A DNA stretch of 64,000 nt from Sulfolobales archaeon (lineage in GTDB: Archaea; Thermoproteota; Thermoprotei_A; Sulfolobales; AG1), in assembly GCA_038867615.1 (NCBI GenBank), contig JAWBYA010000001.1:64001-128000 (forward strand), given 5' to 3'. The stretch's first letter is position 1; each line of letters starts with the position of its first letter. A program made the position numbers and the translations under genes. This document shows, one piece after another, positions 1 through 64,000 of the stretch. A model generated the notes under the pieces. The model searched no databases, had not been told where the DNA came from, and saw only the letters and a program-made list of their open reading frames with translations.

Positions 1-1095
1 CTACAGATAAACAACGCTCTAGCTGATGAGGGGGTTGTTAGGAAATATGAGAGACTACTTTCAGGAATGTGGGGTCTTGGGGAGTTAGAGTACCGCCCTG
101 ATATATCCAAGAACATGAATGTGGAGATATCGCCTATAATGTTAACATATATAGAGCCATTCCAGGTTTACAATATAGATGTGAAATCATATATTGAAGG
201 TCGCAGAGAATTTTCGCTAAATGAATGGATAGATATTATAATAACAACGATAGGGTTAAATCCTAGAGTCTATTCCCAGAGGCAAAAGCTCTTGCTAGTG
301 GCAAGACTGATCCCTCTTATTGAGGGGAACGTAAACCTAATGGAGCTTGGCCCAAGAGCCACTGGGAAGACGTACCTTTACAGAAATATATCACACCATA
401 CCAGGATCTACTCAGGCGGTACTGTAAGCCCAGCTAAGCTTTTCTTCGATGCAAAATCACGATTAATGGGCGATATAGCGACGCACGATGTTGTAATATT
501 TGATGAGATAAGCAGGATCAAGTTCGCGAACCCCGACGAGATGGCTGGAAAATTGAAGGACTTTATGGTCGACGGTTTCTTCGAACGAGCTGCATTGAAA
601 AGAGCCCATAGTGATTGCTCACTTGTATTCCTAGGAAATATTGAAAAAGAGGATACTCGGGTCGGAAAGATAAGAGAGGTTCTGCCCAATATCATGCAGG
701 ATCCGGCTTTTCTTGACAGGATTCACGGGCTTATACCGGGTTGGGAGATGCCAAAAATAATGAGAAGTGAGGAGCACCTGGCTCGAGGAATAGGGCTGGC
801 GGTAGATTATTTTGCCGAAATACTCCACAGCATGAGGAAGGAGAGCTTTGGAGACATAGTTAATGCCCATGTAGAATTCGTGGGCAGTTTCACTATAAGG
901 GATGAAAGAGCTGTTGGAAAGCTTATCTCAGGGTTTGTTAAACTCCTCTTCCCCCATAAAGAGTTTAGTAGTAGTGAGCTAAAGCAGGTGATCGATCTAG
1001 CATTAGAAATGAGACAATATATCGTAGACGAACTAAGCGATATATCTCCTGCAGAGTTTCCGCGAAAACGCCTCGAGGCGAGGGTAAGGGGGTGA
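1..1095 (+). CDS. brxL: BREX-type BrxL-like AAA+ ATPase, 5'-truncated by the window edge; no C-terminal Lon protease domain
   Basis: Frame is open from base 1 (LQINNALADEGVVRKYERLLSGMWG...). Motifs typical of the BrxL ATPase region: EWIDxxxxxxGxNP, LMELGPRATGKT (Walker A), VVIFDE (Walker B), AFLDRIHGxIPGWE and RDERAV. Confidence 0.85.
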   Translation, partial: LQINNALADEGVVRKYERLLSGMWGLGELEYRPDISKNMNVEISPIMLTYIEPFQVYNIDVKSYIEGRREFSLNEWIDIIITTIGLNPRVYSQRQKLLLVARLIPLIEGNVNLMELGPRATGKTYLYRNISHHTRIYSGGTVSPAKLFFDAKSRLMGDIATHDVVIFDEISRIKFANPDEMAGKLKDFMVDGFFERAALKRAHSDCSLVFLGNIEKEDTRVGKIREVLPNIMQDPAFLDRIHGLIPGWEMPKIMRSEEHLARGIGLAVDYFAEILHSMRKESFGDIVNAHVEFVGSFTIRDERAVGKLISGFVKLLFPHKEFSSSELKQVIDLALEMRQYIVDELSDISPAEFPRKRLEARVRG

Positions 1096-1913
1096 TGACC
1101 AACTTTACCAAAGATCTTGAAAACATGGTCAAAATAGCTTCAGCACTAGGTCGCCTGACTGTGGATACTCTTCATAGAATAATATTTAGCTCTTTCTTAA
1201 GAGCTGGCTTATCCGTTCGTGGTGTGAGAGGAAGGTGGGAGGAAGAGGTAAAAGATCTTATTAGGACGATCCCTGCACCCTACAGGGCGCAGGTAAGCGG
1301 TGAGCTCTATTTAAACGCTCTCTCCTTTATAAAAGCCTTCAACTCCTTCCTAGAGGATAACAGGCAGGCTGTAATTATTAGAGAGGCTAATCTCCAGCAT
1401 ATTGTGCAGCTCCTCGAAAGTAGGGTTGGCAAGGTTGATGGGGTCTTTGTCTTCGACTGTGCATCAGTACCAGAGTTCATAGCTATTGCGAGTAAGTTTT
1501 CAGCGTTAGGGCGCAATACAACGATTCTCGAAGAGGTCTTTGTAAATCCAGTAGGGGTGACACGCTTTCTAACGGGGCAGCTTGAGGCGCTTGATCGTGG
1601 AACATACTTAGCCCATTATGCCAGACTATTGAAAGAGAGATTGAGGGCTGGCTTCTCAACTAAGATCTCAACAATAGATCTCATAACACATAGGCAAGGC
1701 TTTACTCTCAGAGATTTTCTGGACTCTCTCAAGCCCTCAGAGCTATTCGAGGAGATAAGGCGTTTCGCAGAACAAAAATCCGTGCTCATCACATCAGATC
1801 ATGGTTATGATGTGATTATGGATGAGCATGGGTTCTATGTGACTCATGGGTATTATAAAGAGAATTGTTTATTAAGCTTCAGCAGGATAGCATTATTCCT
1901 GGTGATCGATTGA
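1092..1913 (+). CDS. Short PglZ-like alkaline-phosphatase-superfamily protein
   Basis: Motif order VFVFDC / GVT / IDxxxH / LITSDHGY / THG matches the PglZ catalytic domain. GTGA overlap with the brxL stop. Confidence 0.7.
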   Translation: MMTNFTKDLENMVKIASALGRLTVDTLHRIIFSSFLRAGLSVRGVRGRWEEEVKDLIRTIPAPYRAQVSGELYLNALSFIKAFNSFLEDNRQAVIIREANLQHIVQLLESRVGKVDGVFVFDCASVPEFIAIASKFSALGRNTTILEEVFVNPVGVTRFLTGQLEALDRGTYLAHYARLLKERLRAGFSTKISTIDLITHRQGFTLRDFLDSLKPSELFEEIRRFAEQKSVLITSDHGYDVIMDEHGFYVTHGYYKENCLLSFSRIALFLVID

Positions 1914-1922
1914 GGTGATAGT

Positions 1923-2417
1923 ATGGAGTATAGCTATTACCTGATCTTTAAATCTAGGAAGAAAGGAGGAGAGATATCATTCAACGTTGGAACAAAGGAG
2001 AGAACCGAGGCTATGATCAAGCTTGGAGGACGCCGATCCGAAGAGCTGTTTACAAGAATTCTGGAAACCTTAGGAAGAGCAGGATGTATAACCCCTATCC
2101 AAACTGGTAATCCACGAATCTATGCTGTAAGAGGCGATGTAGGCCCCGTACTAGGGGCTTACCTAATTCTTATCAAACGCTCCCGGAAGATCGAGTACTG
2201 GATAGAATTCTTAAACGAACTGCTAACCGGAAAATACTCATGGCTCGGAGGAGCCTTCTCAACACTACTGGAACTTGCGATCGACCTATCGAAAAGAGCA
2301 CCATTAAAAAGTCAAAAAGAATACACACTTTCACCTATAATTATCTCTGCAATTTCATCAGCTATGAAGGAGTTTGTAAATAAACTAAAGGAATACGAGA
2401 CAAAGATCGGAAGCTAA
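1923..2417 (+). CDS. Hypothetical protein, last gene of the brxL-pglZ operon
   Basis: 164-aa ORF with a GAGGTGA ribosome-binding site directly after the pglZ-like stop. Confidence 0.75.
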   Translation: MEYSYYLIFKSRKKGGEISFNVGTKERTEAMIKLGGRRSEELFTRILETLGRAGCITPIQTGNPRIYAVRGDVGPVLGAYLILIKRSRKIEYWIEFLNELLTGKYSWLGGAFSTLLELAIDLSKRAPLKSQKEYTLSPIIISAISSAMKEFVNKLKEYETKIGS

Positions 2418-2817
2418 AGAGAGTCAATAGCCCTTTGCGCCTCTCTTTCAAGTCTCTTTATTCTTTGTAGTACTTTTTGCTCTCCGAATATGTCAAGGAG
2501 TCTCCAGAACCTTCTAATAAACTCTTTTCTCCGTCTAACTTTCCCTTTATATTCCTTTACAGCTTCTTCTTTCAAGGATCTCAGCATGACTTTTCCCCTG
2601 CTCTTTTACAGCTAGATCTTTCAGGATCTTCTCACAAACCATATAGCATTAAGCTTTTTTCTATTTTTAAAGACTTATTTGGCTTAGATGTCTTGGCAAC
2701 GATCTGCTTGACATACTCAGCCAGGATACTCTCAATAACAAGTTTAGCAACTAATTTAGCCAACACTAATGCCTCATAGGATATGAACCCTGAGGCAAAT
2801 AATAAATACCCGAGCAA
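2414..2817 (-). pseudogene. Possible decayed gene fragments with an internal ~45-bp degenerate duplication
   Basis: Two short minus-strand ORFs (2632-2817, and ~2414-2587 MLRSLKEEAVKEYKGKV...). 2538-2582 and 2589-2630 are imperfect direct repeats. Confidence 0.3.
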
Positions 2818-3130
2818 AAGACAACACAGATCCGCAGTTCTTAGGCCTGTTTGTCTTCTTTTTATTATCTATAGACTTTCACCTCGCCTGCAGAGATCTA
2901 GGAACCCCTATGGGGTCTATGACTACTAGCTATAATGATCTTCAAGACTCTAAATGTTAATTTGCTTGATCGTTGTGTTATTTCCATTAACAGTATACCA
3001 AGTATTCATAGCTTTTCTTGCGTTATTAGATCGATCCTTGACTTTTATGTATGATGCTTAGTTAGGGTTAGGTGTTGTTGTGTAATATTTATATATCTAT
3101 GTATGGCTGTCTTATTAACTGCTTGTATTA

Positions 3131-3931
3131 TTGCTTGTTTGTGGTGTGTGGTTAGTGAGTGCTGGTGTCTCGCCTGTTGTTGAGAAGCCGTGTCGTGTTG
3201 TCTCTATAGTGAGTGGTGGTCCTGATAGTTTTTGCTATCTTGTTAGATGGCTTTCCCTTGGTTGTGATGCCCATGTGCTTTCGTTTAACTATGGTCAGAA
3301 GGGTTCTAAGGAGCTTGAGGTTGCTAGGAGGATTGTTGGTGTTCTCGATGATATTGCTGGGGAGAGGGGTTGGGGGAGGGTTGTTGAGCACAGGGTTGTT
3401 GATATATCCTTCATGAGGGATCTTTGGAGGGGGACGCAGCTAACAGATGAGAAGGTAGCTGTTGAGGAGGAATACACACCAACAGTTGTTGTACCCATAA
3501 GGAATGTTGTGATGCTATCGATAGCAACTGCATATGCATATAGCATAAGCAGCATCTTTGGAGGCAGGGTTTATATAATATATGGAGCCCACTACGGCGA
3601 TGTAAAGCCTAGAGGAGATACTGGAGAACCCCTATACCCTGATTGCTCTCCAGAGTGTATAGAGAGCCTACAAACAGCATATAGGCTATGCCACTTCAGA
3701 AGCGAGAGAAGGATAGAGATATGGAGCCCAAGCAGAGAGGGTATGTCGAAAGCCCAGAACCTGAAGAAATGCTACGAAACAGTGGGGGATCTGGTATACG
3801 AGACATGGAGCTGCTACCTAAGCGGGGAACACCACTGCGGCAAATGCGAGAGCTGCATAAACAGGGCGAGGGCGTTCAAAGAGGCAGGGATCCCTGATAA
3901 AACAATCTATAGATCTAAACCCGATATATAG
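3131..3931 (+). CDS. queC: 7-cyano-7-deazaguanine synthase (QueC family), stand-alone
   Basis: SGGPDS PP-loop, FNYGQK, VVPIRN, YPDC and TWSCY...[11 protein letters not shown] Zn site. Confidence 0.9.
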
Positions 3932-4140
3932 CAAACACGCCCAAGCAATAAGCAACACAGGATCATTGGAGAACCATAGGTAAGAGGATCACCAATTTCC
4001 CGGGAAACCCACTAACAGGCAAAGCCGCAACAAGCCGTTTGGCATCCATGGAGATTTATAAAGAAAGCCCTTGATAAAAGAGCCCTAAGCCGGTGAGGAT
4101 ATGTAGAGTCAAACAACCAAACACTATGAATCCAAACCGA

Positions 4141-4228
4141 TGGTGCGGGGGGTGGGATTTGAACCCACGCAGGCCTACGCCATCGGGTCCTAAGCCCGAC
4201 CCCTTTGACCTGGCTCGGGCACCCCCGC
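4141..4228 (-). tRNA. tRNA-Leu(TAG), CCA encoded
   Basis: Reverse complement GCGGGGGTGCCCGAGCCAGGTCAAAGGGGTCGGGCTTAGGACCCGATGGCGTAGGCCTGCGTGGGTTCAAATCCCACCCCCCGCACCA folds as a cloverleaf with a long variable arm. Confidence 0.97.
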
Positions 4229-4504
4229 CCATAGAAATAATAAATATGGCGGGGAAAAAGCGTTACTATCTAAGATCCCGGGGTCATTGATTATATGCTC
4301 TTCATAGCCATATATGTTGCTATCGGTTCCGCGCCGTGGGATTAGCAACGACACACGATCCCTCGGGAAAAGAGTTCTCTGTGCAGATGGATAAGGGTTT
4401 CTGGGGGTTTCTAGCGATCCTCTATACCAGGAACGGATGGAAGCACTAATGTATTCTTTCTATAGTGTGGACAGGGTATCCCAGCTTGGTGGTTGTTAGA
4501 ACTG

Positions 4505-5695
4505 CTAGTCTTTTCTAGCTTTTGATTGTATGATGATTGTTAATAGCGATGCTAGGGTTAGGATCGCTGGTATGAGGAATGATGCGTATATTGTGGTGCC
4601 TCCTATAACGATGGGTGGGGATCCTGCTAGGTAGCCTGTTAGGGGTGAGCCTATAGCTACTCCTAGTAGTAGCATTGTACCGAATATAGCTGCACTGCTA
4701 CCCCTTGCAGCGTCTGGGACGTTTGTTGCGATCTCGGAGCCTGCTACTAGCACCATAGCGATCGCTATTCCGTGTATTATTGCTGATAAATACCTAGCTG
4801 TGGGGTCTATTCTTAGGCTTAGCATTATCATTGAGAGTAGAAGGAATACCAGTCCTAGTGTGAGTGAGGATCTCGCACCCCTTCGATCTATGATCAGTCC
4901 TGCAGCTATGTTTGCTGGAATGGCTATCGTTGTTGCTAAAGCCATATAGATCCCTGTGGCAACCCCTGCGCTTCTCTCATCAACGCCTAGATATCTGATC
5001 AGGTTGCTTGGGAGCGAGCCTACTATGGCGCCTAGCGATATGTAGAGGGCGAAGGTTGCTATATAGGCTGGTGCTAACGTTACTAGATATCCCCTGAGGA
5101 TGCTGAAACCTATATCCCTCCTACTCTTCGGCGCGGTATACACTTCTTTAGCAAGCATGGATGAGAACAGCCCGAGGATCATTAGGATTGAGAGTAGGAC
5201 AAAAACAGATCTAAAGCCTATCAAGGCTACAAGAGCCGTTGATGTGGAGGATCCAAGGACTATTGCTATGGCTATGAAAACCCAGTAGAAGCCCATATAT
5301 CTACCAATCTTCTTCCCAGAGACAGCCTCTCTGAATATTGATAGGGATGCTGGGAAAACACCTGAATCGAATACAGCATGTAAGGCTCTGAAGAGCACGA
5401 GCTGCCAGGGGGTTTGTGATACCGAGTAGAGATAGATCGAGACGGCATCGCCTACGAATAGAGGAGCAAGGATCTTCTTCCTACCAAACCTATCAATAAT
5501 ATAACCCATAGCAATCGTAGCTGGTATGGCTGTTATAGAGTAGATACCAACTATAAGCCCTGCCTCGAACTCATTAGCACCTATGCTCCTAGCATATGAT
5601 GCGAGGATCGGTGATATGAAGGAGGTATCTGCTAGGGATAAAAACGCTATGATTAGTAAAGGCTCAAGCCTCACGGGCTGGGGACGTATGGTCAA
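4505..5695 (-). CDS. MFS transporter
   Basis: About 12 hydrophobic segments; MFS motif A GYIIDRFGRKK, repeated as GLIIDRRGAR. Confidence 0.9.
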   Translation of the reverse strand: MTIRPQPVRLEPLLIIAFLSLADTSFISPILASYARSIGANEFEAGLIVGIYSITAIPATIAMGYIIDRFGRKKILAPLFVGDAVSIYLYSVSQTPWQLVLFRALHAVFDSGVFPASLSIFREAVSGKKIGRYMGFYWVFIAIAIVLGSSTSTALVALIGFRSVFVLLSILMILGLFSSMLAKEVYTAPKSRRDIGFSILRGYLVTLAPAYIATFALYISLGAIVGSLPSNLIRYLGVDERSAGVATGIYMALATTIAIPANIAAGLIIDRRGARSSLTLGLVFLLLSMIMLSLRIDPTARYLSAIIHGIAIAMVLVAGSEIATNVPDAARGSSAAIFGTMLLLGVAIGSPLTGYLAGSPPIVIGGTTIYASFLIPAILTLASLLTIIIQSKARKD

Positions 5696-5783
5696 TTGTC
5701 ATCGATGAGAGCTATGGAAAAATCTATTTAACCATATAGTAACCAGTTGTACCCATCAACAGATACTAGGGTATAGAAAAACC

Positions 5784-6506
5784 CTATATACTAGGTAACG
5801 AGGATCTTATCCTGACAAGCATATCTGGATAATCACTAGCAATACCATCAACACCTCTCCCAACCAGCTCTCTAACCCATCTCTCCTCATTAACAGTCCA
5901 GGCAATAACCTTAATACCCATCCTATGTGCGAGATCGATTGTTTTCTTAGTAGCGAGAGGATACCTTGGGAGCACTATCTCCAACCTAGCCCTCTTAGCC
6001 TCAATAACCTTCCCAGGAGGCTGGCTATAAACAACACCACAGACAATCCTTGGGAATTTTTTCTTAACACCTGCTAGCACGCTCTCATCGAAGCTTATGA
6101 TCGCAACCCTATCCTCGACACCTACTCTCCTCATAACATCGATAGCTATCTCCTCATCCCCGGGAACCTTGATCTCTACCAGGATCCCTACCTTATCGGC
6201 AATCGATCTCAAAACATCCTCGAAGGTCGGTATTTTCTCACCACCTATACTGATCTCGCTGAGATCCTTGAACCTAGACCTCCTAGCATTGATCTCTAAA
6301 CCAGCAACCCTCCTAAGATCCTCGTCATGGAGTGCTATAGCAACACCATCAGCAGTAACCTGGATATCGAGCTCAACAAGATCTACACCCACCTCTATGG
6401 CTTTAAGAAAACTCGACATAGTATTCTCCGGGGCGAGACCAGCTGCACCCCTATGGCCTATTATGGCGAAAGGCTTTCTGGAGAGTGCTTTGAGCACCGC
6501 GTTCAA
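5784..6506 (-). CDS. Glycerophosphodiester phosphodiesterase (GDPD family)
   Basis: IGHRGA..APENT, ELDIQVTADG..HD, EIK, WTVN and GIASDYP. Confidence 0.93.
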   Translation of the reverse strand: MNAVLKALSRKPFAIIGHRGAAGLAPENTMSSFLKAIEVGVDLVELDIQVTADGVAIALHDEDLRRVAGLEINARRSRFKDLSEISIGGEKIPTFEDVLRSIADKVGILVEIKVPGDEEIAIDVMRRVGVEDRVAIISFDESVLAGVKKKFPRIVCGVVYSQPPGKVIEAKRARLEIVLPRYPLATKKTIDLAHRMGIKVIAWTVNEERWVRELVGRGVDGIASDYPDMLVRIRSSLPSI

Positions 6507-6633
6507 CCAGGGCTCCCCAGCTTTATAGCTGAGGTATTATAAATAAACAGCTCCACATAGGTGGGGGTTTTGTAGAACACTCTTGGCAGATCTATATTTA
6601 CTATCTAGGACATCCAGGTTTGTTTTCTTCTAT

Positions 6634-7806
6634 CTAGCTGAGGATCACTATCTCCCATGCCGGGTGGATCTCTGCCCAGAAACCGTGATCCGTGTCAAGA
6701 ACAAGGGATCCTATAACCAGGATCCTATCCCCAGGTTTGAGCCTGGTGAGGGTATCTTTCAGCGACTCCTGCATAGAGGGTACTACTTCTATATGTAGGT
6801 AGCCGTCTCTCAGTACTATGCTGCCGACAGAGATGTAGTGCGAGTATTCGGGATCGACCCTCAGATCTATTGTGAAGTCATTGTCATTCGAAGGCCCTGA
6901 CTGAGTATATATACCCTCGACCACTCCAGTAACGCTCACACATGTATCGAGCACCCTGAGCCTCTGCGGCCCCCACACACCACTCTCTATAGTCCCACCA
7001 CCAGCCACGTTACCCTGGAGACAGGCGGGGGAGGAGTTTTTCTGGAACCACTGCTTGGCTTCAAGCGAGTCTGGGTATAGTGGGTAGAGAAAGTTCCTCA
7101 CATTATAGGCGAGGGGTGTCTGGTTGGTTAGAAGAGAAGCTGGCACAGCTATCAAGACTATTGCTAGGAAGAGAAGAGCCATCCCAGTCCCTCTCAGCAT
7201 TCGCTGCGTTAGCACCGAGTATGATGCGATAAATAGGATGAGTAGAGAGACCAGAACACCTAGGGGGACTAGATAGGGTGCTGCTGAGAGAAAGATCCCT
7301 ATTACTGCTATAAATACTATGCCTCCGAGTATTTTCCTATCTAACCTTGCCTCTCTCTCCACAGCCTTTGCTAGAACATATGCGGGCGGGATAAACACAG
7401 CCTCAAAAATGGTTAAGGATACGTTAATAGCATCACCACCATAGAATCCCAGGCCCAGAAGGGTTGCTACAATCGTGCCAAAAACAGTTGTTGTCAGCAT
7501 AGAGCCGAGCGACCCTATCCTAGGCCTTAGGCTTGATAGAATGAAAGCCTGTGCTGTTCTTATAATAACAGCCCCGATAACGGTTAATGTGAAGGCGCTC
7601 TGGGTTATACTAATCAGGATGGCTGCTGCGGCTGTACCGATAAATATGCTGGCTGTAGCCAGGATCGGTTTAAAGAGCAGGCCCGCAGCGAAGAGGACAA
7701 AGGCGCTCGGTCCATATCCGAAGAAGGGATATGGTGTGTTTGCAATGCTCAGCGATGTTAGAAAGGAGGTTAGAATGATTAGTACTAGGCCTAACGGGAT
7801 CCTCAT
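6634..7806 (-). CDS. Multi-pass membrane protein with a C-terminal soluble beta-rich domain
   Basis: About 8 TM segments in the N-terminal ~230 aa, then a polar domain with NDNDF, HIEVVP and DTDHGFWAEIHP. Confidence 0.7.
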   Translation of the reverse strand: MRIPLGLVLIILTSFLTSLSIANTPYPFFGYGPSAFVLFAAGLLFKPILATASIFIGTAAAAILISITQSAFTLTVIGAVIIRTAQAFILSSLRPRIGSLGSMLTTTVFGTIVATLLGLGFYGGDAINVSLTIFEAVFIPPAYVLAKAVEREARLDRKILGGIVFIAVIGIFLSAAPYLVPLGVLVSLLILFIASYSVLTQRMLRGTGMALLFLAIVLIAVPASLLTNQTPLAYNVRNFLYPLYPDSLEAKQWFQKNSSPACLQGNVAGGGTIESGVWGPQRLRVLDTCVSVTGVVEGIYTQSGPSNDNDFTIDLRVDPEYSHYISVGSIVLRDGYLHIEVVPSMQESLKDTLTRLKPGDRILVIGSLVLDTDHGFWAEIHPAWEIVILS

Positions 7807-8151
7807 TCCAGGCCTCCCCGCTATTTATAACTCTCATTAATTTAAATATAATAAAATATGGTTTAAACTAAACAACATACAGTGGGTTCTTCCCTTTCTA
7901 ATAGTCTTTAGAGAGTGGTTTCGAGCTAGAGGAAAAAGAATTATAGACATACATCTGATGCTGGGTTTATCTACAGCGTAAGTGTGAGTGTCTATGAGGA
8001 GGGGCTAGGGTTCGAGGAAGCTGGGTAGAGTGTTTTTGTCAAATGATACCAACCATTATGGGATCCCCGGATCCCTTTAACAACTATAGATGCTCGTTGG
8101 TCGATTTACCAAAATAACTGCTAGTATAAATATTATTTAGAGGATGCTGCG

Positions 8152-9993
8152 ATGGGTGAGGCTAGGAGGCTTAGATCGCCTATAGTCGTTGTCCTAGGAC
8201 ATGTGGATCATGGGAAAACCACTCTGCTCGATAAGATAAGGGGGACCGCTGTTGTTAAGAAAGAGCCTGGGGAGATGACGCAGCATGTTGGTGCTAGTTT
8301 TGTCCCAACCCATGTTATAGAATCGATAGCAGAGCCTCTCAAGAAGTTCATAAGATTTAGGCTGAGGATACCGGGGCTTCTGTTTATAGACACGCCTGGG
8401 CATGAGGCTTTTGCTAATCTAAGGCGTAGGGGCGGATCTATAGCTGATCTGGCGGTTCTTGTTATAGATATAATAGATGGTGTCAAGCCCCAAACTATAG
8501 AGAGCATAGAGATCCTTAAGGATAGGAGCGTACCATTTGTGGTTGCTGCCAACAAGATAGACAGGATACAAGGTTGGAGATCCTTCGAAGACACACCGTT
8601 TATGGAGAGCAGTAAAAAGCAGGATAAAAGGGTGCTTGAGGCTCTTGATAGAAATATATACTCGATCGTGGGTAGCCTCTCCAGCCTGGGAATAGAGGCT
8701 GAGAGGTTCGATAGGGTGAGGGATTTTAGAAAGACAACCCCCATAGTCCCAGTCTCGGCTAAAACAGGCGAGGGCTTGCCAGAACTACTAGCAGTTCTCG
8801 CCGGGATAGCGCAGCAGTATCTGGAGGAGAGGCTAGTCTATGCCGAAGGCCCTGCCAAGGGGGTTGTACTCGAGGTTAAGGAGGAGCAGGGTCTCGGAAC
8901 AACTATAGATGCTATAATATATGATGGTGTTATGAAGAGAGGAGACTTAATAGTGCTCGGAGGGTTTGATGGAGCTATAATTACGAAGGTCAGAGCACTC
9001 CTACTACCAAAACCCCTGGATGAGATGAGGGCTCCCACAGATAGGTTTAACAATGTTGAGGAGGTATATGCTGCTGCAGGTGTTAAGATCTCGGCCCCTA
9101 ATCTTGAGAAAGCGATAGCCGGGTCTCCTATCCTTGTTGCCCAGAGCGAGGAGGAGGCTAAGATCCTTGCTGCTAAAATCGCCGAGGAGATAGGATCCCT
9201 GAGGATCTCCTCCCAAGATACTCTAGGGCTTGTGGTTAAGGCAGACACCCTGGGAACCCTTGAAGCCCTTGTATCGATGCTTAAGAAGAGGAACATACCT
9301 ATCAGGATCGCTGATGTGGGGCCGCTATCTAAGAGGGAGGCTATAGAGGCTGCAGTGGTTTCTAAGGATAATAGATACCTAGGCGCTGTTCTCCTCTTCA
9401 ACGTTGGTGTTAACAGCGACGCCGAAGAGATCCTCAGGGGATCTGGTGTGAAGCTATTCCAGGGAAACATAATTTATAGATTGGTTGAGGATTACATCGA
9501 GTGGGTTAATGAGGAGAAGAGGAAGGAGAGGGAGAGGGAGCTAGAGAAGCTTGTGAGAGCTGGTAAGATAAGGATCATACCGGGCTATGTGTTCAGAAGA
9601 AGCGATCCAGCAATAGTTGGTGTAGAGATCCTCGGGGGAGTTATAAGACCCGGCTACCCCCTAATGAGAGAGGATGGTAGAAGCCTTGGAACTATAATGC
9701 AGATCCAGGATGCTGGGAAAACCATAAATATAGCTAGGACAGGGATGTCGGTTGCGATCTCTATCAGGGGTAATATATTGGTAGGGAGGCATGTGAACGA
9801 GGGCGACATAATATATACAGATATCCCTGAGAATCATGTGAACGAGCTTGTAGATCGATTCGCACAGGATCTCAGCAACGACGAATTATTAGTTCTAAAA
9901 GAAATAGTAGAGATAAAGAGAAAAAGTAACAAGCTATTCGCAACATCATCCTATATAAAGCTCCTACAAATCATCGGTAAAGGTGCGAAATAG
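8152..9993 (+). CDS. infB: Translation initiation factor aIF5B (IF-2)
   Basis: LRSPIVVVLGHVDHGKTTLLD, DTPGHEAF, NKID and VFRRSDPAIVGV. Confidence 0.97.
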   Translation: MGEARRLRSPIVVVLGHVDHGKTTLLDKIRGTAVVKKEPGEMTQHVGASFVPTHVIESIAEPLKKFIRFRLRIPGLLFIDTPGHEAFANLRRRGGSIADLAVLVIDIIDGVKPQTIESIEILKDRSVPFVVAANKIDRIQGWRSFEDTPFMESSKKQDKRVLEALDRNIYSIVGSLSSLGIEAERFDRVRDFRKTTPIVPVSAKTGEGLPELLAVLAGIAQQYLEERLVYAEGPAKGVVLEVKEEQGLGTTIDAIIYDGVMKRGDLIVLGGFDGAIITKVRALLLPKPLDEMRAPTDRFNNVEEVYAAAGVKISAPNLEKAIAGSPILVAQSEEEAKILAAKIAEEIGSLRISSQDTLGLVVKADTLGTLEALVSMLKKRNIPIRIADVGPLSKREAIEAAVVSKDNRYLGAVLLFNVGVNSDAEEILRGSGVKLFQGNIIYRLVEDYIEWVNEEKRKERERELEKLVRAGKIRIIPGYVFRRSDPAIVGVEILGGVIRPGYPLMREDGRSLGTIMQIQDAGKTINIARTGMSVAISIRGNILVGRHVNEGDIIYTDIPENHVNELVDRFAQDLSNDELLVLKEIVEIKRKSNKLFATSSYIKLLQIIGKGAK

Positions 9994-10201
9994 CCTAGAT
10001 AAGAGACAGGTCTTTTCACTCTGCCTGTTAAGGATATAAAGATCCATCGATTAATATCTAGGGCTAGACAGATAGTTTGCACAATATATGGGGATCGGGC
10101 TGTTTTCTTTTTGATATATATAGGGAGGATTAATAGGTTTTGGAAATTTTCATGGATATTGGGGCATGCCTGGAGGCTGCTTTCCCACCAACACCTGGGT
10201 A

Positions 10202-10440
10202 TTTATAATCCTTGAAAGATATTATTCCCGGTGTGGGTCTCCCCACACAAGCCCTGGGTGGTGATGGGAGCAGTGTTCCAAGCCATCCGGGGCAAAGCTA
10301 GATGGGAGCCACATGCCGTTTGGCTCGACGGCCGCCCATGACCCTGCAGGATCAGAGATCCTGTGGGTAGAGGTGGAAGTCCCTGGATAAGACCATGAAC
10401 AAATATAAAATGATTGGAATGAAAATCCAGGGACAAACGG
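10202..10440 (+). mobile_element. Non-autonomous TnpB-element relic, family 2 copy 1 (promoter + omega-RNA-like segment + right end)
   Basis: TTTATAAT at 10202; hairpin GTGTGGG-tctc-CCCACAC at 10231-10248; a frame reading GSHMPFGSTAAHDP, like crenarchaeal TnpB tails as recalled; 10-bp stem GTCCCTGGAT/ATCCAGGGAC at 10379-10434; ends AAACGG. Homologous to 50453-50572. Confidence 0.6.
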
Positions 10441-10458
10441 GAGTAGAGAAAAAGCTAG

Positions 10459-11415
10459 CTATCCTAGATATTTTGGAGGTATCTGGGCTATGTTTTTTCT
10501 TATAGCATCCACGCTCTCGTCTAGGAGTTGTTTCTCTCTATCGTTGAGCGGTAGTTCTATGATCTTCTTAATACCGCCTTTTCCGAGGACTACTGGTACG
10601 TTTACACAGACATCTTTATAGCCGTACTCTCCGTTTAGGCAGGCGCTGGCTAGGAAGACCTTGTTCTGATCCTTCTTCACAGCCTCAGACATTATGGCTA
10701 GACCAGCTCCTGGACCATAGCTGGAGCTATAACCCCTAAGCTCTATTATCCTAGCACCAGCCTGTATAGTCTCTTTGGTAATCTCCTCCACATCCTTCTC
10801 GCTAAGAACCTCTGTTAGGGGCTTCCCCATGACTGTTGATAGTCTTGGAAGTGGGAGCATCTTCTCACCATGCTGCCCTATAACTATCGCCTCTATAGAT
10901 GCGGGGGATATGGAGAGCTTTCTAGATATATAGTACTTCATCCTACCAGAGTCGAGAACACCGCTGAAGCCTATGATCCTCTCGCGCGGGAAGCCTGTTG
11001 CCTTATATAGCAGGTATACCATGGCATCAAGTGGGTTGGTGGTTATCATGTTAACGGAGTTTGGCGCGTATTCAGCAACATTTCTAGCTATGTCTACAAC
11101 AACCTCAGCGTTCTTGGCAACAAGCTCCTCTCTAGTCATCCCAGGGCCTCTTGGAAAACCGGCAGTTATCAGGACGATGTCAGCACCACTTATATCCTTG
11201 TAATCATTAGAGCCTGTAACGCTCACACTCTTACCAAGTATAGATAGAGCATGAGCTAGATCTAGGGCCTCACCCTGAGGCCTCCCCTTAATTATATCTA
11301 CCAAGACTATATCGTCAAGCTCCATCATCGATATATAGATCGCTGCTGCAACACCAACTCTCCCAGCACCTATTATTGCAATCACACCAAAGCACCCCAT
11401 GTACAATTCGTTCAA
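10459..11415 (-). CDS. mdh: Malate dehydrogenase (LDH-like MDH)
   Basis: IIGAGRVG, ITAGFPRGPGMTREEL, TNPLD, LDSGR and GQHG. Confidence 0.93.
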   Translation of the reverse strand: MNELYMGCFGVIAIIGAGRVGVAAAIYISMMELDDIVLVDIIKGRPQGEALDLAHALSILGKSVSVTGSNDYKDISGADIVLITAGFPRGPGMTREELVAKNAEVVVDIARNVAEYAPNSVNMITTNPLDAMVYLLYKATGFPRERIIGFSGVLDSGRMKYYISRKLSISPASIEAIVIGQHGEKMLPLPRLSTVMGKPLTEVLSEKDVEEITKETIQAGARIIELRGYSSSYGPGAGLAIMSEAVKKDQNKVFLASACLNGEYGYKDVCVNVPVVLGKGGIKKIIELPLNDREKQLLDESVDAIRKNIAQIPPKYLG

Positions 11416-11613
11416 ACTAATATAAATTAGGTTATATTGATTTGACTCTAATGAAACCGCGTGTCTGGTTGCAGGTTTGCGGCATAATATAGCATGATCA
11501 GTGGGTTGCTATTTTTATACCGGGAATCGCTGGATCTATCTATAAGTTTTGGATTATAGTGATTAATACTGGCTAATATTAACTCTTGAGTGTAGATTTA
11601 TTATTGGTGGAGC

Positions 11614-12816
11614 ATGTTCATTAAATTTGATGGCATAGTAATATTATCTGCTGTGAGAACCCCTATAGGTAAGTTTGGAAGAACGCTAAGGGATCTAAAG
11701 GCATCGGAGCTGGGATCCATAGCTATAAGGGAGGCTGTTTCAAGGGCCGATATAGATCCAGAGGATATAGGGTTCATAGCCATGGGGAACGTGATAAGGG
11801 CTGGAGGCGGTATGTTGACATCAAAGCAGGCAGCAATACTGGCAGGGCTTCCACCAACGATAGATTGTATGAATATAGATATGGTGTGCTCCTCGGGCAT
11901 GGCATCTATAGCTACAGCTGCGTTATATCTCGATAAGGGGGCTGCAAAGATAGCCATAGCTGGCGGTATGGAGAGCATGAGCAGCTCGCCCTACTTGATA
12001 CCATCACAGACTAGATGGGGGGTTCCACACCTAACCAATAGGAGCCTTAGTATAGCGGATGCAATGCTCGTAGACGGGTTGATAGACCCGTTCACTGGGT
12101 ATCATATGGGCAAGATAGCGGATCTCTATGCGAGAAGGGTTGGAGCGTCTAGAGAGGATCTGGATCTCATAGCCCTTGAGAGCCATATGAGGGCTGCTAA
12201 AGCGAGAGACGCCGGGATCTTCTCTAGAGAGATAGTACCTGTAAGGGTTTCTAGAAACGGGGCTGAGGTTTATCTCGATAGGGATGAGGGGATCAGGGAT
12301 GATGTGTCTCTCGACAGACTTAGATCTCTAAACCCTGTATTCACGCCAGAGGGTCCCCACACCGCGGGAAGCTCTTCCCAGTTGAGTGATGGGGCTGCGG
12401 CTCTCGTCCTGGCTAGGGAGGACTATGCTAGGGAGAGGGGTTATAAGCCTCTCGCAAGACTTATAGCGTATTCGAGTGTTGATACAAAGTCTGAGGATTT
12501 CCCATGGGCTCCTGTCCCTGCTGTTAAGGAGCTCGTCAAAGGCCTAGGGATCGAGCTCTCATCTGTGGATCTCTATGAGAATAACGAGGCTTTCGCGGTA
12601 TCCACATATATATTTGTGAAGGATCTCGGGATCTCTATGTCGAGGCTTAATGTCCATGGAGGCGCAATAGCCCTTGGCCACCCGTTGGGAGCGACGGGGG
12701 CGAGGCTAACAACAACTTTGATCAATGCTCTGAGGATAAGGGGTGGTAGGAGGGGTATAGCCTCGATGTGCCATGGTTTGGGAGGAGGCACTGCTCTGAT
12801 GATCGAGCTTCTCTGA
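11614..12816 (+). CDS. Acetyl-CoA C-acyltransferase (thiolase)
   Basis: RTPIGKF, VCSSG (catalytic Cys), NEAFA, GAIALGHPLGATG and MCHGLGGG. Confidence 0.95.
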   Translation: MFIKFDGIVILSAVRTPIGKFGRTLRDLKASELGSIAIREAVSRADIDPEDIGFIAMGNVIRAGGGMLTSKQAAILAGLPPTIDCMNIDMVCSSGMASIATAALYLDKGAAKIAIAGGMESMSSSPYLIPSQTRWGVPHLTNRSLSIADAMLVDGLIDPFTGYHMGKIADLYARRVGASREDLDLIALESHMRAAKARDAGIFSREIVPVRVSRNGAEVYLDRDEGIRDDVSLDRLRSLNPVFTPEGPHTAGSSSQLSDGAAALVLAREDYARERGYKPLARLIAYSSVDTKSEDFPWAPVPAVKELVKGLGIELSSVDLYENNEAFAVSTYIFVKDLGISMSRLNVHGGAIALGHPLGATGARLTTTLINALRIRGGRRGIASMCHGLGGGTALMIELL

Positions 12817-12820
12817 CCGG

Positions 12821-13102
12821 CTAGGCTTCTTGTTCTTGTTCAGGGCCCTCCGGCTTTTTCCCAGATCCGCATCTCTGCCTCTCAAGGCTGAAGATCGTTG
12901 GTGAGATCCACATTATCCAGGCTGGCACTTTTTTCACAAACTCGTATGCCTGTTCCCAGCTCTCAAGCCCGAGATCCTGGGCTAATCTCTCAAGGCTATA
13001 CTCCATCTTGACATAGTTATTCAGGATCCTCACTATATCTTCGTTAACCTCTATCCTCTTACCCCCAACCTCAACATATATCGGGTCGCACAGCGAGCTC
13101 AA
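12821..13102 (-). CDS. Small hypothetical protein
   Basis: 93-aa ORF with ordinary codon usage, downstream of spt5. Confidence 0.7.
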   Translation of the reverse strand: MSSLCDPIYVEVGGKRIEVNEDIVRILNNYVKMEYSLERLAQDLGLESWEQAYEFVKKVPAWIMWISPTIFSLERQRCGSGKKPEGPEQEQEA

Positions 13103-13173
13103 TGGGAAACCCTCGTGCTAGTTTATACGGATAAGAGCCTATAAAGATAACACACGATCCCAAAGATGTATGT

Positions 13174-13677
13174 CTATTGCTGCTTCAGAGGCTTGAGATA
13201 CTCTGCAGGGACTGTTATGTTCATGGGGAACTGGGACTCAACTATGGCTACTGTAACCTCCATCCTACTCCTATCAATACTCTGTATTGTTCCTCTAAGC
13301 CCTCTAAAGGGGCCTGCGATGATCTCTACTATCATTTTCTCCTTAAGCTCCTCTATTATTGGGACTGGTTTGAGCATCACCTCGAGATCCTTGAAGCTAA
13401 CAGCTCCTGCAGCCTTCCCCTTAACATGCTTTATATCCTTCACAGCCTGGTAGACCATGTGGAGGCTGGGAACCTCTAGGATTATGTAACCCTTTATACC
13501 TGGGGGCACTACGATAGCTCTCACATCTATCTTTCTCCCACCGGTGGTTTTAGACGATTCTACAAGCATCTCGATCATTAGGGCTACGTTTCCCTCCTGC
13601 CCTCCTGTTGTCCTCATAGCGAACAGCTGTGTTATGCCCTTCTTCTCGGTCTTCTCTCCCTCGTCTTGTGTGCTCAA
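13174..13677 (-). CDS. spt5: Transcription elongation factor Spt5 (NusG family)
   Basis: FAMRTTGGQEGNVA NGN domain, KGYIILE and KOW motif VEIIAGPFRG. Confidence 0.95.
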   Translation of the reverse strand: MSTQDEGEKTEKKGITQLFAMRTTGGQEGNVALMIEMLVESSKTTGGRKIDVRAIVVPPGIKGYIILEVPSLHMVYQAVKDIKHVKGKAAGAVSFKDLEVMLKPVPIIEELKEKMIVEIIAGPFRGLRGTIQSIDRSRMEVTVAIVESQFPMNITVPAEYLKPLKQQ

Positions 13678-13847
13678 CCTGTACCACCGCTTAGCATGAA
13701 TATAACTATGGATCTTATTGTGAACGCTATTGTACCTACGAGGAAGAGTCCTAGAAATATTATTTTCAGGAATAGCCTGTACTCTTCATCATCAGGCCTC
13801 CTAGCCAGCTCAAGGATCTTTTTCCATGTCTCGATTATGGATGACAT
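13674..13847 (-). CDS. secE: Preprotein translocase subunit SecE/Sec61-gamma (not in the ORF track)
   Basis: 57-aa ORF MSSIIETWKKILELARRPDDEEYRLFLKIIFLGLFLVGTIAF...; conserved secE-spt5 order with a 4-bp overlap. Confidence 0.9.
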   Translation of the reverse strand: MSSIIETWKKILELARRPDDEEYRLFLKIIFLGLFLVGTIAFTIRSIVIFMLSGGTG

Positions 13848-14193
13848 GGTGCTCTAAATAGAATATTGTATGGGGACTATAATAGCTTAACTCGGATCCG
13901 GGGTTCTTGCCAAATAATAAGAAAGATCTATATAAAGATCTATTAGGGTTCTGCTATGAATTGTTTTCATAGTATCCCTGGATTGGGGCGGGGGCTGTGC
14001 TCTAGTCAGTATAGAGAGTAGTCTCTCGGTAGATTAAGTTCAGCATCTATTGGGCTAGTAACAAATCAAGCTTCTGCGGTAGCAGAGATCTATGAAGGCT
14101 GGATAGATGTTCCTTGGAGAATATCGGGAAATATCTGGAGGCAGATGATACTTATTGCTCACATGGTTGGGAGAAGATCAACAATGATCATGG

Positions 14194-15273
14194 GTGCGTT
14201 TATCATTAATACCTGCTGGAAAATACTATTTGGGCTGTTTCTTGGAGAAGAGATCCCTTGCTGTTATGGTTGTAGGTATTGTTGCGTACCTTGTCTATAT
14301 ATTTGCTTATGTGGGGATAGAGAGGCTCATCTCTATCATGGCCAAGATCGATGCTGTGATGGTAGTGGTATCGATGATCTTTCTCCTCATATCGATCCTG
14401 CTCCATGGGCTTTCATGGCACGTATTGATTGGTGGAGAGATAAGAGGCGTTTCAAAGACGGTATCAGCTACAATTGCCAGCTTGTTCGCCTCGTATGTGA
14501 TACCGATAGGGGCTGCCTCAGAGCTGGTTAGGTTATTCATAGCTACAAGGTTTATCGGGATTGGTGTTGCTACCACAGTTCTATCAATACTTGCTCACAG
14601 GATCTCCACCACCTTAGCTCCGCTCATAGCCCTATTGTTCCTTATCATCTACCTCAGGGGGGATCTTGTTGTTGTTGAGAATGCGACTATAACCACCATA
14701 TTGGCGGTATACCTGGTCGTTATAGTGTTTCCAAACGTCCTTGCCATGGGCTTGATAAAAACCAGAATCTTTGAGAACTTGATGAGGAGGTATGAGAAAT
14801 ACCTCTCAAGGATCATTGGCGATGGTGTGCGTACTTTCTCAGAAGAGTATAGAAGATCTATGTCTGGCTTGATAAGCGGATCGAGATTTCCTCTAGCACT
14901 GATAATCTCGCTTATCGAGTGGCTCTTCCTGGTGATATCCATGTATGCGATCTTTGTAGCTCTTTCCTTGAACAGGGATCTAGTTATAGCCGCGGCATCG
15001 ATAATAATGATCCAGATCCTATGGTGGATATTACCAATATCATTCGCCGGGTCTATAGGGATCACAGATCTTTTGGCGTCTATAGCATATCAGCTCCTCA
15101 ACTTCGAGCCGGGGGCTTCTGCAAGCATAGTGGTTATATATAGATTGGTATCTCTAACATCACTATTGATCCTTCTCTATCCATCGCTAAAGATCCTTGG
15201 TATATATCCGCGCGAGATCAGAAGGATCTATAGAGAGAGCAGGGATATGAAGACGGATCAGGCAGGAGGTTGA
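14194..15273 (+). CDS. UPF0104 / lysylphosphatidylglycerol-synthase-TM (flippase-like) membrane protein
   Basis: About 8 TM helices; P.GAASELVR, P..AGSIGITD and IYRLVS. Confidence 0.8.
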   Translation: MRLSLIPAGKYYLGCFLEKRSLAVMVVGIVAYLVYIFAYVGIERLISIMAKIDAVMVVVSMIFLLISILLHGLSWHVLIGGEIRGVSKTVSATIASLFASYVIPIGAASELVRLFIATRFIGIGVATTVLSILAHRISTTLAPLIALLFLIIYLRGDLVVVENATITTILAVYLVVIVFPNVLAMGLIKTRIFENLMRRYEKYLSRIIGDGVRTFSEEYRRSMSGLISGSRFPLALIISLIEWLFLVISMYAIFVALSLNRDLVIAAASIIMIQILWWILPISFAGSIGITDLLASIAYQLLNFEPGASASIVVIYRLVSLTSLLILLYPSLKILGIYPREIRRIYRESRDMKTDQAGG

Positions 15274-16529
15274 TAAGATCTAGTACTCATGCTACATGGA
15301 ACAGCTCTGCTACCCTTATCAACGATACAGTATTCAACACCCCTCCACACAAACCTGCGCGAGATCCTTGCGGCGATGAGGATGGAGAGTATGAGGGGTG
15401 CTCTTAATGATGATATGACTATATATATGTATTTCCAGAGCTTCTTATCCCTCTCGATCTCGGGATCCTGGTAGATCGATCCTGGGCTATAGTTTCTCAG
15501 CGATATGAACGCTCTTACAGCCCCGATCAATATATAGCCGAGGATCAACACTGCCAATGGAACCAGGATCTCGAGGGGGGTTCCAATGAGGATCAGGATC
15601 ACTGGTAACAACAGAATCAGTGTGTTTATAGCATATATCAACATCAAGATCTTGAAGCCGAGCGGTGTATAGAGCCTTACTATGATCATCTGTCTCACAG
15701 CCCATCGATAAAAGCTCCTAAAACCTTTCTGGGCTGGTGTTAGAGATATGCATTTGCTGCAGAAAACAATCCTATAGCCATTTTTTCTCGCCTCTCTATT
15801 TATAACAGCATCGTCTGACAGCTCCTCTCTAAACTTCTCTTCCAAACCTAGGCTCTTCACAGCACTTAGGGGCATTGCTGTTAGACCGCCCCACACGATC
15901 CTCGTAATATTTATCCCCATATACTCGAATGCTATCGATGAGACAGTATTATATAATACAGAATATAGATCCCTAAGCAAGTACCACCTATACCCGGTAA
16001 CAATAGCGTCAAGAACGGAGGAGGCTTTAGATGCATAGAATATAGATCTCGGATGATGATAGGCGTCGCAATCAAGCATAACGATTACTTCACGCCCACT
16101 AGCGTTGCGATCGATACTCTTCAACCCTGTGATCAAGGCTCTATTCTTTCCCGAACACTCGGTACACTCATCGGTTTTACTGATAAGAACCTCTATATTA
16201 TCATCTCTACTTATATCCATACGTTTTAAGGGCTCAACATCATCACGCTCTATAACAATGATACCGTGATCTATATATCCAAGATCTCGGGATCTCCTGA
16301 GTGAGTTGATAGTATACAAAACCTCATCTCGCGAGGAGGCAGCGACTTTGCACGGAATGAGCGCTATGGATCTTGAATCATTTTGACCAGCCCTGAGCAA
16401 CGCTGCCTCTATACTCCTCATAGTAGCTACTATGCTCCTATAATTATATATCAGCTGGGCTGTCTGTACAACGAGCCCGAGGCTTATGAGTAATAATAGT
16501 AGCACGAGAAGGGCTATATTCAATGACAA
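15258..16529 (-). CDS. Membrane-bound GT-A glycosyltransferase (GT2/GT21, ceramide-glucosyltransferase-like)
   Basis: N-terminal TM, SGKNRAL, LDCD (DxD), TGYRWY, WGG, LSDD, RWAVRQ and a C-terminal WRG.Y. Confidence 0.8.
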   Translation of the reverse strand: MSLNIALLVLLLLLISLGLVVQTAQLIYNYRSIVATMRSIEAALLRAGQNDSRSIALIPCKVAASSRDEVLYTINSLRRSRDLGYIDHGIIVIERDDVEPLKRMDISRDDNIEVLISKTDECTECSGKNRALITGLKSIDRNASGREVIVMLDCDAYHHPRSIFYASKASSVLDAIVTGYRWYLLRDLYSVLYNTVSSIAFEYMGINITRIVWGGLTAMPLSAVKSLGLEEKFREELSDDAVINREARKNGYRIVFCSKCISLTPAQKGFRSFYRWAVRQMIIVRLYTPLGFKILMLIYAINTLILLLPVILILIGTPLEILVPLAVLILGYILIGAVRAFISLRNYSPGSIYQDPEIERDKKLWKYIYIVISSLRAPLILSILIAARISRRFVWRGVEYCIVDKGSRAVPCSMSTRSYQPPA

Positions 16530-16759
16530 GACCCCTCAGAATAAACTGTAGAGAAGCCCTATATCTATGTTTTCCTGGAATGGTCTATCGCTAGATCATA
16601 TTGCAAGCTTTACAGCAGGATTTATAGCCATAAACAGCCTGTTAATGACGAATACTGTTGACACTATTTTTTAAGTGTACATAATATTTGTTTATCAATA
16701 ATGCCAGTATCGTAACAGTAGAGAACTCTTGGGAACTATTGTAGCCGGGTCTGTTCTTG

Positions 16760-17962
16760 TTATTTGTTGAGTGTTTTTCTGATATATTCTGTTTTTATTC
16801 TCTGCATTATGTTTGGTATATCTATATGTAGTGGGCAGACCTCCCTACAGTTCCCCGCATGTATGCATAGCATGCTCAGGGGCCCCGCCTCCTCTACACC
16901 CTTAGTTATATAGAGCCACCCAACACCCATAGGCCCGTTATACGCTCCAGAACCCCATGAAGGCCCTATAGTCTGATAAACAGGACATTCTATTAGGCAC
17001 CTCCCGCATCTTATGCATCTAAGCATATCGGATAGCAAGGGGTCTTTGGAAAACCCCAACCTATTATTGTTTATGAAGACAACATGGTATTCTCTAGGAC
17101 CGTGGGCTCCATAGACCCTCTCATACTCGATATCGGCAGTAGAGCTTGGACCAGCTATAACATTTATATATGTTGGTGGGTATAGCCCAGCATATGCAGC
17201 CTGAACCATGGCTACCTTTAACGCATCCTCAAGCGTGGGGACTATCTTATCCACCGAGACAAGAACTATATGGATCTCGGGTAGCGCTGACGAAAGCCTA
17301 TTATTGCTCTCATTCTCTACGGTAACAGTGGCTCCTGTGTCTGCTGCGAAGGCATTGGCCCCAGTGATCCCTACGTCTGCTTTCACAAACTTCTCTCTGA
17401 GAAAGATCCTCACCCTCCTAACGATCTCGCTAGCCTCCATTTTCTCATTAACATCAACACCAACACTCCTAAGATATTCTGCTACAGAGGCTTTGGATAG
17501 ATGGACAGCAGGTATAACTGGGTGTGAGGGTCTCTCGCTCCCGGCTTGTAGTATTAGCATTCCTAGGTCTGTTTCCCACACCTCGTTTCCGAGTTTCTTT
17601 AGGTATTCGTTTATGCCTATCTCTTCAGAGATCATTGATTTGCCTTTGATCACTATCTTACCCTTACCAACAATCTCACCAACAATCCTCCTAGCATCCT
17701 CAGAAGACTCAGCATAATAAGCCCTACCACCAACCCTAACAACACTATCCATAGCCCTCCTCAAAAGAACCTCTAGATTCTCAATAGAATACCTCTTAAT
17801 CCTAGAAACCTCCTCAGCAAGATCCACAAGGTACGGATACCTCTCAAGAACGCTATAGACCTTCTCAGAGACTTTTGGGAGTATTGTTCTTAACAGCCTT
17901 CTAAGATCCTCGTTTTCGGAAGCTTTTGTTGCAGAACTTAGTACTTCTTCTAAACTTCTCAA
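16760..17962 (-). CDS. LutB-like LUD-domain/4Fe-4S protein
   Basis: KGKSMISEEI, ETDLG, PSHPVIPAVH, GITGAN, GPSSTADIE, CIRCGRCLIECPVY and CIHAGNCREVCP. Confidence 0.88.
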   Translation of the reverse strand: MRSLEEVLSSATKASENEDLRRLLRTILPKVSEKVYSVLERYPYLVDLAEEVSRIKRYSIENLEVLLRRAMDSVVRVGGRAYYAESSEDARRIVGEIVGKGKIVIKGKSMISEEIGINEYLKKLGNEVWETDLGMLILQAGSERPSHPVIPAVHLSKASVAEYLRSVGVDVNEKMEASEIVRRVRIFLREKFVKADVGITGANAFAADTGATVTVENESNNRLSSALPEIHIVLVSVDKIVPTLEDALKVAMVQAAYAGLYPPTYINVIAGPSSTADIEYERVYGAHGPREYHVVFINNNRLGFSKDPLLSDMLRCIRCGRCLIECPVYQTIGPSWGSGAYNGPMGVGWLYITKGVEEAGPLSMLCIHAGNCREVCPLHIDIPNIMQRIKTEYIRKTLNK

Positions 17963-18374
17963 GCTATCACCCAGGATTTATATCTACATAAGACTACGTT
18001 ATGGGAGGGTAAAAATTCTTATCTCGGTTATGATACAATTGTGTAGCAGGATCCATGTTTATCAAGAATAGTTAAACTCCATGAGTTCTTGGGATGATAT
18101 ATGAAAACCGTTTTTGCTTTCATGGAACTTTATCGTGGTGTATTTGATTTTCCTATAGACAAGCGCATGTTATGTGTATCTTACAAAGATCGGGGTATCT
18201 GTTGAAGAGAACAAGGATATAGCGATCCTGAATTGGTTGGTTAAGAACACCGGCTTCAAAGAAGCCACGTGGTTTGCGAGACAATAGGCGGTGGTTTGTA
18301 TTAAACAGTAACTATGAGGAGCTCTGTGGGCTGTGGATGTTATATACACATTAGCTTTGTTTGTGTGAAAGGTT

Positions 18375-19247
18375 TTGGGAGGGTTATTGATATTTAGACC
18401 GATTAGGAAACAGGATCTAGAGTATATCTTCCAGTGGTTAGAGCCTAATGATTATCTAAGATCAGGGGTTCTTGAGAGATATGTTGGTGAGGGAAAGGCA
18501 TATACTGTTGAGATCGATGGAAAACCAGTTGCGGTAGGCATAATACATGTTGTCGATAGAGAAGGGGCATGGCTTATGGGTGCTAGGGTTATGAAGGAGC
18601 ATAGGGGGCATGGAGTTGGTAGCTATCTAACCCAGGGTCTCGTTGAAGAGGCTTCTAGATCTAGGCTCAGATGGGTTGCACTACTAACGAGCGTGGATAA
18701 TAAGCCTGTCCATAGGATATGCGAGAAGCTTAGTCTCCAGAAAAGGGCTCTCATATCGTGGATGTATATGGATAGGGATAAAATCTACAGACTCGGTGAG
18801 GGGGGTATCTATATATCAATGCCCAGCATCGATAAAAAGGCTATGGATCATATAAAAAGATCTGTAGGTAATAGCAACCTCATGATCCCAGATAGTGATA
18901 ACATGTGGGTATGGAGACCCCCCAGCGGGGAGGCTATAGAGAGAATGATCCTTGCAGGTGAGAGGATATGCCTCGCCAGAGACGGAGGCTTTGGCTTGGT
19001 AGCCTTGATACGTTCTAGAAAAGATCGAGGGACGATGCAGGCTCTGGTGCTTGAGGCGCAAAAAACTATGGGTAGTGTTAACGATATTGCTGGCTGTATA
19101 GCTTACGAGAGTGCGCAGGATAGGTTTGGAGAGATAGAGCTCGTAATAGTAGAGAGACCGGAGCAGAGGCTGAGTGCTTGGGAATCGATCTATCCACTAG
19201 CTAGGGAGAAGCCATGGCGGGCGTATGTATTTTATAAAGAACTCTGA
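18375..19247 (+). CDS. GNAT-family N-acetyltransferase
   Basis: WLMGARVMKEHRGHGVGS acetyl-CoA-binding motif. Confidence 0.8.
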   Translation: MGGLLIFRPIRKQDLEYIFQWLEPNDYLRSGVLERYVGEGKAYTVEIDGKPVAVGIIHVVDREGAWLMGARVMKEHRGHGVGSYLTQGLVEEASRSRLRWVALLTSVDNKPVHRICEKLSLQKRALISWMYMDRDKIYRLGEGGIYISMPSIDKKAMDHIKRSVGNSNLMIPDSDNMWVWRPPSGEAIERMILAGERICLARDGGFGLVALIRSRKDRGTMQALVLEAQKTMGSVNDIAGCIAYESAQDRFGEIELVIVERPEQRLSAWESIYPLAREKPWRAYVFYKEL

Positions 19248-19344
19248 GTAGTGTAGAGAGCTACATCGGTAGAACAATATGGAGAGTGGAGGTAAACCGC
19301 TTATTACCCCACATGTCGATTTAAATGATAGGGTATAGGTAGCC

Positions 19345-19770
19345 ATGTCCCTCGAGATACCCGTCGAGTGGAGAAAGTTTAGGTATAGGGGTAAAAGTCT
19401 TGAGGAGCTTATGGAAATGCCCATGGATGAGTTGTTGAACCTACTACCAGCTAGGGCTAGGAGGAGTCTTAAGAGAGGCTTTACGGAGCCTCAGAAAAAG
19501 CTTGTTGAGAAGATAATGAAGGCTAGGAGGCTTGCTGAGGCTGGCAAGAAGATTGTTATAAAAACACATGTAAGAGATCTAGTGATCCTTCCATATATGG
19601 TGGGACTCACCTTCGCAGTGTATAATGGTAAGGAGTATGTCACGTTCACAGTAACCCCGGAGATGATAGGACACTATCTAGGCGAGTATTCTATAACAAC
19701 TAAGAAGGTTGAGCATGGAGAGCCAGGGTTAAAGGCTACGAGGAGCAGCCTCTTCGTTGCTATGAAATGA
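19345..19770 (+). CDS. rps19p: 30S ribosomal protein S19 (uS19)
   Basis: [31 protein letters not shown] and HGEPG. Confidence 0.97.
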
Positions 19771-19773
19771 TCC

Positions 19774-20688
19774 TCAGTATTTTAACGCTATATACCCCTG
19801 CGCCGTATCAACCCACCTTATATCTTTAAACCCCGCCGCTGCGAGCCTTTCCTTTACACCCTTGAGATAGCTTATATTTGAATGTCTCCCAGGCTCGCCT
19901 GTGTAGTGGAATAGAGAGCCCGGGCTTTTAAGAACACGATATAGTTCTTTATAGAACTCCAGGCTATAGAGATCCTCAGCAATATTGATCCTCGGGGGGT
20001 CGTGGAGGATCTTGTGGAAACACTGGTCACATAGATCCCTTATGATCTCGACAGCGTCTCCAAGGATCAGTTTGATTCTCTCGTCGCCAAGCATTCTTGA
20101 CCATGGATTCATCCTTGCTAGGTAGAGAACATTTGGATCTTTCTCTATAGACACCACCATCGAGGCCCCCAGCCTCAGTAGATTCGATGATGTGTAGCCC
20201 AGACCGCTTCCTATTTCAAGCACTCTTAACCCCTTAACCCTTCCAAGGGTTTTGGTCTTGTTATAGGCATCTCTCCAGGGATCTATGTTGATTGTTCTGT
20301 GCATCTGGATACCATTGATCTCGATGGTTGGTGCTGTACTGATCGATGTTGGTTTTAGTTTATAGTAATTACCATCTCTAAACATATCCAGCCTATACAG
20401 CTTCCCCTCGATTATCTTGTATAAAAAACCCTCTCTGATCTCTTCATCAAGCCCTCTAATCGATGCTACATACCCCTCTATATAGACATCATAGCCCTTC
20501 AGCTCAACACGGGTCGAGGTAAAACCTAGATCTAGTGTCGTGTCTAAAAAACCCTGGCCCTTATTAATAGCATCTTTAAAGAGCTCTACATGCTGCCTTA
20601 TAATTATAGGGCCTTCTATATACTCATATTCATATATATTGAGCCTGGCCAGTATGTTCTGAAGCTCCCCACTAGATCTTATCTTCAT
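19774..20688 (-). CDS. SAM-dependent methyltransferase (COG2521-like, archaeal)
   Basis: PTIEINGIQMHR, VLEIGSGLGY, NPWS, HDPPR and FHYTGEPG. Confidence 0.8.
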   Translation of the reverse strand: MKIRSSGELQNILARLNIYEYEYIEGPIIIRQHVELFKDAINKGQGFLDTTLDLGFTSTRVELKGYDVYIEGYVASIRGLDEEIREGFLYKIIEGKLYRLDMFRDGNYYKLKPTSISTAPTIEINGIQMHRTINIDPWRDAYNKTKTLGRVKGLRVLEIGSGLGYTSSNLLRLGASMVVSIEKDPNVLYLARMNPWSRMLGDERIKLILGDAVEIIRDLCDQCFHKILHDPPRINIAEDLYSLEFYKELYRVLKSPGSLFHYTGEPGRHSNISYLKGVKERLAAAGFKDIRWVDTAQGYIALKY

Positions 20689-21754
20689 ATTTCCGCACTC
20701 CTTCGAAGACCCAGCCTAGATCTACGCCCTTCCTCTCAAGCCCGGCTTCCTTGATCGCTGCGGCTATTATTGGGAGGGCTATTGTTGCATCAACATTAAC
20801 CATCGCCGAACTAACCGGCTCCACCTTACCCCAGCTCACGGCCTCTTCCAACGTTGCCCCGCTTAGCCCGCCCCACTGGGGTAGATCTGTGGTTATCTTT
20901 ACAGCATATTTATGCGGTTTAGATACGTCGACGCCCTGTCTTTTCTCCTCTAGTAGGGCTTTCGCCACTGCTACGAGCTGTGTAGTGTCTGTAGGTACTC
21001 CTCCCCCTATGTATATAACCCCTGTCTCTTTGGATCTCATGGCTATCTCGACCATTTGCTCGAAGTCCTTAAACTGGTCTATATAGACTCTTTTTCCAAA
21101 CTCTCTGAGGGCTTGTATATAGGCTATCCCATAGCCTGAATCAACTATAGCTGGTACAAATATGGGTACCCTGGATTTATAGGCGGAGGTAGCGATAGAT
21201 CTAATACCAAGCCTTGATAGCCTCGCACCAAGTAGGTAGAGAAACTCTGCTGAGGAGAAAACATAGTCAGAAGGAAGATCCCTGATAAAGTCCCTTAAAA
21301 GCCTCTCCATCTCTCTGTATAGATACTCATCAGCATATACATCGTAAAACCTATCTATCCTATATTTAAGCAGGATCGTGTCATCGACACAGGGAGAACC
21401 CCTACCATAGGGGAAACCCATACCGGCATAGATATCCTCTGATACATTAGCTCCTGTAGATACGAGCACATCTATATACCTCTTCTCGATCATCCAGCTA
21501 ACAATACCCCACATACCTGCTGTAGCCATAGATCCGGCAAGACCCATATAGATCGTAACATCAGGATCGCGAATCATTGCTGTGATGATCTTAAACACTT
21601 CTCCAAGCTTCCTACCCTGGTACGCTGTCTCGCTCATAGCCTCGAGTATAGATCCTAGGCTCTTGAGCTCTTCGGGATTGATTACCCTCACCTTATCCTT
21701 AAAAAACAGATCACGATCGATCTCAGCACCGCCCGCGCCCAATAGTCTCACCAA
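20672..21754 (-). CDS. dys: Deoxyhypusine synthase family protein
   Basis: IDVLVSTGAN, PAIVDS, GGLSGATLEEAVSWGK (catalytic Lys) and DATIALP. Confidence 0.88.
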   Translation of the reverse strand: MVRLLGAGGAEIDRDLFFKDKVRVINPEELKSLGSILEAMSETAYQGRKLGEVFKIITAMIRDPDVTIYMGLAGSMATAGMWGIVSWMIEKRYIDVLVSTGANVSEDIYAGMGFPYGRGSPCVDDTILLKYRIDRFYDVYADEYLYREMERLLRDFIRDLPSDYVFSSAEFLYLLGARLSRLGIRSIATSAYKSRVPIFVPAIVDSGYGIAYIQALREFGKRVYIDQFKDFEQMVEIAMRSKETGVIYIGGGVPTDTTQLVAVAKALLEEKRQGVDVSKPHKYAVKITTDLPQWGGLSGATLEEAVSWGKVEPVSSAMVNVDATIALPIIAAAIKEAGLERKGVDLGWVFEGVRKYEDKI

Positions 21755-22018
21755 TATTCCCTAATAACTAGAAACTATATAGGGTTAGGGTCATGGGTGT
21801 CCCCGCTAACACTATATATCTACTTACTCAAGTAGTTTGAAAAACTCTTCAAATGCTATTATCGTCTCCTACCAAAGATGGATGTTGGGAGAGATCTGGG
21901 CATGTTGTTATAAAGCTAGTGTGTAGGTCGATGTTATAATGATATAGACCCTCGCGAAATCAGGGTCATGACTGCTGGTTCGCGGAACAGTGGGATCTAA
22001 GTTCTTTTTGCTGTCTTG

Positions 22019-23980
22019 CTATTCTTCGAGGTTATCAGATCTATTGCTAGGCTTTATTCTCCCAAGATCTGTGATGATCCTGGATCTCCCCGGGATCCTT
22101 TTCACCAGCTCCTCCAGATCTATGGCGTCGATCACCTCTGCTCTTACGCTCCCGCTTTTTAGCCATATTGTTTTCAACCTATCAGCTATCTCTCTCCTAT
22201 CCCGATCCCCGGGGGCTAGAACGCTCCATGAAGCGGCTCTTTTGGAAACAAGCTCGGGAGGCCCTACTATGATCCTTGGTATATCGTGTTCTAGGATCTC
22301 GATACCTATACCTAGTAGTAGGGGTACGTTTCTGATCCAGCCTCTCTCGCCATAGATCATGAAAGCACCTTTCCCCAAGTACTCCCCTGGTGGTGGTGAC
22401 TTACTAACTTGGGATCCTTTTGCATAGAAGACGTCTATGGCGCCATAGCCTGCTGTCCATGCCCTGCTATAGCATGCTGCTAGGGTTGCTGCTTCCTGGA
22501 TTGATTTTTCACTATACTCCCTATCTACTAGGAGGATTACTGCGGAGCCTCCCTGTATGTTGGCGTGTATGAATATGTCGTTCTCTCTGAGGTATTTTCT
22601 AACTATCTTCTCGTTCTGATCAGCGTTCATACCGCCTATAGCTAGGAGGCCTTCTGATGTGATTAGCCAATGGTATCTCTCATACCACTCCTGCCTCATG
22701 AGACTCCGGATCATTCTTACTGCTTTGTCTCTCTCCCTCTCAGCCAGGATCTTTTTGATCTCTTCTTCGAGTCTTGCTATCTCGCTAGAGCCTCTCGAGA
22801 TCCTTTTCTCAAGATCAGAGATTCTCTTCCTAAGCTCGATATAGTTCTCCATAAACGACAACCTAGGGTTTAACGGGTACCTCACACTATCAAGCACGAT
22901 CTCCACAGTGTTATTCTTAACCCTAGCCATAACTCCCGTCTCTCCGGTGCAATCAGTGATCTTTCTTTTGGCACATTCGAAGAGCTCCTCAAGCTGTTGA
23001 TAATTGGCATCCACGTATTCAAGCACTTTTCTAAGTATTGATAGCTCTTCTTCAGCGCTGCTGATCTGGTTTCTAAGCTTCTCTATACTCTTCTCAATCC
23101 TGATCACCTCGGCTGGTTTCTCCTCAACTCTATATGCATCCACATATGCGTAGAACACATCTATAGCCTCGTTAAAGCTAGCTGTTCTTCTAAACACATA
23201 GCCCCTTGCTACGAGGCTTTTGGGTTCGTATGGGTAGAAGCCATGCGGTTTTTCCGAAGCATCTATAACGATCCCAGGTTCTGGGTTTGTGGTGATCCTT
23301 TCTGTAAGACTCCTAACCTCATCTAGGATCTTCTCGACCTCGTTATCGGCAAGGCTTGATGGTTTTATATTTTTGTCAAGACCAAGTCTATAGAGAGTCT
23401 CTTCAGCGATATCTGGAGGGACTCCGGCTCCTATAATAAGACCTCTTGCAAGGTCATACCCCTTCTTAACGTTTGGAACAAGGCTTCGAGGGTCAGAATT
23501 GCATATTGAAACTTGTGTGGGTGGGTAGGAGTATTTCGCACCAATCCTTATGACCCGATCCTTCATGGTGGCTGTGGTGTTGGAGAACCTGATAATACCA
23601 TCAAGATCTACTATGGAGACCACACCTCTAGGGATCAGCTCAACGATAACTCTATATTCGTTAGCACCAACAACCTTTATCTCAGCAATCCTGTCGCATG
23701 GTTTTTGGTATATATCGATCATCCTTGACTCCCTTAGATATCTCCTAAAACCCATTACTATCGAGCCGGGTTCTCCATGTCCTATAAGGCCTGTTCTTCT
23801 TGTTATATAGATGCTCTCTCCGGCTGTTATTGATAGGTAAAAAGGCTCTCCACCTCCTCTGATCTTTAGCGTGAGCCTGTTGCTCTCTCCATAGATGTTA
23901 TCAATATAGCTCCCTACAACAGCCTCCCTATTCTCTTTGATCCATGCTGCAAGATCTAGCCAGCTCATCCCCTTCTTCAT
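22019..23980 (-). CDS. rqcH: Ribosome rescue protein RqcH (NFACT family)
   Basis: MSWLDL start, DRI, coiled coil, WYERYHW, NEKIVRKY, FIHANIQG and QVSKSPPPGEYLGKGAFMIYG. Confidence 0.92.
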   Translation of the reverse strand: MKKGMSWLDLAAWIKENREAVVGSYIDNIYGESNRLTLKIRGGGEPFYLSITAGESIYITRRTGLIGHGEPGSIVMGFRRYLRESRMIDIYQKPCDRIAEIKVVGANEYRVIVELIPRGVVSIVDLDGIIRFSNTTATMKDRVIRIGAKYSYPPTQVSICNSDPRSLVPNVKKGYDLARGLIIGAGVPPDIAEETLYRLGLDKNIKPSSLADNEVEKILDEVRSLTERITTNPEPGIVIDASEKPHGFYPYEPKSLVARGYVFRRTASFNEAIDVFYAYVDAYRVEEKPAEVIRIEKSIEKLRNQISSAEEELSILRKVLEYVDANYQQLEELFECAKRKITDCTGETGVMARVKNNTVEIVLDSVRYPLNPRLSFMENYIELRKRISDLEKRISRGSSEIARLEEEIKKILAERERDKAVRMIRSLMRQEWYERYHWLITSEGLLAIGGMNADQNEKIVRKYLRENDIFIHANIQGGSAVILLVDREYSEKSIQEAATLAACYSRAWTAGYGAIDVFYAKGSQVSKSPPPGEYLGKGAFMIYGERGWIRNVPLLLGIGIEILEHDIPRIIVGPPELVSKRAASWSVLAPGDRDRREIADRLKTIWLKSGSVRAEVIDAIDLEELVKRIPGRSRIITDLGRIKPSNRSDNLEE

Positions 23981-24089
23981 TCTATCCCAGATAATAGATC
24001 TCTAAGTAGTATTAGGTGTTTACGCATATTTATTATGTGGCGAGAGATCGAAGTTTTAACCATGGTATGGTGATAAATATGGTGGCCTT

Positions 24090-24374
24090 ATGTCGCTGAT
24101 GAGCGAGAGGGTTGGTTTCTACAGGCTATTCATATTAAGGCTTGTTGCAGGGCTTGGCAGTGGTCTCTCGTTCTCGATATATAAATCGTTGTACCCAGGC
24201 CCTGATCATCTCTGGATAGCTCTTGAGAGCTTCGTGTTCCTATTAATAGGATTAGGTGTCTTTCAAGCACTATATATGGTGATCGTGAGACCCTCCAGAA
24301 AGGATTCCATTAGATTTATACTAACACAAATAGCTGCCCACTACATAGGATCCATGATCCTGATTCCTGGGTAG
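24090..24374 (+). CDS. Small membrane protein
   Basis: 94 aa with about 3 hydrophobic segments. Confidence 0.5.
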   Translation: MSLMSERVGFYRLFILRLVAGLGSGLSFSIYKSLYPGPDHLWIALESFVFLLIGLGVFQALYMVIVRPSRKDSIRFILTQIAAHYIGSMILIPG

Positions 24375-24445
24375 TTGGTTGTGTTCGACAGCAAACAACG
24401 GCATTTATGAAAACCGATACAGCTTGACACGATGTGTTTTGAAAC

Positions 24446-24907
24446 CTATCTATACCTTCTACCCTTCTGGACTCCTAGGTCTGCTTCAGCCAATAGCGTT
24501 GCTAGCTTGTTCTTAACCTCTGGGAGTTTTGATTTGAGATTCTCTATAAACTCCTGCTCGATGCTAACCTGGGCTAGGAACTCTTTGCCTTGGCTTGTTA
24601 CTGATAGCTTCTTATTCTGTCCACTTTCGAGCAGACCTACGTATAGCATTGCTATTACATCCTCTCTAAGATCTTTTGACGTAGGTATCCCAGCTATTTC
24701 TACGAAACTGTATCCGAGATCCATGCCTGTTGATTGAAGCTCTCTGATTATATATGCGAGAGCCTTCTCGGTAACCCCGCCTAGCTCTGATATGAGGAAC
24801 AGTGTTTTTAAGGCTCTCTTGTTACTCTTGAGATGATCGAGTGCTATGACGGGTTTTGTTACTATTTTGAGCTCCTTGCTCTTTGTCTGCTGAGACATCA
24901 TATGCAC
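24446..24907 (-). CDS. Hypothetical protein, probable winged helix
   Basis: 153 aa; PTSKDLREDV..M..VGLLE...LSVTSQGKEFL resembles a wHTH wing; divergent from the MoxR-vWA pair. Confidence 0.65.
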   Translation of the reverse strand: MHMMSQQTKSKELKIVTKPVIALDHLKSNKRALKTLFLISELGGVTEKALAYIIRELQSTGMDLGYSFVEIAGIPTSKDLREDVIAMLYVGLLESGQNKKLSVTSQGKEFLAQVSIEQEFIENLKSKLPEVKNKLATLLAEADLGVQKGRRYR

Positions 24908-25190
24908 CGAGTCATATTTACTCTAGGGGTAAAATAACCTATGATCCTATATAGGATCTATACGATCTTGGTAGTGTGTAGTGAGAAAATCTCGAGCTCC
25001 ATATCCCCCAGAGAGATAGCTTAAGCGATGATTATTGATAATTATATATGTTAAAGAAGCCTTGCAATGGGATCACATGGTGCATAGTTGTCATTCTATA
25101 GCTACATACGGATACATAGTAAGGTGCAAGGCTTCTTCAACATAGGATATTAGCCCGGATTGCAGATAACTTGATTAAGGGGTAATCAAA

Positions 25191-26393
25191 ATCTCAAAGT
25201 TCAGTGAGCTGGCGGATAAGATAAACAGATTCAACAGAGAGCTTGTCAAGCCATTCGTGGGTAGGGATGAGGAGGCAAAAGTAGTAACGCTAGCCCTTAT
25301 GATCAAAGAACACGCTGTACTAATAGGAGAACCCGGGACTGCTAAGAGTGCTCTGATAAGGAGGGCTGCTGCTCTATTGAATGCTAGGTATTTCTCATAT
25401 CTCTTGACAAAGTTTACAGAGCCCGACGAGATCTTTGGCCCTGTTGATATAAAGGCGTTTATAGATGAGAAGAGGTTTAGAAGGGTTACTGCGAGAACGC
25501 TGCTCGATGCTGAGATAGCATTTCTAGATGAGATCTTTAAGGCGAGTTCGAGTATTCTTAACAGTATATTGTCGATAATAAACGAGAGGATCTATTATGA
25601 GGCTGGTGTTGCTATCAAGGTCCCCTTATGGAGTCTCTTCGCGGCTACCAACGAGATACCAGACGATCCTGAGTTGGCGGCTATATATGATAGGATGTTG
25701 CTGAGGCACCATGTTAGGCCTGTGACAGACGATCTGTGGAAAGATCTGTTAAACCAGGAGTGGATTAACGAGATGAAGGAAGACGTAGTCGATGTAGAGC
25801 CTGTGCTCTCCATGCAGGATCTAAGGGATTTGAGGGAGGAGATTTTCAAGGTAGATCTTGAGGGGATTAAGCCAAAGCTTATAAAACTACTGGCGATATT
25901 GGAATCGAAGGGTATACATCTAACCGACAGGAGGAAGGGCAAGACCCTGAAGGTTATAGCTGCCAACGCTATCCTTAATAACAGGATGAAAGCGCAGGAA
26001 GAGGATCTATTGGTTCTTAAATACACAGCCCCGAGGGATATAGATGAGTTTGAGAAGGTTAACGTGATACTCCACGAAGAGCTCAAGACGCCATATATGT
26101 ATCTGAGGGAGCTTGAGGATATAGAGAGGAATGTTAAGGAGCTCATAAACTATGTAAGCAGTTTTAACCAGAGTTATGGGTATGTAGAGCCATTCGCGCC
26201 CGGAGCCCGTGCAACGATATCTAGGTTCTATGAGGAGAGGCTTAACGAGATCTACAGGGATCTTGAGGCTCTCAAGGAGAGGGTATCCTCTATCATTATA
26301 GAGAGCGGTGATAAGAACGTAGAGGCTGCTGGGAAGCGGGTGCTTGAACTTATAAGCAGTGCTATGGAAAAGATAAGGAGAAGGATAGAGTAA
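25191..26393 (+). CDS. MoxR/RavA-family AAA+ ATPase (start inferred upstream of the track's 25257)
   Basis: GEPGTAKS, FTEPDEIFGP, FLDEIFKAS, ATNE, YDRM and TDRR. Confidence 0.9.
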   Translation: MSKFSELADKINRFNRELVKPFVGRDEEAKVVTLALMIKEHAVLIGEPGTAKSALIRRAAALLNARYFSYLLTKFTEPDEIFGPVDIKAFIDEKRFRRVTARTLLDAEIAFLDEIFKASSSILNSILSIINERIYYEAGVAIKVPLWSLFAATNEIPDDPELAAIYDRMLLRHHVRPVTDDLWKDLLNQEWINEMKEDVVDVEPVLSMQDLRDLREEIFKVDLEGIKPKLIKLLAILESKGIHLTDRRKGKTLKVIAANAILNNRMKAQEEDLLVLKYTAPRDIDEFEKVNVILHEELKTPYMYLRELEDIERNVKELINYVSSFNQSYGYVEPFAPGARATISRFYEERLNEIYRDLEALKERVSSIIIESGDKNVEAAGKRVLELISSAMEKIRRRIE

Positions 26394-26403
26394 GGATGAT
26401 ATA

Positions 26404-27741
26404 ATGACAGGGATTCTGGCTGGGGTAAGATATGATGATCCTCTTGCAAGATATAGAGGAGAAAAACTGGTTGAGATCGTTAAAAAGCTGTCGAGAGTAA
26501 GGAATAAGGATATAGATACAGATCTAGGTATAGATATCTTCTATCTCTTCTACCTCCCATTCCCATTACCTGTACCGCCAAAGGATCAGAGGGATAGGAT
26601 TACCCAGCTTAGATACCTAGTGGCTAGAGGGATACTGGGCAATGCTGAGGCCAGGAAGATCAGGTATTACACGATAGCCCATAGCGGTAGATCCATTATC
26701 GTTGGGGCAAGCTTCCTAGAACACCTATTACAAGAGCTAAGCCCCCAGTCAGGAGGCGAGGGGGGAGAGGGTGGGCAGAAGAACCAGGGCGAGGATCAAG
26801 GACAAACTGGCGGTGAGAATGATAATGAGAGGAATAGCAATAATATTCAGAATGCCGTTAGAAATGCCATTAGAAGGGTTATGAACGAGGTTGATAGTCT
26901 ATCGAAGCTAGAGCAGATGGCAATGGGTACCCAGGCTGGTTCAGGCTCGATGCTCGAGATGATCGAGAACTCAAGCGATATAATCAGGCTTGCTAGAAAC
27001 ACCGACGTCCAGAGGCTCCTCGATAGCCTGAGCTTCATAGAGGAGATAACGTTCAAGATGAGGAAGAAGATGATCAAGTCATCGAGGGGAGAGGTTATAG
27101 GCTATTCAAGGGGAAGCCAGCTAACCAGGATCTCGAGGACAGAGCTAGCATTATTCGAAACCAGAGAGGCTGAGCAGGTTCTTCTATACAAGTGGGCAAC
27201 AGGAAAGCTGATCCTGTATGAAAAGGTGGTTAGACAGGATGTTGGGCCTCTATACGTGCTGCTCGACAAGTCAGGATCTATGGATGGTGAGAAGATAAGA
27301 TGGGCGAAAGCCACAGCTATAGCGCTTTTCATGAGATCTAGGAGGGAGGGGAGGCCTTTCCTCATAAGGTTCTTTGACTCAGCACCATATAATCTTATAA
27401 AGGTCTCTAGATCCGGCAAGTCGGGCGAGACGCTGAGGCTGATGGACTACCTAGCAAGGATAAAGAGTGGTGGAGGGACGGATATAACTAGATCTATTAT
27501 AACGGCGTGCCAAGATGTTGCGGAGCTTAAGATGAGGGGTTTGGGGGAGCTTATATTGATAACCGATGGTGAGGATAGGCTTGCGGAGAACATGGTTAGG
27601 AAGCATCTGAGGGAGAATAATGTTAGACTTATAACCGTTATGGTGATGGGGGAGAACCCTGATCTTAGGAAGATCAGTTCGAAGTACTTTAAAGTAGTCA
27701 GGCTGAGTAATAAAGAGATGCTCGAGGTCTTGGAACTCTAG
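26404..27741 (+). CDS. vWA-domain protein (ViaA-like partner of the MoxR ATPase)
   Basis: MIDAS motif LLDKSGSM, GGGTDI and LITDGE. Confidence 0.9.
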   Translation: MTGILAGVRYDDPLARYRGEKLVEIVKKLSRVRNKDIDTDLGIDIFYLFYLPFPLPVPPKDQRDRITQLRYLVARGILGNAEARKIRYYTIAHSGRSIIVGASFLEHLLQELSPQSGGEGGEGGQKNQGEDQGQTGGENDNERNSNNIQNAVRNAIRRVMNEVDSLSKLEQMAMGTQAGSGSMLEMIENSSDIIRLARNTDVQRLLDSLSFIEEITFKMRKKMIKSSRGEVIGYSRGSQLTRISRTELALFETREAEQVLLYKWATGKLILYEKVVRQDVGPLYVLLDKSGSMDGEKIRWAKATAIALFMRSRREGRPFLIRFFDSAPYNLIKVSRSGKSGETLRLMDYLARIKSGGGTDITRSIITACQDVAELKMRGLGELILITDGEDRLAENMVRKHLRENNVRLITVMVMGENPDLRKISSKYFKVVRLSNKEMLEVLEL

Positions 27742-28013
27742 CATGTCTGGTTAAAAAGTAAAAACACATTCTAGACTTCATAGTTCTTAATGGGTTTGCG
27801 TTGTTTTCATCTATTATCTTGCTAAGAGTTTAGGGAGACCCTGGCTCTCCATTGATAGTTCTAGTAGCGAGGGTTTTTCTCGCGTATCTCCATACGATAT
27901 TTTATTAGCTCACTCGATGGGGCAGTCTATTCTGGGGCTGTTAACCATGGTGATCTTGTCCATGTAGCCACGTTATAAAATATAGTTTTCGGATATTATT
28001 TTCTTGGAGAGCC

Positions 28014-29123
28014 TTGGAGGAGTTATTGAAAGAGCTTGAGAGGAGGACTGCTAATGCGATAGCCTTGATGAGAAAGAGTGGTGTTGAATATATAGCCTTA
28101 ACCCCGTCGCCGAATTTCAGATATCTCACGGGGTTCTTTGAGGAGGGATATGAGAGACTAATACTATTTATACTGACAGTTAATAATGATAGGGTATTGC
28201 TAGCCCCCAAGCTTGCTAATATACCGAGCTGGTTTAACAGGTATTCCGATATAGTGCTATGGGGCGATGAGGACAACGTTGGAAGCATTGTGGATAAGGT
28301 GGCGAGGAGGCTGAGGATCTATGGTAAGAAGGGGGCTTTTGAGGATACTATGAGTCTGAGAACATATGAGTTGTTGAAAGAAGAGCTATCACCTTCAGGC
28401 ACGGTGCTTGTGTCAACAATATTGAGAGAGCTTAGAATTAGGAAGTCCCTCTATGAGATAAACATAATCTCAAGAGCCGTGAAGATTGCTGAGAATATTT
28501 TTTCAGAACTCTACAGGATCCTAAGCCCTGGGCTTTCTGAAAGGTTTGTTGCTAGCCAGATATCAAGCTTGATTGCTTCTGAAGGTTATGCAGAAGCCTT
28601 CAACGCCATAGTGGCGTTTGGCGAGAACACGGCTAATCCACACCATATTCCTGGATCCAAGGTTCTTTCATACGGGGATCTTGTGCTAGTAGATCTAGGG
28701 ATTGTGGTTGATGGATACGTATCGGATCTCACGAGGATCTATTCGCTAGGACCAGTACCCAAAAATGTGGAGGATAGCTTTACAGCTCTGATCTCGTGTT
28801 TCAATGAAGCGATATCGATCATATCGCCAGGGGTTAGAGCTGCTGAGGTTGATCTACGGGTTAGAAGCTGCCTCACGGATTATGGATTGGGTGGAAATAT
28901 ACTTCACAGAACGGGTCACGGCATAGGCTTAGAGATCCACGAACCACCGTATCTCTCGATAACATCCACCGATGTGCTTGATAGAGGTAATGTTTTCACC
29001 GTAGAGCCGGGGGTCTATTTTAGGGGCAACTACGGGCTCAGGATCGAGAGCGATATAGCTATACTGGATAATGGCGATACAATTATACTTGATAAGAGTT
29101 CAAAGGATATAATAAGGCTATGA
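28014..29123 (+). CDS. Xaa-Pro peptidase (M24 family)
   Basis: NFRYLTG, PHH, DLG..YVSDLTR, HRTGHGIGLEIHE, TVEPGVY and RIESD. Confidence 0.93.
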   Translation: MEELLKELERRTANAIALMRKSGVEYIALTPSPNFRYLTGFFEEGYERLILFILTVNNDRVLLAPKLANIPSWFNRYSDIVLWGDEDNVGSIVDKVARRLRIYGKKGAFEDTMSLRTYELLKEELSPSGTVLVSTILRELRIRKSLYEINIISRAVKIAENIFSELYRILSPGLSERFVASQISSLIASEGYAEAFNAIVAFGENTANPHHIPGSKVLSYGDLVLVDLGIVVDGYVSDLTRIYSLGPVPKNVEDSFTALISCFNEAISIISPGVRAAEVDLRVRSCLTDYGLGGNILHRTGHGIGLEIHEPPYLSITSTDVLDRGNVFTVEPGVYFRGNYGLRIESDIAILDNGDTIILDKSSKDIIRL

Positions 29124-29343
29124 GATGTATAAATAGAGATCTTTATACTAATGCCTTAGATGAGTAGCCTGGTTAGGCTCGAAAGATATAATGGACTTAT
29201 AAAGGGGTTTTATCATTGTCTTGATTGATGCTGTGGGAGAAATACCAATAACCATGTGAAACTACCGCCCCTCTATCAAGGTCTGAGAATAGGGGGCGGT
29301 TTTATATAGTAATACTCTCGTAATAATACTGTGGTGAATCTTT

Positions 29344-29604
29344 GTGGAGCTCATCCCATTAGGATCCGTGATCTCCGTATTCAAGGATCAAGTTGTTGTG
29401 GTTAAGATAGATAACCCCTCAAGAATCCCGGAACTCGGTTCAAGAGCCTATCACAAAAGGGGACTAAGACAGGTGGGGATAGTGAGCGATATAATAGGCC
29501 CCACGAGGGAGCCTTATGCTGTTATAAAGATGATCCAGGGGGCCTCGGTTAGTGTTGGGGAGGAGCTGGTCTACGAGCCTAGGAGAAGAAAGAGGGTTAG
29601 ATGA
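29344..29604 (+). CDS. gar1: Gar1/Naf1-family H/ACA RNP subunit
   Basis: VGIVSDIIGPTREPYAVIK with a basic tail; conserved gar1-tfb order. Confidence 0.8.
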   Translation: MELIPLGSVISVFKDQVVVVKIDNPSRIPELGSRAYHKRGLRQVGIVSDIIGPTREPYAVIKMIQGASVSVGEELVYEPRRRKRVR

Positions 29605-30542
29605 TGAGCGCTAGCACAGCTGTGGAAAAGGATCTCGGAGAATTAATAGCTAGTGGTAAGCTTATATATGATTATGAGAGAGGAGAGATCATAGATCCAG
29701 AGACTGGTCTCGTGATCGAGGAGGGCTTAATATCGCAGGCTAGGGAGTGGAGGGAATATAGTCCTGAGGATCGGTTTAACAGATCCAGAATAGGTCCCCA
29801 GATAACCTTCAAAGTCCACGATGGGGGTTTAACAAGCTATATAGATCCTAGGGGGAGTACGGGTAAGAAGCTCAACAAGCTTCAAACAAGCACAAGAAGA
29901 CCAAGAGATCATAGGGTTAGGAAGGAGATAGACGCCAAGATGATCATGAATGATACCATAGCCAAAATGGGATTACCAGGTGTAGTGGCAGAGACTGTGG
30001 GGATGCTCATCAAAGAAGCTGCTAAGAACAATCTGCTTAGAAAGAACATGATCGCATCGGCTGTTGGGGCCATGATCATAGAGGTTTGCAAGACCTATGG
30101 TATACCAATAGATATAAAAAAGCTTAGAGAAACACTCAGCCTTAGTGAGAGAGATATACACAATGCCACCAAGAGGCTAGCATGGGCAGGTGTGTTTAAT
30201 GACCTTAAGAGGAAGCTTAGGGAGAAGAGCGATCCTAGAGGATCCGCTCCACTAACTCCAGCAAGCTATATACCCAAGATCTCTGGCTCCGTTGGTCTTT
30301 CAGACGATATAGTGGTTCTGTCAAAAAGAATCATAGATCTCATGGTTAGGTATGAGCCAACATCAACCTCAGGAAAGAATCCTGAAGGAACAGCCGCGGC
30401 AGCTGTGTATCTAGCATCTATATTGCTAGAGAATAAAAAGCCGCAGAAGAGCATAGCAGAAGCCCTAGGGATCTCTGAGGTGACTATAAGGAATAGGTAT
30501 AGAGATATCATAGACAACCTAGATATAATAGTATATATATGA
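29601..30542 (+). CDS. tfb: Transcription initiation factor TFB (divergent paralogue)
   Basis: IYDYERGE, EWREY B-reader, two cyclin folds, GKNPEGTAAAAVY and SEVTIRNRY. Confidence 0.9.
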   Translation: MMSASTAVEKDLGELIASGKLIYDYERGEIIDPETGLVIEEGLISQAREWREYSPEDRFNRSRIGPQITFKVHDGGLTSYIDPRGSTGKKLNKLQTSTRRPRDHRVRKEIDAKMIMNDTIAKMGLPGVVAETVGMLIKEAAKNNLLRKNMIASAVGAMIIEVCKTYGIPIDIKKLRETLSLSERDIHNATKRLAWAGVFNDLKRKLREKSDPRGSAPLTPASYIPKISGSVGLSDDIVVLSKRIIDLMVRYEPTSTSGKNPEGTAAAAVYLASILLENKKPQKSIAEALGISEVTIRNRYRDIIDNLDIIVYI

Positions 30543-30843
30543 GTTACTTTCCCCATGCTTATCTCTAGATATTTATCGTTGGCCCTGTTATCTGGGGTTC
30601 TGTGCTTTACCTACACAGGGATCTCTATACATGTAGTCCCAAAGCTGTCTAATAAAGCAAAACAGGGATCCATCTACTTTTTAAGATCATCTACATAGTT
30701 TGGAATACCGTCCCTACCAAAGGTTAATTGACAAGTCTAGCGGGGATGGTGCTCGAATAACCGACTAATAGTTCGAAACCCCTGTGCTCTTTGCCCAAGG
30801 TTGTTTTTAACCTGCGTTGCCCTATCTCAGTGGATGTGGGTAG

Positions 30844-32202
30844 ATGCCCTGCCAGCAGTTGTCACATGCAATGGGTATACCTATGGATGCTGCTTCAGCC
30901 GAGCTTAGAAGACCTATAGCTACTATATTCATTATAGTGGTGAATGTAGTTATCTATATACTCACCACATATAAGAACTCCTTTGTTTCTATAAATAGCG
31001 ATGTTCTGTGGAACTATGGCTATATTCCAGCATATCTCCTAACGGATCAAGGGATCATGAGGATCTTTACCTCAATGTTTCTCCACGCAGATCCTCTGCA
31101 CATATTCTTCAATATGTATTTCCTATATATATTTGGTAAGGGCGTCGAGGGCGTCCTAGGAGTTCCAAGGTTCTTGGCACTATACATAGCATCAGGGGTA
31201 TTGGCAGCCTTTCTCCACACGGTATCTGTGGGCTTTCAGGGGGCATCAGCCCTCTCAATACCCGCTGTCGGTGCTTCTGGAGCCATAAGTGGTGTTCTCG
31301 GAGCATATCTAATGCTATACCCAGCAACACCTCTTGCCATGTGTCTCTTCCTACCGTTCCCTATCTGTGGGACTTTCAGGGCTTCTACATTCCTTCTCTT
31401 CTGGTTCGCAGTACAGGTTCTATATGGCTACCTCAGGCTCGGTGGTGTTGCTTTCTTTGCGCATGCTGGCGGCTTCATCGCGGGGGTTGCTCTCTCATGG
31501 TTATTGGGAAGAGATATTGTGGCAAGGTTGAAGCATCCGTTCTCCTACACGCTTAGTATTTTCACCGAGATGGGCGAGGGTTTGGGTAGGGGTGCGAAGG
31601 TTGTGATGGTCATAGCGATCCTATCCCTCATGGGGGTTAGTCTATACTCGTACTATTCAAGCACCTATATAGATAGATCCCAGCTGATCTATACGGTTAG
31701 CGTTAATATAGGTAGCAGCCCTAACGAGCCTCCCTATAGCTCTTCTATGGCGACTCTATTGGTAACTAGAGGGTCTTCGGATTTTAGCATGAGCCCTATT
31801 GTTGATGATGCCTCGAGAATACTTGTTAACAGACTGCTAGCATCAAATATATTGATAAACACCGAGAGCAGGGGTTCTACGGAGGATATTAGGAGAAGCC
31901 TAACCGTAACTATACTTAATGTTCCTGTCCCATTCTCGATATCAGCTAGAGCTAGTTATGATGACAATGGCGTGATGATCTATGGGTATGGTTCTGCAGC
32001 AACGAGAAGCGTGGTGTGCGGCGTTACATGCACTTTAGGCGATGTTATCCAGTACCCGTGGTTCGAGATAAGATCCGTGGGGCCTATGTCTATAACTAAT
32101 TTGATCACAATACCGTTACTGATCTCGTTACTGTTTCTACTGCTAAGCCTCTATGTAGCGGTTGCAAAAGACAGAGAGATCTCTCTAAGTACTTACATAT
32201 GA
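30844..32202 (+). CDS. Rhomboid intramembrane serine protease with a C-terminal extramembrane domain
   Basis: TSMFLHA..HIFFNM, VGASGAISG and AHAGG. Confidence 0.92.
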   Translation: MPCQQLSHAMGIPMDAASAELRRPIATIFIIVVNVVIYILTTYKNSFVSINSDVLWNYGYIPAYLLTDQGIMRIFTSMFLHADPLHIFFNMYFLYIFGKGVEGVLGVPRFLALYIASGVLAAFLHTVSVGFQGASALSIPAVGASGAISGVLGAYLMLYPATPLAMCLFLPFPICGTFRASTFLLFWFAVQVLYGYLRLGGVAFFAHAGGFIAGVALSWLLGRDIVARLKHPFSYTLSIFTEMGEGLGRGAKVVMVIAILSLMGVSLYSYYSSTYIDRSQLIYTVSVNIGSSPNEPPYSSSMATLLVTRGSSDFSMSPIVDDASRILVNRLLASNILINTESRGSTEDIRRSLTVTILNVPVPFSISARASYDDNGVMIYGYGSAATRSVVCGVTCTLGDVIQYPWFEIRSVGPMSITNLITIPLLISLLFLLLSLYVAVAKDREISLSTYI

Positions 32203-32211
32203 TCGTTGAAT

Positions 32212-32464
32212 GCCGTAACCAGCTGTTTTTGATTTGGTGATGGTTTATAGAGGGTTGATGTTAAACCTATAGTGTTGTGGGAACATAGTATAAGTTCTAT
32301 TATTTTACGGTTGAGCCGGGATGTGGGGGTTTCCCCACAGCAATGAGTCAGAGGAACTCGATGAAGGGGAGCTGTGGGTTGGGGTTTCTCTGGATTGGTG
32401 GGGGCCGAGGGAGACGAGGAAGAGCTGTTGGTATAAAAATCAACTGCTATTAAGCCAGAACCCC
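32212..32464 (+). mobile_element. Non-autonomous TnpB-element relic, family 1 copy A
   Basis: Left end GCCGTAACCAGCTG; TATAAG at 32289; hairpin TGTGGGG-gttt-CCCCACA at 32322-32339; MWGFPHSNE...ELWVGV frame; right end AAGCCAGAACCCC shared with copies B-D. Confidence 0.75.
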
Positions 32465-32482
32465 CACGATCCCGTTGGATAT

Positions 32483-33496
32483 TTACATATAGTTAACGAA
32501 GGAAGACATTGCAACCATATCGAGCAGATACTCAGCTATATCTGTTATATAGTCATAGATTCTCGTTATATGGTAGGCTGATATGTCTCTGGTAAGTCCT
32601 AGGCCATAGATCTTCTCGTGGATCGTCTCCTTGCTCTCTATGAGATTCACGAGGGAGGGCATAAGCGTCTCTAGCCTTTCTCCCTTGCCGTTCTGCCTTC
32701 TATCGGGATCCTGGATACCGGTTCTGAGTATCTCATCCAATAGCACGTAGTATTTATACATATCTTTTAGCACGAGGTAGATCTTAACCTTATCGCCATC
32801 ATCAACATTACTTCCAAGTCTAGCTATAGCTACTAGGTGATCCGAGATCCTCTCTATGAGTCTCACTACTTGAACCATAACATATGATCTCTGTAGATAC
32901 TTAGGATCTCTATCGATCTCCGGGTTGCTGAGCATAATATTAAAGATCCTCTCGGCTTCCCTCCTAATAGCGTCGATCTCGTTATCGAGATCCTCGAGCT
33001 CTTCAGCAAAGCCATTCTGCTCCGAGTATGATGATATGGTCAGCTCGAAGAGTGATCTCGCGTTGTTCATCACCCTCCTCACAATAGTTTCAAGACCAGA
33101 GCCCCTCCTCACCTCTCTTAATACTGTGAAATTCCTACCCTCGTCGAATATGCTGAAGCCCGGCATGAGCTTCAAAATAGACATGATCTGTCTCTTGGTA
33201 TCTCGGGAAAGAGGCTTCTTTGATGTGAGCTTTATCTGCTCAGCACCTGACACATAGAGGGCTATTAACAAATGCTTTAGCGAGATCGGGTCATAGTTAT
33301 CCATATCTATATCGGAGTATGTCTTGAGACGTGGAGCGTGGGAGGGCTCTATTATAAGCTTAGACCCAACCCTCCTGATCAGAACCCTTGAGCCCTTCTC
33401 AATCCCGTGGGCTTTGCACCACTCCTTTGGTAGGTATAGAACATATGAGCCCCTAATCTCCTGGATCCTTCTCTCCTCCTCGTGAGAGACGCTCAT
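32483..33496 (-). CDS. AbrB/SpoVT-PhoU phosphate-uptake regulator family protein
   Basis: RRIQ..GSYVLYLPKEW AbrB domain; LIERISDH and RIYDYITDIAE PhoU repeats. Confidence 0.88.
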   Translation of the reverse strand: MSVSHEEERRIQEIRGSYVLYLPKEWCKAHGIEKGSRVLIRRVGSKLIIEPSHAPRLKTYSDIDMDNYDPISLKHLLIALYVSGAEQIKLTSKKPLSRDTKRQIMSILKLMPGFSIFDEGRNFTVLREVRRGSGLETIVRRVMNNARSLFELTISSYSEQNGFAEELEDLDNEIDAIRREAERIFNIMLSNPEIDRDPKYLQRSYVMVQVVRLIERISDHLVAIARLGSNVDDGDKVKIYLVLKDMYKYYVLLDEILRTGIQDPDRRQNGKGERLETLMPSLVNLIESKETIHEKIYGLGLTRDISAYHITRIYDYITDIAEYLLDMVAMSSFVNYM

Positions 33497-33599
33497 AATC
33501 CCTATATTATTAATCCTTCAGAGGTATTATTATATATCATATGTTTACATATGTACTAATCTGGTTGAGGCGATATATAGCTCCGAAGGGTATCTAGAT

Positions 33600-33653
33600 T
33601 GATGATGAGGCTCGAAAGGGCCGTAGTGATGCGGAGCCCGCGCAGGTCTGAAA
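33600..33653 (+). ncRNA. C/D box guide sRNA with two guides complementary to tRNAs
   Basis: Box C ATGATGA 33602-33608, D' CCGT 33621-33624, C' GTGATGC 33626-33632, box D CTGA 33648-33651; TATA-like ATATATAG at 33573. Confidence 0.8.
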
Positions 33654-33771
33654 AGGATCCTTGTTATTGGTTAACCCTAGACTAAGTCTGACGATCCATG
33701 GACTAATCAGTCGCAGGGTTATCCCTATAGCAACGAGCTTAAATCCTCTCAGTGTTTAGATAGGGTGAAAG

Positions 33772-34296
33772 GTGTGTATAAAGATGCCCCAAGACCTGCT
33801 AGGCTTCCTAAAACTATCTTTGAGAAATCTCGAAGACGGTATCGAGAAGGCAGGCTCCTCGGCAAGGGTTTCAGAGCTATCGGTTATAGGGTCGATTAAA
33901 GAGGTGATAAGCTATAGTGAGAAGGTTATTGAGAAAGGACTCTGTCTCTCAAGCTCCAGGGGGATTAAGGGCTTTGGGTATATATGTGACGGTAGGTGGA
34001 GCATTGTTAGCACAGATAATGTCACCTCGATATCGAAGGTTGGGAGCGATATAGCTATATCCTTCAAGAATGGAGAGCTGGGGATATTGAGGGAGGAGGG
34101 TGGCTTGGTGCTTGGACCAAGCTATGTTAGGATTCTGCTGAAGGGATACTCGATAGAGATCCCGTATAACGATTATAGAGAGGCGGGAAGACAGTCACAT
34201 GTTATTAAAAAAGTGCTCCCAATAGTGATAGATACTCTTAGGAAGGCTGATGAGAGCTTTAGCAAGTGTATCAAGCTATATAGGCTTAAATGCTGA
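33772..34296 (+). CDS. Hypothetical protein
   Basis: 174-aa ORF with host-like codon usage. Confidence 0.65.
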   Translation: MCIKMPQDLLGFLKLSLRNLEDGIEKAGSSARVSELSVIGSIKEVISYSEKVIEKGLCLSSSRGIKGFGYICDGRWSIVSTDNVTSISKVGSDIAISFKNGELGILREEGGLVLGPSYVRILLKGYSIEIPYNDYREAGRQSHVIKKVLPIVIDTLRKADESFSKCIKLYRLKC

Positions 34297-34381
34297 CCAT
34301 CTCTTGGGATATCTAAACCCGTATTACCGGCTAAAGGGATATTATTTCTCAAAGCCATGTTGATTCTAGAGGGGGAGGGCT

Positions 34382-35152
34382 CTGGAGATATATCCAGGAT
34401 TAGAGCTAGTTGTAGACACGCCTTTCGCTTATCTGAGGAGGTGGAGAGCTCTTGTTATAGCTGATACCCACCTAGGCTTTGAAGAGGCTATGGGGGAAGC
34501 TGGTTTATATCTACCAAGGGGGCAGCTTAAGCAACTCTTACAGGATCTCGAGACAGCGTTTAGCATGCTTGATATAGGGCTGATAATAATAGCTGGGGAT
34601 CTGAAACACAGATTCGAGAAGCTTGGTGCGCAGGAGAGGAGAGAGATCGAGGAGGTTCTATCTTTTCTGAAGAAAAAGAACTCCGAGGTGATCTTTGTAA
34701 GAGGTAATCATGATAACTATGCATCTATAGTGACATCGAAATACGGTGTAGAGCCAAAACCCTACTATAAGGCTGGATCATTCTTGATAATCCATGGGCA
34801 TCAAGGGTTAGAGAATGTAGTTGGTGAGGATGTTGTAAAAGATACAGAAGTTATTATCTATGGCCATGAGCATCCAAGCATATCGATAAGAGATAGGCTT
34901 GGGAAGATAGCCAAGTTCCCCTGTTTCATAGAGATGCCGTTAAACGTGGGTGATAAGGTAATAAAAGGGCTTATAATGCCAGCCTCAGGGAGCTATCAGG
35001 CAGGCTCTCCAGTAACCACGATCAGGGGTAACTATCTATCACCAATAACCAGGGCTTATGGCGATATAGAGAACGCCAAGCCATATATCCTAGCCAGGGG
35101 AGACGGGATCTTTGAGCTCCCGGCACTAGGCTATATACAGGATCTCATCTAA
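34382..35152 (+). CDS. Calcineurin-like metallophosphoesterase (Lhr-associated MPE type); probable CTG start
   Basis: IADTHLG (upstream of the track's ATG), AGDLKH, RGNHD, IHGH, GHEHP and IMPA. Confidence 0.88.
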   Translation: MEIYPGLELVVDTPFAYLRRWRALVIADTHLGFEEAMGEAGLYLPRGQLKQLLQDLETAFSMLDIGLIIIAGDLKHRFEKLGAQERREIEEVLSFLKKKNSEVIFVRGNHDNYASIVTSKYGVEPKPYYKAGSFLIIHGHQGLENVVGEDVVKDTEVIIYGHEHPSISIRDRLGKIAKFPCFIEMPLNVGDKVIKGLIMPASGSYQAGSPVTTIRGNYLSPITRAYGDIENAKPYILARGDGIFELPALGYIQDLI

Positions 35153-35205
35153 CCAAGCTATACCAAGTATCTCTCAATTATATATTAATCTGTACCGAGC
35201 CAGTA

Positions 35206-35883
35206 TTGGGGCTTACATTGACCAGTCATTATGAATCATGGGATATCCTAGTAGAAGATATATTATCATGCACAAAATGCAGACTCCATATGTCTAGGAG
35301 AAAAGCCGTACCTGGCGATGGTAGGAGAGATGCTGAGATCATGCTTATAGGAGAGGCGCCCGGGGCTACAGAGGACGAGCTGGGACTACCCTTCGTGGGG
35401 GCTGCTGGCAAGCTTCTCGATAGTGTTTTGGAGGATATAGGTTTAAAGAGAAGCGATCTATATATAACAAACGTGGTTAAGTGTAGGCCGCCTAACAATA
35501 GGCAACCGGCTAGGGATGAGATAGAGTCATGCTCCCTCTATCTAGAATCACAGATCCTCATGATACGCCCGAAAGTGATAGTGACCCTAGGAAGCGTTGC
35601 TGGGGAATGGGTTGCATCAAAGATGGGGATTAGATGGCTTGGTGTAACCAGGATGAGGGGTAATATATATAGGGGTGATATGTTGGGGATAGAGATCTCG
35701 TTGATCCCTACTTATCATCCCGCAGCGATCCTCAGGAATAAGGGGAATATGGAGGATCTTAAGGCAGATCTAAGGATAGCTGTAGAGGAGCTGGCTAGGA
35801 TAAAGGGTTCTAAAAGATCTTCAGAAGAGAAGGAAGAGAGAAAGGGAGGAAAAAAGACTCTTCTAGACTATATGAAGCTATGA
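35206..35883 (+). CDS. udg: Family 4 uracil-DNA glycosylase with a C-terminal PIP-like box
   Basis: CTKCRL, IGEAPG, PFVGAAG, NVVKCRPPNNR, TYHPAA and a terminal KKTLLDYM. Confidence 0.95.
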   Translation: MGLTLTSHYESWDILVEDILSCTKCRLHMSRRKAVPGDGRRDAEIMLIGEAPGATEDELGLPFVGAAGKLLDSVLEDIGLKRSDLYITNVVKCRPPNNRQPARDEIESCSLYLESQILMIRPKVIVTLGSVAGEWVASKMGIRWLGVTRMRGNIYRGDMLGIEISLIPTYHPAAILRNKGNMEDLKADLRIAVEELARIKGSKRSSEEKEERKGGKKTLLDYMKL

Positions 35884-35951
35884 GTATTGCTGGAATATCG
35901 TTTTAGCTAATAAGCATCTCTAGTAATCTATGATTTTGGTGAGGCTCATCC

Positions 35952-36275
35952 TTGAGTAGGGAGAGGGAAGAGGTTGAGGAGGAGATTGAAGAGCTAGAGG
36001 AGGGTGTGGAAGAGACTACTACTGAGGAGGTTGAGGCTGAGGTTGAGGCTTCAGATCTCCTCCTAGGGTTGGATCAAATTAACACAATGATCCATGTAAC
36101 AGAGATCTGGGATTCGGTGGTCTCTGGCAGGATAGATGTTGAGGATGCAAAAAAGCTTCTAAACAGGATCTCCACACCTGTAAAAGGTGTTGAAGAAGAA
36201 GAGGAAGAGGTTGAGGAGGAGGCTAAGAAGGCTAAGGTGCAGAAGAAGACATCTAAGAAGAAGTCAAAGGGCTAG
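35952..36275 (+). CDS. rpo13: RNA polymerase subunit Rpo13
   Basis: Acidic N-terminus, core TEIWDSVVSGRIDVEDAKKLL (compare Sulfolobus TEIWDNLLNGKISVDEAKRLF) and a basic tail. Confidence 0.85.
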   Translation: MSREREEVEEEIEELEEGVEETTTEEVEAEVEASDLLLGLDQINTMIHVTEIWDSVVSGRIDVEDAKKLLNRISTPVKGVEEEEEEVEEEAKKAKVQKKTSKKKSKG

Positions 36276-36383
36276 TGTTATTGATACCTCCTACAGGATC
36301 TCATATGGATTTTATCACTATACCTCTATGCCTAGATATAATGATAGAGCAGCACGTCTCTATGGCTAACGAGGATCGAGATC

Positions 36384-39239
36384 TTGGGTATGGATCCTAA
36401 CAATGTATTTGATCTCCTCAACCCAGTGTTAAGACAAGCAATAAGGAGGCTGGGTTATGAGAAGCCCACGAGGATACAGAGGAGGGCCATACCTATTCTA
36501 CTTAGAACTAAGAAGCACTCTATAGTGATCGCTCCAACCGGGAGTGGTAAGACCGAAGCCGTTCTGTTCCCAGTAATCTCAAGGATCCTTGATAGCGGGG
36601 TTAGGGGTCTCCAGATATTATATATAACTCCTCTGAGGGCTCTTAACAGGGATCTTAGGAATAGGCTTGAGAAGCTCTTCCAATCCGTCGGATTCTCTCT
36701 CGGGGTACTCCACGGAGATACTCCCCAGAGCTCTAGGAGAAGGATTGCCGGCTCTCCACCGACTATGATTATAACGACGCCTGAGACTCTCCAGTATATA
36801 ATGGTTAACAAGGATCTCAGGCAACACCTAGCAAGTATAGGCTATGTGGTTGTCGATGAGGTACACGAACTCATGGGGAGTGAGAGGGGGGCTGAGCTTA
36901 TATCGGCTCTCGAGAGGCTTAAGAGATACTCGCCAAGGTTTATGAGGATCGGTTTATCAGGCACCATAGGCAATCCAGGGGATGCGGCTCTCTTCCTAGC
37001 TGGATCTCTATCTAGTGTGGAGATAATAATAGATAGTAGTAGCAAGCCCTGCGAGGTTTCTGTTATGAGCCCTCTCCCAGGGAGTGTTGATCCCGGCGAT
37101 GATGGTTCCGATCCTTTCTTCGCCTCAAGGATCTCTAAGATCGAAGAGATCGTTAGGAACGCGGGCGGCACCGTGATCATATTCACCAACACCAGGGATC
37201 AGGCTGAAAGACTAGGAGCAGAGCTGAGAAGGAGAGGCATAGCCGTTGGTGTTCACCACGGCTCTCTATCAAGAACTACAAGAGAGGAAATCGAGAGAGA
37301 GCTTAGAGAAGGAGGGTTAAAATCCGTGGTTGCCACATCAAGCCTCGAGCTAGGGATAGATGTTGGTAGTATAGATACTATTATCCAGTACATGTCACCA
37401 CGCCAGGCCCTCAAAATGGTTCAGAGAATAGGTAGGAGCGGTCATAGGGAGGATCTTGTGTCGAAAGGCTATATAATAGCTAGTGAGAATATATATGATC
37501 TTGCTGAGAGTGTTGTAATAGCTAAGAGGACTTGCTCCAGCAATCAGCATAGGGGGATAGAGAGGATAAAGATCCGTAAAAACCCCCTGGACGTCCTAGC
37601 CCACCAGATCGCTGGCTTGGTTCTCGAATATGGTGAGATCTCTATAGACGAGATCATCGATACCCTGTCTAAGGCTTACTGCTTCAGAGAGCTGGAAGCC
37701 CAGCAGGTGGAGAGGGTGGTGGAATTCCTCAGAGATATAGGTGTTATCAGTGTTGCTGAGAATCAGGGGAGAAAGATCCTTAGAAAGGGGAGGAGGACTA
37801 GGCGTTACTATTATAGCGTGACCATGATAGTCGATACTAAGAACTATGAGGTTGTTGATGTTATGAGCAACAGGATCATAGGGGAGCTTGATGAGAGATT
37901 CGTTGCAAAAGAGATCTCCCCAGGCGTTGCTATAGTGCTTGGCGGCTCTATATGGAGGATTCTTGAGATAGAGGGTGAGAAGATCTATGCGGAGCCTGTG
38001 GAGAGCATAGAGGGCTCCATACCTAAGTGGATAGGGCAGCAGATCCCTGTTGATAGAAGGATAGCTAGGGAGGTTTGCAGCCTCTTCAAACTAATAGCCA
38101 TGAGTGGAAAGGACAGCTCAAAGGTTATCTCTACGTATCCTATGGATCAAGGGTCTTTTGAGAGGCTCTCCAGCCTGGTTAATAACCACATATCACGTGG
38201 ATACCCATTACCGGGGGAGAGGCTTATCCTTATAGAGGGTTGGAGAGAGCCTGGGTTAAGCATAGCCGTGATTCACACATGCCTAGGGTCTAGGGGTAAT
38301 GAGACCCTTGGTCTCTATATATCGAGCTTCACAGGTCCTCTAATATCATATAGGGCTACGCCCTATGCACTTATACTAGCATCGACTAGGAGCCTCTCTC
38401 TAAGGGATCTAGAGAGGCTTCTCAGCTCGTGGGAGAGCGAGGATGAGGTTATCTCAAGGGTTATTAACGCAGCAAGGTCTAGCGGTGCTTATAAATGGTA
38501 CGTGGTTGCAGCGGCTAAGAAAATGGGGTTAATGGATAAGGATGTATCTTTTGACGAGGCTATGAAGTATGTGAAGTATCTCGAGGGAACAGTGGTTAAT
38601 GAAGAGGCTATAGGAGATATGGTTCACGAGGAGCTCGATATAGATTCCCTTCTAGAGATGCTTAGAGGTATTAAGAGTGGCGATATAAGGATAGCTACCC
38701 TGGATCTTACAGAGCCAACCCCTCTTGGGGAAGAGATCTATAGGGGTGTATCGGGCTTTGAGAGGGTTAGGAGTCAGTCTATACCAACAGATCTTGCTGC
38801 CGAGCTGGTTAGGAGGAGATTGGAGGAGAAGGAGGCACAGCTGGTATGTATAATGTGTGGATATTCTGAGAATAGGAGGGTAAAGGATCTTCCTGAAAGT
38901 CTTTCATGCCCATCATGCGGCTCCGTATTCCTTGGCGTCAATAAATATGGCTATGAGGGGGCGAGAGATCTTGTTAGAAGGATTGCTAAGGATCCCAGGG
39001 TCTTGAAGGATCCGAGGGCGCTTAGTGATGATGAGAAGAAGGTCGTGGATCTGCTTAGAAGGTCTGCGGATCTTGTTGCTACATATGGTAAAAAAGCTGT
39101 TCTGGTAATGATGGGTAGGGGTATAGGTCCGGAGACGGCTAGGGATATATTATCCTCATCGATTAGCGATACAGATATGTATCTAAAGATCCTTGAGAAG
39201 GAAAAAACCTATATATCTACTAAAAAATACTGGGATTAA
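36384..39239 (+). CDS. lhr: Lhr-family SF2 helicase with a C-terminal Zn finger
   Basis: APTGSGKT, TPLRALNRD, DEVH, HHGSLS, SLELGIDVG, QRIGRSGH, DVLAHQI and CIMC..CPSC. Confidence 0.93.
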   Translation: MGMDPNNVFDLLNPVLRQAIRRLGYEKPTRIQRRAIPILLRTKKHSIVIAPTGSGKTEAVLFPVISRILDSGVRGLQILYITPLRALNRDLRNRLEKLFQSVGFSLGVLHGDTPQSSRRRIAGSPPTMIITTPETLQYIMVNKDLRQHLASIGYVVVDEVHELMGSERGAELISALERLKRYSPRFMRIGLSGTIGNPGDAALFLAGSLSSVEIIIDSSSKPCEVSVMSPLPGSVDPGDDGSDPFFASRISKIEEIVRNAGGTVIIFTNTRDQAERLGAELRRRGIAVGVHHGSLSRTTREEIERELREGGLKSVVATSSLELGIDVGSIDTIIQYMSPRQALKMVQRIGRSGHREDLVSKGYIIASENIYDLAESVVIAKRTCSSNQHRGIERIKIRKNPLDVLAHQIAGLVLEYGEISIDEIIDTLSKAYCFRELEAQQVERVVEFLRDIGVISVAENQGRKILRKGRRTRRYYYSVTMIVDTKNYEVVDVMSNRIIGELDERFVAKEISPGVAIVLGGSIWRILEIEGEKIYAEPVESIEGSIPKWIGQQIPVDRRIAREVCSLFKLIAMSGKDSSKVISTYPMDQGSFERLSSLVNNHISRGYPLPGERLILIEGWREPGLSIAVIHTCLGSRGNETLGLYISSFTGPLISYRATPYALILASTRSLSLRDLERLLSSWESEDEVISRVINAARSSGAYKWYVVAAAKKMGLMDKDVSFDEAMKYVKYLEGTVVNEEAIGDMVHEELDIDSLLEMLRGIKSGDIRIATLDLTEPTPLGEEIYRGVSGFERVRSQSIPTDLAAELVRRRLEEKEAQLVCIMCGYSENRRVKDLPESLSCPSCGSVFLGVNKYGYEGARDLVRRIAKDPRVLKDPRALSDDEKKVVDLLRRSADLVATYGKKAVLVMMGRGIGPETARDILSSSISDTDMYLKILEKEKTYISTKKYWD

Positions 39240-39243
39240 AAAC

Positions 39244-40320
39244 CTAGATCCAGGTGAGGTTTTCTAGGAACCTTAGCCTCTTGGGGATCGGTGGGTGTGT
39301 TGCTAGGATCTCTTCGATCGGCGAGTACTCAGATCTCATGATCCTCTCTATATCAGCCCTCGATACTCTGTAGAAGGGCTCTGCAACAGCATCTGTTAAG
39401 GCGTATATGAATAGGGCTCTCATCTTGCTATCCTTAACGCTCTGGTGGATATCCTCGTTCCTGCGGTAGAATATATGTATCTTAGCAAGGGCTGCCTGCA
39501 TGGCGCTCCTACCAGCTGCTCTAGCTCCCTCTAGGTCTGCATAGTATTCTCTAAGTCTGCTGAAGGTTAGGATCAGGATCTGGAGGACAAAGGATACTAT
39601 GACAGCAGCTATCCCTACTGCGGCTATTATGGCGTTTCCAGAGCCGTTTCTCCTTCCACTATTGCCTCCCCATAGTGCTAGGTGCACAAGGCTTACTCCT
39701 AGGTAGTATATAACCGAGGGGAGTATTCCGAGGAAGAGCATTATAGCGTTATCCCTATGCTTGTGATGCCCTATCTCATGCCCTATAACGGCCTCAAGCT
39801 CGTTCTGATCCACAAGCTCCATCATACCGTCGGTAACAGCAACATACTTTCCAGTCACTATGTTTCCATATGCAAATGCGTTGGGCGGACCTCTTACCCT
39901 CACAGCCTTGGGAGGCTTTACACCAAGCCTCTGGGCAACCCTATTAACTATCTCCTGAAGCCTCTGGTCCGGTGTGGCTCCGTAGAATAGGTTTATCATG
40001 AAGGGGGATATTAGGTATGTTATCAGGTTAGCTATTATGACGAAAGCCATTATAGGGACTATAAAGCCCCACACAACCGATGGATCGGTGAGATTTATTG
40101 GAACACCCTGCCACAGCTGGATAGCATATATTATCGCTGCTAGGGTTGCTGAGAAGACGAATATTATCAGGACGAGTGTTAGAGCCATTGAGCTGTATAG
40201 CGATAGAGTTCCTGAGAGTTTCCCAGCAACCTTTGGCGCTATGGTGGCAGCTAGAAGAAACATCACTACATATCCAAGCACTGTTAATACTAATGCTATT
40301 GGGCTAAAGAACAGGAACAT
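39244..40320 (-). CDS. htpX: Zinc metalloprotease HtpX (M48)
   Basis: PNAFAYG, AVIGHEIGH, SRLREYYAD and THPPIPKR. Confidence 0.93.
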   Translation of the reverse strand: MFLFFSPIALVLTVLGYVVMFLLAATIAPKVAGKLSGTLSLYSSMALTLVLIIFVFSATLAAIIYAIQLWQGVPINLTDPSVVWGFIVPIMAFVIIANLITYLISPFMINLFYGATPDQRLQEIVNRVAQRLGVKPPKAVRVRGPPNAFAYGNIVTGKYVAVTDGMMELVDQNELEAVIGHEIGHHKHRDNAIMLFLGILPSVIYYLGVSLVHLALWGGNSGRRNGSGNAIIAAVGIAAVIVSFVLQILILTFSRLREYYADLEGARAAGRSAMQAALAKIHIFYRRNEDIHQSVKDSKMRALFIYALTDAVAEPFYRVSRADIERIMRSEYSPIEEILATHPPIPKRLRFLENLTWI

Positions 40321-40470
40321 TCCGACTACCCAATGATAGTAGATAGTGTAGAAGCTAATAAGGGTTCGCATATGGAGATCTATGATCCCTATCCTGATGC
40401 ACTAAACATGTGGAGTCATTTTTAAATGATATGAACCTTTCCTCACAATACCATATAGATCCTTGGTGGT

Positions 40471-40821
40471 TGCCATAGCCAGCTGTTTCAGGTTTCATGA
40501 TGGTTTATAGGGGTTGATATTAAACTCGAGGTTCTGCAGTAATGTAACCTTATATAAGCTCTTATATTTCACTGGGATGCCGCCCAACAATGAGGGTGGG
40601 GATAGAGATCCGAGTGGGCGGGTTAAATAAAAAGCCCAGGATGTGGGGGTTTCCCCACAGCAATGAGCCAGAGCAAAGCTATGAAGGGGAGCTGTGGATC
40701 GGGGTCACCTCGAACGGGTGGAGGCCAAGGATATGGGCCCCAATGATAGAGGCCCTGAGGCCCATGAAACCAAGGGAAGAACGGTTGGTATAAAAATCAA
40801 CTGCTATTAAGCCAGAACCCC
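40471..40821 (+). mobile_element. Non-autonomous TnpB-element relic, family 1 copy B (longest)
   Basis: Left end TGCCATAGCCAGCTG; TTATATAAG at 40550; extra hairpin CCGCCCA/TGGGCGG; frame MWGFPHSNEPE..ELWIGVT..GWRP.IWAPM..ALRPMKP; right end AAGCCAGAACCCC. Confidence 0.78.
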
Positions 40822-41018
40822 TAAGCAGTACTCTAAACCATCTAGACAAGATCCTGTGATTAGAGTTCCGCGTGGTTAGGCTGAGATCTATCCGTGATCC
40901 GCAAATAAGGAGATCTATGCGTATTGCCTGAAGAATCCCTGTATTCGCTGGTTCTCTGATATTATTGATCGGAAGCTAGCAGAAAGCTAAAAAGCCTTAG
41001 AAGATTATAGAGATATGG

Positions 41019-41094
41019 GCCGGGGTAGCTCAGCTGGTAGAGCGCCGGGCTGTTAACCCGGTGGTCGGAGGTTCGAATCCTCCCCCCGGCGCCA
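41019..41094 (+). tRNA. tRNA-Asn(GTT), CCA encoded
   Basis: GCCGGGGTAGCTCAGCTGGTAGAGCGCCGGGCTGTTAACCCGGTGGTCGGAGGTTCGAATCCTCCCCCCGGCGCCA folds as a cloverleaf. Confidence 0.97.
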
Positions 41095-41651
41095 ATGCCG
41101 TAACGGGTTGCCTTAGTTTTAATTAAAGTTCTATAGTGATTGGCACCATATTATTAGAGCCCTTATCTATAGCCTCTTTCCAATATTGCCTGTTTTACTG
41201 CTATGAGGTAACCTCTGTACCATGACTCCCTTTTCAACCCTCTACCCGTTTTTCTATCTCCGTTCACATCACAGACAAATATTCCTTAGGTTGTGGCTTA
41301 TCTATAAAACATAAGAGGATCTAATAGAAGAACTGAGCTCTAGAGTCCATGAAGCCAAGAAAATAGCGGCTGGATCCGTGCAGTAACAACAATGAAACCT
41401 GAATTCCTTATCTGACCCCTGTGATTCGTAAAAGCCGGGTTTAGATTAATAATTAATCAAAATCACAGGATTAGGAGGTTATGGGATCCTTAACCACAGC
41501 TTCCAGCGTAATAAGTCCTAATAAATGTGTAAAGAAAATCGTTATAGAGATATTCATAGAAACTGTTTTTCTTAATGTTGCTTCGAGAAAACGTAAAATA
41601 TATTAGTTTATATACGGAGTATTCTCGCCAAGCCGAACCGGGTGGGGAATA

Positions 41652-43598
41652 ATGCCCGGATCTATTAAGGGATCTGTAGATGAAAACCCTATCCAACCAT
41701 ATTCAAGGGAAGCCAGCAATTCCTCAGGAGGAATCTCTTTATCCATACGGGCTGGGCGGGGGTCTCTGTATACCAGGGAAAGACGAAGAAGATCAATAAA
41801 TATCAAGGGGCGAGCAGTTAGCTTGAGGGCGTCTGCTCTCCTAGCTTCTATCCTTGTTATCATCACATTCTTCGCCCCAGTGCAAGTGTTCATAGGCGAA
41901 GCCGATGCCCAGCTACCGCAAAACGTTAGGTCAGAGCTTACTAGTTATTTGCAAAAACTCTCTAAAGGATGGGATCAAGAGGCTGTCGAGGGTGCTAACC
42001 GGATATTGAGTAATACGAGCTATACTTCGAAGGCGTGGGAGAACTTCTTTACAGAGTATTTTAGCTCTAACCCGTTTACGGATCATCTTAAGTTCTATCT
42101 CAGCTACGCGGTTTTCTCGTGGTTTAGTGAAGATGTTCGTCTCAACCTTCAAAAGGGCCTTATAAACCCGATGTTAACAAACATAAAGCATATTATGGAG
42201 AACTATAGTAAGAATTTGAGCGATACTCTATCCAGCAACCCCGCAATTCTTCAGACACTCTTCAATTCCCACGGGTTTATCAACGATTATACGAAGCTCG
42301 GCGTAGTGGGGGATGAGGCTAACTACAAAATATATTCTTTCTATATCAAGCTAGTGAGAGACTATCCCCATCTGCTGAGGAAAGAGATCACCTTCAACCC
42401 AAACACACAGCCATATCTCGCAACAATAAGGGCTCAAGTGTGGATGAACCTTAGAGACGCTATACCCCTAAACCAAAGCGTAAAGCAAGAAATAGCCGAA
42501 ACAATAGGTCTTGATGGCATTTATCTCGATATATGGCGTGAGTTCTCAATACTGGTGATAGATAACAATGGCTTCGATAAAAGGCAGTTAGAGGTTATAC
42601 AAGACGTTTTGAGCAAGATCCCGAAAGATCTACATATGCTTGGTAGCATCACATGCAATGAGCTGTTGGGCAATACGAATGAGCGTTTTCTATGGTTTTC
42701 TACAAAGCTGAGTGTGAATCTATTCAACGTAAAAGTCGGTTCATATATTGAAAACCAGTTTCCAAATGATATAGAGCCGGGGTACTCTGACCTCTTCACA
42801 ATGGTTCTTATCCATGAGGTTAACCACGCGGTTGATGCATATCTATACCCACGCTTTAAATGGTTCTCCACACCGGATCCGAGTTATAAACCCCGTCTAG
42901 ATGGTTTGATAGCAAGGGCTGGGAACAATAGCATGAATTATCTCAGAAGCATGTTCGAAAGCGGCTTTTTTGTGAAATACCCGCAGGAGTTCTTTGCATC
43001 GATATCAAACCAGTATTTCAGCAACAGCTCCCACACACTAAAGCTCGCTTTAAGCAGATTTGATAAGGGGTATAAAGAGCCAATCAATCAATTCCTATTC
43101 TTCGCAAATGTCTACTCCCAAGGAGGGAACACCACGCTCTTCTACACCACCGATACCAATGGTAACGTGTATAGGAGAGAGGTGCCGATCTTTAGGGATT
43201 GGAATGGAAATATAGTCGCGATAGCCGATGGCAAGAATATGTATAGATTCACATTGGATCGGGATGGTAATGTTATCTCCTACTCCATCACCGAAGCACC
43301 TCTAATGAATGTCAGCTTCGACATCGAACCCAGGGTTGGCGAGCTTATAATTGATAATATAAAATACAGCGCGGATGAGATGCCCGTATCTTTCAAATGG
43401 GGTTTGGGCTCTGTGCACTCAATCGAAGCCCCAAAGATTATCGAGATAGGACCAGGGCTCCGCCTCGTCTTTGACGGATGGAGTGATGGGGTTACTTCAG
43501 CTAAAAGAACAATAATGGTATTATCCCCAGCTATGTTGGTTGCAAAATATAGAGTAGAACATCTTAGAGAACCTATATATATGCCGTTTGGTTCTTAG
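41652..43598 (+). CDS. Putative exported HEXXH zinc metallopeptidase with a C-terminal beta-repeat domain (true start probably downstream of 41652)
   Basis: Hydrophobic signal-like segment ALLASILVIITFFAP, LIHEVNHAVD, a downstream PQEFFAS and a C-terminal VFDGWSDG. Confidence 0.7.
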   Translation: MPGSIKGSVDENPIQPYSREASNSSGGISLSIRAGRGSLYTRERRRRSINIKGRAVSLRASALLASILVIITFFAPVQVFIGEADAQLPQNVRSELTSYLQKLSKGWDQEAVEGANRILSNTSYTSKAWENFFTEYFSSNPFTDHLKFYLSYAVFSWFSEDVRLNLQKGLINPMLTNIKHIMENYSKNLSDTLSSNPAILQTLFNSHGFINDYTKLGVVGDEANYKIYSFYIKLVRDYPHLLRKEITFNPNTQPYLATIRAQVWMNLRDAIPLNQSVKQEIAETIGLDGIYLDIWREFSILVIDNNGFDKRQLEVIQDVLSKIPKDLHMLGSITCNELLGNTNERFLWFSTKLSVNLFNVKVGSYIENQFPNDIEPGYSDLFTMVLIHEVNHAVDAYLYPRFKWFSTPDPSYKPRLDGLIARAGNNSMNYLRSMFESGFFVKYPQEFFASISNQYFSNSSHTLKLALSRFDKGYKEPINQFLFFANVYSQGGNTTLFYTTDTNGNVYRREVPIFRDWNGNIVAIADGKNMYRFTLDRDGNVISYSITEAPLMNVSFDIEPRVGELIIDNIKYSADEMPVSFKWGLGSVHSIEAPKIIEIGPGLRLVFDGWSDGVTSAKRTIMVLSPAMLVAKYRVEHLREPIYMPFGS

Positions 43599-43660
43599 AT
43601 ATTAATTTTATTTCTCTTTGTTTTCTTCCATATCTAGCGACTTTAACACTCACCTTTAGT

Positions 43661-43842
43661 GTGGGGATAGAGGCCTGAGTGGATGGGCCGGAGCTGCTAT
43701 GAGGGGCTATGGGTTGGGGTTTCTCTGGATGTGTGGGGGCTGAGTATATGGGCTCCAGTGATGGGGGCTTTGAGGTCTGTGAAGCCGGGGGAACAGTTGA
43801 TATCAAAAAAAAAAAATACCTCCGCTATGAAACCCGAACCCC
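43661..43842 (+). mobile_element. Non-autonomous TnpB-element relic, family 1 copy C (right part only)
   Basis: Shares GTGGGGATAGAG..C.GAGTGG with copy B; LWVGVSL..IWAPV.GALR.VKP frame; right end AAACCCGAACCCC; 12-A run at 43805-43816. Confidence 0.7.
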
Positions 43843-45336
43843 ATATACGGATCTGTATATTTTATAGCTTGGAGCAAGGGTCTTTGGATGGTTTGCTCTA
43901 ACCATGTCAAGCCTGGACACTGAGGTGTTGCTCGGTGTTTTCTTGACCTCCTCGGGATTTCTATAAGCCTTCTCCGCGATCTTGTTGAGGATCTCTGCGT
44001 ATGCCTCTATAACCTCTCTAGGCTCTGTCTCTGTGAACTCTACCATTAGGGCTTCGCTAACTATGAGTGGGAAGTATATTGTTGGGGCGTGGAGCCCTTC
44101 GTTAAGCAACGCCTTAGCTATATCCTCTGTCGTCACACCAGTCTCTCTCGCTATCTTGCTAGCGCTTATAACAACCTCGTGTTTCCTGGGCTTCTCGGGC
44201 GCATAGGGTAACTCGTAATATGGCTTCTCAAGGATCTTCTTTATAAAGTAGTTTGTATTCAATACAGAGATCTCGGAGACCTCCCTCAACCCTTGGGGAC
44301 CTAGCATCGCTATATATGCGAATGTCCTCACAACAGGCGCTATATTTCCATAGAAGGCTCTAACAGCTCCTATGCATTTCTTACAATCATAATCCCAGTA
44401 GTACTTATCACCTTTTCTCTCTACCAAGGGTCTTGGGAGGTAGTCTACAAGCTCTCCCCTAGCGCATACAACACCTCCTCCAGGACCCCCACCCCCATGG
44501 GGTGTTGCGAATGTCTTGTGCAGGTTGAGGTGAACTATATCGAAGCCCATATCCCCCGGCCTTGCAATCCCCATTATCCCGTTGAGGTTAGCCCCATCAT
44601 AGTATAGAAGCCCTCCAGCACCATGGACTATATCAGAGATCTCGAGTATCCTGCTCTCAAAGATTCCGAGGGTGTTTGGGTTGGTGAGCATAATCCCAGC
44701 GGTTCTCGGACCCACAGAAGCTTTTAACGCTTCTATAGAGACCTCTCCATCAGGGCCTGTGGGGATTCTAACAACCTTGAAGCCTGCCATCGCAGCGCTG
44801 GCAGGGTTGCTTCCATGGGCAGAGTCTGGTATGAGCATCTCATCCCTCTCCTCACCCCTATCGAGGTGGTATTTCCTAATCATAAGGGCTCCTGCAAACT
44901 CGCCAGCAGCCCCTGCTGGGGGTTGGAAGCTACATCTATCCATACCGGTGATCTCGGCTAACCATCTCTCGGTTAGATATATTATTTCCAGGATACCCTG
45001 AACAGTATCGATATCCTGTAGGGGGTGGAGCTCGACAACTCTTGGATCCATGGCTATGAGATCTAACACCTTAGGATTATACTTCATGGTGCACGAGCCG
45101 AGAGGAACCGGCCCTAGATCTACTCCATATGACATCTGGGATAACCTGGTGTAGTGTCTAACAACCTCGATCTCGGAGAGCGTTGGTATTGAGGGCTCGT
45201 CTTTTCTCAACAGGTTCTCGGGGATCTTTATCTCGATCTCGCTAAACTGATCCTCGTAGGGGATGAGGGGTCCTGCAGAAGATCTCCTTCCACGTTCTAG
45301 CAAGAGATCCTCGTCCCACCTAGCCTGTCTCCACAT
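43825..45336 (-). CDS. gcvPB: Glycine dehydrogenase (decarboxylating) subunit 2
   Basis: PLGSCTMKYNP, SAHGSNPAS, TNPNTLG and HLNLHKTFATPHGGGGPG. Confidence 0.96.
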   Translation of the reverse strand: MWRQARWDEDLLLERGRRSSAGPLIPYEDQFSEIEIKIPENLLRKDEPSIPTLSEIEVVRHYTRLSQMSYGVDLGPVPLGSCTMKYNPKVLDLIAMDPRVVELHPLQDIDTVQGILEIIYLTERWLAEITGMDRCSFQPPAGAAGEFAGALMIRKYHLDRGEERDEMLIPDSAHGSNPASAAMAGFKVVRIPTGPDGEVSIEALKASVGPRTAGIMLTNPNTLGIFESRILEISDIVHGAGGLLYYDGANLNGIMGIARPGDMGFDIVHLNLHKTFATPHGGGGPGGGVVCARGELVDYLPRPLVERKGDKYYWDYDCKKCIGAVRAFYGNIAPVVRTFAYIAMLGPQGLREVSEISVLNTNYFIKKILEKPYYELPYAPEKPRKHEVVISASKIARETGVTTEDIAKALLNEGLHAPTIYFPLIVSEALMVEFTETEPREVIEAYAEILNKIAEKAYRNPEEVKKTPSNTSVSRLDMVRANHPKTLAPSYKIYRSVYGVRVS

Positions 45337-45337
45337 A

Positions 45338-46714
45338 TCAGCTCACCTCGTCTAGAGCGTTTATAAGGAGATCTATATCGCTTTTGCTATGAACCTCTGA
45401 GAAGCAGAAGAGGGAGCAATCCTCATAACCCCTTAGAAGATCTTTTAACCATAGTCCCCCGTGGATGCCTCTAGCCAAGAGATCCCTATGGATCTCTTCG
45501 TAACTCCTCCTATGGAATCTCAAGGGTACCTCCTTAAAGAGAAGATCTGTGTCAATAGCTATAGAGACCCTGCCTTGGAGCCTTTCTCTAATACTCTCAA
45601 CAGCATATCTAGTTCTCTTCAAAATGCTTTCTCCAAGCCTTCTTAACCCATTCCAACCCAGGTATGAGATATATATAGCCCCCATAATCGCCATGAGGGA
45701 GGAGTTTGTGGTTATATTACTTGTAGCCTTCTCCCTCCTAATATGCTGCTCCCTAGTCTGGAGGATCAGTGAATAACCCCTATCACCATTAGAATCGAGC
45801 GTCACGCCAACCAGCCTTCCTGGAAGCTGTTTCAACAACCCCTGATCCATTCTAACCCCGAGGATCCCTAGCCCAGGGCCTCCATAGTTAAGCCCTAAGC
45901 CGAGGCCTTGTCCATCGCCAACAACTATATCGGCACCATAGCTTCCAGGAGGCTTTATAACCCCGAGGCTTACAGGGTCTGAGAAGACTATAAACAAGGA
46001 TCCCTTGCTCCTAACTATGCTTCCTATCTCTTCGGGCTCCTCGACCATGTTTCCAAGGAAAGACGGGTTTTCTAGATAGACAGCAGCCGTCTCCCCATCA
46101 ATCCTACCAATCAAATCCTGGATCAAGGGCTGTCCTCTCCCATCAACCCTATACTCTGCAATAACACCCCCGACAGGCGAGATCCACGTATTGGCAACAG
46201 ATCTATGGAAGGGGTTCATAGTCTCGGGAACAAGGATCTTCCTCCTCCCAGTAACCCTCATGGCAAGCCTGAAGGCCTCGGCAACAGCCGTCGAGCCGTC
46301 GTACATAGAGGCGTTAACAACATCGACGCCATATAGCTCGGCCATCATGCTTTGATACTCAAACAAAGCTTGGAGAATACCCTGGTTTATCTCAGGCTGG
46401 TAAGGAGTATATGCTGTGTAAACCTCGCCCCTTAGTGAGAGGAGCCTGGCTATAGAGGGGGTGTGGCTAGCACATAACCCGCCTCCTATGAATGGGGGAG
46501 GATCCCTGAATACTTTGTTCTTAGACAATATCCTATCGACAAGCCTGAGAACCTCGTACTCAGATAACGGTTTCCCAAACCCTACGTTGAGGTTCTTCTT
46601 AAGCCTTATAGGCTCTGGTATGTCTGCGAAAAGTTCATCTATATTTTTACCAATGCTCCTTAGCATTGAAGCCTTGATCTCGGGATCCGAATTCGGGATC
46701 CAGTTATGATACAT
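45338..46714 (-). CDS. gcvPA: Glycine dehydrogenase (decarboxylating) subunit 1
   Basis: TAYTPYQPEINQG, NASMYDG and QTREQHIRREKATSNI. Confidence 0.96.
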   Translation of the reverse strand: MYHNWIPNSDPEIKASMLRSIGKNIDELFADIPEPIRLKKNLNVGFGKPLSEYEVLRLVDRILSKNKVFRDPPPFIGGGLCASHTPSIARLLSLRGEVYTAYTPYQPEINQGILQALFEYQSMMAELYGVDVVNASMYDGSTAVAEAFRLAMRVTGRRKILVPETMNPFHRSVANTWISPVGGVIAEYRVDGRGQPLIQDLIGRIDGETAAVYLENPSFLGNMVEEPEEIGSIVRSKGSLFIVFSDPVSLGVIKPPGSYGADIVVGDGQGLGLGLNYGGPGLGILGVRMDQGLLKQLPGRLVGVTLDSNGDRGYSLILQTREQHIRREKATSNITTNSSLMAIMGAIYISYLGWNGLRRLGESILKRTRYAVESIRERLQGRVSIAIDTDLLFKEVPLRFHRRSYEEIHRDLLARGIHGGLWLKDLLRGYEDCSLFCFSEVHSKSDIDLLINALDEVS

Positions 46715-46959
46715 CTTAGAGCTCCATAGAAGACTAGCAAATAAAGATTAATAATGGAGAGGTTACGAATCCTTTTCCCAGGCTTATTACGAACAAGTGT
46801 TGTATGAAACGATCTTTCACCGCACAGCCTATTGCCCAGAATATCAAAGCTTAGAAATCCTGGCTTGCGTGTATCAAAAAGCTAGCTAGACAACCAGTGT
46901 GTTGCGGCAGTGCGTGGTAGAATTGCTCTGAGAGATCTGTTCTAAGAGTTACTGTGTTT

Positions 46960-47349
46960 CTAGCCAATCCTCTTGGTGCGTAGTTCTACCACTACTCTCT
47001 TCATAGATATGATAGCTATACATGCCAGTAACGATACTACGATGTAAACTATTATTGGTATTGCTATTATTACTTGCCAGCTGAGCCCGGTTATAGATGA
47101 TAGTATATCCAGCATTCTCATCGTCCTCGGATCCATGGAGATCCTTGTTATAATTGGGGCTGTAAACACTACTAGAGAGGCTATGATACTGTTAAAGGCT
47201 CCTGCTCGAGCACTGTTAGGTGATAGGATAGCTAGTGGTATTGCTATTAGGATCGATATCCATAGCCAGTCAAGGCCAAGCACGCCTCCCACTATACCAA
47301 CAATGATCCCAGATATGATCGGGTATATGTGATCTCTAAGCATACCCAT
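46960..47349 (-). CDS. Small membrane protein downstream of the acylase
   Basis: 129 aa with about 4 TM segments; starts 6 bp after the acylase stop. Confidence 0.7.
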   Translation of the reverse strand: MGMLRDHIYPIISGIIVGIVGGVLGLDWLWISILIAIPLAILSPNSARAGAFNSIIASLVVFTAPIITRISMDPRTMRMLDILSSITGLSWQVIIAIPIIVYIVVSLLACIAIISMKRVVVELRTKRIG

Positions 47350-47355
47350 CCCAGA

Positions 47356-49902
47356 TCACCTCCCAGGCACCATATCGATCACAGCTACCTTGCTTCTAAC
47401 AGCCTCTGGGTTTGTTGGGAGATCCAGTTCCCTATATTTATAGCTATACCACGTGTCAAAGAAGTTCTTGTAATAATCACTAACAGGGTTCTCGCTCTGG
47501 CCACCTGGGTATATCCCATAAGCCTTTATAGATCCTCTCTCAACATATGCTATAATCCTCCAGCTAGGGCCTGTCCTAACAAACACCTCTCTCCCAAGGT
47601 TTCTGAGATCGTATTGGAAGCCAGCATTCATCAGAGTGGCTGACGCCCCATCCTCAGGCACTGGTTCTATAGATAGGGGTTTTAGCCCGCTTAGATGGGC
47701 TATATATAGCCTGTGGATCTTTCCCCATACCCAGGAGTTGATATCATCGCCATAAACAGCTCTAAGCCTATCCATTGCTTTGGAGAGGGCTTTTCTAGCA
47801 GCGTCGCTTAGGTTCCCGCCAAACCATTTCGAGCCAGGCATATTATGGATCAGCCATACCAGTGCGTCTTCCGTGGGATAGATTCTCAGCTTGATCCCGT
47901 GGTCTGCATATATTTTTGAGAAAGCCTCATCGTAGAGGGCTGAGAACCAAGCCCACCATATCGTTGGTGCAACTAGATTCTTATCCATCCTATAATCCCA
48001 CGATCTGAGGATCTCGAGGGCTTTGAGCTCGACGGGGCTTAGATCCCTATACCCCTCAACAGCCCTGATAAGCGTGGGGGTTGTTGACGAGGCATACCAT
48101 AGATGTATATCTGATTGGTATTTCATCATATCCTCCACCGAGTGCTTATCCTTGCTGGAGAGGAGCTGGTATATCCTCTGAGCCCTGGCACCAGGATCCC
48201 ACCAGCTCCCCAGGATAAAGTATGGGTAATAGGGACCAACGCTCATCTGGTTAGGTGCTGCGGCCCAACCCCTCTGGGGGTTAATGGTTCTTGGTATCTG
48301 CTCGTAGGGAACATAACCCTCCCACCCATAGCCACCGCTCCCATTCAGTATAGATCTAGACCCTATAACCCTCACCACATCGCCGTCGGGCAGCCTAACA
48401 CTCCTGTATGGGAAGAGGCCGGGTATTATTATCCCGTAGTTATTCTCCCTATCTATGAAGGCCCAGTTCTGTGAGGGTATATCCCAGTATCTGAGGGCGT
48501 TAACAAGATCCTCGTAGTTCTTAGCCTTGTTAACGAGATATATTGCTAAAACCTCCCTCGTAACCCCGCTGTTATCGTTCATATACCCCGCATTACCAAC
48601 CCATCTAAGCGATATGGGGGCTCCTTTGGTGCTTATTATAGGACCATTAGCTGTTATATTTACCTTTAATAGATAGACACCATAGCCCTTAACCCTTATG
48701 GGCTCCTCAACCACCTTTAAAGGTCTCCACTCGCCATTATAGAGGTAGGAGCCGTTTGATATCTTCTCTAGATAGAAGTCCATAACGCCTATCTGTGTGT
48801 TTGTGAGGCCCCATGCGACATGCTCGTTAAACCCTATGATTATGAATGGTATGCCTGGGAGGGTTACGCCCCTCACATTCATGTCAGGAGTCTTTATATG
48901 GGCCTCGTACCATATGGCTGGTATGTTGAGCGGTAGGTGGGGATCGTCTGCCATTATAGCCCCACCGGTTGTGGATCTAGAGGGCCCCACAACCCAGTTA
49001 TTACTCCCTATATCTGGTGGTTTCTCACCGCTGAGATCCAGTATGGATTCTATGGCGTCGAGGATCTGTTGTGCAAGATCTCGATCGCTGAGATCTATTC
49101 CCGTCGCCCATTGCGAGAACCAGTTAAGGCTTCTAAGATAACCGGGATCCTTATTGATTCTAAGGCCATCTATACTCCCATCCCCAGGGATCACTGTTAC
49201 GTTATCTCCATAGTATGGGTGGACTGGGAAGAGTACATTGGTATCGCTAGGCCCTAGTTTTATCGCTAGGTATGTTAGCTCTAGCGGTTCGAAGAAGTTC
49301 GTTAAACCCCAAGCCATATAGAGAGCCCATGCCATGCTATCCTCAGGCCTCCAGGGCTCTGGCTCGTATCCAAGCAGCTTGAACATCAATGGCAGCTCGT
49401 TCCTCGCCTTCATCCCCTCTACAGCCATGTTAACCCCCGCTGAGTATGCTACCATTATCGAGTAGACATCCGGGTAGGTGTTCTCAAGCCACTTTGTAGT
49501 GTTAACAGCAGCTCTATAGAGCCCCACTATCCTCATATAGATATCCTGTTTCAGCGTAGAGTTACCAAGAATCTCTGAGAGCCTCCCCTCGGCAAGCCTT
49601 CTCTGTATATCCATTTGCCACAATCTATGGTGGGCGTGGAGATATCCAAGTGCGTATGACGCGTCCCGCCAGCTCGATGCATATATGTGGGGAACCATAT
49701 CGCCGTCAAAAACCACTGTAACACTGTTATCGATCCCCTTCACACTGATCCTTATAGAACCTCTGAAATCCCCCCTCCCTATTTCTGTCCACACACCAGC
49801 ATAGGGGTTCATGAGAGATGCTACAGATCCGAAGGATAGGGTTAATAATATAATCAATATAAGTGATACAGCTATTACTGCTATCTCTCTAGCTATACCC
49901 AA
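47356..49902 (-). CDS. Penicillin acylase-family Ntn hydrolase, membrane-anchored
   Basis: VPHIYA, GYLHA.HRLWQMD, GSNNWVV (Ser nucleophile), DPHL and PGGQSENP.S.YY. Confidence 0.93.
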   Translation of the reverse strand: MGIAREIAVIAVSLILIILLTLSFGSVASLMNPYAGVWTEIGRGDFRGSIRISVKGIDNSVTVVFDGDMVPHIYASSWRDASYALGYLHAHHRLWQMDIQRRLAEGRLSEILGNSTLKQDIYMRIVGLYRAAVNTTKWLENTYPDVYSIMVAYSAGVNMAVEGMKARNELPLMFKLLGYEPEPWRPEDSMAWALYMAWGLTNFFEPLELTYLAIKLGPSDTNVLFPVHPYYGDNVTVIPGDGSIDGLRINKDPGYLRSLNWFSQWATGIDLSDRDLAQQILDAIESILDLSGEKPPDIGSNNWVVGPSRSTTGGAIMADDPHLPLNIPAIWYEAHIKTPDMNVRGVTLPGIPFIIIGFNEHVAWGLTNTQIGVMDFYLEKISNGSYLYNGEWRPLKVVEEPIRVKGYGVYLLKVNITANGPIISTKGAPISLRWVGNAGYMNDNSGVTREVLAIYLVNKAKNYEDLVNALRYWDIPSQNWAFIDRENNYGIIIPGLFPYRSVRLPDGDVVRVIGSRSILNGSGGYGWEGYVPYEQIPRTINPQRGWAAAPNQMSVGPYYPYFILGSWWDPGARAQRIYQLLSSKDKHSVEDMMKYQSDIHLWYASSTTPTLIRAVEGYRDLSPVELKALEILRSWDYRMDKNLVAPTIWWAWFSALYDEAFSKIYADHGIKLRIYPTEDALVWLIHNMPGSKWFGGNLSDAARKALSKAMDRLRAVYGDDINSWVWGKIHRLYIAHLSGLKPLSIEPVPEDGASATLMNAGFQYDLRNLGREVFVRTGPSWRIIAYVERGSIKAYGIYPGGQSENPVSDYYKNFFDTWYSYKYRELDLPTNPEAVRSKVAVIDMVPGR

Positions 49903-50175
49903 ATATATTACACCGTATATTAATAATCAGACAACTTATATTTTCATAATTAGTAGCAGCTGTCACTCATATATGCGGGACATCATCACCATTCAGATCC
50001 GGGTTCTCTAATCACCAATAAGTATTACACACCAGGATATATAGCTACACACAAGCCGGGACTTGGAGTTAGGTAACATGGAGATCCTAAGATCCTTGAT
50101 CGTGTAAGGATCGTTAGGAACCGATAGGCGAATGCTTAATAAACTCCTAGAAGAGATAGCTATTGGAAAACCCTC

Positions 50176-50228
50176 TAATGATGTGTGTGGCGGTCTCTGA
50201 ACAGTGATGTATTAGGAGCTCGCTGACC
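50176..50228 (+). ncRNA. C/D box guide sRNA
   Basis: C ATGATGT 50178-50184, D' CTGA 50197-50200, C' GTGATGT 50204-50210, D CTGA 50223-50226; two 12-nt guides; TTAATAAA at 50136. Confidence 0.75.
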
Positions 50229-50452
50229 TCCACGATCCTGAGGGTTTGTCTATGCTTCAAGCATAGCATAGAATGCAGCAGACAGATACTCTTGGTTTAA
50301 CAAGCATGTTGTCCAACAACAGTATGACGAGATCTTAATGCGGCTGAAGCCCTTGGATATGAGGGCTGTTTCCTTAACTGATATTTAGTAGTAGGTATCT
50401 ATAGATCTTCGATTAATACTGTTCTTGGCGGTTATTTGTCTCTATATTGACT

Positions 50453-50572
50453 CTGGGTGGTGATTGGAGCATCGCTCCAAGCCGTCCAGGGAATGATCTC
50501 TCAGTAGATAGGAGACTAGCGTCGTTTGGCTCGACAGTAGCCAATGAACCTACAAGGTCGATCTACTGTGGA
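50453..50572 (+). mobile_element. TnpB-element relic, family 2 copy 2 (decayed, right end lost)
   Basis: CTGGGTGGTGATTGGAGCATCGCTCCAAGCCGTCC and CGTTTGGCTCGAC..GCC.ATGA.CCT align with 10254-10366. Confidence 0.6.
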
Positions 50573-50594
50573 ATTGAAAAGGGATAAAGGGTAA

Positions 50595-51296
50595 TTGATA
50601 AAGGCGTGGGTGCTCGTTGTGGGTCTTGCTAGAGATCTGATGGAGCTCGGTGCAAAGGCGCTCTTCATAGATCTCGACATGACTCTTGTTGATACTGCTA
50701 GGGGCTTGATTATAGCTATGGATATGGTGAGGGGGGAATTCCCTCTAGAGATCCAGCTGGACTCTGATACGAGAGCCATAATGAAGTCCTATTACAATGG
50801 TAGCTTGATAAAGATAAACGAGCCTATGAAGAGATGGATCTTCTGGAGATATGTGTGGATCAAGTATCTCGAGAACAGGATCTACGGGATCCCGATGCCA
50901 TGCTCAGAGGATTTCCTAAGAGAGAGTGCTGGTAGAATGATCACAGCGATAGTAACTGGTAGAGAGGTTGAGACCAGGCTCTTCGTGGACGAGCTCAACA
51001 GCTATGGCTTCCCCCTAGATATGATTAGCGTCTACTCAACCGGAGACCTCGGATTCGGTGTGACAAAGAGAGAGCTCTATGAGCAGTTGGCAAGAAAATA
51101 TGGGAGGCTCGGTATCCCGAGAAGCTCTATAGTTGTTATAAGCGACTCACCAAGGGATCTCTTGTTTGCCAACGAGATAGGGTTTAAAGCGATAGGCTAT
51201 ATACCTTTCGATGATAGAGAGGTGGAGGAGATGATATCCATGGCATCCAATGGTATTGTTATAAGAACCCTCTGCACAAACCACGGGCTCTTTTAA
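50595..51296 (+). CDS. HAD-superfamily hydrolase
   Basis: FIDLDMTLVDT motif I, IVTGR and ISDSPRD. Confidence 0.85.
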   Translation: MIKAWVLVVGLARDLMELGAKALFIDLDMTLVDTARGLIIAMDMVRGEFPLEIQLDSDTRAIMKSYYNGSLIKINEPMKRWIFWRYVWIKYLENRIYGIPMPCSEDFLRESAGRMITAIVTGREVETRLFVDELNSYGFPLDMISVYSTGDLGFGVTKRELYEQLARKYGRLGIPRSSIVVISDSPRDLLFANEIGFKAIGYIPFDDREVEEMISMASNGIVIRTLCTNHGLF

Positions 51297-51370
51297 AAAC
51301 CTATTATTGGAAATATGTAAAAAAGATAAGCATGATCTTATGAGGGGAGATGCTTCAATCCCTATAGTAT

Positions 51371-51796
51371 CTATAGCTCCTGTGTTCTGTTAGCATACCC
51401 AATCGAGTATTTCTTAGGCTTTAGGTTCTCGATGATATACTCTGTAGCCTTCCAAGGATCTGAGTGATCGCCACACGTATATACATCTACCGTGGCGTAT
51501 GAATACTCTATCCATGTGTGTATAGCTATATGGCTCTCAGTTACAAGCGCTATCACAGAGACTCCTCCCTTCTTGCCACCAAAGCTCCATGACTTTACCT
51601 CAACTAAGTGCATGTTGGCCTTCTTAGCAGCCTCTACTACTAGGTTTCTGAGGAACTCTTCGTCCGATATACGCGAGGGATCTGGATCATATATGTTTGC
51701 ATATACATGTTTACCAATGATTCTAGTGTCTCTATCCTCTAGAACAAGCTCTTGTTCTACAACGCCTCTATTTTCCTCCCCGGCGTTTTCCCCCAT
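51371..51796 (-). CDS. Pyruvoyl-dependent decarboxylase, AdoMetDC family; arginine decarboxylase-type (SSO0536-like)
   Basis: [34 protein letters not shown] (ES cleavage site) and DVYTCG. Confidence 0.85.
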
Positions 51797-51950
51797 TTTT
51801 ACCCGGTTTCCCTCCTTTTCCATTTTTATTAAAAACATAACATGGAATTTAAGCTTAACTCTGCCTTTTGTGCCTTAACCATGAGAAGGCTGGGAAATAC
51901 CGGGCTGGCTTGAAAGAATATAAGCTCTCTCGCTACTGTGTTGGTGGGCT

Positions 51951-52637
51951 TTGGAGCAAGGCTTCGTCATAGTGGTTGATCACCCACTCGCAAGGGCTAT
52001 TCTCACATCCCTCAGGGATAGAAGAACCGACCAGATAGGCTTTAGGAAGGGTCTTGTAAGGCTTGGAAGGATAATTGGTATGGAGATGACTAAGCACCTA
52101 GATATCGAGAAAATCTATGTAGAGACGCCCTTGGGGGTTATGGCTGAAGGGGTTAGGATACCTGATATGGAGCATGTCGTCATAATAAATATCCTCAGGG
52201 CTGCGATGCCCATGGTTGAGGGGCTTATAAAGATATTCCCCAGCGCTAGGCAAGGGATCATTAGTGCTAGGAGGGTTGAGGAGAAGGGTATGGGTGCTAA
52301 CTACTCCTTCGATGTTGAGATACATTACATGAAGATCCCCAAGATCTATGAGAGGGACACGCTGATAATGGTCGACCCAATGTTTGCCACAGGCTCTACA
52401 ATGATCTCTGTACTCAACAGGATCCTTAACATGGGTGCAATGCCGAAGAGAATATTCTTCACAACAGCTATATCGACCATGGTAGCTATTGATAGGCTGA
52501 GGAGCTTCTTGCTGGATAGAAAGCTTATAGAGAAGGCTAGGCTATTCACAGTAGCAATAGATCCCGAGATTAACGATAAAGGATACATAGTACCCGGGCT
52601 GGGTGATGCTGGAGACAGGGCCTTTGGATATGGCTAG
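51951..52637 (+). CDS. upp: Uracil phosphoribosyltransferase
   Basis: ILRAA, MVDPMFATGST and YIVPGLGDAGDR. Confidence 0.96.
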   Translation: MEQGFVIVVDHPLARAILTSLRDRRTDQIGFRKGLVRLGRIIGMEMTKHLDIEKIYVETPLGVMAEGVRIPDMEHVVIINILRAAMPMVEGLIKIFPSARQGIISARRVEEKGMGANYSFDVEIHYMKIPKIYERDTLIMVDPMFATGSTMISVLNRILNMGAMPKRIFFTTAISTMVAIDRLRSFLLDRKLIEKARLFTVAIDPEINDKGYIVPGLGDAGDRAFGYG

Positions 52638-52709
52638 AGTTGCTAACATACTTAGAACGAATAAGAGCCTCCTAAACCTATAGTTAGTGATCCATCCGGG
52701 GTATTCTGC

Positions 52710-53960
52710 TTGGAGGTTGAGCACCCCTCGCGGGATATATTCGGCAGGTCGGCAAGGACTCTTCTAGAGCACCACATAATACTGGGGGTAACATCAAGCA
52801 TATCTCTATATAGATCCCTGGATCTTGCTAGAGAGCTTATGAGAAGGGGTGCAGAGGTATACCCAGTAATCTCGCCTAAGGCTGCGAAACTAATATCCCC
52901 GGAGATGTGGAGATGGGCCACAGGGAATAAACCCTATGTGAGGTTCGGCGGAGAGCTTGGACATATAGCGCTTGCTAGAAGGGCTAGCGGTATGGTGATA
53001 GCACCAGCAACAGCCAATACTATTGCCAAGATAGCCTATGGAATAGCAGATACTAGTGTAACCCTCACAGCCCAAGTAATGATAGGGATGGGTAAAAGAG
53101 TGATCATAGTTCCAGCTATGCACGAACCCATGTATAGATCAAAGCCTCTTGAAGAGGCTCTGAGGAGATGCGCCGAAATGGGTGTCTCCGTATTACCACC
53201 GGTTATAGAGGAGGGGAAGGCAAAGATCCCGAACATATCCTTCATAGCAGACAAGGTTGAGGCAACCATACTCAGGGGAGAGGATCTCAGGGGTGTAAAG
53301 ATACTAGTCACCGCAGGACCTACCAGAGAGCATCTAGACCCTGTGAGGTTCTTAAGCAACCCCAGCAGCGGTAAAATGGGTGTAGCGATAGCCTCTGAGG
53401 CTTTCTATAGGGGAGCATCACCAATACTAATACACGGCTCTGTATCTGTACCAATACCACCATGGCTCAGGACTATAGAGATAACAAGTACAGAAGAAAT
53501 GCTAAGAGCCGTTGAAGCCTCTATAGAGAAAGAGAAACCGGAATCGATAGTGCTAGCAGCGGCTCCAGCTGATTTTAAATTCTCGGCGAAAGAGTCCCTT
53601 AAGATCCCCAGCGAGAAAGGAGCTCCAGAGGTAAAGCTAGAGCTAACACCAAAAATAGCCGAGTACGTGAGGAAAAAAGCCCCTAACTCCCTAATCATAG
53701 GGTTCGCTGCAGAGACAACAGACAGTGAGGAGGAGCTTGTTGAAAAGGCATATAGGAAGCTTAAGAAATACGGCTTTGACTACGTGATGGCAAACTATGT
53801 TGGAAAACCCGGGACAGGGTTTGGTTATGACACTGACGAGGGGCTTATAATAGATTCTAGCGGAAAGATCCTGTTTAAGGGGTATATGCTCAAGCGGGAG
53901 TGGGCAAGGATAATAGTGGACATAATAGCCAGGGTTTCTGGACGCGGGAGAGAAATATAG
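52710..53960 (+). CDS. coaBC: Bifunctional phosphopantothenoylcysteine decarboxylase/synthetase
   Basis: APATANTIAK, PAMH, VTAGPTREHLDPVRFLSNPSSGKMG and GFAAET. Confidence 0.95.
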   Translation: MEVEHPSRDIFGRSARTLLEHHIILGVTSSISLYRSLDLARELMRRGAEVYPVISPKAAKLISPEMWRWATGNKPYVRFGGELGHIALARRASGMVIAPATANTIAKIAYGIADTSVTLTAQVMIGMGKRVIIVPAMHEPMYRSKPLEEALRRCAEMGVSVLPPVIEEGKAKIPNISFIADKVEATILRGEDLRGVKILVTAGPTREHLDPVRFLSNPSSGKMGVAIASEAFYRGASPILIHGSVSVPIPPWLRTIEITSTEEMLRAVEASIEKEKPESIVLAAAPADFKFSAKESLKIPSEKGAPEVKLELTPKIAEYVRKKAPNSLIIGFAAETTDSEEELVEKAYRKLKKYGFDYVMANYVGKPGTGFGYDTDEGLIIDSSGKILFKGYMLKREWARIIVDIIARVSGRGREI

Positions 53961-54000
53961 TGATGAAAACCAACCGTGTAGCATATTATAGCCCATTAAC

Positions 54001-54474
54001 ATGTACAGTGGTGATCCCATGCAGTGCGTCGAAGAAGGCTCTCTAGCTCCTGACTTCGAGCTGGCAGACCAGGATGGAAAGATCTTCAGGCTATCAAGCA
54101 TGAGGGGGAAGTATGTGGTACTGTACTTCTACCCCAAAGCAATGACAAGAGGGTGCACCATAGAGGCTCTTGAGTTTAGAGACTCCTACCAGAAGATCTT
54201 ATCGCTAGGGGCTGTTGTAGTTGGTGTCTCCAAAGATAGTATTGATAGTATAAAGGAGTTCTCCCAGAAATATGGATTACCATTCACACTACTATCGGAT
54301 CCAGAGGGGGTGGTTATCAAGCGATACTGCGTCCAGGGACCCTTTGGCCTTGCAAGAAGGGTTACTTTTCTAATCGATGATAAGGGCATTGTTAGGAAGA
54401 AATGGAGTAAGGTAAACCCCCTTGGACACGCGTTGGAAGTTATAAAGGAGATCGAGGCTCTCAGGGGAAGCTAG
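54001..54474 (+). CDS. bcp: Peroxiredoxin (BCP type)
   Basis: APDFEL, VLYFYPKAMTRGCTIEA and RVTFLID. Confidence 0.92.
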   Translation: MYSGDPMQCVEEGSLAPDFELADQDGKIFRLSSMRGKYVVLYFYPKAMTRGCTIEALEFRDSYQKILSLGAVVVGVSKDSIDSIKEFSQKYGLPFTLLSDPEGVVIKRYCVQGPFGLARRVTFLIDDKGIVRKKWSKVNPLGHALEVIKEIEALRGS

Positions 54475-54705
54475 ATGCCTAGGTGCTCTGTCTGCGGTAA
54501 GGTTTTCCCCGAGGGGCAGGGGATCTATGTTAAAGTCCGCAACAAAGAGATCTTTTTCCACAAAAAGACATGTGCAACCAAGTTCCTGAGAGAGTTACTA
54601 CCCCTCCTTGGGCAGGAGTGCATGGGGGCTGTTGAAAGCGTGCTTGATAGCTTCTCAAAGGCTATAGAGGAGAAGAAGAGGGAGAAGAGGCTCCCCGGAA
54701 CATAG
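54475..54705 (+). CDS. Small TRASH/L24e-like metal-binding protein
   Basis: CSVCGKVFPEGQG...FHKKTC. Confidence 0.65.
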   Translation: MPRCSVCGKVFPEGQGIYVKVRNKEIFFHKKTCATKFLRELLPLLGQECMGAVESVLDSFSKAIEEKKREKRLPGT

Positions 54706-54752
54706 GATCTCTGTGTTAAAATCTTTTAAACCTCTTTATCTAAATTATTTAA

Positions 54753-57653
54753 ATGGCGGCATTGTTGCGGGCAATAACTAGAGCTAGTATGGAGGAAGAT
54801 GCTAACTGTCTAAGCGGCGAGGATCTAGAGGTAGCCTCGATGCTACACCCAGCTGTACAGAAGCTCGTCTGTGAGAAGGGGTGGAGGCAATTAACACCTA
54901 TCCAGAGGAAAGCAATACCAAGAATACTCGCCGGCGATAACGTGTTAGCAATGGCTCCAACAGGTCATGGTAAGACAGAGGCGGCTTTACTCCCAGTCCT
55001 ATCCCAGATGCTCCAGACGGACAAGGATGGGAAGGGGATCTATGTTCTCTACATAACCCCCCTCAAGGCCCTCATAAACGACCTCACATTGAGGATCGAG
55101 TGGTGGGCCTCGAGACTCGGGTTCAACGTTGGTAGGAAACATGGAGACGTACCACAGATCGAGAGGATGAAGAGACATAGAACAGTACCTGAGATCATGA
55201 TAACAACTCCCGAGAGCCTTGAAATAGACCTCGACTGGGCTACCAAGTTCAGAAAATACTACTCAACAGTATCTTGGGTTATAATAGATGAGGTTCACGA
55301 GCTCGTTGGTACTAAGAGGGGGGCTCAGCTAGCAGTCCTCCTCGAAAGGCTGTATAATATGAGTGGTAAGGAGTTCCAAAGGATCCTGTTATCAGCAACT
55401 GTAGGAGATCCGGAGAAGGTTGCTAGGTACTTCTCAGGATCCTCTCAGAGAAACATATCCATAGTTAAGGGCGGGGGTTATAAAGATCTAATGTTCTCTA
55501 TAGTCTCTATAGATGAGAAGAACAACGACCCAATAGAGGGAGGCGTTAAGGAGCTTGCTAAAAGCATAGAACCTCCTACACTGGTTTTTACTAACAGCAG
55601 GTATATAGCCGAGAGGATCTATGAGAGCCTTGAGAAAACAGGCTTCAAGAGAATGGCAGTGCACCACTCATCAGTCTCGCACGAGCTGAGGGAGAGCATA
55701 GAGGATGAGATGAGAAAAGGCAATATAGATGTGGTTATAGCGACAAAAACCCTAGAGCTAGGGATAGATGTTGGGTGTATAAACAAGGTTATAATGTTCA
55801 GGCCGCCTGGACAGGTTGTCTCGCTCCTCCAGAGGGTCGGGAGATCTGGACATAGTGTTGACGAAGTATCTAAGGGAGCAATAATAACCCTCGACAACAT
55901 GGATATCCTGGTATCCGCATCCCTGATCTCTCTCCTAGCGGATGGGTATCTGGAGAAGCCCTACATGATAGAGAACCCCCTAGATGTGCTGGCAAGGGAG
56001 ATCGTTGGATGGGTGCTCAGGGGTGAGAGCGTTAGCCTTGACACAATATATAGGGTTATTAGGAGGGCCTATCCCTTCAGGAACCTTGAGTGGACAACCT
56101 TCGCAGAAGTGATCTCGGAGATGGTTAAGAACGGGGTTCTGGAGTACTCCGGCAGCAATACCATCAGGCTTGGGAAGAACTTCTTCAATATATGGCGGTT
56201 TGATCAGAAGTGGAGGAGTTCCAGGATGTTTACAGAGTTCTTCACATTCATATCTGAGAGCACTATGTTTGCTGTGAGGAGCGGTGACAAGATCGTTGGC
56301 TACCTAGACGATCAATACGTGTTCAGGATCCTGAGGGTAGGCGACGTGATCAGGATAGGTGGGAGGCTGTGGAGGATCTCCAGAATAGATGAGGATAACA
56401 TGATCATAGACGTCTCGCCAACAGATGAGAGCAACAGCATGATCCCGCTGTGGAGAGGCGAATCCCCCACAAGGTCGAGAGCCGTTGCCGAGAAATTCTA
56501 CGAGATGCTCTCAAACGGGTTCAGCATTAACAACAACATACTTGATAAGGGATCGGTAAAGCTTGTTGAGGGCGCCCTCGAAGAGATCAGATCCTGGTTT
56601 GTTAAAAACAAAATACCAATACCATCGAGAGATACTGTGGTTATCGAGGATCTAGGCGAGGAGGAGATTATGCTCTACCCATTCGGGGATAAGATGGCTG
56701 AGGCTGTTGGCTACCTCTTCCTCTACATCGCGTCAAAGAGGGAGGGGATGGATGTTGGTGTGAGGGTAACCCCCTTCGGGATCTCGATCAAGGCTTCCAA
56801 TACTAGTCTCAAAACCATTCTTAAGGAGATAGGATCTGGGGAATATGTTGATGAGATCATGGGTGATGCTCTCAAAAGAAGCCCCAAGCTATCTATAAAG
56901 GTAAAGGAGATCCAGCATAGCTTCGGCTACATGGGCAGGGTTCCCGAGGAGAGTGTGGTGTTTAAAGAAGCCGTGAGACAGATCCTAGAGGATCTCGAGT
57001 CAGAAGGAAGCGTCAGATCCTTCTTCGCAGGCCTATCAAGCGGGGAGATAAAGATCCACATAGTACCTAAAAGAACCCCTCCATCACCTATATCGAAAAA
57101 GATCCTATCGACGCCTCTCATCAGGCCATGGTTGAGAGATATATCATACATAGTTGCAAAGCTCCTCAAAGGCTTCGCAATGACAGTAACAGAGGTTGCC
57201 GAAGCCCTAGAGCTACCTGAAAAGATCATTGAGAACAAGCTCAAGGAGATGAGAAAAGGAGGCCCCTACAGGGCTATTCAATTCAAAGACATCGATACTG
57301 GCGAGTGGAGATGGGCCTTGGTAGAAGATCTCGAGGCTATATCGAAATCACCAGAGTTCCAAGCATGTTTCATATCAAAAGGCATTTACGACCACATAGA
57401 ATGCTCGCTCAAATACGAGCCAGGATCTGCCCAGGTTAAGTTTGTTATAAAGACAAGCGATCTCGACGAAGGTATAAAAAGGATCCTTGAAAACACGTCA
57501 ACCGACGAGATCTATGAGGTGAGGATATCACCAATAAGCGCTCTAGGGCTTAGAGAGGCTTCCATCGCCTACTATAATGTTCCAAAAGAGGCCTTCCCAT
57601 ATATTGTTAAGAACGCCATAGCATATATAGAGAAGATGAGTACAAGTTACTAA
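54753..57653 (+). CDS. Second Lhr-family SF2 helicase
   Basis: APTGHGKT, TPLKALIND, DEVH, HHSS, TLELGIDVG, QRVGRSGH and IPLWRGE; C-terminal HTH-like region. Confidence 0.92.
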   Translation: MAALLRAITRASMEEDANCLSGEDLEVASMLHPAVQKLVCEKGWRQLTPIQRKAIPRILAGDNVLAMAPTGHGKTEAALLPVLSQMLQTDKDGKGIYVLYITPLKALINDLTLRIEWWASRLGFNVGRKHGDVPQIERMKRHRTVPEIMITTPESLEIDLDWATKFRKYYSTVSWVIIDEVHELVGTKRGAQLAVLLERLYNMSGKEFQRILLSATVGDPEKVARYFSGSSQRNISIVKGGGYKDLMFSIVSIDEKNNDPIEGGVKELAKSIEPPTLVFTNSRYIAERIYESLEKTGFKRMAVHHSSVSHELRESIEDEMRKGNIDVVIATKTLELGIDVGCINKVIMFRPPGQVVSLLQRVGRSGHSVDEVSKGAIITLDNMDILVSASLISLLADGYLEKPYMIENPLDVLAREIVGWVLRGESVSLDTIYRVIRRAYPFRNLEWTTFAEVISEMVKNGVLEYSGSNTIRLGKNFFNIWRFDQKWRSSRMFTEFFTFISESTMFAVRSGDKIVGYLDDQYVFRILRVGDVIRIGGRLWRISRIDEDNMIIDVSPTDESNSMIPLWRGESPTRSRAVAEKFYEMLSNGFSINNNILDKGSVKLVEGALEEIRSWFVKNKIPIPSRDTVVIEDLGEEEIMLYPFGDKMAEAVGYLFLYIASKREGMDVGVRVTPFGISIKASNTSLKTILKEIGSGEYVDEIMGDALKRSPKLSIKVKEIQHSFGYMGRVPEESVVFKEAVRQILEDLESEGSVRSFFAGLSSGEIKIHIVPKRTPPSPISKKILSTPLIRPWLRDISYIVAKLLKGFAMTVTEVAEALELPEKIIENKLKEMRKGGPYRAIQFKDIDTGEWRWALVEDLEAISKSPEFQACFISKGIYDHIECSLKYEPGSAQVKFVIKTSDLDEGIKRILENTSTDEIYEVRISPISALGLREASIAYYNVPKEAFPYIVKNAIAYIEKMSTSY

Positions 57654-57689
57654 ACTGATCAGTGTTAAGAAGAAGGGTTTGTTTTAGAA

Positions 57690-60600
57690 TTACTCTACAT
57701 ATATTCCAGGTCTTAGTGGCATTGCCTCTTTCTTCTTCCCCCTATAGTCAGGTGCGCTGGGATCCCATGATCCGTATACCTCGATCGCGGAAGCCCCTGT
57801 AGCTTCTCTCAAAGTCTCTAGACTGCTTCTTATAACATCTATCTCATTTATAACAGCCCCCTCAAGGATCATTGAGGCGAGATCTTCCGATAGCGATGAC
57901 GCGTGGTCAAAGATCCTCTTTATCCTTAGAGCCTCCTCATCACGTGATCCCAGGCCTAGCTTGCCTAGATAGGCCTCCATAACAGGTCTAATCCCCTCAC
58001 CCTTTCTCTGAGCCTCAAGGCTCTTTCTAAGGATCTCTATTTCGCTCTGCGGCGCTGTATAGATCACTACTCTCGAGGGTTTCTTTCTCAATATCGATAT
58101 GATCTCCGTGAGATCCTCGCTAAGGGATCTTAGATATATGTGCTTCAGCTCCAGATCTCTATCTATATATCTCCTCAGATCCTCCCTATCGAAGCTCTCC
58201 CTAACCACAAGGCTTTTCTCACCTAACACGCTGTGCCATATCTCCTCAGCAGCGTGTGGCGCGTATATAGATAGCATGATCACCCACGCCCTAACAATCC
58301 CCAAGATCTCTTTCCACGCACCATCACTCCTTCTAATATACTCTGCAAGGGTGTTTGCAACATCATATATAATCCCGATCCCTGCTTCCCTAACCCTTAG
58401 CTTCTCTAGAGCATCGTCGGCTCTCAAAATACTCCTGACGATCCTTGAGGCATAGACCTTATCAAGCTCGCTCGGATCCTCTCTCACAGGCATCTTCACA
58501 AGCCTTTCTAGAAGCTCATATATTCTTCTAATATTCTCAGCAATGTTTACAGCTGCTTCATGTCTAAAATCTAGATCCTGGCCTTCTTCGGATAATGTTG
58601 AGAGCGCTATTCTAACACTATCGCTTCCATATAGATCTACAGCTCTAGATACTGGCAATATGTTCCTCAGACTCTTTGACATCTTCCTACCCTCTCTAAG
58701 AACCCAGCCGTGGATCAGCATTGCTCTAGGCCATAGGTCTCTTGGGAACACGGCTACGTGGTTCATTATGAAGAATAGCAGGTGATTGTTAGCTAGATCC
58801 TTTCCAGCGACTCTGAGGTCTAAGGGGTACCAGTATAGAAAATCATTCCTCAGATCCTCGAGATCCTCTCTCCTAATCCCGAGACTTCTAGCGATACTCC
58901 CAGGATCTCCTTTGCCTAGCATCACATAGTCCCAGAAACTCTTACCAAGCATAGAGGGATCTTTAACAATCTCTCTGAGCTTGTGGGAGATCGTATAGAA
59001 AGCCATGTAGATCGTTGAGTCGCTCAGGCTCTCAATAACCCACTCAGTATCCCAGGGAAGAGGCGTCCCAAGCCCTCTAGTCCTCGCACAAGGCTTCTCC
59101 CTAAGGTTACCTATAAGGCTAGCCATATATTCTCTCATCTCGGGGGGCTGTATATACATGCTCCTAAGTAGCTCGAGACCCTCGGCCTTCCACCCCTGGT
59201 TAGAGTAGTCTATGAACCACTGGTTCTCAAGCATTTTAACAACAATCTCTGTCCCACATCTACAATACACGGGCTTATTGGTGATCTCATATAGAGAATC
59301 CCCTACTCCCGAGAGCTTTATAAATGTAGATATGTTCTCCCTAGCCTCAGGGATCCTTTTACCCTCGACCCAGCCCTTTATAAACCCAGCCAAGAAGCCC
59401 TGATCATGCCTATCGCTCTTCACAAGCCTTGATAGGTCTCTCTCCATAGAGCCGAGGTTATACTCCAGCGAGTATAGCTCCTTAGTAGCTTTTTCCAGCG
59501 CCTCCCTATCAAGCTGATCTTTAACCCTGTGCTTCTCAACGAAATGCTTTGCAGGGATGCCCTTGATCCCTGGTACTCGTATCACGACCCGAGGTTCGTG
59601 GGGCTTTATACCCTCAGCGTTTTTCACGATCTCGGTGTATGCCTGGTAATCGTCTGGCGAGTGGGCGGGGACGCTCATAACAACCCCCGTACCTGTCTCA
59701 GGATCCACGAACCTTGCTGGAAGTATGGGGATCTTCTCGCCTGTTATCGGGTTTATAGCTGTTTTTAGGAGGAGCTCTTCTGGGGATATACTCCTTATAT
59801 ATTTAACCCCTCTTTTCTGGTATAGCAGCTTCTCATAAGATCTCTTAGAGATAATCCATGTCGAGCCCTCCACCTCGGCTTCGACATAATCAGCGCCGGG
59901 GTTGATCCAGATGTTTGTCACGCCAAACACTGTCTCTGGTCTGAGAGTCGCTGCTGGTAATACCCTGCCGTTCTCGTCTCTGAAGAATATTAGTGTGAAT
60001 TCACCTATCTCGGGATCCTTGTCATCCTTGGTATCATGCCCCCCAACGGGCATTCCGTGTCTCGGGCACCAGCCAACAGGATACGTCCCCCTGGTGACAA
60101 AGCCCTTTTCTCTGAGAAGCTCGAACTGCCATCTTATAAAGCTGCTGAAATAAGGATCTATTGTTGTGAACTCCCTCCTCCAATCTATACCTAGACCCAG
60201 CCTCTTCATGCTATCCCTAGAGATTCTGTGGAAGTACTGGGCAAGGTCTATTGGTTTTGAAAGCTTTAGAGCGATCTCTCGAGGAACGTTATATATATTA
60301 ACGAAGAGATCTATGAGCTCTGTATCGCCCGCCTCTATAGATTCAGCCATAGTCAGTATAGGCGTCCCCGTATAGTGGAAACCCATTGGGTAGAGGACAT
60401 ACTCACCCCTAGTCCTCCTATGCCTAGCAATAATGTCTGCTAGAACATAGCTCCTAGCATTACCTATATGTATAGGTGAGTTAGGATATGGAAACGCTGC
60501 TGTTACAAAGAATTTACGCCTATCCCTAGCATCAACACGCTCAACCCTATAGGCGCCTTCAGCCTCCCATATACTCTGCCACTTGGAGGAGATGCTTTTC

Positions 60601-60707
60601 AGCCACTCTATAGGATCCGGACTCTCGGAGAATAGAGCTCCCCTTCCTAATAACCCCTGGGGATATATAAGCATTATATTGATATATTGTTCATCCCTAA
60701 ATACCAA
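57690..60707 (-). CDS. leuS: Leucine--tRNA ligase (exact start uncertain)
   Basis: AFPYPNSPIHIGN, ATLRPET, GTGVVMSVPAHSPDD editing domain, ESLSDSTIYMA and KMSKS. Confidence 0.96.
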   Translation of the reverse strand: MVFRDEQYINIMLIYPQGLLGRGALFSESPDPIEWLKSISSKWQSIWEAEGAYRVERVDARDRRKFFVTAAFPYPNSPIHIGNARSYVLADIIARHRRTRGEYVLYPMGFHYTGTPILTMAESIEAGDTELIDLFVNIYNVPREIALKLSKPIDLAQYFHRISRDSMKRLGLGIDWRREFTTIDPYFSSFIRWQFELLREKGFVTRGTYPVGWCPRHGMPVGGHDTKDDKDPEIGEFTLIFFRDENGRVLPAATLRPETVFGVTNIWINPGADYVEAEVEGSTWIISKRSYEKLLYQKRGVKYIRSISPEELLLKTAINPITGEKIPILPARFVDPETGTGVVMSVPAHSPDDYQAYTEIVKNAEGIKPHEPRVVIRVPGIKGIPAKHFVEKHRVKDQLDREALEKATKELYSLEYNLGSMERDLSRLVKSDRHDQGFLAGFIKGWVEGKRIPEARENISTFIKLSGVGDSLYEITNKPVYCRCGTEIVVKMLENQWFIDYSNQGWKAEGLELLRSMYIQPPEMREYMASLIGNLREKPCARTRGLGTPLPWDTEWVIESLSDSTIYMAFYTISHKLREIVKDPSMLGKSFWDYVMLGKGDPGSIARSLGIRREDLEDLRNDFLYWYPLDLRVAGKDLANNHLLFFIMNHVAVFPRDLWPRAMLIHGWVLREGRKMSKSLRNILPVSRAVDLYGSDSVRIALSTLSEEGQDLDFRHEAAVNIAENIRRIYELLERLVKMPVREDPSELDKVYASRIVRSILRADDALEKLRVREAGIGIIYDVANTLAEYIRRSDGAWKEILGIVRAWVIMLSIYAPHAAEEIWHSVLGEKSLVVRESFDREDLRRYIDRDLELKHIYLRSLSEDLTEIISILRKKPSRVVIYTAPQSEIEILRKSLEAQRKGEGIRPVMEAYLGKLGLGSRDEEALRIKRIFDHASSLSEDLASMILEGAVINEIDVIRSSLETLREATGASAIEVYGSWDPSAPDYRGKKKEAMPLRPGIYVE

Positions 60708-60843
60708 ATGTTAATCCATGTTCTTTTATTATCAAAGAGTATCGCTATATAATACATCCTAATCTATATCTTACTGAACCGTGATGATGGTTTGTTGGTG
60801 AAATAGTTTAATAACCCCGTCTGGAAGATATAGAGGAACCCTT

Positions 60844-61206
60844 ATGAGGACTCCAAAGCCTCTTGACAAGATCCTCTGGGATCTATGCAGAGATACTAGG
60901 GAGGATGTGGAAGAGATCGTAGGGCGGGTTGAGAAGCTGAGGAGCAGGGTTACAGAGGATCTCAGTCTTACAAACCACCCCTTTGTGCTAATGCGTCTCA
61001 GGGAGTTCCAAAAGGAGTTTGAAAAAATGGTTAAAAATGATCTAGAGAAATATCTAAACCCAAGCAAGGATGGCTATATATGTTCAAAAGATGTGAGAAA
61101 ATCCCTGGAGTTCTTGGAATCAAAACTGATAATGTTGGAGAAGAAGCTAGGATTAGTAAGAGAAGCCATGGAGAAGAATGATGAGCAGTCTTGGAAGAAG
61201 ATCTAA
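60844..61206 (+). CDS. Hypothetical coiled-coil protein
   Basis: 120-aa helical, charged ORF. Confidence 0.55.
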   Translation: MRTPKPLDKILWDLCRDTREDVEEIVGRVEKLRSRVTEDLSLTNHPFVLMRLREFQKEFEKMVKNDLEKYLNPSKDGYICSKDVRKSLEFLESKLIMLEKKLGLVREAMEKNDEQSWKKI

Positions 61207-61377
61207 CATAATAATCTCATGATCCCTCATAACCGAGTCTCTATAGATCTGCAAACCCGGATCGTTATCCTAGCTGAAGCCCTGTTGTCAAAGGAACAGT
61301 GGTTTGCCATAAGCCTATAAAGATCTTGCAGTATAATCCTCAGCTTCTCGAGCATTGAAAACTATTAAGTTATTAAG

Positions 61378-61463
61378 TCCCCCCGAGGGGATTTGAACCC
61401 CTGACCACCCGGTTTCCGCCCGCCCCACTACAGCCGGGCGCTCTGCCACTGAGCTACGGGGGG
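61378..61463 (-). tRNA. tRNA-Tyr(GTA) with a 14-nt intron at 37/38 (61414-61427); CCA not encoded
   Basis: CCCCCCGTAGCTCAGTGGCAGAGCGCCCGGCTGTAG[TGGGGCGGGCGGAA]ACCGGGTGGTCAGGGGTTCAAATCCCCTCGGGGGGA; C1-G72 pair and relaxed BHB motif. Confidence 0.95.
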
Positions 61464-61616
61464 TTCCTATATTTATTAAATCAGTGCTCTTATTTATTCT
61501 TTACCCAAGGATCGTGCGTCTGGGCAGTGGTTTTCCATAGAGCTGGTATTCCAACAATGATCTGTTTAAGGATATATTACCTGTCACAGATCCCTATTAT
61601 TAGGGCTAGTAGGTTA

Positions 61617-62474
61617 TTGAGGTTCTGTGCTAAGTGCGGTCGTGATGAGAGATCCGTGCCTATAATTAGGCATCTATGCATTGACTGTTATCTAGAGCTT
61701 AGGGGGAGAGAGCTCTTTCCCAGAAGTATTACTCTAACATACTGCCCATCATGTGGGAGCTATAGGGTTAGTGGTGATTGGATTAGCAGCGAGGATATGG
61801 GTAATGACGAGAGGGTTGTTATGGCATATATCATTGAGAGCGGTTTAAAGATCCCTGAGGAGATAGCCAATGCCGATCTAGAGGATCTAAGGGTCGTTAG
61901 AACAGACTACGGAGAGGCTATAGATGCGAGCGTGAGGATCAGCATAGGAGGCTCTCAATACAGGATCACAAAGAGAGTGGGGCTCAATAGAGAGAGAACC
62001 CTATGCCCAGCCTGCCATAAAATCCGCGGTAAGGGTTATGAAGCAATTATACAAATAAGAGGACTTCCTTTTATTAACGAGCGCCTCTTAAGAGTCGTCG
62101 AAGAGAATCTATATAAACTCCCAGAGGCTCTCAGAAACTCTATAGCCGAGATAGAGCACCTGAGAGAAGGCATAAATCTTAAGCTTGTCTCCAGACATGC
62201 TGCCCAAAGCATAGCGAGTATCCTTAGGAAAGAACTCGGCGGAAGAATAATAGAAACAGAGGAAGGCGGGACGGGAAGAAGCATGAGGACGGGTAAGAAG
62301 CCAAGGCTAGTGATAAGTATCAGGATACCAAGCATTGAAGAAGGATCCTATATAAGGATCAACGGTCAGCCATATATAGTTGAGAGAGTCGATGAAGAGA
62401 GAATAACCCTGATCAATAGGGAAGGGAAAAAAGTCACTATGACCAAAAGCGACATAGTAAAAAGCTGGGAGTAA
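61617..62474 (+). CDS. NMD3-family ribosome biogenesis protein
   Basis: FCAKCG..LCIDC, YCPSCG, LCPAC and YEAIIQIRG. Confidence 0.88.
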   Translation: MRFCAKCGRDERSVPIIRHLCIDCYLELRGRELFPRSITLTYCPSCGSYRVSGDWISSEDMGNDERVVMAYIIESGLKIPEEIANADLEDLRVVRTDYGEAIDASVRISIGGSQYRITKRVGLNRERTLCPACHKIRGKGYEAIIQIRGLPFINERLLRVVEENLYKLPEALRNSIAEIEHLREGINLKLVSRHAAQSIASILRKELGGRIIETEEGGTGRSMRTGKKPRLVISIRIPSIEEGSYIRINGQPYIVERVDEERITLINREGKKVTMTKSDIVKSWE

Positions 62475-62476
62475 AT

Positions 62477-62682
62477 CGCTGTAGCCGGCTGTTTCGGAAT
62501 TCATGGCGGTTTTAGGAGTTGATATTAAACCCGAGTTCTGCAGTAATGGAACATAGTATAAGCTCTATGTAGTTTACAGTAGATCCGGGATGTGGGGGTT
62601 TCCCCACAGCATTGAGCTAAGGCCTATGAAGCCATGGGAAGAATGGTTGGTATAAAATCAGCTGCAATGAAGCCAGAACCCC
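62477..62682 (+). mobile_element. Non-autonomous TnpB-element relic, family 1 copy D (shortest with both ends)
   Basis: Left end CGCTGTAGCCGGCTG; TATAAG at 62557; TGTGGGG-gttt-CCCCACA hairpin at 62591-62608; right end AAGCCAGAACCCC. Confidence 0.75.
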
Positions 62683-62744
62683 AAGCTATAGCGGCGTTTA
62701 ATAAATAATATTTATGGAGTCTAGTATGCTGTGGAGTCTGCGTG

Positions 62745-64000
62745 ATGAGCGAGATCCTGAGACTCTCTAGAGAGATCCTTGCTAGATATCCGTTGTGCGA
62801 TAGGTGTTTGGGGAGGCTTTTCGCCAATCTAGGTAGGGGTTTGAGTAATCTGGAGAGGGGTAGGGCTATAAAGCTCACCCTAGCCATGGGTTATCATGAT
62901 GAGGCTTCGAGGGATCCTGAGAGGCTTAGGGATGAGCTCTATAACATCTCGAGAAATGCTGGGGAGCCTTTCCAAAGCCTATATAGATATATATATGGGG
63001 CTGAACCGCCTAGCACGATGCCTTGTTATATTTGCGGGGGGAGGATAGAGAGTCTTATAGGCGAGTGGGTAAAAAGGGCTGGGGATTCTATAAGGAACCT
63101 CGGTGCTTCTCGATTCATACTGGGTATAAGACCTCCTGGTGGGTTTGTAGAGGCGGAGGAGGAGATAGCCAGGGTTTTTTCCCTGCAGTACTGGGAATCT
63201 GTTAGGAGCGAGCTTAAAAGGGAGATAGGTAAGAGTGTTGCTACCACCTATGGCTTGTCGCCTGATTTCGACGATCCTGAGGTCATGTTGATCCTAGATC
63301 TCGAGAGAGGATCTGTTGAGGCTGTAATGCCACCACTCATACTCAGTGCAAGGCTTGTAAAGCTTGTGAGGGGCTTTAGTGTTAGGAGAAGACCCCGTGG
63401 GGGAGGATCTCTAGAGGATATAGCTAGAAGCGATATAAAGGATCTTGGGAGGGATGTGAGTATCAAAATCCCTATAAGAGACACTTCTAGATACAGAATC
63501 CTTGGTAGAGGGTGCGAATCGATCATAGAGATAAGATCCCCAGAGCCTGGTAGAAGAGATCTCAGAAACCTAGCAAAAGTCCTCAACAGGTCTTCATCAA
63601 CATATAGGGTTGAGATCCTTGGTAGAGGTAGTAGGAGGATCGCTGAAGAGCTGCCGGCAAAGGTCAGGAGGATCTGGTATAGGGCTCACATATATATCGA
63701 AAAAGAAGTTGATAGCAAGTTTATAGAGAGCCTAGCACCCAGAAGGATAACAGGTGTCGAGCAGAAAACACCCTCAAGAATACTTAGGGCTGGTTATCGA
63801 GGGGTCGAGAAAGTGACCAGAGGAGACATGGGGATCGAGAAGATCCTCAGGATCTCTAACAAAACCCTTGAAATCCTCTTCACACTACCCCCAAGCATCT
63901 ATGCCGAAGAAGCCATAACAGGAGACGGAGGCAGGACTAGCCCGAGCATCTCATCCCTCCTAGGCGTCGATGTAATCCCCCTAGAGATCGATGTTATAAA
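62745..64000 (+). CDS. pus10: Pus10-like tRNA pseudouridine synthase homologue with a degenerate catalytic motif; runs off the window end (not in the ORF track)
   Basis: Manual translation is open to 64000: LCDRCLGRLFA, CYICGG, ELKREIGK, PDFDDP, KLVRG, YRA, QKTPSR and GDGGRTSPS. GREDxDxRMLG is replaced by IRDTSRYRILG. Confidence 0.85.
   Translation, partial: MSEILRLSREILARYPLCDRCLGRLFANLGRGLSNLERGRAIKLTLAMGYHDEASRDPERLRDELYNISRNAGEPFQSLYRYIYGAEPPSTMPCYICGGRIESLIGEWVKRAGDSIRNLGASRFILGIRPPGGFVEAEEEIARVFSLQYWESVRSELKREIGKSVATTYGLSPDFDDPEVMLILDLERGSVEAVMPPLILSARLVKLVRGFSVRRRPRGGGSLEDIARSDIKDLGRDVSIKIPIRDTSRYRILGRGCESIIEIRSPEPGRRDLRNLAKVLNRSSSTYRVEILGRGSRRIAEELPAKVRRIWYRAHIYIEKEVDSKFIESLAPRRITGVEQKTPSRILRAGYRGVEKVTRGDMGIEKILRISNKTLEILFTLPPSIYAEEAITGDGGRTSPSISSLLGVDVIPLEIDVI

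What the first reader, a model, noticed from the sequence alone, without database searches (positions are those of the whole stretch)
1..4228. tRNA-Leu-flanked defence island tail: protease-less BrxL, mini-PglZ, unknown protein and stand-alone QueC (candidate new BREX-related, possibly deazaguanine-linked system)
Seen: a tightly coupled operon of a BrxL-type ATPase, a 273-aa PglZ-type phosphatase and a 164-aa unknown protein, then queC, ending at the 3' end of tRNA-Leu. Known: BREX systems use PglZ and BrxL with either a methylase (PglX) or a PAPS-reductase-like protein (type 4); tRNA 3' ends are common integration sites; QueC-family proteins serve defence in Dpd (7-deazaguanine DNA marking), QatC and type IV CBASS Cap9. 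Inference: this compact archaeal layout fits no canonical BREX type, and QueC may supply preQ0 as the self-mark or for protein modification. The modification and ATPase genes would lie left of the window, so the link is unproven.
Basis: partly seen in the sequence, partly recalled or inferred. Interest (0 to 1): 0.78.

Follow-up and report, generated by a model that had tools for sequence, protein, structure and literature searches.

The report
BREX-related cassette beside unrelated QueC genes
A five-gene, methylation-based anti-virus cassette related to BREX has dropped between two ordinary QueC genes of this archaeon; the QueC and tRNA-Leu neighbours are coincidental, and the cassette's one unusual feature is a short BrxL motor where published relatives carry a helicase.

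Summary

**QueC and tRNA-Leu are backbone.**
- The window is G000:C1:64001-128000, so the left flank could be read.
- The operon is DUF1156 N6-methyltransferase (1020 aa), divergent DUF499 ATPase (1092 aa), short BrxL (470 aa), standalone mini-PglZ (273 aa) and a 164-aa unknown.
- It is a ~10-kb, lower-GC insert between two old, divergent QueC paralogs (29% identical).
- In the closest relative the two QueCs lie ~370 bp apart, with tRNA-Leu beside QueC-B and no cassette.
- None of 11 relatives with QueC-B orthologs has BrxL or the mini-PglZ.
- None of 11 other p273-matched loci (10 with cassette genes) has a QueC.
- The genome has one TGT-family gene, on another contig, so no DpdA candidate.

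**What the cassette is.**
- It best matches the "Type-3 BREX-Related" systems of Rakesh & Krishnan (NAR 2026).
- Here a Type-4-like short BrxL replaces the Swi2/Snf2 helicase.
- The eight BrxL-bearing loci form one clade. One sister locus has the helicase instead; two have neither.
- The 164-aa protein has no recognisable fold relative.

Verdict: new variant of a known kind, of moderate interest.

The parts
1..1095 (+). C-terminal 364 aa of a short (470-aa) BrxL AAA+ ATPase. The gene starts 318 nt left of the window, at G000:C1:63683 (L006:19683).

Cassette genes further left, outside the window:
- DUF1156 N6-methyltransferase, 1020 aa, at C1:57319-60381 (L006:13319-16381).
- Divergent DUF499 ATPase 'p1092', 1092 aa, at C1:60394-63672 (L006:16394-19672).
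- Backbone QueC-A at C1:56193-56969 on the minus strand (L006:12193-12969).
   Evidence: - **BrxL:** TIGR02688 at 476 bits against a 329.3-bit cut-off, covering 1-448 of 449. Pfam BrxL_ATPase 1.7e-112 on the window fragment. Walker A GPRATGKT and Walker B VVIFDE are present.
- **MTase:** PADLOC MTase_II 1.9e-35, HmaB 5.6e-34, DUF1156_MTase 2.4e-20. NCBIfam DUF1156_antiphage 1.6e-28, below its cut-off.
- **p1092:** hhalign against Pfam-positive DUF499 proteins gives probability 99.5, E 2e-22, over 656 columns.
1092..1913 (+). Standalone mini-PglZ ('p273', 273 aa): an N-terminal helical region (about residues 1-112) followed by an alkaline-phosphatase-type core (113-273).
   Evidence: - **Model:** AF2 pLDDT 84.0, pTM 0.87.
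- **Foldseek:** ranks 1-17 are all PorX, a PglZ-domain protein; best E 1.7e-4, probability 1.00.
- **VIA-align over 48,161 chains**: PorX Z 9.4 (215 aligned), Acinetobacter BREX PglZ Z 7.5 (203 aligned), Salmonella BREX PglZ Z 4.9 (195 aligned), all spanning model 1-273. Other alkaline-phosphatase-superfamily members score Z<=4.2 and align only to 113-273.
- **Invariant residues in 27 family members**: D122, T157, T161, D196, H200, D236-H237-G238, H252.
- **Pfam PglZ** is sub-threshold only: 3 of 27 members, best E 0.042.
1923..2417 (+). 'p164' (164 aa): a conserved partner gene that always follows the mini-PglZ. The model is a five-stranded beta/alpha N-terminal domain plus a C-terminal helical bundle. 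It has no recognisable relatives.
   Evidence: - **Synteny:** it follows p273 in 10 of the 11 loci, and in L065.
- **Family:** 75 homolog clusters, all about 150-180 aa, none with a Pfam domain or an informative name.
- **Model:** AF2 pLDDT 89.5, pTM 0.86.
- **Fold searches:** Foldseek finds nothing at E<=0.001. Best VIA Z is 6.5, within the range the tool calls common.
- **PDB profile search:** best E 0.01, to a Roadblock/LC7 fusion.
- **Atlas:** best score 0.84.
2632..2817 (-). 61-aa remnant of the N-terminus of a coiled-coil gene that occupies this intergenic site intact (251 aa) in relative G002. It marks the right edge of the insert.
   Evidence: - blastn: C1:66683-66811 matches L034:15389-15517 at 89% over 129 nt.
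- The 251-aa ORF at L034:14819-15574 on the minus strand shares the N-terminal sequence.
- Alignment A1 shows homology to the relatives resuming here and again from about window 2995.
3131..3931 (+). QueC-B (7-cyano-7-deazaguanine synthase family). This is a chromosomal backbone gene, not part of the cassette.
   Evidence: - Pfam QueC 2.6e-39.
- The SGGPDS PP-loop and the C-terminal C...CGKCESC cluster are visible in the sequence.
- Orthologs at 55-97% identity occur in 11 of 40 relatives, none of which has BrxL or p273.
- It is syntenic with QueC-A and tRNA-Leu in G003 and G002, which lack the cassette.
4141..4228 (-). tRNA-Leu(tag). This is backbone, not an att site for this insert.
   Evidence: - ARAGORN.
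- The same position relative to QueC-B is seen in G003 and G002.
- No copy of its 3' part occurs in C1:30001-68100. The only match is a 13-nt hit at about C1:52602-52614, which lies inside the tRNA-Ile gene.

Best explanation
The window opens inside a five-gene operon. In order: a DUF1156-type N6 DNA methyltransferase, a divergent DUF499 (BrxC-like) P-loop ATPase, a short BrxL (MCM-like AAA+ ring ATPase without a C-terminal domain), a standalone 273-aa PglZ-domain metal-dependent phosphodiesterase/nuclease, and a 164-aa protein of unknown fold.

The operon is a horizontally acquired insert of about 9.7-10 kb (C1:56980 to about 66682-66994). It landed in the spacer between two divergently transcribed, vertically inherited QueC paralogs and truncated a small coiled-coil gene. 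QueC-B and tRNA-Leu are ordinary chromosomal neighbours. QueC most likely serves preQ0/archaeosine synthesis for tRNA.

**Proposed mechanism (inferred by homology with BREX and BREX-Related systems; nothing was assayed here)**
- The methyltransferase marks a host DNA motif as self.
- The DUF499 ATPase scaffolds and scans DNA.
- BrxL supplies the DNA-loading or unwinding motor that a Swi2/Snf2 helicase supplies in sister systems.
- The mini-PglZ, probably held or regulated by the 164-aa partner, is the effector acting on unmodified invader DNA.

The system is a BrxL-bearing variant of the published 'Type-3 BR' class.
For: **Insert and backbone**
- blastn synteny: in G003, C1:53136-56979 maps to L033:8281-12124 and C1:66995-70000 maps to L033:12495-15475. 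The two QueCs are therefore about 370 bp apart there, against 10,015 bp here.
- G002 has a different 1.4-kb filler at the same site.
- The insert has GC 0.429, against flanks of 0.458 and 0.471.

**No QueC linkage**
- QueC-B orthologs (55-97% identity) occur in 11 of 40 relatives.
- TIGR02688 BrxL is over cut-off in only 3 of 40 relatives (G019, G029, G040).
- The p273 profile hits only 3 of 40 relatives (G018, G019, G040). None of these overlaps the 11.
- QueC-A orthologs occur in all 5 same-genus relatives.
- The genome has one TGT-family gene, on contig C2. QueD-like and QueE-like genes lie elsewhere.

**Conserved cassette**
- The same order, MTase-ATPase-BrxL-p273-p164, is seen in 7 other loci (L039-L045) from Bathyarchaeia, Nitrososphaerota and Thermoproteota.
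- No QueC occurs in any of the 11 loci of that call.

**Component identities**
- See the parts list.

**BrxL and helicase alternate**
- L048 has a 1088-aa DEAD/Helicase_C/ResIII protein abutting the MTase and no BrxL.
- No helicase was found among the scanned flanking ORFs (>=140 aa, within 7 kb) of the BrxL-bearing loci, or inside the own insert.
- In the ATPase tree the 8 BrxL loci form one group, with support 98/99 and recovery in 96% of 200 bootstrap trees.

**Literature (PMC12839542; sections 19, 28, 33, 34 read, plus passages)**
- Type-3 BR is defined as DUF499 ATPase, DUF1156 N6-MTase, BrxHII-like helicase, standalone active PglZ and iSTAND.

**Defence-island context elsewhere**
- Neighbours of the cassette in other genomes include an integrase, AbiEi, PIN, HEPN, CHAT, RmuC and EVE.
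Against: - No function was tested. Every mechanistic step is by analogy.
- p1092 is not recognised by Pfam DUF499 directly (0 hits for the own protein; 1 of 27 family members at E 0.008) or by PADLOC.
- p273 is recognised as PglZ only by structure. Its two presumed active-site loops (153-158, 197-200) have pLDDT below 50.
- p164 could not be tied to BrxB/iSTAND or to anything else.
- A conserved ORF of about 170 aa abuts the MTase in 4 loci (L039, L040, L041, L044) and is missing from this genome, so this copy may lack a component.
- Two loci (L046, L065) have neither BrxL nor an adjacent helicase. The motor may therefore be dispensable, or encoded elsewhere.
- The tree carries long-branch warnings for L048, L065 and one outgroup.
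- One locus (L040) has a QueT deazapurine-precursor transporter 2.5 kb beyond the cassette, behind an integrase. This is the only deazaguanine-related neighbour seen.
Confidence: 0.8

Rival explanations
1. One reading: QueC-B (and perhaps QueC-A) supplies preQ0 to the cassette, which marks DNA or proteins with a 7-deazaguanine derivative. This would be a Dpd-, Qat- or Cap9-like link.
For: - Two QueC paralogs physically bracket the insert.
- Both score below the NCBIfam QueC equivalog cut-off (110 and 88 bits against 150.3), so neither is a textbook QueC.
- One other cassette locus (L040) has a QueT transporter 2.5 kb away.
- The 2026 paper describes a different BREX-related system (BRC) that does recruit a TGT.
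Against: - The QueC pair and tRNA-Leu are adjacent in G003 and G002, which have no cassette.
- 0 of 11 relatives with QueC-B orthologs have BrxL or p273.
- 0 of 11 other p273-matched loci contain a QueC, and L065 has none either.
- The cassette has its own intact methyltransferase.
- The genome has a single TGT-family gene, in a 556-aa frame on another contig, so there is no DpdA candidate.
- QueC-B is separated from the operon by 713 nt that contain an opposite-strand gene remnant.
Confidence: 0.03
2. Nothing new: the cassette is an ordinary member of the published Type-3 BR class, and the authors' dataset (569 taxa, 134 of them archaea) already contains these loci. BrxL would then be just another neighbourhood gene that the main text does not discuss.
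For: - Four of five genes map onto Type-3 BR components.
- L048 shows the full published layout with homologous proteins.
- The authors used sensitive iterative searches of nr up to September 2024, and several p273 homologs are NCBI MAG proteins.
Against: [quoted passage not shown] None of the BrxL passages shown (12 of 19 places; 12 of 83) places it in a BR system.
- Two full-text searches listed no other paper that I recognised as combining these components, judged from titles and abstract openings only. One search listed 2 of 3 papers; one search listed 15 of 38.
Confidence: 0.25
3. The copy in this genome is an incomplete or decaying remnant. It has lost the ~170-aa upstream gene and any helicase, and it no longer defends.
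For: - The ~170-aa ORF that abuts the MTase in 4 loci has no tblastn match anywhere in this genome.
- No integrase or flanking repeats remain.
Against: - All five ORFs are full length, with spacings from a 4-nt overlap to a 12-nt gap.
- MTase motifs I and IV, the BrxL Walker A and B, the p1092 Walker A and B, and every invariant p273 residue are intact.
- Four other BrxL-bearing loci (L042, L043, L045, and G040, which is the same record as L045) also gave no match to the ~170-aa ORF. L043 is cut at the contig end, and L042 has only 492 nt upstream of the MTase.
Confidence: 0.1

Closest known systems
Type-3 BREX-Related (BR) system of Rakesh & Krishnan, Nucleic Acids Res 2026 (PMC12839542)
   Same: - A DUF499-type ATPase.
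- A DUF1156 N6-methyltransferase with a large insert between motifs I and IV carrying CxxC pairs.
- A standalone, apparently active PglZ encoded as a separate gene.
- A small fifth gene in the position of their iSTAND.
- Strong representation in archaea.
- No dedicated nuclease gene.
   Different: - There is no Swi2/Snf2 (BrxHII-like) helicase. A short BrxL sits between the ATPase and PglZ instead.
- The ATPase is too divergent for Pfam DUF499.
- My model of the fifth protein is a beta-sheet domain plus a helical bundle. The paper describes its iSTAND as lacking a C-terminal helical bundle, and no BrxB-like match was found.
- Whether the paper's dataset includes these loci could not be checked.
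Type-4 BREX (BrxP-BrxC-PglZ-BrxL; Goldfarb et al. 2015, recalled; described in PMC12839542 section 34)
   Same: It has the short BrxL form without a C-terminal Lon or HKD domain (TIGR02688). PglZ and a BrxC-like ATPase are present.
   Different: - The modification module here is a methyltransferase, not a PAPS-reductase/DUF4007 phosphorothioation apparatus.
- The ATPase is DUF499-type rather than BrxC/DUF6079.
- PglZ is a 273-aa standalone domain.
Type-1 BREX (BrxA-BrxB-BrxC-PglX-PglZ-BrxL)
   Same: The overall logic is shared: methyltransferase, large P-loop ATPase, PglZ, BrxL and small accessory protein(s). BrxB-PglZ sub-complexes have been solved (9nv3, 9zn5, seen), which motivates the proposed p164-PglZ pairing.
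   Different: - No PglX-type methylase. The PADLOC PglX hit is only 9.4e-5.
- No BrxA or BrxB by Pfam.
- BrxL lacks the Lon-like domain.
- PglZ is about a third of the usual length.
- The gene order differs.
Hma system (PADLOC: HmaA helicase, HmaB methylase, HmaC DUF499 ATPase), equivalent to Type-1/2 BR
   Same: The methyltransferase hits the PADLOC HmaB models at 5.6e-34 and 2.3e-33. The ATPase is a DUF499 homolog.
   Different: There is no HmaA helicase-nuclease. PglZ, BrxL and p164 are extra components. No PADLOC model recognises three of the five proteins.
Dpd 7-deazaguanine DNA modification system; QatC; Cap9
   Same: Only that a QueC-family gene lies nearby.
   Different: - No DpdA/TGT, DpdB or DpdC, and no Qat or CBASS partners.
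- QueC-B hits the QatC models only over about 30 C-terminal residues (E 3.2e-4 and 2.3e-5, far below cut-off).
- QueC is backbone in relatives that lack the cassette.

Membership tests
Type-3 BR system (PMC12839542) | DUF499-type AAA+/STAND ATPase | tested here: met
   hhalign of the 27-sequence p1092 family against 11 Pfam-positive DUF499 proteins gives probability 99.5 and E 2e-22 over 656 columns, with Walker A, Walker B and YP(L/F)xP in register. Pfam alone fails. Atlas neighbours are DUF499 in 17 of 30 hits.
Type-3 BR system (PMC12839542) | N6-methyltransferase with an N-terminal DUF1156 helical domain and a TRD nested in the MTase core | tested here: met
   - PADLOC DUF1156_MTase 2.4e-20 and HmaB 5.6e-34.
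- NCBIfam DUF1156_antiphage 1.6e-28, at 99 bits against a 1000-bit cut-off.
- Pfam DUF1156 only at E 0.0042.
- DPMAGGG at residue 142 and DPPY at residue 563, with CxxC pairs between them, in 9 of 9 loci.
Type-3 BR system (PMC12839542) | Swi2/Snf2 SF2 helicase (BrxHII-like) in the core locus | tested here: not met
   - The 10-kb insert holds only the five genes, and none has a helicase domain.
- No helicase was found among the scanned flanking ORFs (>=140 aa, within 7 kb) of the BrxL-bearing loci.
- Only L048 has one (DEAD 2.5e-25).
Type-3 BR system (PMC12839542) | Standalone PglZ with conserved metal-site residues | tested here: met
   - Fold: PorX Z 9.4, BREX PglZ Z 7.5 and 4.9, each over the whole model. 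Foldseek PorX probability 1.00.
- Invariant D122, T157/T161, D196, H200, D236-H237, H252.
- Reading these as the D...T...DxxxH...DH...H two-metal site of the alkaline-phosphatase superfamily is from my recall, not from a residue-level superposition.
- The cap-like three-stranded insert named in the paper could not be judged.
Type-3 BR system (PMC12839542) | iSTAND (inactive STAND, BrxB-like) small protein, present in 82% of taxa | tested here: inconclusive
   - p164 occupies the expected position and has a homolog in the helicase-type locus L048.
- Its model (b-b-b-a-b-b plus four helices) matched no BrxB or P-loop chain.
- Pfam BrxB was not found over cut-off in any of 301 genomes of the phylum, so no local comparison set could be built.
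BrxL, short form (NCBIfam TIGR02688) | Full-length match over the curated cut-off; no C-terminal Lon or HKD domain | tested here: met
   476 bits against 329.3, covering 1-448 of 449. The long-form model TIGR02653 matches only positions 3-459 of 675, at 324.9 bits against a 628.25-bit cut-off.
Canonical BREX (types 1-6) | PglX/PglXI methylase or BrxP, together with BrxC/PglY and a long PglZ | tested here: not met
   - PglX only at 9.4e-5 in PADLOC, whereas DUF1156/HmaB models score far better.
- No PAPS-reductase, BrxA, BrxB or BrxC hit in any cassette protein.
- Pfam PglZ is not significant for p273.
Dpd-type 7-deazaguanine DNA modification | DpdA (a TGT-family DNA transglycosylase) encoded with the system | tested here: not met
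   PF01702 gives a single match in the whole genome, at C2:38922-39908 in a 556-aa frame. None lies in the 40 kb left of the window or in the cassette.
QueC (7-cyano-7-deazaguanine synthase) | PP-loop SGGxD[ST], C-terminal Zn-binding Cys cluster, family HMM | tested here: met
   - Pfam QueC 2.6e-39 for QueC-B and 1.9e-32 for QueC-A, both over the 22-bit cut-off.
- SGGPDS / SGGLDT and the C...CGKC..C cluster are visible in both.
- NCBIfam equivalog TIGR00364 is below cut-off for both (110 and 88 bits against 150.3), so exact function is inferred.
tRNA-gene-targeted integrated island | An integrase, plus a direct repeat of the tRNA 3' end at the far boundary | tested here: not met
   - No integrase among the ORFs of the insert.
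- No repeat of tRNA-Leu in C1:30001-68100 apart from a 13-nt match inside tRNA-Ile.
- Junction repeats are at most 10 nt, E 0.36.
- The insert boundary lies 1.1-1.5 kb from the tRNA.

The most novel reading that the evidence does not exclude
The BrxL-bearing cassettes are an uncatalogued fourth BR subtype. A single ancestral event replaced the Swi2/Snf2 helicase of a Type-3 BR system with a Type-4-like short BrxL. This would be a natural non-orthologous displacement showing that the MCM-like BrxL ring and the SF2 helicase do the same job in BREX-type immunity.

In the same system, the 164-aa protein would be a new-fold partner or sensor of the smallest known active PglZ, taking the role that BrxB/iSTAND plays elsewhere. 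The subtype has spread across at least three archaeal phyla.
Probability: 0.45. Interest if true: 0.55.

Novelty: new variant of a known kind. Interest (0 to 1): 0.42.

Why it matters
**The main value is corrective.** An apparent link between BREX-like immunity and deazaguanine chemistry is an accident of where an island landed. The synteny test that shows this is simple and decisive.

**What remains is useful to BREX specialists.**
- The same four-gene core (DUF1156 methylase, DUF499 ATPase, mini-PglZ, p164) occurs with a BrxL, with an SF2 helicase, or with neither. This is comparative support for the published proposal that BrxL and the BrxH helicases are functional equivalents, and that the motor is an accessory.
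- The 273-aa PglZ and its 164-aa partner come from thermophilic archaea. They are compact candidates for biochemistry and structure work on how PglZ is controlled.
- PADLOC v2 recognises only two of the five genes, so current defence-finder tools probably miss this system.

Tried and rejected
- **Family scans of p273, p164 and p1092** against Pfam, PADLOC and NCBIfam: no significant hits.
- **PDB sequence and profile searches:**
  - p273: only an imelysin hit at E 0.0092.
  - p1092: nothing meaningful.
  - p164: a Roadblock/LC7 fusion at E 0.01.
- **Per-member Pfam scans:**
  - PglZ in 3 of 27 p273 members, best E 0.042.
  - PglZ in 1 of 21 distant relatives at E 0.0016.
  - DUF499 in 1 of 27 p1092 members.
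  - All are sub-threshold.
- **Exhaustive profile search with the p273 alignment** over 1.84 billion representatives: 60 hits at E<=0.001, nearly all 220-290 aa. It does not reach long PglZ proteins.
- **p164 fold searches and atlas:** no credible relative. A BrxB/iSTAND match did not appear. That is no evidence of a different fold.
- **Comparison with Pfam BrxB:** abandoned, because PF08747 was found over cut-off in 0 of 301 genomes of the phylum.
- **Complex prediction for p273 with p164:** not available.
- **The search of earlier findings:** returned nothing for this genome.
- **att-site idea:** rejected.
- **Recent QueC duplication:** rejected, because the two QueCs are 29% identical.
- **BrxL in G019 and G029 as Type-4 BREX:** rejected. 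There it sits with an unannotated 541-544-aa protein between housekeeping genes.
- **** failed on a format slip (regions and files together) and was re-sent.

Full report
**1. Observation**

- *BrxL.* The 5'-open frame at 1-1095 is the last 364 aa of a BrxL (Pfam BrxL_ATPase 1.7e-112). The window is G000:C1:64001-128000, so the gene could be completed. It is 470 aa and matches NCBIfam TIGR02688, the short BrxL, at 476 bits against a 329.3-bit cut-off, over positions 1-448 of 449. The long-form model matches only up to position 459 of 675. 'Protease-less BrxL' is therefore correct, and it is a known short form.
- *273-aa and 164-aa ORFs.* The 273-aa ORF (1092-1913) overlaps the BrxL stop by 4 nt. 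The 164-aa ORF (1923-2417) follows after 9 nt. Neither hits any Pfam, PADLOC or NCBIfam model.
- *QueC and tRNA-Leu.* QueC at 3131-3931 is a Pfam-level QueC (2.6e-39) but scores below the NCBIfam equivalog cut-off (110 against 150.3 bits). tRNA-Leu(tag) lies at 4141-4228 on the minus strand.

**2. What lies to the left**

The 20 kb left of the window (L006) read as follows:

| Feature | Position (L006) | Evidence |
|---|---|---|
| Ribosomal protein S7 | 7728-8396 + | Pfam Ribosomal_S7 3.5e-48 |
| tRNA-Ile(gat) | 8589-8665 - | ARAGORN |
| AglB/STT3-like oligosaccharyltransferase, 770 aa | 9128-11440 + | Pfam STT3-PglB_core 2.1e-07 |
| 222-aa protein, no significant family hit (weak coiled-coil-type matches only) | 11480-12148 + | weak hits only |
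| Second QueC ('QueC-A'), 258 aa | 12193-12969 - | Pfam QueC 1.9e-32 |
| Methyltransferase, 1020 aa | 13319-16381 + | PADLOC MTase_II 1.9e-35, HmaB 5.6e-34, DUF1156_MTase 2.4e-20; NCBIfam DUF1156_antiphage 1.6e-28 |
| 1092-aa protein, no family hit | 16394-19672 + | none |
| BrxL start | 19683 + | see above |

- Spacings within the operon run from a 4-nt overlap to a 12-nt gap, so MTase-p1092-BrxL-p273-p164 is one operon.
There is no brxC by direct hit, no PglX, no dpdA/TGT, no queD/queE/folE and no integrase.

**3. The QueC and tRNA-Leu question**

- *Paralogs.* The two QueCs are 29% identical, so they are old paralogs, not a duplication made by the insert.
- *Co-occurrence.*
  - A search of 40 relatives found QueC-B orthologs (55-97% identity) in 11 of them.
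  - TIGR02688 BrxL is over cut-off in 3 other relatives: G019, G029 and G040.
  - A profile of the p273 family hits G018, G019 and G040.
  - The QueC-B set and the cassette sets do not overlap.
  - QueC-A orthologs occur in all 5 same-genus relatives.
- *tRNA adjacency.* tRNA-Leu(tag) sits beside QueC-B in the two closest relatives, G003 and G002. No tRNA lies within 1.5 kb in the other 9 ortholog loci.
- *Synteny.*
  - C1:53136-56979 (AglB to QueC-A) aligns to G003 L033:8281-12124 at 93%.
  - C1:66995-70000 (QueC-B, tRNA-Leu and beyond) aligns to L033:12495-15475 at 92%.
  - The two QueCs are thus about 370 bp apart in G003 and 10,015 bp apart here.
- *The site in G002.* G002 holds a different 1.4-kb filler, a 251-aa coiled-coil gene. 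Its N-terminal 129 nt survive in the window at 2683-2811, inside the 61-aa ORF at 2632-2817 on the minus strand. The cassette therefore landed in, or replaced, that gene.
- *Insert properties.*
  - GC is 0.429, against flanks of 0.458 and 0.471.
  - It has no flanking repeat longer than 10 nt.
  - No copy of the tRNA-Leu 3' end lies in the 38 kb to the left.
- *Rest of the pathway.*
  - The genome has a single TGT-family gene, in a 556-aa frame on contig C2.
  - There are two QueD-like genes on C2.
  - A QueE-like gene lies about 316 kb away on C1.
  - This is a scattered pathway with no DpdA candidate.
  - From general knowledge of archaeal tRNA modification, not from a test here, QueC most simply serves archaeosine synthesis.
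- *Conclusion.* The deazaguanine link is not supported.

**4. The cassette is a conserved mobile unit**

- *Occurrence and order.*
  - The search for related loci with the p273 alignment gave 11 loci from named MAGs.
  - BLASTP of the own proteins against their ORFs shows MTase-p1092-BrxL-p273-p164 in the same order in 7 loci, L039 to L045. They come from Bathyarchaeia, Terraquivivens (Nitrososphaerota), Thermoprotei, Desulfurococcaceae and Acidilobaceae. L045 is the same record as G040. In L043 the MTase is cut by the contig end.
  - L046 (Methanoxibalbensis) and L048 (Thermoproteaceae) have MTase-p1092-p273-p164 without BrxL.
  - L047 is a 3.7-kb contig with only p273-p164, and is identical to the G018 hit.
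  - L049 (a deltaproteobacterial MAG) is a 47-residue chance-level hit with no other cassette gene.
  - G019 contig C14 (L065) is a further BrxL-less four-gene copy.
  - No QueC was found in any of these loci at E<=1e-4.
- *Flanking genes.*
  - Elsewhere they are typical of defence islands: a tyrosine integrase, AbiEi, PIN, HEPN, CHAT, RmuC, EVE and PaREP1.
  - The one exception worth stating is a QueT transporter 2.5 kb past the cassette in L040, beyond the integrase.

**5. Component identities**

- *p273.*
  - 45 homolog clusters, all about 271 aa, all archaeal and unannotated.
  - Only 60 clusters among 1.84 billion representatives.
  - The AF2 model (pLDDT 84.0, pTM 0.87) matches PorX, the structurally characterised PglZ-domain protein, at Foldseek ranks 1-17 (best E 1.7e-4, probability 1.00).
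  - In a Foldseek-independent all-against-48,161 alignment:

    | Match | Z | Aligned residues | Model range |
    |---|---|---|---|
    | PorX | 9.4 | 215 | 1-273 |
    | Acinetobacter BREX PglZ | 7.5 | 203 | 1-273 |
    | Salmonella BREX PglZ | 4.9 | 195 | 1-273 |
    | Other alkaline-phosphatase-superfamily chains | <=4.2 | about 130-150 | mostly 113-273 |

  - The invariant residues D122, T157/T161, D196-x3-H200, D236-H237 and H252 fit the superfamily's two-metal site. That reading is from my recall.
- *p1092.*
  - Walker A GFGFGKTH and Walker B LLLLIDELG are present.
  - 89 homolog clusters, of which one is named DUF499 by UniRef.
  - hhalign against 11 Pfam-positive DUF499 proteins from the same order gives probability 99.5 and E 2e-22 over 656 columns.
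- *MTase.* Motif I (DPMAGGG) and motif IV (DPPY) are about 420 aa apart with CxxC pairs between, in 9 of 9 loci. This matches the nested TRD with Zn-finger that the 2026 paper describes.
- *p164.*
  - 75 unannotated clusters.
  - The model is confident (pLDDT 89.5): three strands, a helix, two strands, then four helices.
  - It has no credible relative by Foldseek, VIA-align, PDB profile search or the atlas.

**6. Comparison with the literature**

- *What the paper defines.*
  - Rakesh & Krishnan (PMC12839542) define DUF499-centred 'BREX-Related' systems. I read the abstract, sections 19, 28, 33 and 34, and passages from three 'find' calls.
  - Their Type-3 BR has a DUF499 ATPase, a DUF1156 N6-MTase, a BrxHII-like Swi2/Snf2 helicase, a standalone active PglZ and an iSTAND protein present in 82% of taxa. 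It covers 569 taxa, 134 of them archaeal.
  - They state that the helicase of all BR systems is Swi2/Snf2-family.
  - They state that Type-4 BrxL is the short form.
- *How the loci compare.*
  - L048 has the gene set of their Type-3 BR, if p164 is their fifth component: a 1088-aa DEAD/Helicase_C/ResIII protein abuts the MTase.
  - The window's cassette and seven others instead have the short BrxL between the ATPase and PglZ, with no helicase in the insert or among the scanned flanking ORFs.
- *Tree.*
  - I built a tree of the 11 cassette ATPases with 4 of the 11 canonical DUF499 proteins as outgroup.
  - The 8 BrxL loci form one group, with support 98/99 and recovery in 96% of 200 bootstrap trees.
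  - That group lies inside a 100/100 clade of all 11 cassette ATPases.
  - There are long-branch warnings for L048, L065 and one outgroup.
  - This fits one acquisition of BrxL.
  - Very short branches between a Bathyarchaeia locus and a Nitrososphaerota locus point to recent horizontal spread.
- *Other papers.* Two full-text searches listed no other paper that I recognised as combining these components. I judged this from titles and abstract openings only: one search listed 2 of 3 papers, and one search listed 15 of 38.

**7. Mechanism**

Shown here:
- Gene identities.
- Operon structure.
- Intact catalytic motifs.
- Mobility of the cassette.
- Independence from QueC.

Inferred by homology with BREX/BR, from the paper's sections and the abstracts listed:
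- The MTase marks self DNA.
- The DUF499 ATPase scaffolds and scans.
- BrxL supplies the DNA motor otherwise supplied by the helicase.
- The mini-PglZ is the metal-dependent effector.
- p164 is its partner or sensor, by position and by analogy with the BrxB-PglZ sub-complex.

Complex prediction for p273 with p164 was unavailable.

**8. Caveats**

- A conserved ORF of about 170 aa abuts the MTase in 4 loci and is absent from this genome.
- Two loci have neither motor.
- p164's relation to iSTAND is unresolved.
- The paper's supplementary tables may already list these loci.

**9. Verdict**

- The deazaguanine and tRNA-integration parts are rejected.
- The cassette is a new variant, BrxL in place of the helicase, of a kind described in 2026.
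- Interest is moderate.

Noticed in passing
L006:12193-12969 (-) and window 3131-3931 (+); G003 L033:~11342-13427: Two divergent QueC paralogs (29% identical) sit head to head about 370 bp apart in the cassette-free relative G003. Both have an intact PP-loop and Cys cluster, and both score below the NCBIfam QueC equivalog cut-off. QueC-A is conserved in all 5 same-genus relatives. In G001 and G005 the two lie on different contigs. Why this lineage keeps two QueCs is unexplained; one may have another substrate or role in archaeosine synthesis.
   Followed up: partly
G000:C6:52147-53961 (-): The same genome has a second DUF499 gene that Pfam does detect (E 9.9e-39, 875-aa frame) on another contig. 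This may be a separate BR/Hma-type system.
   Followed up: no
L036:9115-12198 (-) and L037:8304-11384 (-): In relatives G029 and G019 a short BrxL (479-483 aa, with BrxL_N and BrxL_ATPase) is paired only with an unannotated 541-544-aa protein. The pair lies between housekeeping genes (CysRS, a molybdopterin oxidoreductase, a hydrolase), with no PglZ, BrxC or methylase nearby. It looks like a two-gene BrxL module of unknown function.
   Followed up: partly
L039:1696-2244, L041:1835-2308, L044:1735-2247, L040:~1933-2319 (all +): A conserved ORF of about 157-182 aa with no Pfam hit abuts the start of the cassette methyltransferase in 4 loci (30-82% identity among them). It has no tblastn match anywhere in the window's genome. 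It may be an optional sixth component, for example a DNA-binding BrxA analogue.
   Followed up: partly
L040:11471-12358 (-) and L040:13821-14363 (+): In the Terraquivivens MAG the cassette is followed directly by a tyrosine integrase. About 1.5 kb further on there is a QueT (queuosine-precursor transporter) gene. This is the only deazapurine-related neighbour seen in any cassette locus, and it is probably backbone beyond the island edge.
   Followed up: no
L034:14819-15574 (-); window 2632-2817 (-): Relative G002 carries a 251-aa protein between the two QueCs, built of repeated 'ERI(N/D)xLEKxL'-like heptad-rich units. Only its first ~43 codons survive in the window. The QueC-QueC spacer is a variable spot: empty in G003, holding the coiled-coil gene in G002, and holding the 10-kb cassette here.
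   Followed up: partly
L006:7304-7747 (+): A 147-aa ORF with a Cas12f1-like TNB zinc-ribbon domain (Pfam 2.9e-14, plus PADLOC Cas12f hits) lies just upstream of, and slightly overlapping, the ribosomal protein S7 gene. It could be a TnpB/Cas12f C-terminal fragment or an unrelated Zn-ribbon protein.
   Followed up: no
window 61377-61463 (-): ARAGORN reports a tRNA of undetermined identity with an odd anticodon loop ('anticodon (gt) at position 33'). It may be an intron-containing or atypical archaeal tRNA.
   Followed up: no
L039 vs L040 (cassette ATPases): Cassette ATPases from a Bathyarchaeia MAG and a Nitrososphaerota (Terraquivivens) MAG are separated by branch lengths of only 0.045 and 0.058. 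This indicates recent transfer of the cassette between archaeal phyla.
   Followed up: partly

Follow-up and report, generated by a model that had tools for sequence, protein, structure and literature searches.

The repeats dispersed through this window (the whole stretch of DNA that was analysed, 64,000 nucleotides from a Sulfolobales archaeon) are very likely non-autonomous, protein-less mini-transposons derived from an IS607 element with a guide-RNA region, the RNAs of which could be loaded by TnpB in trans. They represent a type of selfish element known from earlier work rather than a new host system, and protein-less omega-RNA elements have already been published.

Copies in the window and in the genome

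A profile built from 16 full-length copies detected 131 segments at E ≤ 1e-3, which merged into 103 loci in the 2.2-Mb genome. The left end is present in 74 of these, the right end in 74 and both in 53, while 26 are full length (~350 bp). With copy B as the blastn query against its own genome, 100 segments were obtained, and the repeats are far above chance. The genome-wide search suggested in a preliminary description of this DNA gave a copy count and also the tnpB parent described below. The four homologous copies of that description (A to D) were all found again, with starts shifted by 1 nt for B (40472) and D (62478). The features are, in window coordinates:

27847..27852, minus strand: empty target site GAGAGCC/AGGG, where the sister genome G003 has a full copy
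32212..32214, plus strand: target motif GCC of copy A, abutting the left end and containing the CC core common to the right end
32215..32464, plus strand: copy A, a deletion variant (profile positions 1-102 and 165-350) ending in GAACCCC, with the TATA at ~32290-32297 and the hairpin at 32324-32341
40472..40474, plus strand: target motif GCC of copy B (the G003 empty site reads GTC)
40475..40821, plus strand: copy B, a full-length mini-transposon (profile 1-350)
40550..40557, plus strand: TATA box of copy B, TTATATAA, inherited from the parent's tnpB promoter
40632..40821, plus strand: right half of copy B, the putative omega-RNA scaffold, equivalent to the tnpB 3' end up to the element boundary
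40822..40837, plus strand: 3' flank of copy B, by its position the would-be guide of a B-derived omega-RNA
41100..41407, plus strand: candidate fifth copy, badly decayed, directly 3' of a tRNA gene and with GCC before it (read by eye)
43661..43842, plus strand: copy C, a 5'-truncated, right-end fragment only (profile 193-350 from 43684)
62478..62480, plus strand: target motif GCT of copy D
62481..62682, plus strand: copy D, a double-deletion variant (profile 2-92, 158-198 and 284-350)

As first described, A, B and D have in common the left end GC(C/T)(G/A)TA(A/G)CC(A/G)GCTG, a TATA box and the perfect hairpin TGTGGGGG-TTT-CCCCACA, which in A and D starts ~30 nt past the TATA (read from the sequence). 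The common left-end sequence stands, but its first 3 nt belong to the target (GCC, or GCT in the case of D) and are kept at the empty sites of sister genomes. All four copies have GAACCCC as their right end and differ beyond it. Internal deletions are present too, but they are not all different from copy to copy and partly define common subfamilies: the form 1-197 plus 284-350 has six copies, its deletion being identical to the second deletion of D, and the A-type form (~1-100 plus 160-350) has about ten. Copy C is more diverged than the other three and sits at the right-hand end of a 2.75-kb segment (41096-43844) missing in G003 and G002. The candidate fifth copy is weak, its right-end part scoring 12.7 bits against profile 274-349 and its left end -3.5 bits.

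The ~350-bp copies have no ORF of their own, carry the ends of the gene-bearing element at C1:11134-12700, and are many and insertion-polymorphic, as MITEs and PATEs are. The terminal inverted repeats of a strict MITE were not found (left and right ends are unrelated), so the label PATE-like suits them better.

The parent tnpB element

Derivation from a tnpB element, as initially proposed, is borne out by a tnpB element with the same ends as the repeats that is intact and lies outside the window, at C1:11134-12700, and by a further, broken copy with these ends. The repeat left end matches C1:11134-11182, the middle piece is zinc-ribbon coding sequence, and the right half of copy B is 87% identical to C1:12511-12701 and also matches C1:51554-51744, both matches directly following PF07282 TnpB zinc ribbons. 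Copy B is thus composed of the left end, the tnpB promoter, a zinc-ribbon coding fragment and the right 190 nt. The parent tnpB (C1:11373-12743) is an open frame of 460 aa in which the family-invariant WDSNE and E290 are kept, together with ELDRQK; PF07282 is detected at E 8e-14, and solved structures of TnpB and Cas12f are matched weakly. The genome therefore holds one intact cognate TnpB, with the zinc ribbon and RuvC residues of an IS607 TnpB, and the MWGFPHSNE..ELWVGV frame noticed in the repeats is its conserved C-terminal tail. The fusion of the element promoter to the guide-RNA region was also confirmed: the TATA is that of the tnpB promoter, both parts occur in each full copy, and the best-conserved 15-nt block among the 16 copies (0.96) falls on this TATA, in the tnpB promoter. 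The motif AACATTATATAAG lies ~30 nt upstream of the tnpB ATG in the parent and is also found in the 16-copy consensus; copy B itself reads AACCTTATATAAG.

Insertion sites and assignment to IS607

At seventeen element sites, among them A, B and the intact tnpB element, one genome has the insertion and a sister genome the empty site (sites are polymorphic against G003 and G002), showing that the family moved recently. Copy A is missing at the orthologous G003 site, which retains TTGAATGC(T) at the position of the target motif, and copy B is missing in G003 with its flanks joined; the flanks of one G003 locus (L027) join at C1:91847-91852, the empty site at 27847-27852 of the window. Occupied sites read flank-GCC-[GTAGCC..GAACCCC]-flank and empty sites flank-GCC-like-flank with nothing duplicated, 1-4 nonmatching nucleotides being present at the joints of several of the 17. 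This absence of both terminal inverted repeats and target-site duplication is that of IS607 elements. In the left-flank logo (n=70), the target motif positions are G63, C62 and C59, and 71 left-end matches were preceded by GCC in 51 cases and by ACC in 3. At the right end, CC forms the last two letters of the consensus, and CC stands before the left end in most copies; at empty sites, CC is seen in about half and a one-letter variant in the rest. A 2-nt core, CC, is thus identical at both junctions and in the target. Altogether, the GCC target, the lack of duplication and the CC at both junctions are what a serine transposase acting through a 2-nt core would be expected to leave.

In at least 18 of 49 related loci, an ORF of 200 aa (≥190 aa aligned) is found directly upstream of tnpB within the same ends. 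Its domains, HTH_17/MerR and Resolvase, are those of a serine recombinase, and the related full-length elements that carry it measure 1950-1970 bp. As judged from these sequence matches, the parent is probably IS607-type, with a serine-recombinase TnpA (MerR-HTH) upstream of tnpB. The IS200/IS605 parent implied by the preliminary description does not hold, as the relatives carry a serine recombinase instead. IS200/IS605-type PATEs, moved by a Y1 (HUH) transposase via single-stranded DNA and not derived from IS607, would agree with the lack of inverted repeats and duplication, the subterminal hairpin at the right end and the insertion 3' of a short motif that are seen here, and one Y1 gene does exist in the genus member G004. 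Such an origin is nevertheless very improbable here: a Y1 gene is absent from this genome and from G001, G002 and G003, the serine recombinase lies between the same left end and tnpB in 18 or more of the 49 full-length relatives, and the same CC is found at both junctions. PF01797 (Y1 TnpA) was found in 0/1 own genome and in 3/21 relatives, none adjoining these ends. For the IS607-type tnpA, the search of this assembly (94.4% complete) returned none, only a frameshifted scrap at E 0.001; with no cognate transposase gene found in the assembly, the IS607-derived copies in this genome may at present be immobile.

Structure of the putative guide-RNA scaffold

The right half corresponds to the final 190 nt of the tnpB frame, as far as GAACCCC, which, by position only, is the place of an omega-RNA. 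Compensatory changes were assessed with a 34-pair model, 27 tnpB-linked right halves and 500 shuffles. In these sequences, 90.1% of cells pair vs 82.4% in shuffles and double-change cells number 66 vs 19.3, values reached by 0/500 shuffles in both cases; slid controls of the structure model gave 5-15 double-change cells. The compensatory changes looked for thus proved strong and spread over several helices across the 27 tnpB-linked copies (5/7 pairs covary in helix 132-139/151-158); the TGTGGGG/CCCCACA hairpin, emphasised at first, shows no covariation in the wider family. The conserved, covarying right half supports its being an omega-RNA scaffold. Covariation does not, however, tell RNA apart from DNA in single-stranded or cruciform form; the middle helices show G-U vs A-C counts of 21:12, but the terminal hairpin 11:24. 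The right half of copy B folded no better than its shuffles (z = -1.32), and no Rfam family matched the repeat. No RNA run was found to contain the stretch, and the reads from three metatranscriptome runs numbered 0, 0 and 7, too few to test transcription.

Among 41 copy-level sequences, the signal was weak or mixed: 91.8% of cells pair vs 90.9% in shuffles, a small excess that 0/500 shuffles reach, double-change cells number 14 vs 11.3 (212/500 reach), and pairs with a double change 12 vs 5.7 (1/500 reach). As to whether stems decay as fast as loops, which was to speak against a functional RNA, paired columns are slightly less diverged than unpaired ones (10.1% vs 13.0%); with so little covariation excess, this difference does not establish selection on the copies themselves.

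The copies could therefore be inert debris, that is, IS607 derivatives that yield no usable guide RNA on transcription and are not loaded by TnpB, their scaffold being kept only through the youth of the copies and the need for the right end in transposition. We consider this possible, if doubtful. The near absence of covariation excess among copies agrees with it, as does the multiplication of scaffold-deleted variants: copies without profile 198-283 (6) or 172-250 (about 4) lack intervals that hold covarying helices, D is without the covarying middle helices, and the existence of several such copies indicates that the scaffold is not required for spread. Coverage along the profile is also nearly even (54-77 of 103 loci), the right half not being preferentially kept, and the copy scaffolds differ by ~13% from that of the only intact tnpB. 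Against debris, conservation among the copies is highest in the tnpB promoter block, divergence is somewhat lower in paired than in unpaired columns, the genome has one intact cognate TnpB, and trans use of omega-RNAs has been shown for another IS607 TnpB (10.1101/2023.11.20.567912).

Proposed origin and homing

If the copies are mini-transposons with loadable RNAs, as we favour, internal deletion of an IS607-family insertion sequence (serine-recombinase TnpA plus the RNA-guided nuclease TnpB) would have produced protein-less, MITE- or PATE-like elements. A full copy would thereby retain the left end (~60 nt), the TATA-bearing tnpB promoter, a short zinc-ribbon coding piece and the last 190 nt, which are the tnpB tail and, from their position and conserved structure, probably the omega-RNA scaffold. 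The retained promoter may then drive transcription through the scaffold into the flank, yielding an RNA with the neighbouring DNA as guide. Such RNAs could be loaded in trans by the sole intact TnpB (C1:11373-12743), which could then cleave the same site where it is empty. This cleavage would favour retention of the element, as in the published homing model; the benefit would fall to the element, not the host.

The target motif (GCC) differs between the occupied allele and the sister-genome empty allele in 11/18 sites, compared with 24/99 of the remaining GCC/GGC triplets of these flank alignments (Fisher one-sided p = 0.003). It is conceivable, but improbable in our judgement, that this excess is a natural footprint of TnpB homing, in which empty alleles next to a population with the element persist only with a mutated TAM, like gene-drive resistance alleles. 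GCC would then be the TAM of TnpB, containing the CC core, and the G003 empty site of the intact tnpB element, where all 16 nt of the guide match but the motif before them is mutated to GTC, fits such a footprint. If real, the excess would be field evidence for the homing model.

The preliminary description read the repeats as stand-alone guides across the genome, open to loading by TnpB or by a dead protein like TldR. A guide set made for this purpose is not upheld by flanks that are plain insertion-site DNA and by copies that are polymorphic. Domesticated, dispersed stand-alone guides, used by the host through TnpB or a nuclease-dead relative against genome sites or viruses, would account for the fusion of promoter and scaffold in each full copy and for the different flank at each. 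However, the same sites stand without copies in sister genomes, the cognate TnpB retains its RuvC residues, and scaffold-deficient variants have spread as well. The flanks are unchanged at empty sites (that of copy B is ordinary DNA in G003) and so were not acquired as spacers. When 72 flanks were searched elsewhere in the genome (16 nt, ≤2 mismatches), they had no conserved base and other matches amounted to about one per guide, the chance level as reckoned without a shuffle control; those exceeding it lie within another repeat. We thus hold host use as guides to be highly unlikely. A TldR-like domesticated system was rejected on the kept RuvC residues, the polymorphic loci and the flanks without a second target.

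Significance and relation to known systems

The result is mainly one of annotation: ~100 odd-looking conserved intergenic 'RNA' loci of a hot-spring archaeon are very likely IS607-type TnpB mini-transposons. The family clearly displays which parts of such an element are retained after deletion, namely its two ends, its promoter and the putative guide-RNA region, and its copies reshape the genome. With one intact TnpB gene and up to 74 right-end loci that could supply guide RNA, it makes a convenient system for tests of trans-loading and homing in archaea, and the covarying right-end structure across many Thermoprotei offers a ready annotation model for an omega-RNA class missing from Rfam.

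In Sulfolobus, the insertion sequence ISC1733 belongs, we presume, to the IS605/IS1341 group. SMN1 of Sulfolobus (320 bp) is said to depend on ISC1733 and, compared by description only, is alike in being a ~320-bp non-autonomous element of a thermophilic crenarchaeon with a link to an orfB (tnpB) insertion sequence (PMC3718332). In Sulfolobus islandicus, overlapping guide transcripts are reported for IS605-type and not for tnpB-only (IS1341-type) genes.

The PATEs of Haloquadratum walsbyi and other haloarchaea (PMC3119063) are likewise protein-less, without inverted terminal repeats or target duplication, formed by core deletion of tnpB-bearing elements (some with a part of the TnpB C-terminal coding sequence retained), numerous and strain-specific in position. 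They are tied to IS200/IS605-type elements and have near-terminal palindromes, whereas the repeats described here have serine-recombinase relatives, a GCC target with a CC core and a retained promoter. PATE-like gene-less elements of Geobacillus stearothermophilus 'often encode omega-RNAs', so that TnpB made elsewhere must act in trans, and their proposed function is element retention by empty-site cutting (10.1101/2023.03.14.532601). This is the idea of the preliminary description, in a bacterial, Y1-transposase-based setting; the present family is archaeal and IS607-derived, and is known from sequence alone.

IS607 inserts at GG without duplication (PMC6188088), and its transposase requires the core dinucleotide, omega-RNA in trans being as active as in cis (10.1101/2023.11.20.567912). 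IS607 and CboIStron (PMC6188088; 10.1101/2023.11.20.567912) combine TnpB with a serine TnpA bearing an HTH at its N terminus, as relatives of the present family do. They resemble the family in lacking inverted repeats and duplication and in having the same core dinucleotide at either end and in the target, as well as in a core-containing TAM and a right-end omega-RNA, both of these putative here and the RNA trans-active there. Their core is GG and their TAM TGGG, compared with CC on the tnpB strand (GCC) here; unlike CboIStron (10.1101/2023.11.20.567912), the family has no intron, and this genome shows only tnpA-less and gene-less derivatives. TldRs also combine a TnpB-family protein with a guide RNA encoded at the gene end, but are nuclease-dead, domesticated, non-mobile RNA-guided transcription factors (10.1101/2023.11.30.569447), whereas the protein here keeps its RuvC residues, and the putative RNA is encoded in repeats that are mobile and polymorphic.

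Two further observations concern the layout of the genome: insertions are clustered beside a tRNA gene, and a 10-kb inversion is situated between two inverted copies.

Anatomy and copy number of the repeat family

Alignment resolves the four repeat copies of the window (full form about 350 bp) as follows:

32212-32464: copy A, one block missing
40472-40821: copy B, the full form
43661-43842: copy C, a right-hand fragment
62478-62682: copy D, two blocks missing

The anatomy that the preliminary description gave these cassettes proved right on sequence reading and alignment. A, B and D share the left end GC(C/T)(G/A)TA(A/G)CC(A/G)GCTG, a TATA box and the perfect hairpin TGTGGGGG-TTT-CCCCACA, and all four copies terminate at GAACCCC, beyond which their sequences are unrelated. 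The TATA block (consensus AACATTATATAAG; AACCTTATATAAG in B) is the best-conserved 15-nt block among the copies (0.96).

A genome-wide count with B as the query (blastn) returned 100 segments in the genome of the window (G000; 2.22 Mb in 28 contigs, C1, C2 and so on), in which the window occupies C1:64001-128000. With a profile based on 16 full-length copies (positions 1-350, cut-off E<=1e-3) the count rose to 131 segments, which merge into 103 loci. The left end is present in 74 of the 103, the right end in 74 and both in 53, with 26 loci at full length; profile coverage is nearly flat, any position being represented in 54-77 of the loci. Shared break points define three recurrent deletion forms: 1-197+284-350 (six occurrences), 1-171/176+251-350 (about four copies) and the A-type form, about 1-100+160-350 (about ten copies). 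Such recurrence identifies them as subfamilies that multiplied after the deletion.

The parent tnpB element

Five matches to PF07282 (TnpB zinc ribbon) were found in G000. Two of these are followed directly by the right-hand half of the repeat (final 190 nt of B), at C1:12511-12701 (87% identity) and C1:51554-51744, and the left end lies upstream of the same two genes:

C1:11134-12700: intact tnpB element, 1567 bp, open 460-aa frame
C1:50094 (left end) to C1:51554-51744 (right half): broken tnpB copy, frames of 251 and 165 aa

The intact element is the tnpB-bearing parent that the preliminary description had proposed to seek, and gives the genome one intact cognate TnpB. The 460-aa frame (C1:11373-12743) has a methionine as its fourth residue, WDSNE and HxLEDL motifs, and ELDRQK following the CxxC...CxxC ribbon. 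When the protein was aligned with 11 relatives (55-89% identity), the MWGFPHSNE..ELWVGV frame of the repeats, earlier likened to TnpB tails, turned out to be its conserved tail. D210 and E290 are invariant across the 12 sequences; the third RuvC acidic residue, in ELDRQK, is D in the parent and N in 3 of the 12, and given this N the TnpB family may include nuclease-dead members.

The TATA block of the repeat matches sequence ~30 nt upstream of the tnpB start codon in the parent, and profile positions about 106-160 map onto the zinc-ribbon coding sequence. A full copy is therefore made up of the left end, the promoter of tnpB, a coding scrap and the last 190 nt; its derivation from the tnpB element is established.

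Probable affiliation with IS607

A tnpB-only IS200/IS605 element was our first reading; it was dropped on the absence of a Y1 transposase (PF01797; none found in G000, and carried by only 3 of 21 relatives) and on a serine recombinase ORF in relatives. Hot-spring Thermoprotei commonly carry this TnpB family, and sampling a single genome per species gave 49 related tnpB loci (Desulfurococcaceae, Ignisphaera, Acidilobus, Thermogladius and others). At about 30 of the 49 the repeat right half stands at the tnpB end, always reaching profile position 349-350, with the left end 280-650 nt before tnpB. Longer elements (1950-1970 bp) hold a 200-aa ORF between left end and tnpB, with HTH_17/MerR domains followed by a Resolvase catalytic domain. 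By tblastn, no fewer than 18 of the 49 loci have this ORF immediately 5' of tnpB (190 aa or more aligned), and several further ones have it in pieces. A MerR-HTH/Resolvase ORF in this position is the layout of IS607.

Within G000, tblastn for IS607-type tnpA yielded nothing beyond a frameshifted scrap (C7:65739-65973, E 0.001); as the assembly is 94.4% complete, absence of the gene from the genome is not proven. Each of the five further genomes in the genus has a tnpA homologue, at 69-79% identity in G005 and 51% in G003 and G002. The sole resolvase of G000 (C23:6616-7053, 203 aa) was rejected as the cognate transposase, no N-terminal HTH being read in it.

Insertion sites and mobility

In G003, whose flanking sequence is about 93-96% identical, the sites orthologous to those of copies A and B are empty; conversely, G003 or G002 has copies without counterpart in G000. 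Further sites came from comparing 20-kb segments against these two genomes. The element boundary, ambiguous from A and B alone (1-4 nt never matching), was placed from many sites: clean occupied sites read flank-GCC-[GTAGCC...GAACCCC]-flank and clean empty sites flank-GCC-flank, without duplication.

C1:8967: clean junction
C1:11134-12700: clean junctions of the intact tnpB element
C1:50094: clean junction of the broken tnpB copy
Loci L060 and L061: clean junctions
27847-27852 (about) of the window: empty site, G000 lacking a copy that G003 has there

The intact tnpB element is itself a polymorphic insertion between sister genomes, and the family was mobile in the recent past.

At the left end, the flank logo (n=70) has G at 63, C at 62 and C at 59 sites, with A at -2 in 37/70 and A or T at -1 in 55/70; GCC is exact at 51 of 71 left-end matches. 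Since the right end also terminates in CC, the junctions can be written flank-G-CC-[GTAGCC..GAACC]-CC-flank, with CC at both junctions as predicted by exchange over a 2-nt core. IS607 is reported to insert at GG without duplication and to have GG at the transposon termini (PMC6188088), and the reported IS607-family TAM is TGGG, core included (10.1101/2023.11.20.567912). In the present family the core is CC on the tnpB strand.

Directly 3' of a tRNA gene (41019-41091), a 2.75-kb segment of the window (41096-43844) with copy C at its end is lacking in G003 and G002, which have an unrelated 45 nt in its place; a decayed copy possibly lies inside it (41100-41407), and its ORF 41652-43598 (648 aa) has no match in Pfam or NCBIfam. 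The spacer 5' of this tRNA gene (40400-41100) is an insertion hot spot, with copy B in G000, a different and oppositely oriented copy a few nt away in G002 (L009) and no copy in G003. In G003 and G002, a segment of ~10 kb in C1:42441-53137 has the reverse orientation relative to G000; it is bounded by opposed copies at C1:42441-42791 and C1:52792-53137, and the inversion looks like recombination between the two. On contig C7 (69 kb), which also bears the tnpA scrap, three copies, taken with their 600-nt flanks, match loci of G003 and G002 at 98.8-100% identity, as against about 84-96% for the remainder of G000, suggesting that a mobile or transferred region was shared recently.

Covariation in the right half

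By position, the right half qualifies as a guide-RNA scaffold, as it spans the final 190 nt of tnpB and reaches the element boundary. Compensatory changes, which the preliminary description had named as a check, were found with a 34-pair model across 27 tnpB-linked right halves (25 from related loci, the parent and B). Pairing cells amount to 90.1% vs 82.4% in column shuffles, double-sided changes to 66 cells vs 19.3 expected, and pairs with such changes to 14 vs 8.4, none of 500 shuffles reaching any of these values; with partners slid by 1-3 columns, only 5-15 double-change cells were counted. The clearest helix (columns 132-139/151-158) reads GCCCC/GGGGC, ATCCC/GGGAT, GCACC/GGTGC, GCTCC/GGAGC or CGGGC/GCCCG across genera, and the terminal hairpin switches between GCGG..CCGC and GGGC..GCCC. 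The right end is conserved and structured. Such covariation marks selection on the fold of a single strand, which may be RNA or DNA; the ratio of G-U to A-C counts is 21:12 for the middle helices and 11:24 for the terminal hairpin. The TGTGGGG/CCCCACA hairpin that had been stressed at the outset gains no support from covariation (one pair broken in 17/27, a double change in 1/7 pairs), and an alternative pairing could join CCCACAGC with the downstream GCTGTGGG.

The same model gives a mixed picture at the level of the copies (41 sequences, of which three are tnpB-linked, from G000, G003 and G002): 91.8% pairing cells vs 90.9% shuffled (0/500 reach this), 12 pairs with a double change vs 5.7 (1/500), 14 double-change cells vs 11.3 (212/500) and a covariation score of 0.136 vs 0.129 (49/500). 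Divergence from consensus affects 10.1% of cells in paired columns and 13.0% in unpaired ones. On these values, the repeats resemble young copies made from a template under constraint, their own constraint being at most weak.

At the gathering threshold, Rfam returned 3 tRNAs only for the whole window and no family for the repeats; a permissive search of the parent locus gave three chance-level matches only, and the single-sequence fold of the B right half is no better than shuffles (z = -1.32). Three metatranscriptome runs placed 0, 0 and 7 reads on window 40000-41500, too few to bear on transcription either way.

Flanks and target motifs

Among 72 flanks 3' of GAACCCC (the "guides"), no base is conserved. 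Searched against G000 (<=2 mismatches in 16), they have other matches at about the chance level of one per guide, a level that is estimated and not shuffle-based; the exceptions are flanks inside a second repeat family. The flanks are ordinary DNA already present at empty sites, and therefore insertion-site DNA, not acquired spacers. For this reason the stand-alone guide set of the preliminary description, taken as one that serves the host, is unsupported. At C5:97161 compared with G003, and at L062 (G002) compared with C5:87302-87320, divergence in the first 13-16 nt of the right flank, the stretch that a guide would target, greatly exceeds that in the remaining flank (8/16 vs about 11% at one of them). 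Over the 11 nearest pairs, the guide region at empty sites has no excess of divergence (31/220; 28/220 in the 20 nt left of the motif; background 380/3520).

We compared the 3-nt target motif at 18 sites occupied in one genome and empty in a sister genome, taking the nearest pair. A vs G002 (unalignable), C1:492334 vs G002 (154 unrelated nt), C1:235505 vs L267 (a paralogous repeat) and second-genome comparisons where a nearer genome existed were left out. The motif is the same at 7 sites and differs at 11, as GCT or GCA (four), GTC (three, once on the occupied side) or ACC (four). Other GCC/GGC triplets of these flank alignments, used as controls, show a difference in 24/99 (nearest pairs) or 36/129 (all comparisons), giving one-sided Fisher p = 0.003 or 0.007, respectively, in a small sample with ambiguous alignment at some joints. 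Where an outgroup gives polarity, the empty allele, that of G003, carries the change in two cases (C1:14437 and the tnpB element) and the occupied allele in one (C1:8967), while at C1:449143 occupied and empty alleles share it; at the B site, GCC occurs in the occupied allele alone. One possible reason is a loose choice of target together with a left junction templated by the donor circle. A donor-templated left junction is reported for another IS607 transposase (10.1101/2023.11.20.567912) and could explain part of the differences, but the right-end dinucleotides here do not follow the predicted pattern. Local mutation is another possible reason. The boldest reading, of low probability, is that empty alleles survive only with a spoiled TAM.

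Proposed working of the copies

The family belongs to an already described kind of element. Its nearest likenesses are the haloarchaeal PATEs, likewise derived from tnpB elements by core deletion (PMC3119063), the omega-RNA-bearing PATEs of Geobacillus (10.1101/2023.03.14.532601) and SMN1 of Sulfolobus (PMC3718332), and, for mechanism, IS607 and relatives (PMC6188088; 10.1101/2023.11.20.567912). Most likely, transcription would start from the retained promoter and run through the scaffold into the flank; TnpB would use the copy-derived RNAs in trans and cut the empty site, where recombination would restore the element. This homing model is already published, and the same source has protein-less PATEs often encoding omega-RNAs to be served in trans (10.1101/2023.03.14.532601). 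With an IS607 TnpB, omega-RNA supplied in trans is reported to be equally active (10.1101/2023.11.20.567912). In Sulfolobus islandicus, overlapping transcripts of this sort have been reported for IS605-type genes, but not for tnpB-only ones. Scaffold-deleted variants such as D are unable to work by the homing model, yet they spread.

Other tnpB-related elements in the genome

The second repeat family, of about 340 bp, is represented at window 10097-10440 (C1:74097-74440) and at more than 20 other places in G000. Its copies adjoin another tnpB type (C2:203163-203352, C1:782-977), often after GCC, and it is probably the mini-transposon of that other tnpB element. A third tnpB (C6:24883-25286, L005) has a 462-aa frame with the similar tail ISCDISHYETQTP and is followed by a weak match to the repeat right half (E 1.3e-8); this locus represents a sister element that has a right end of its own.
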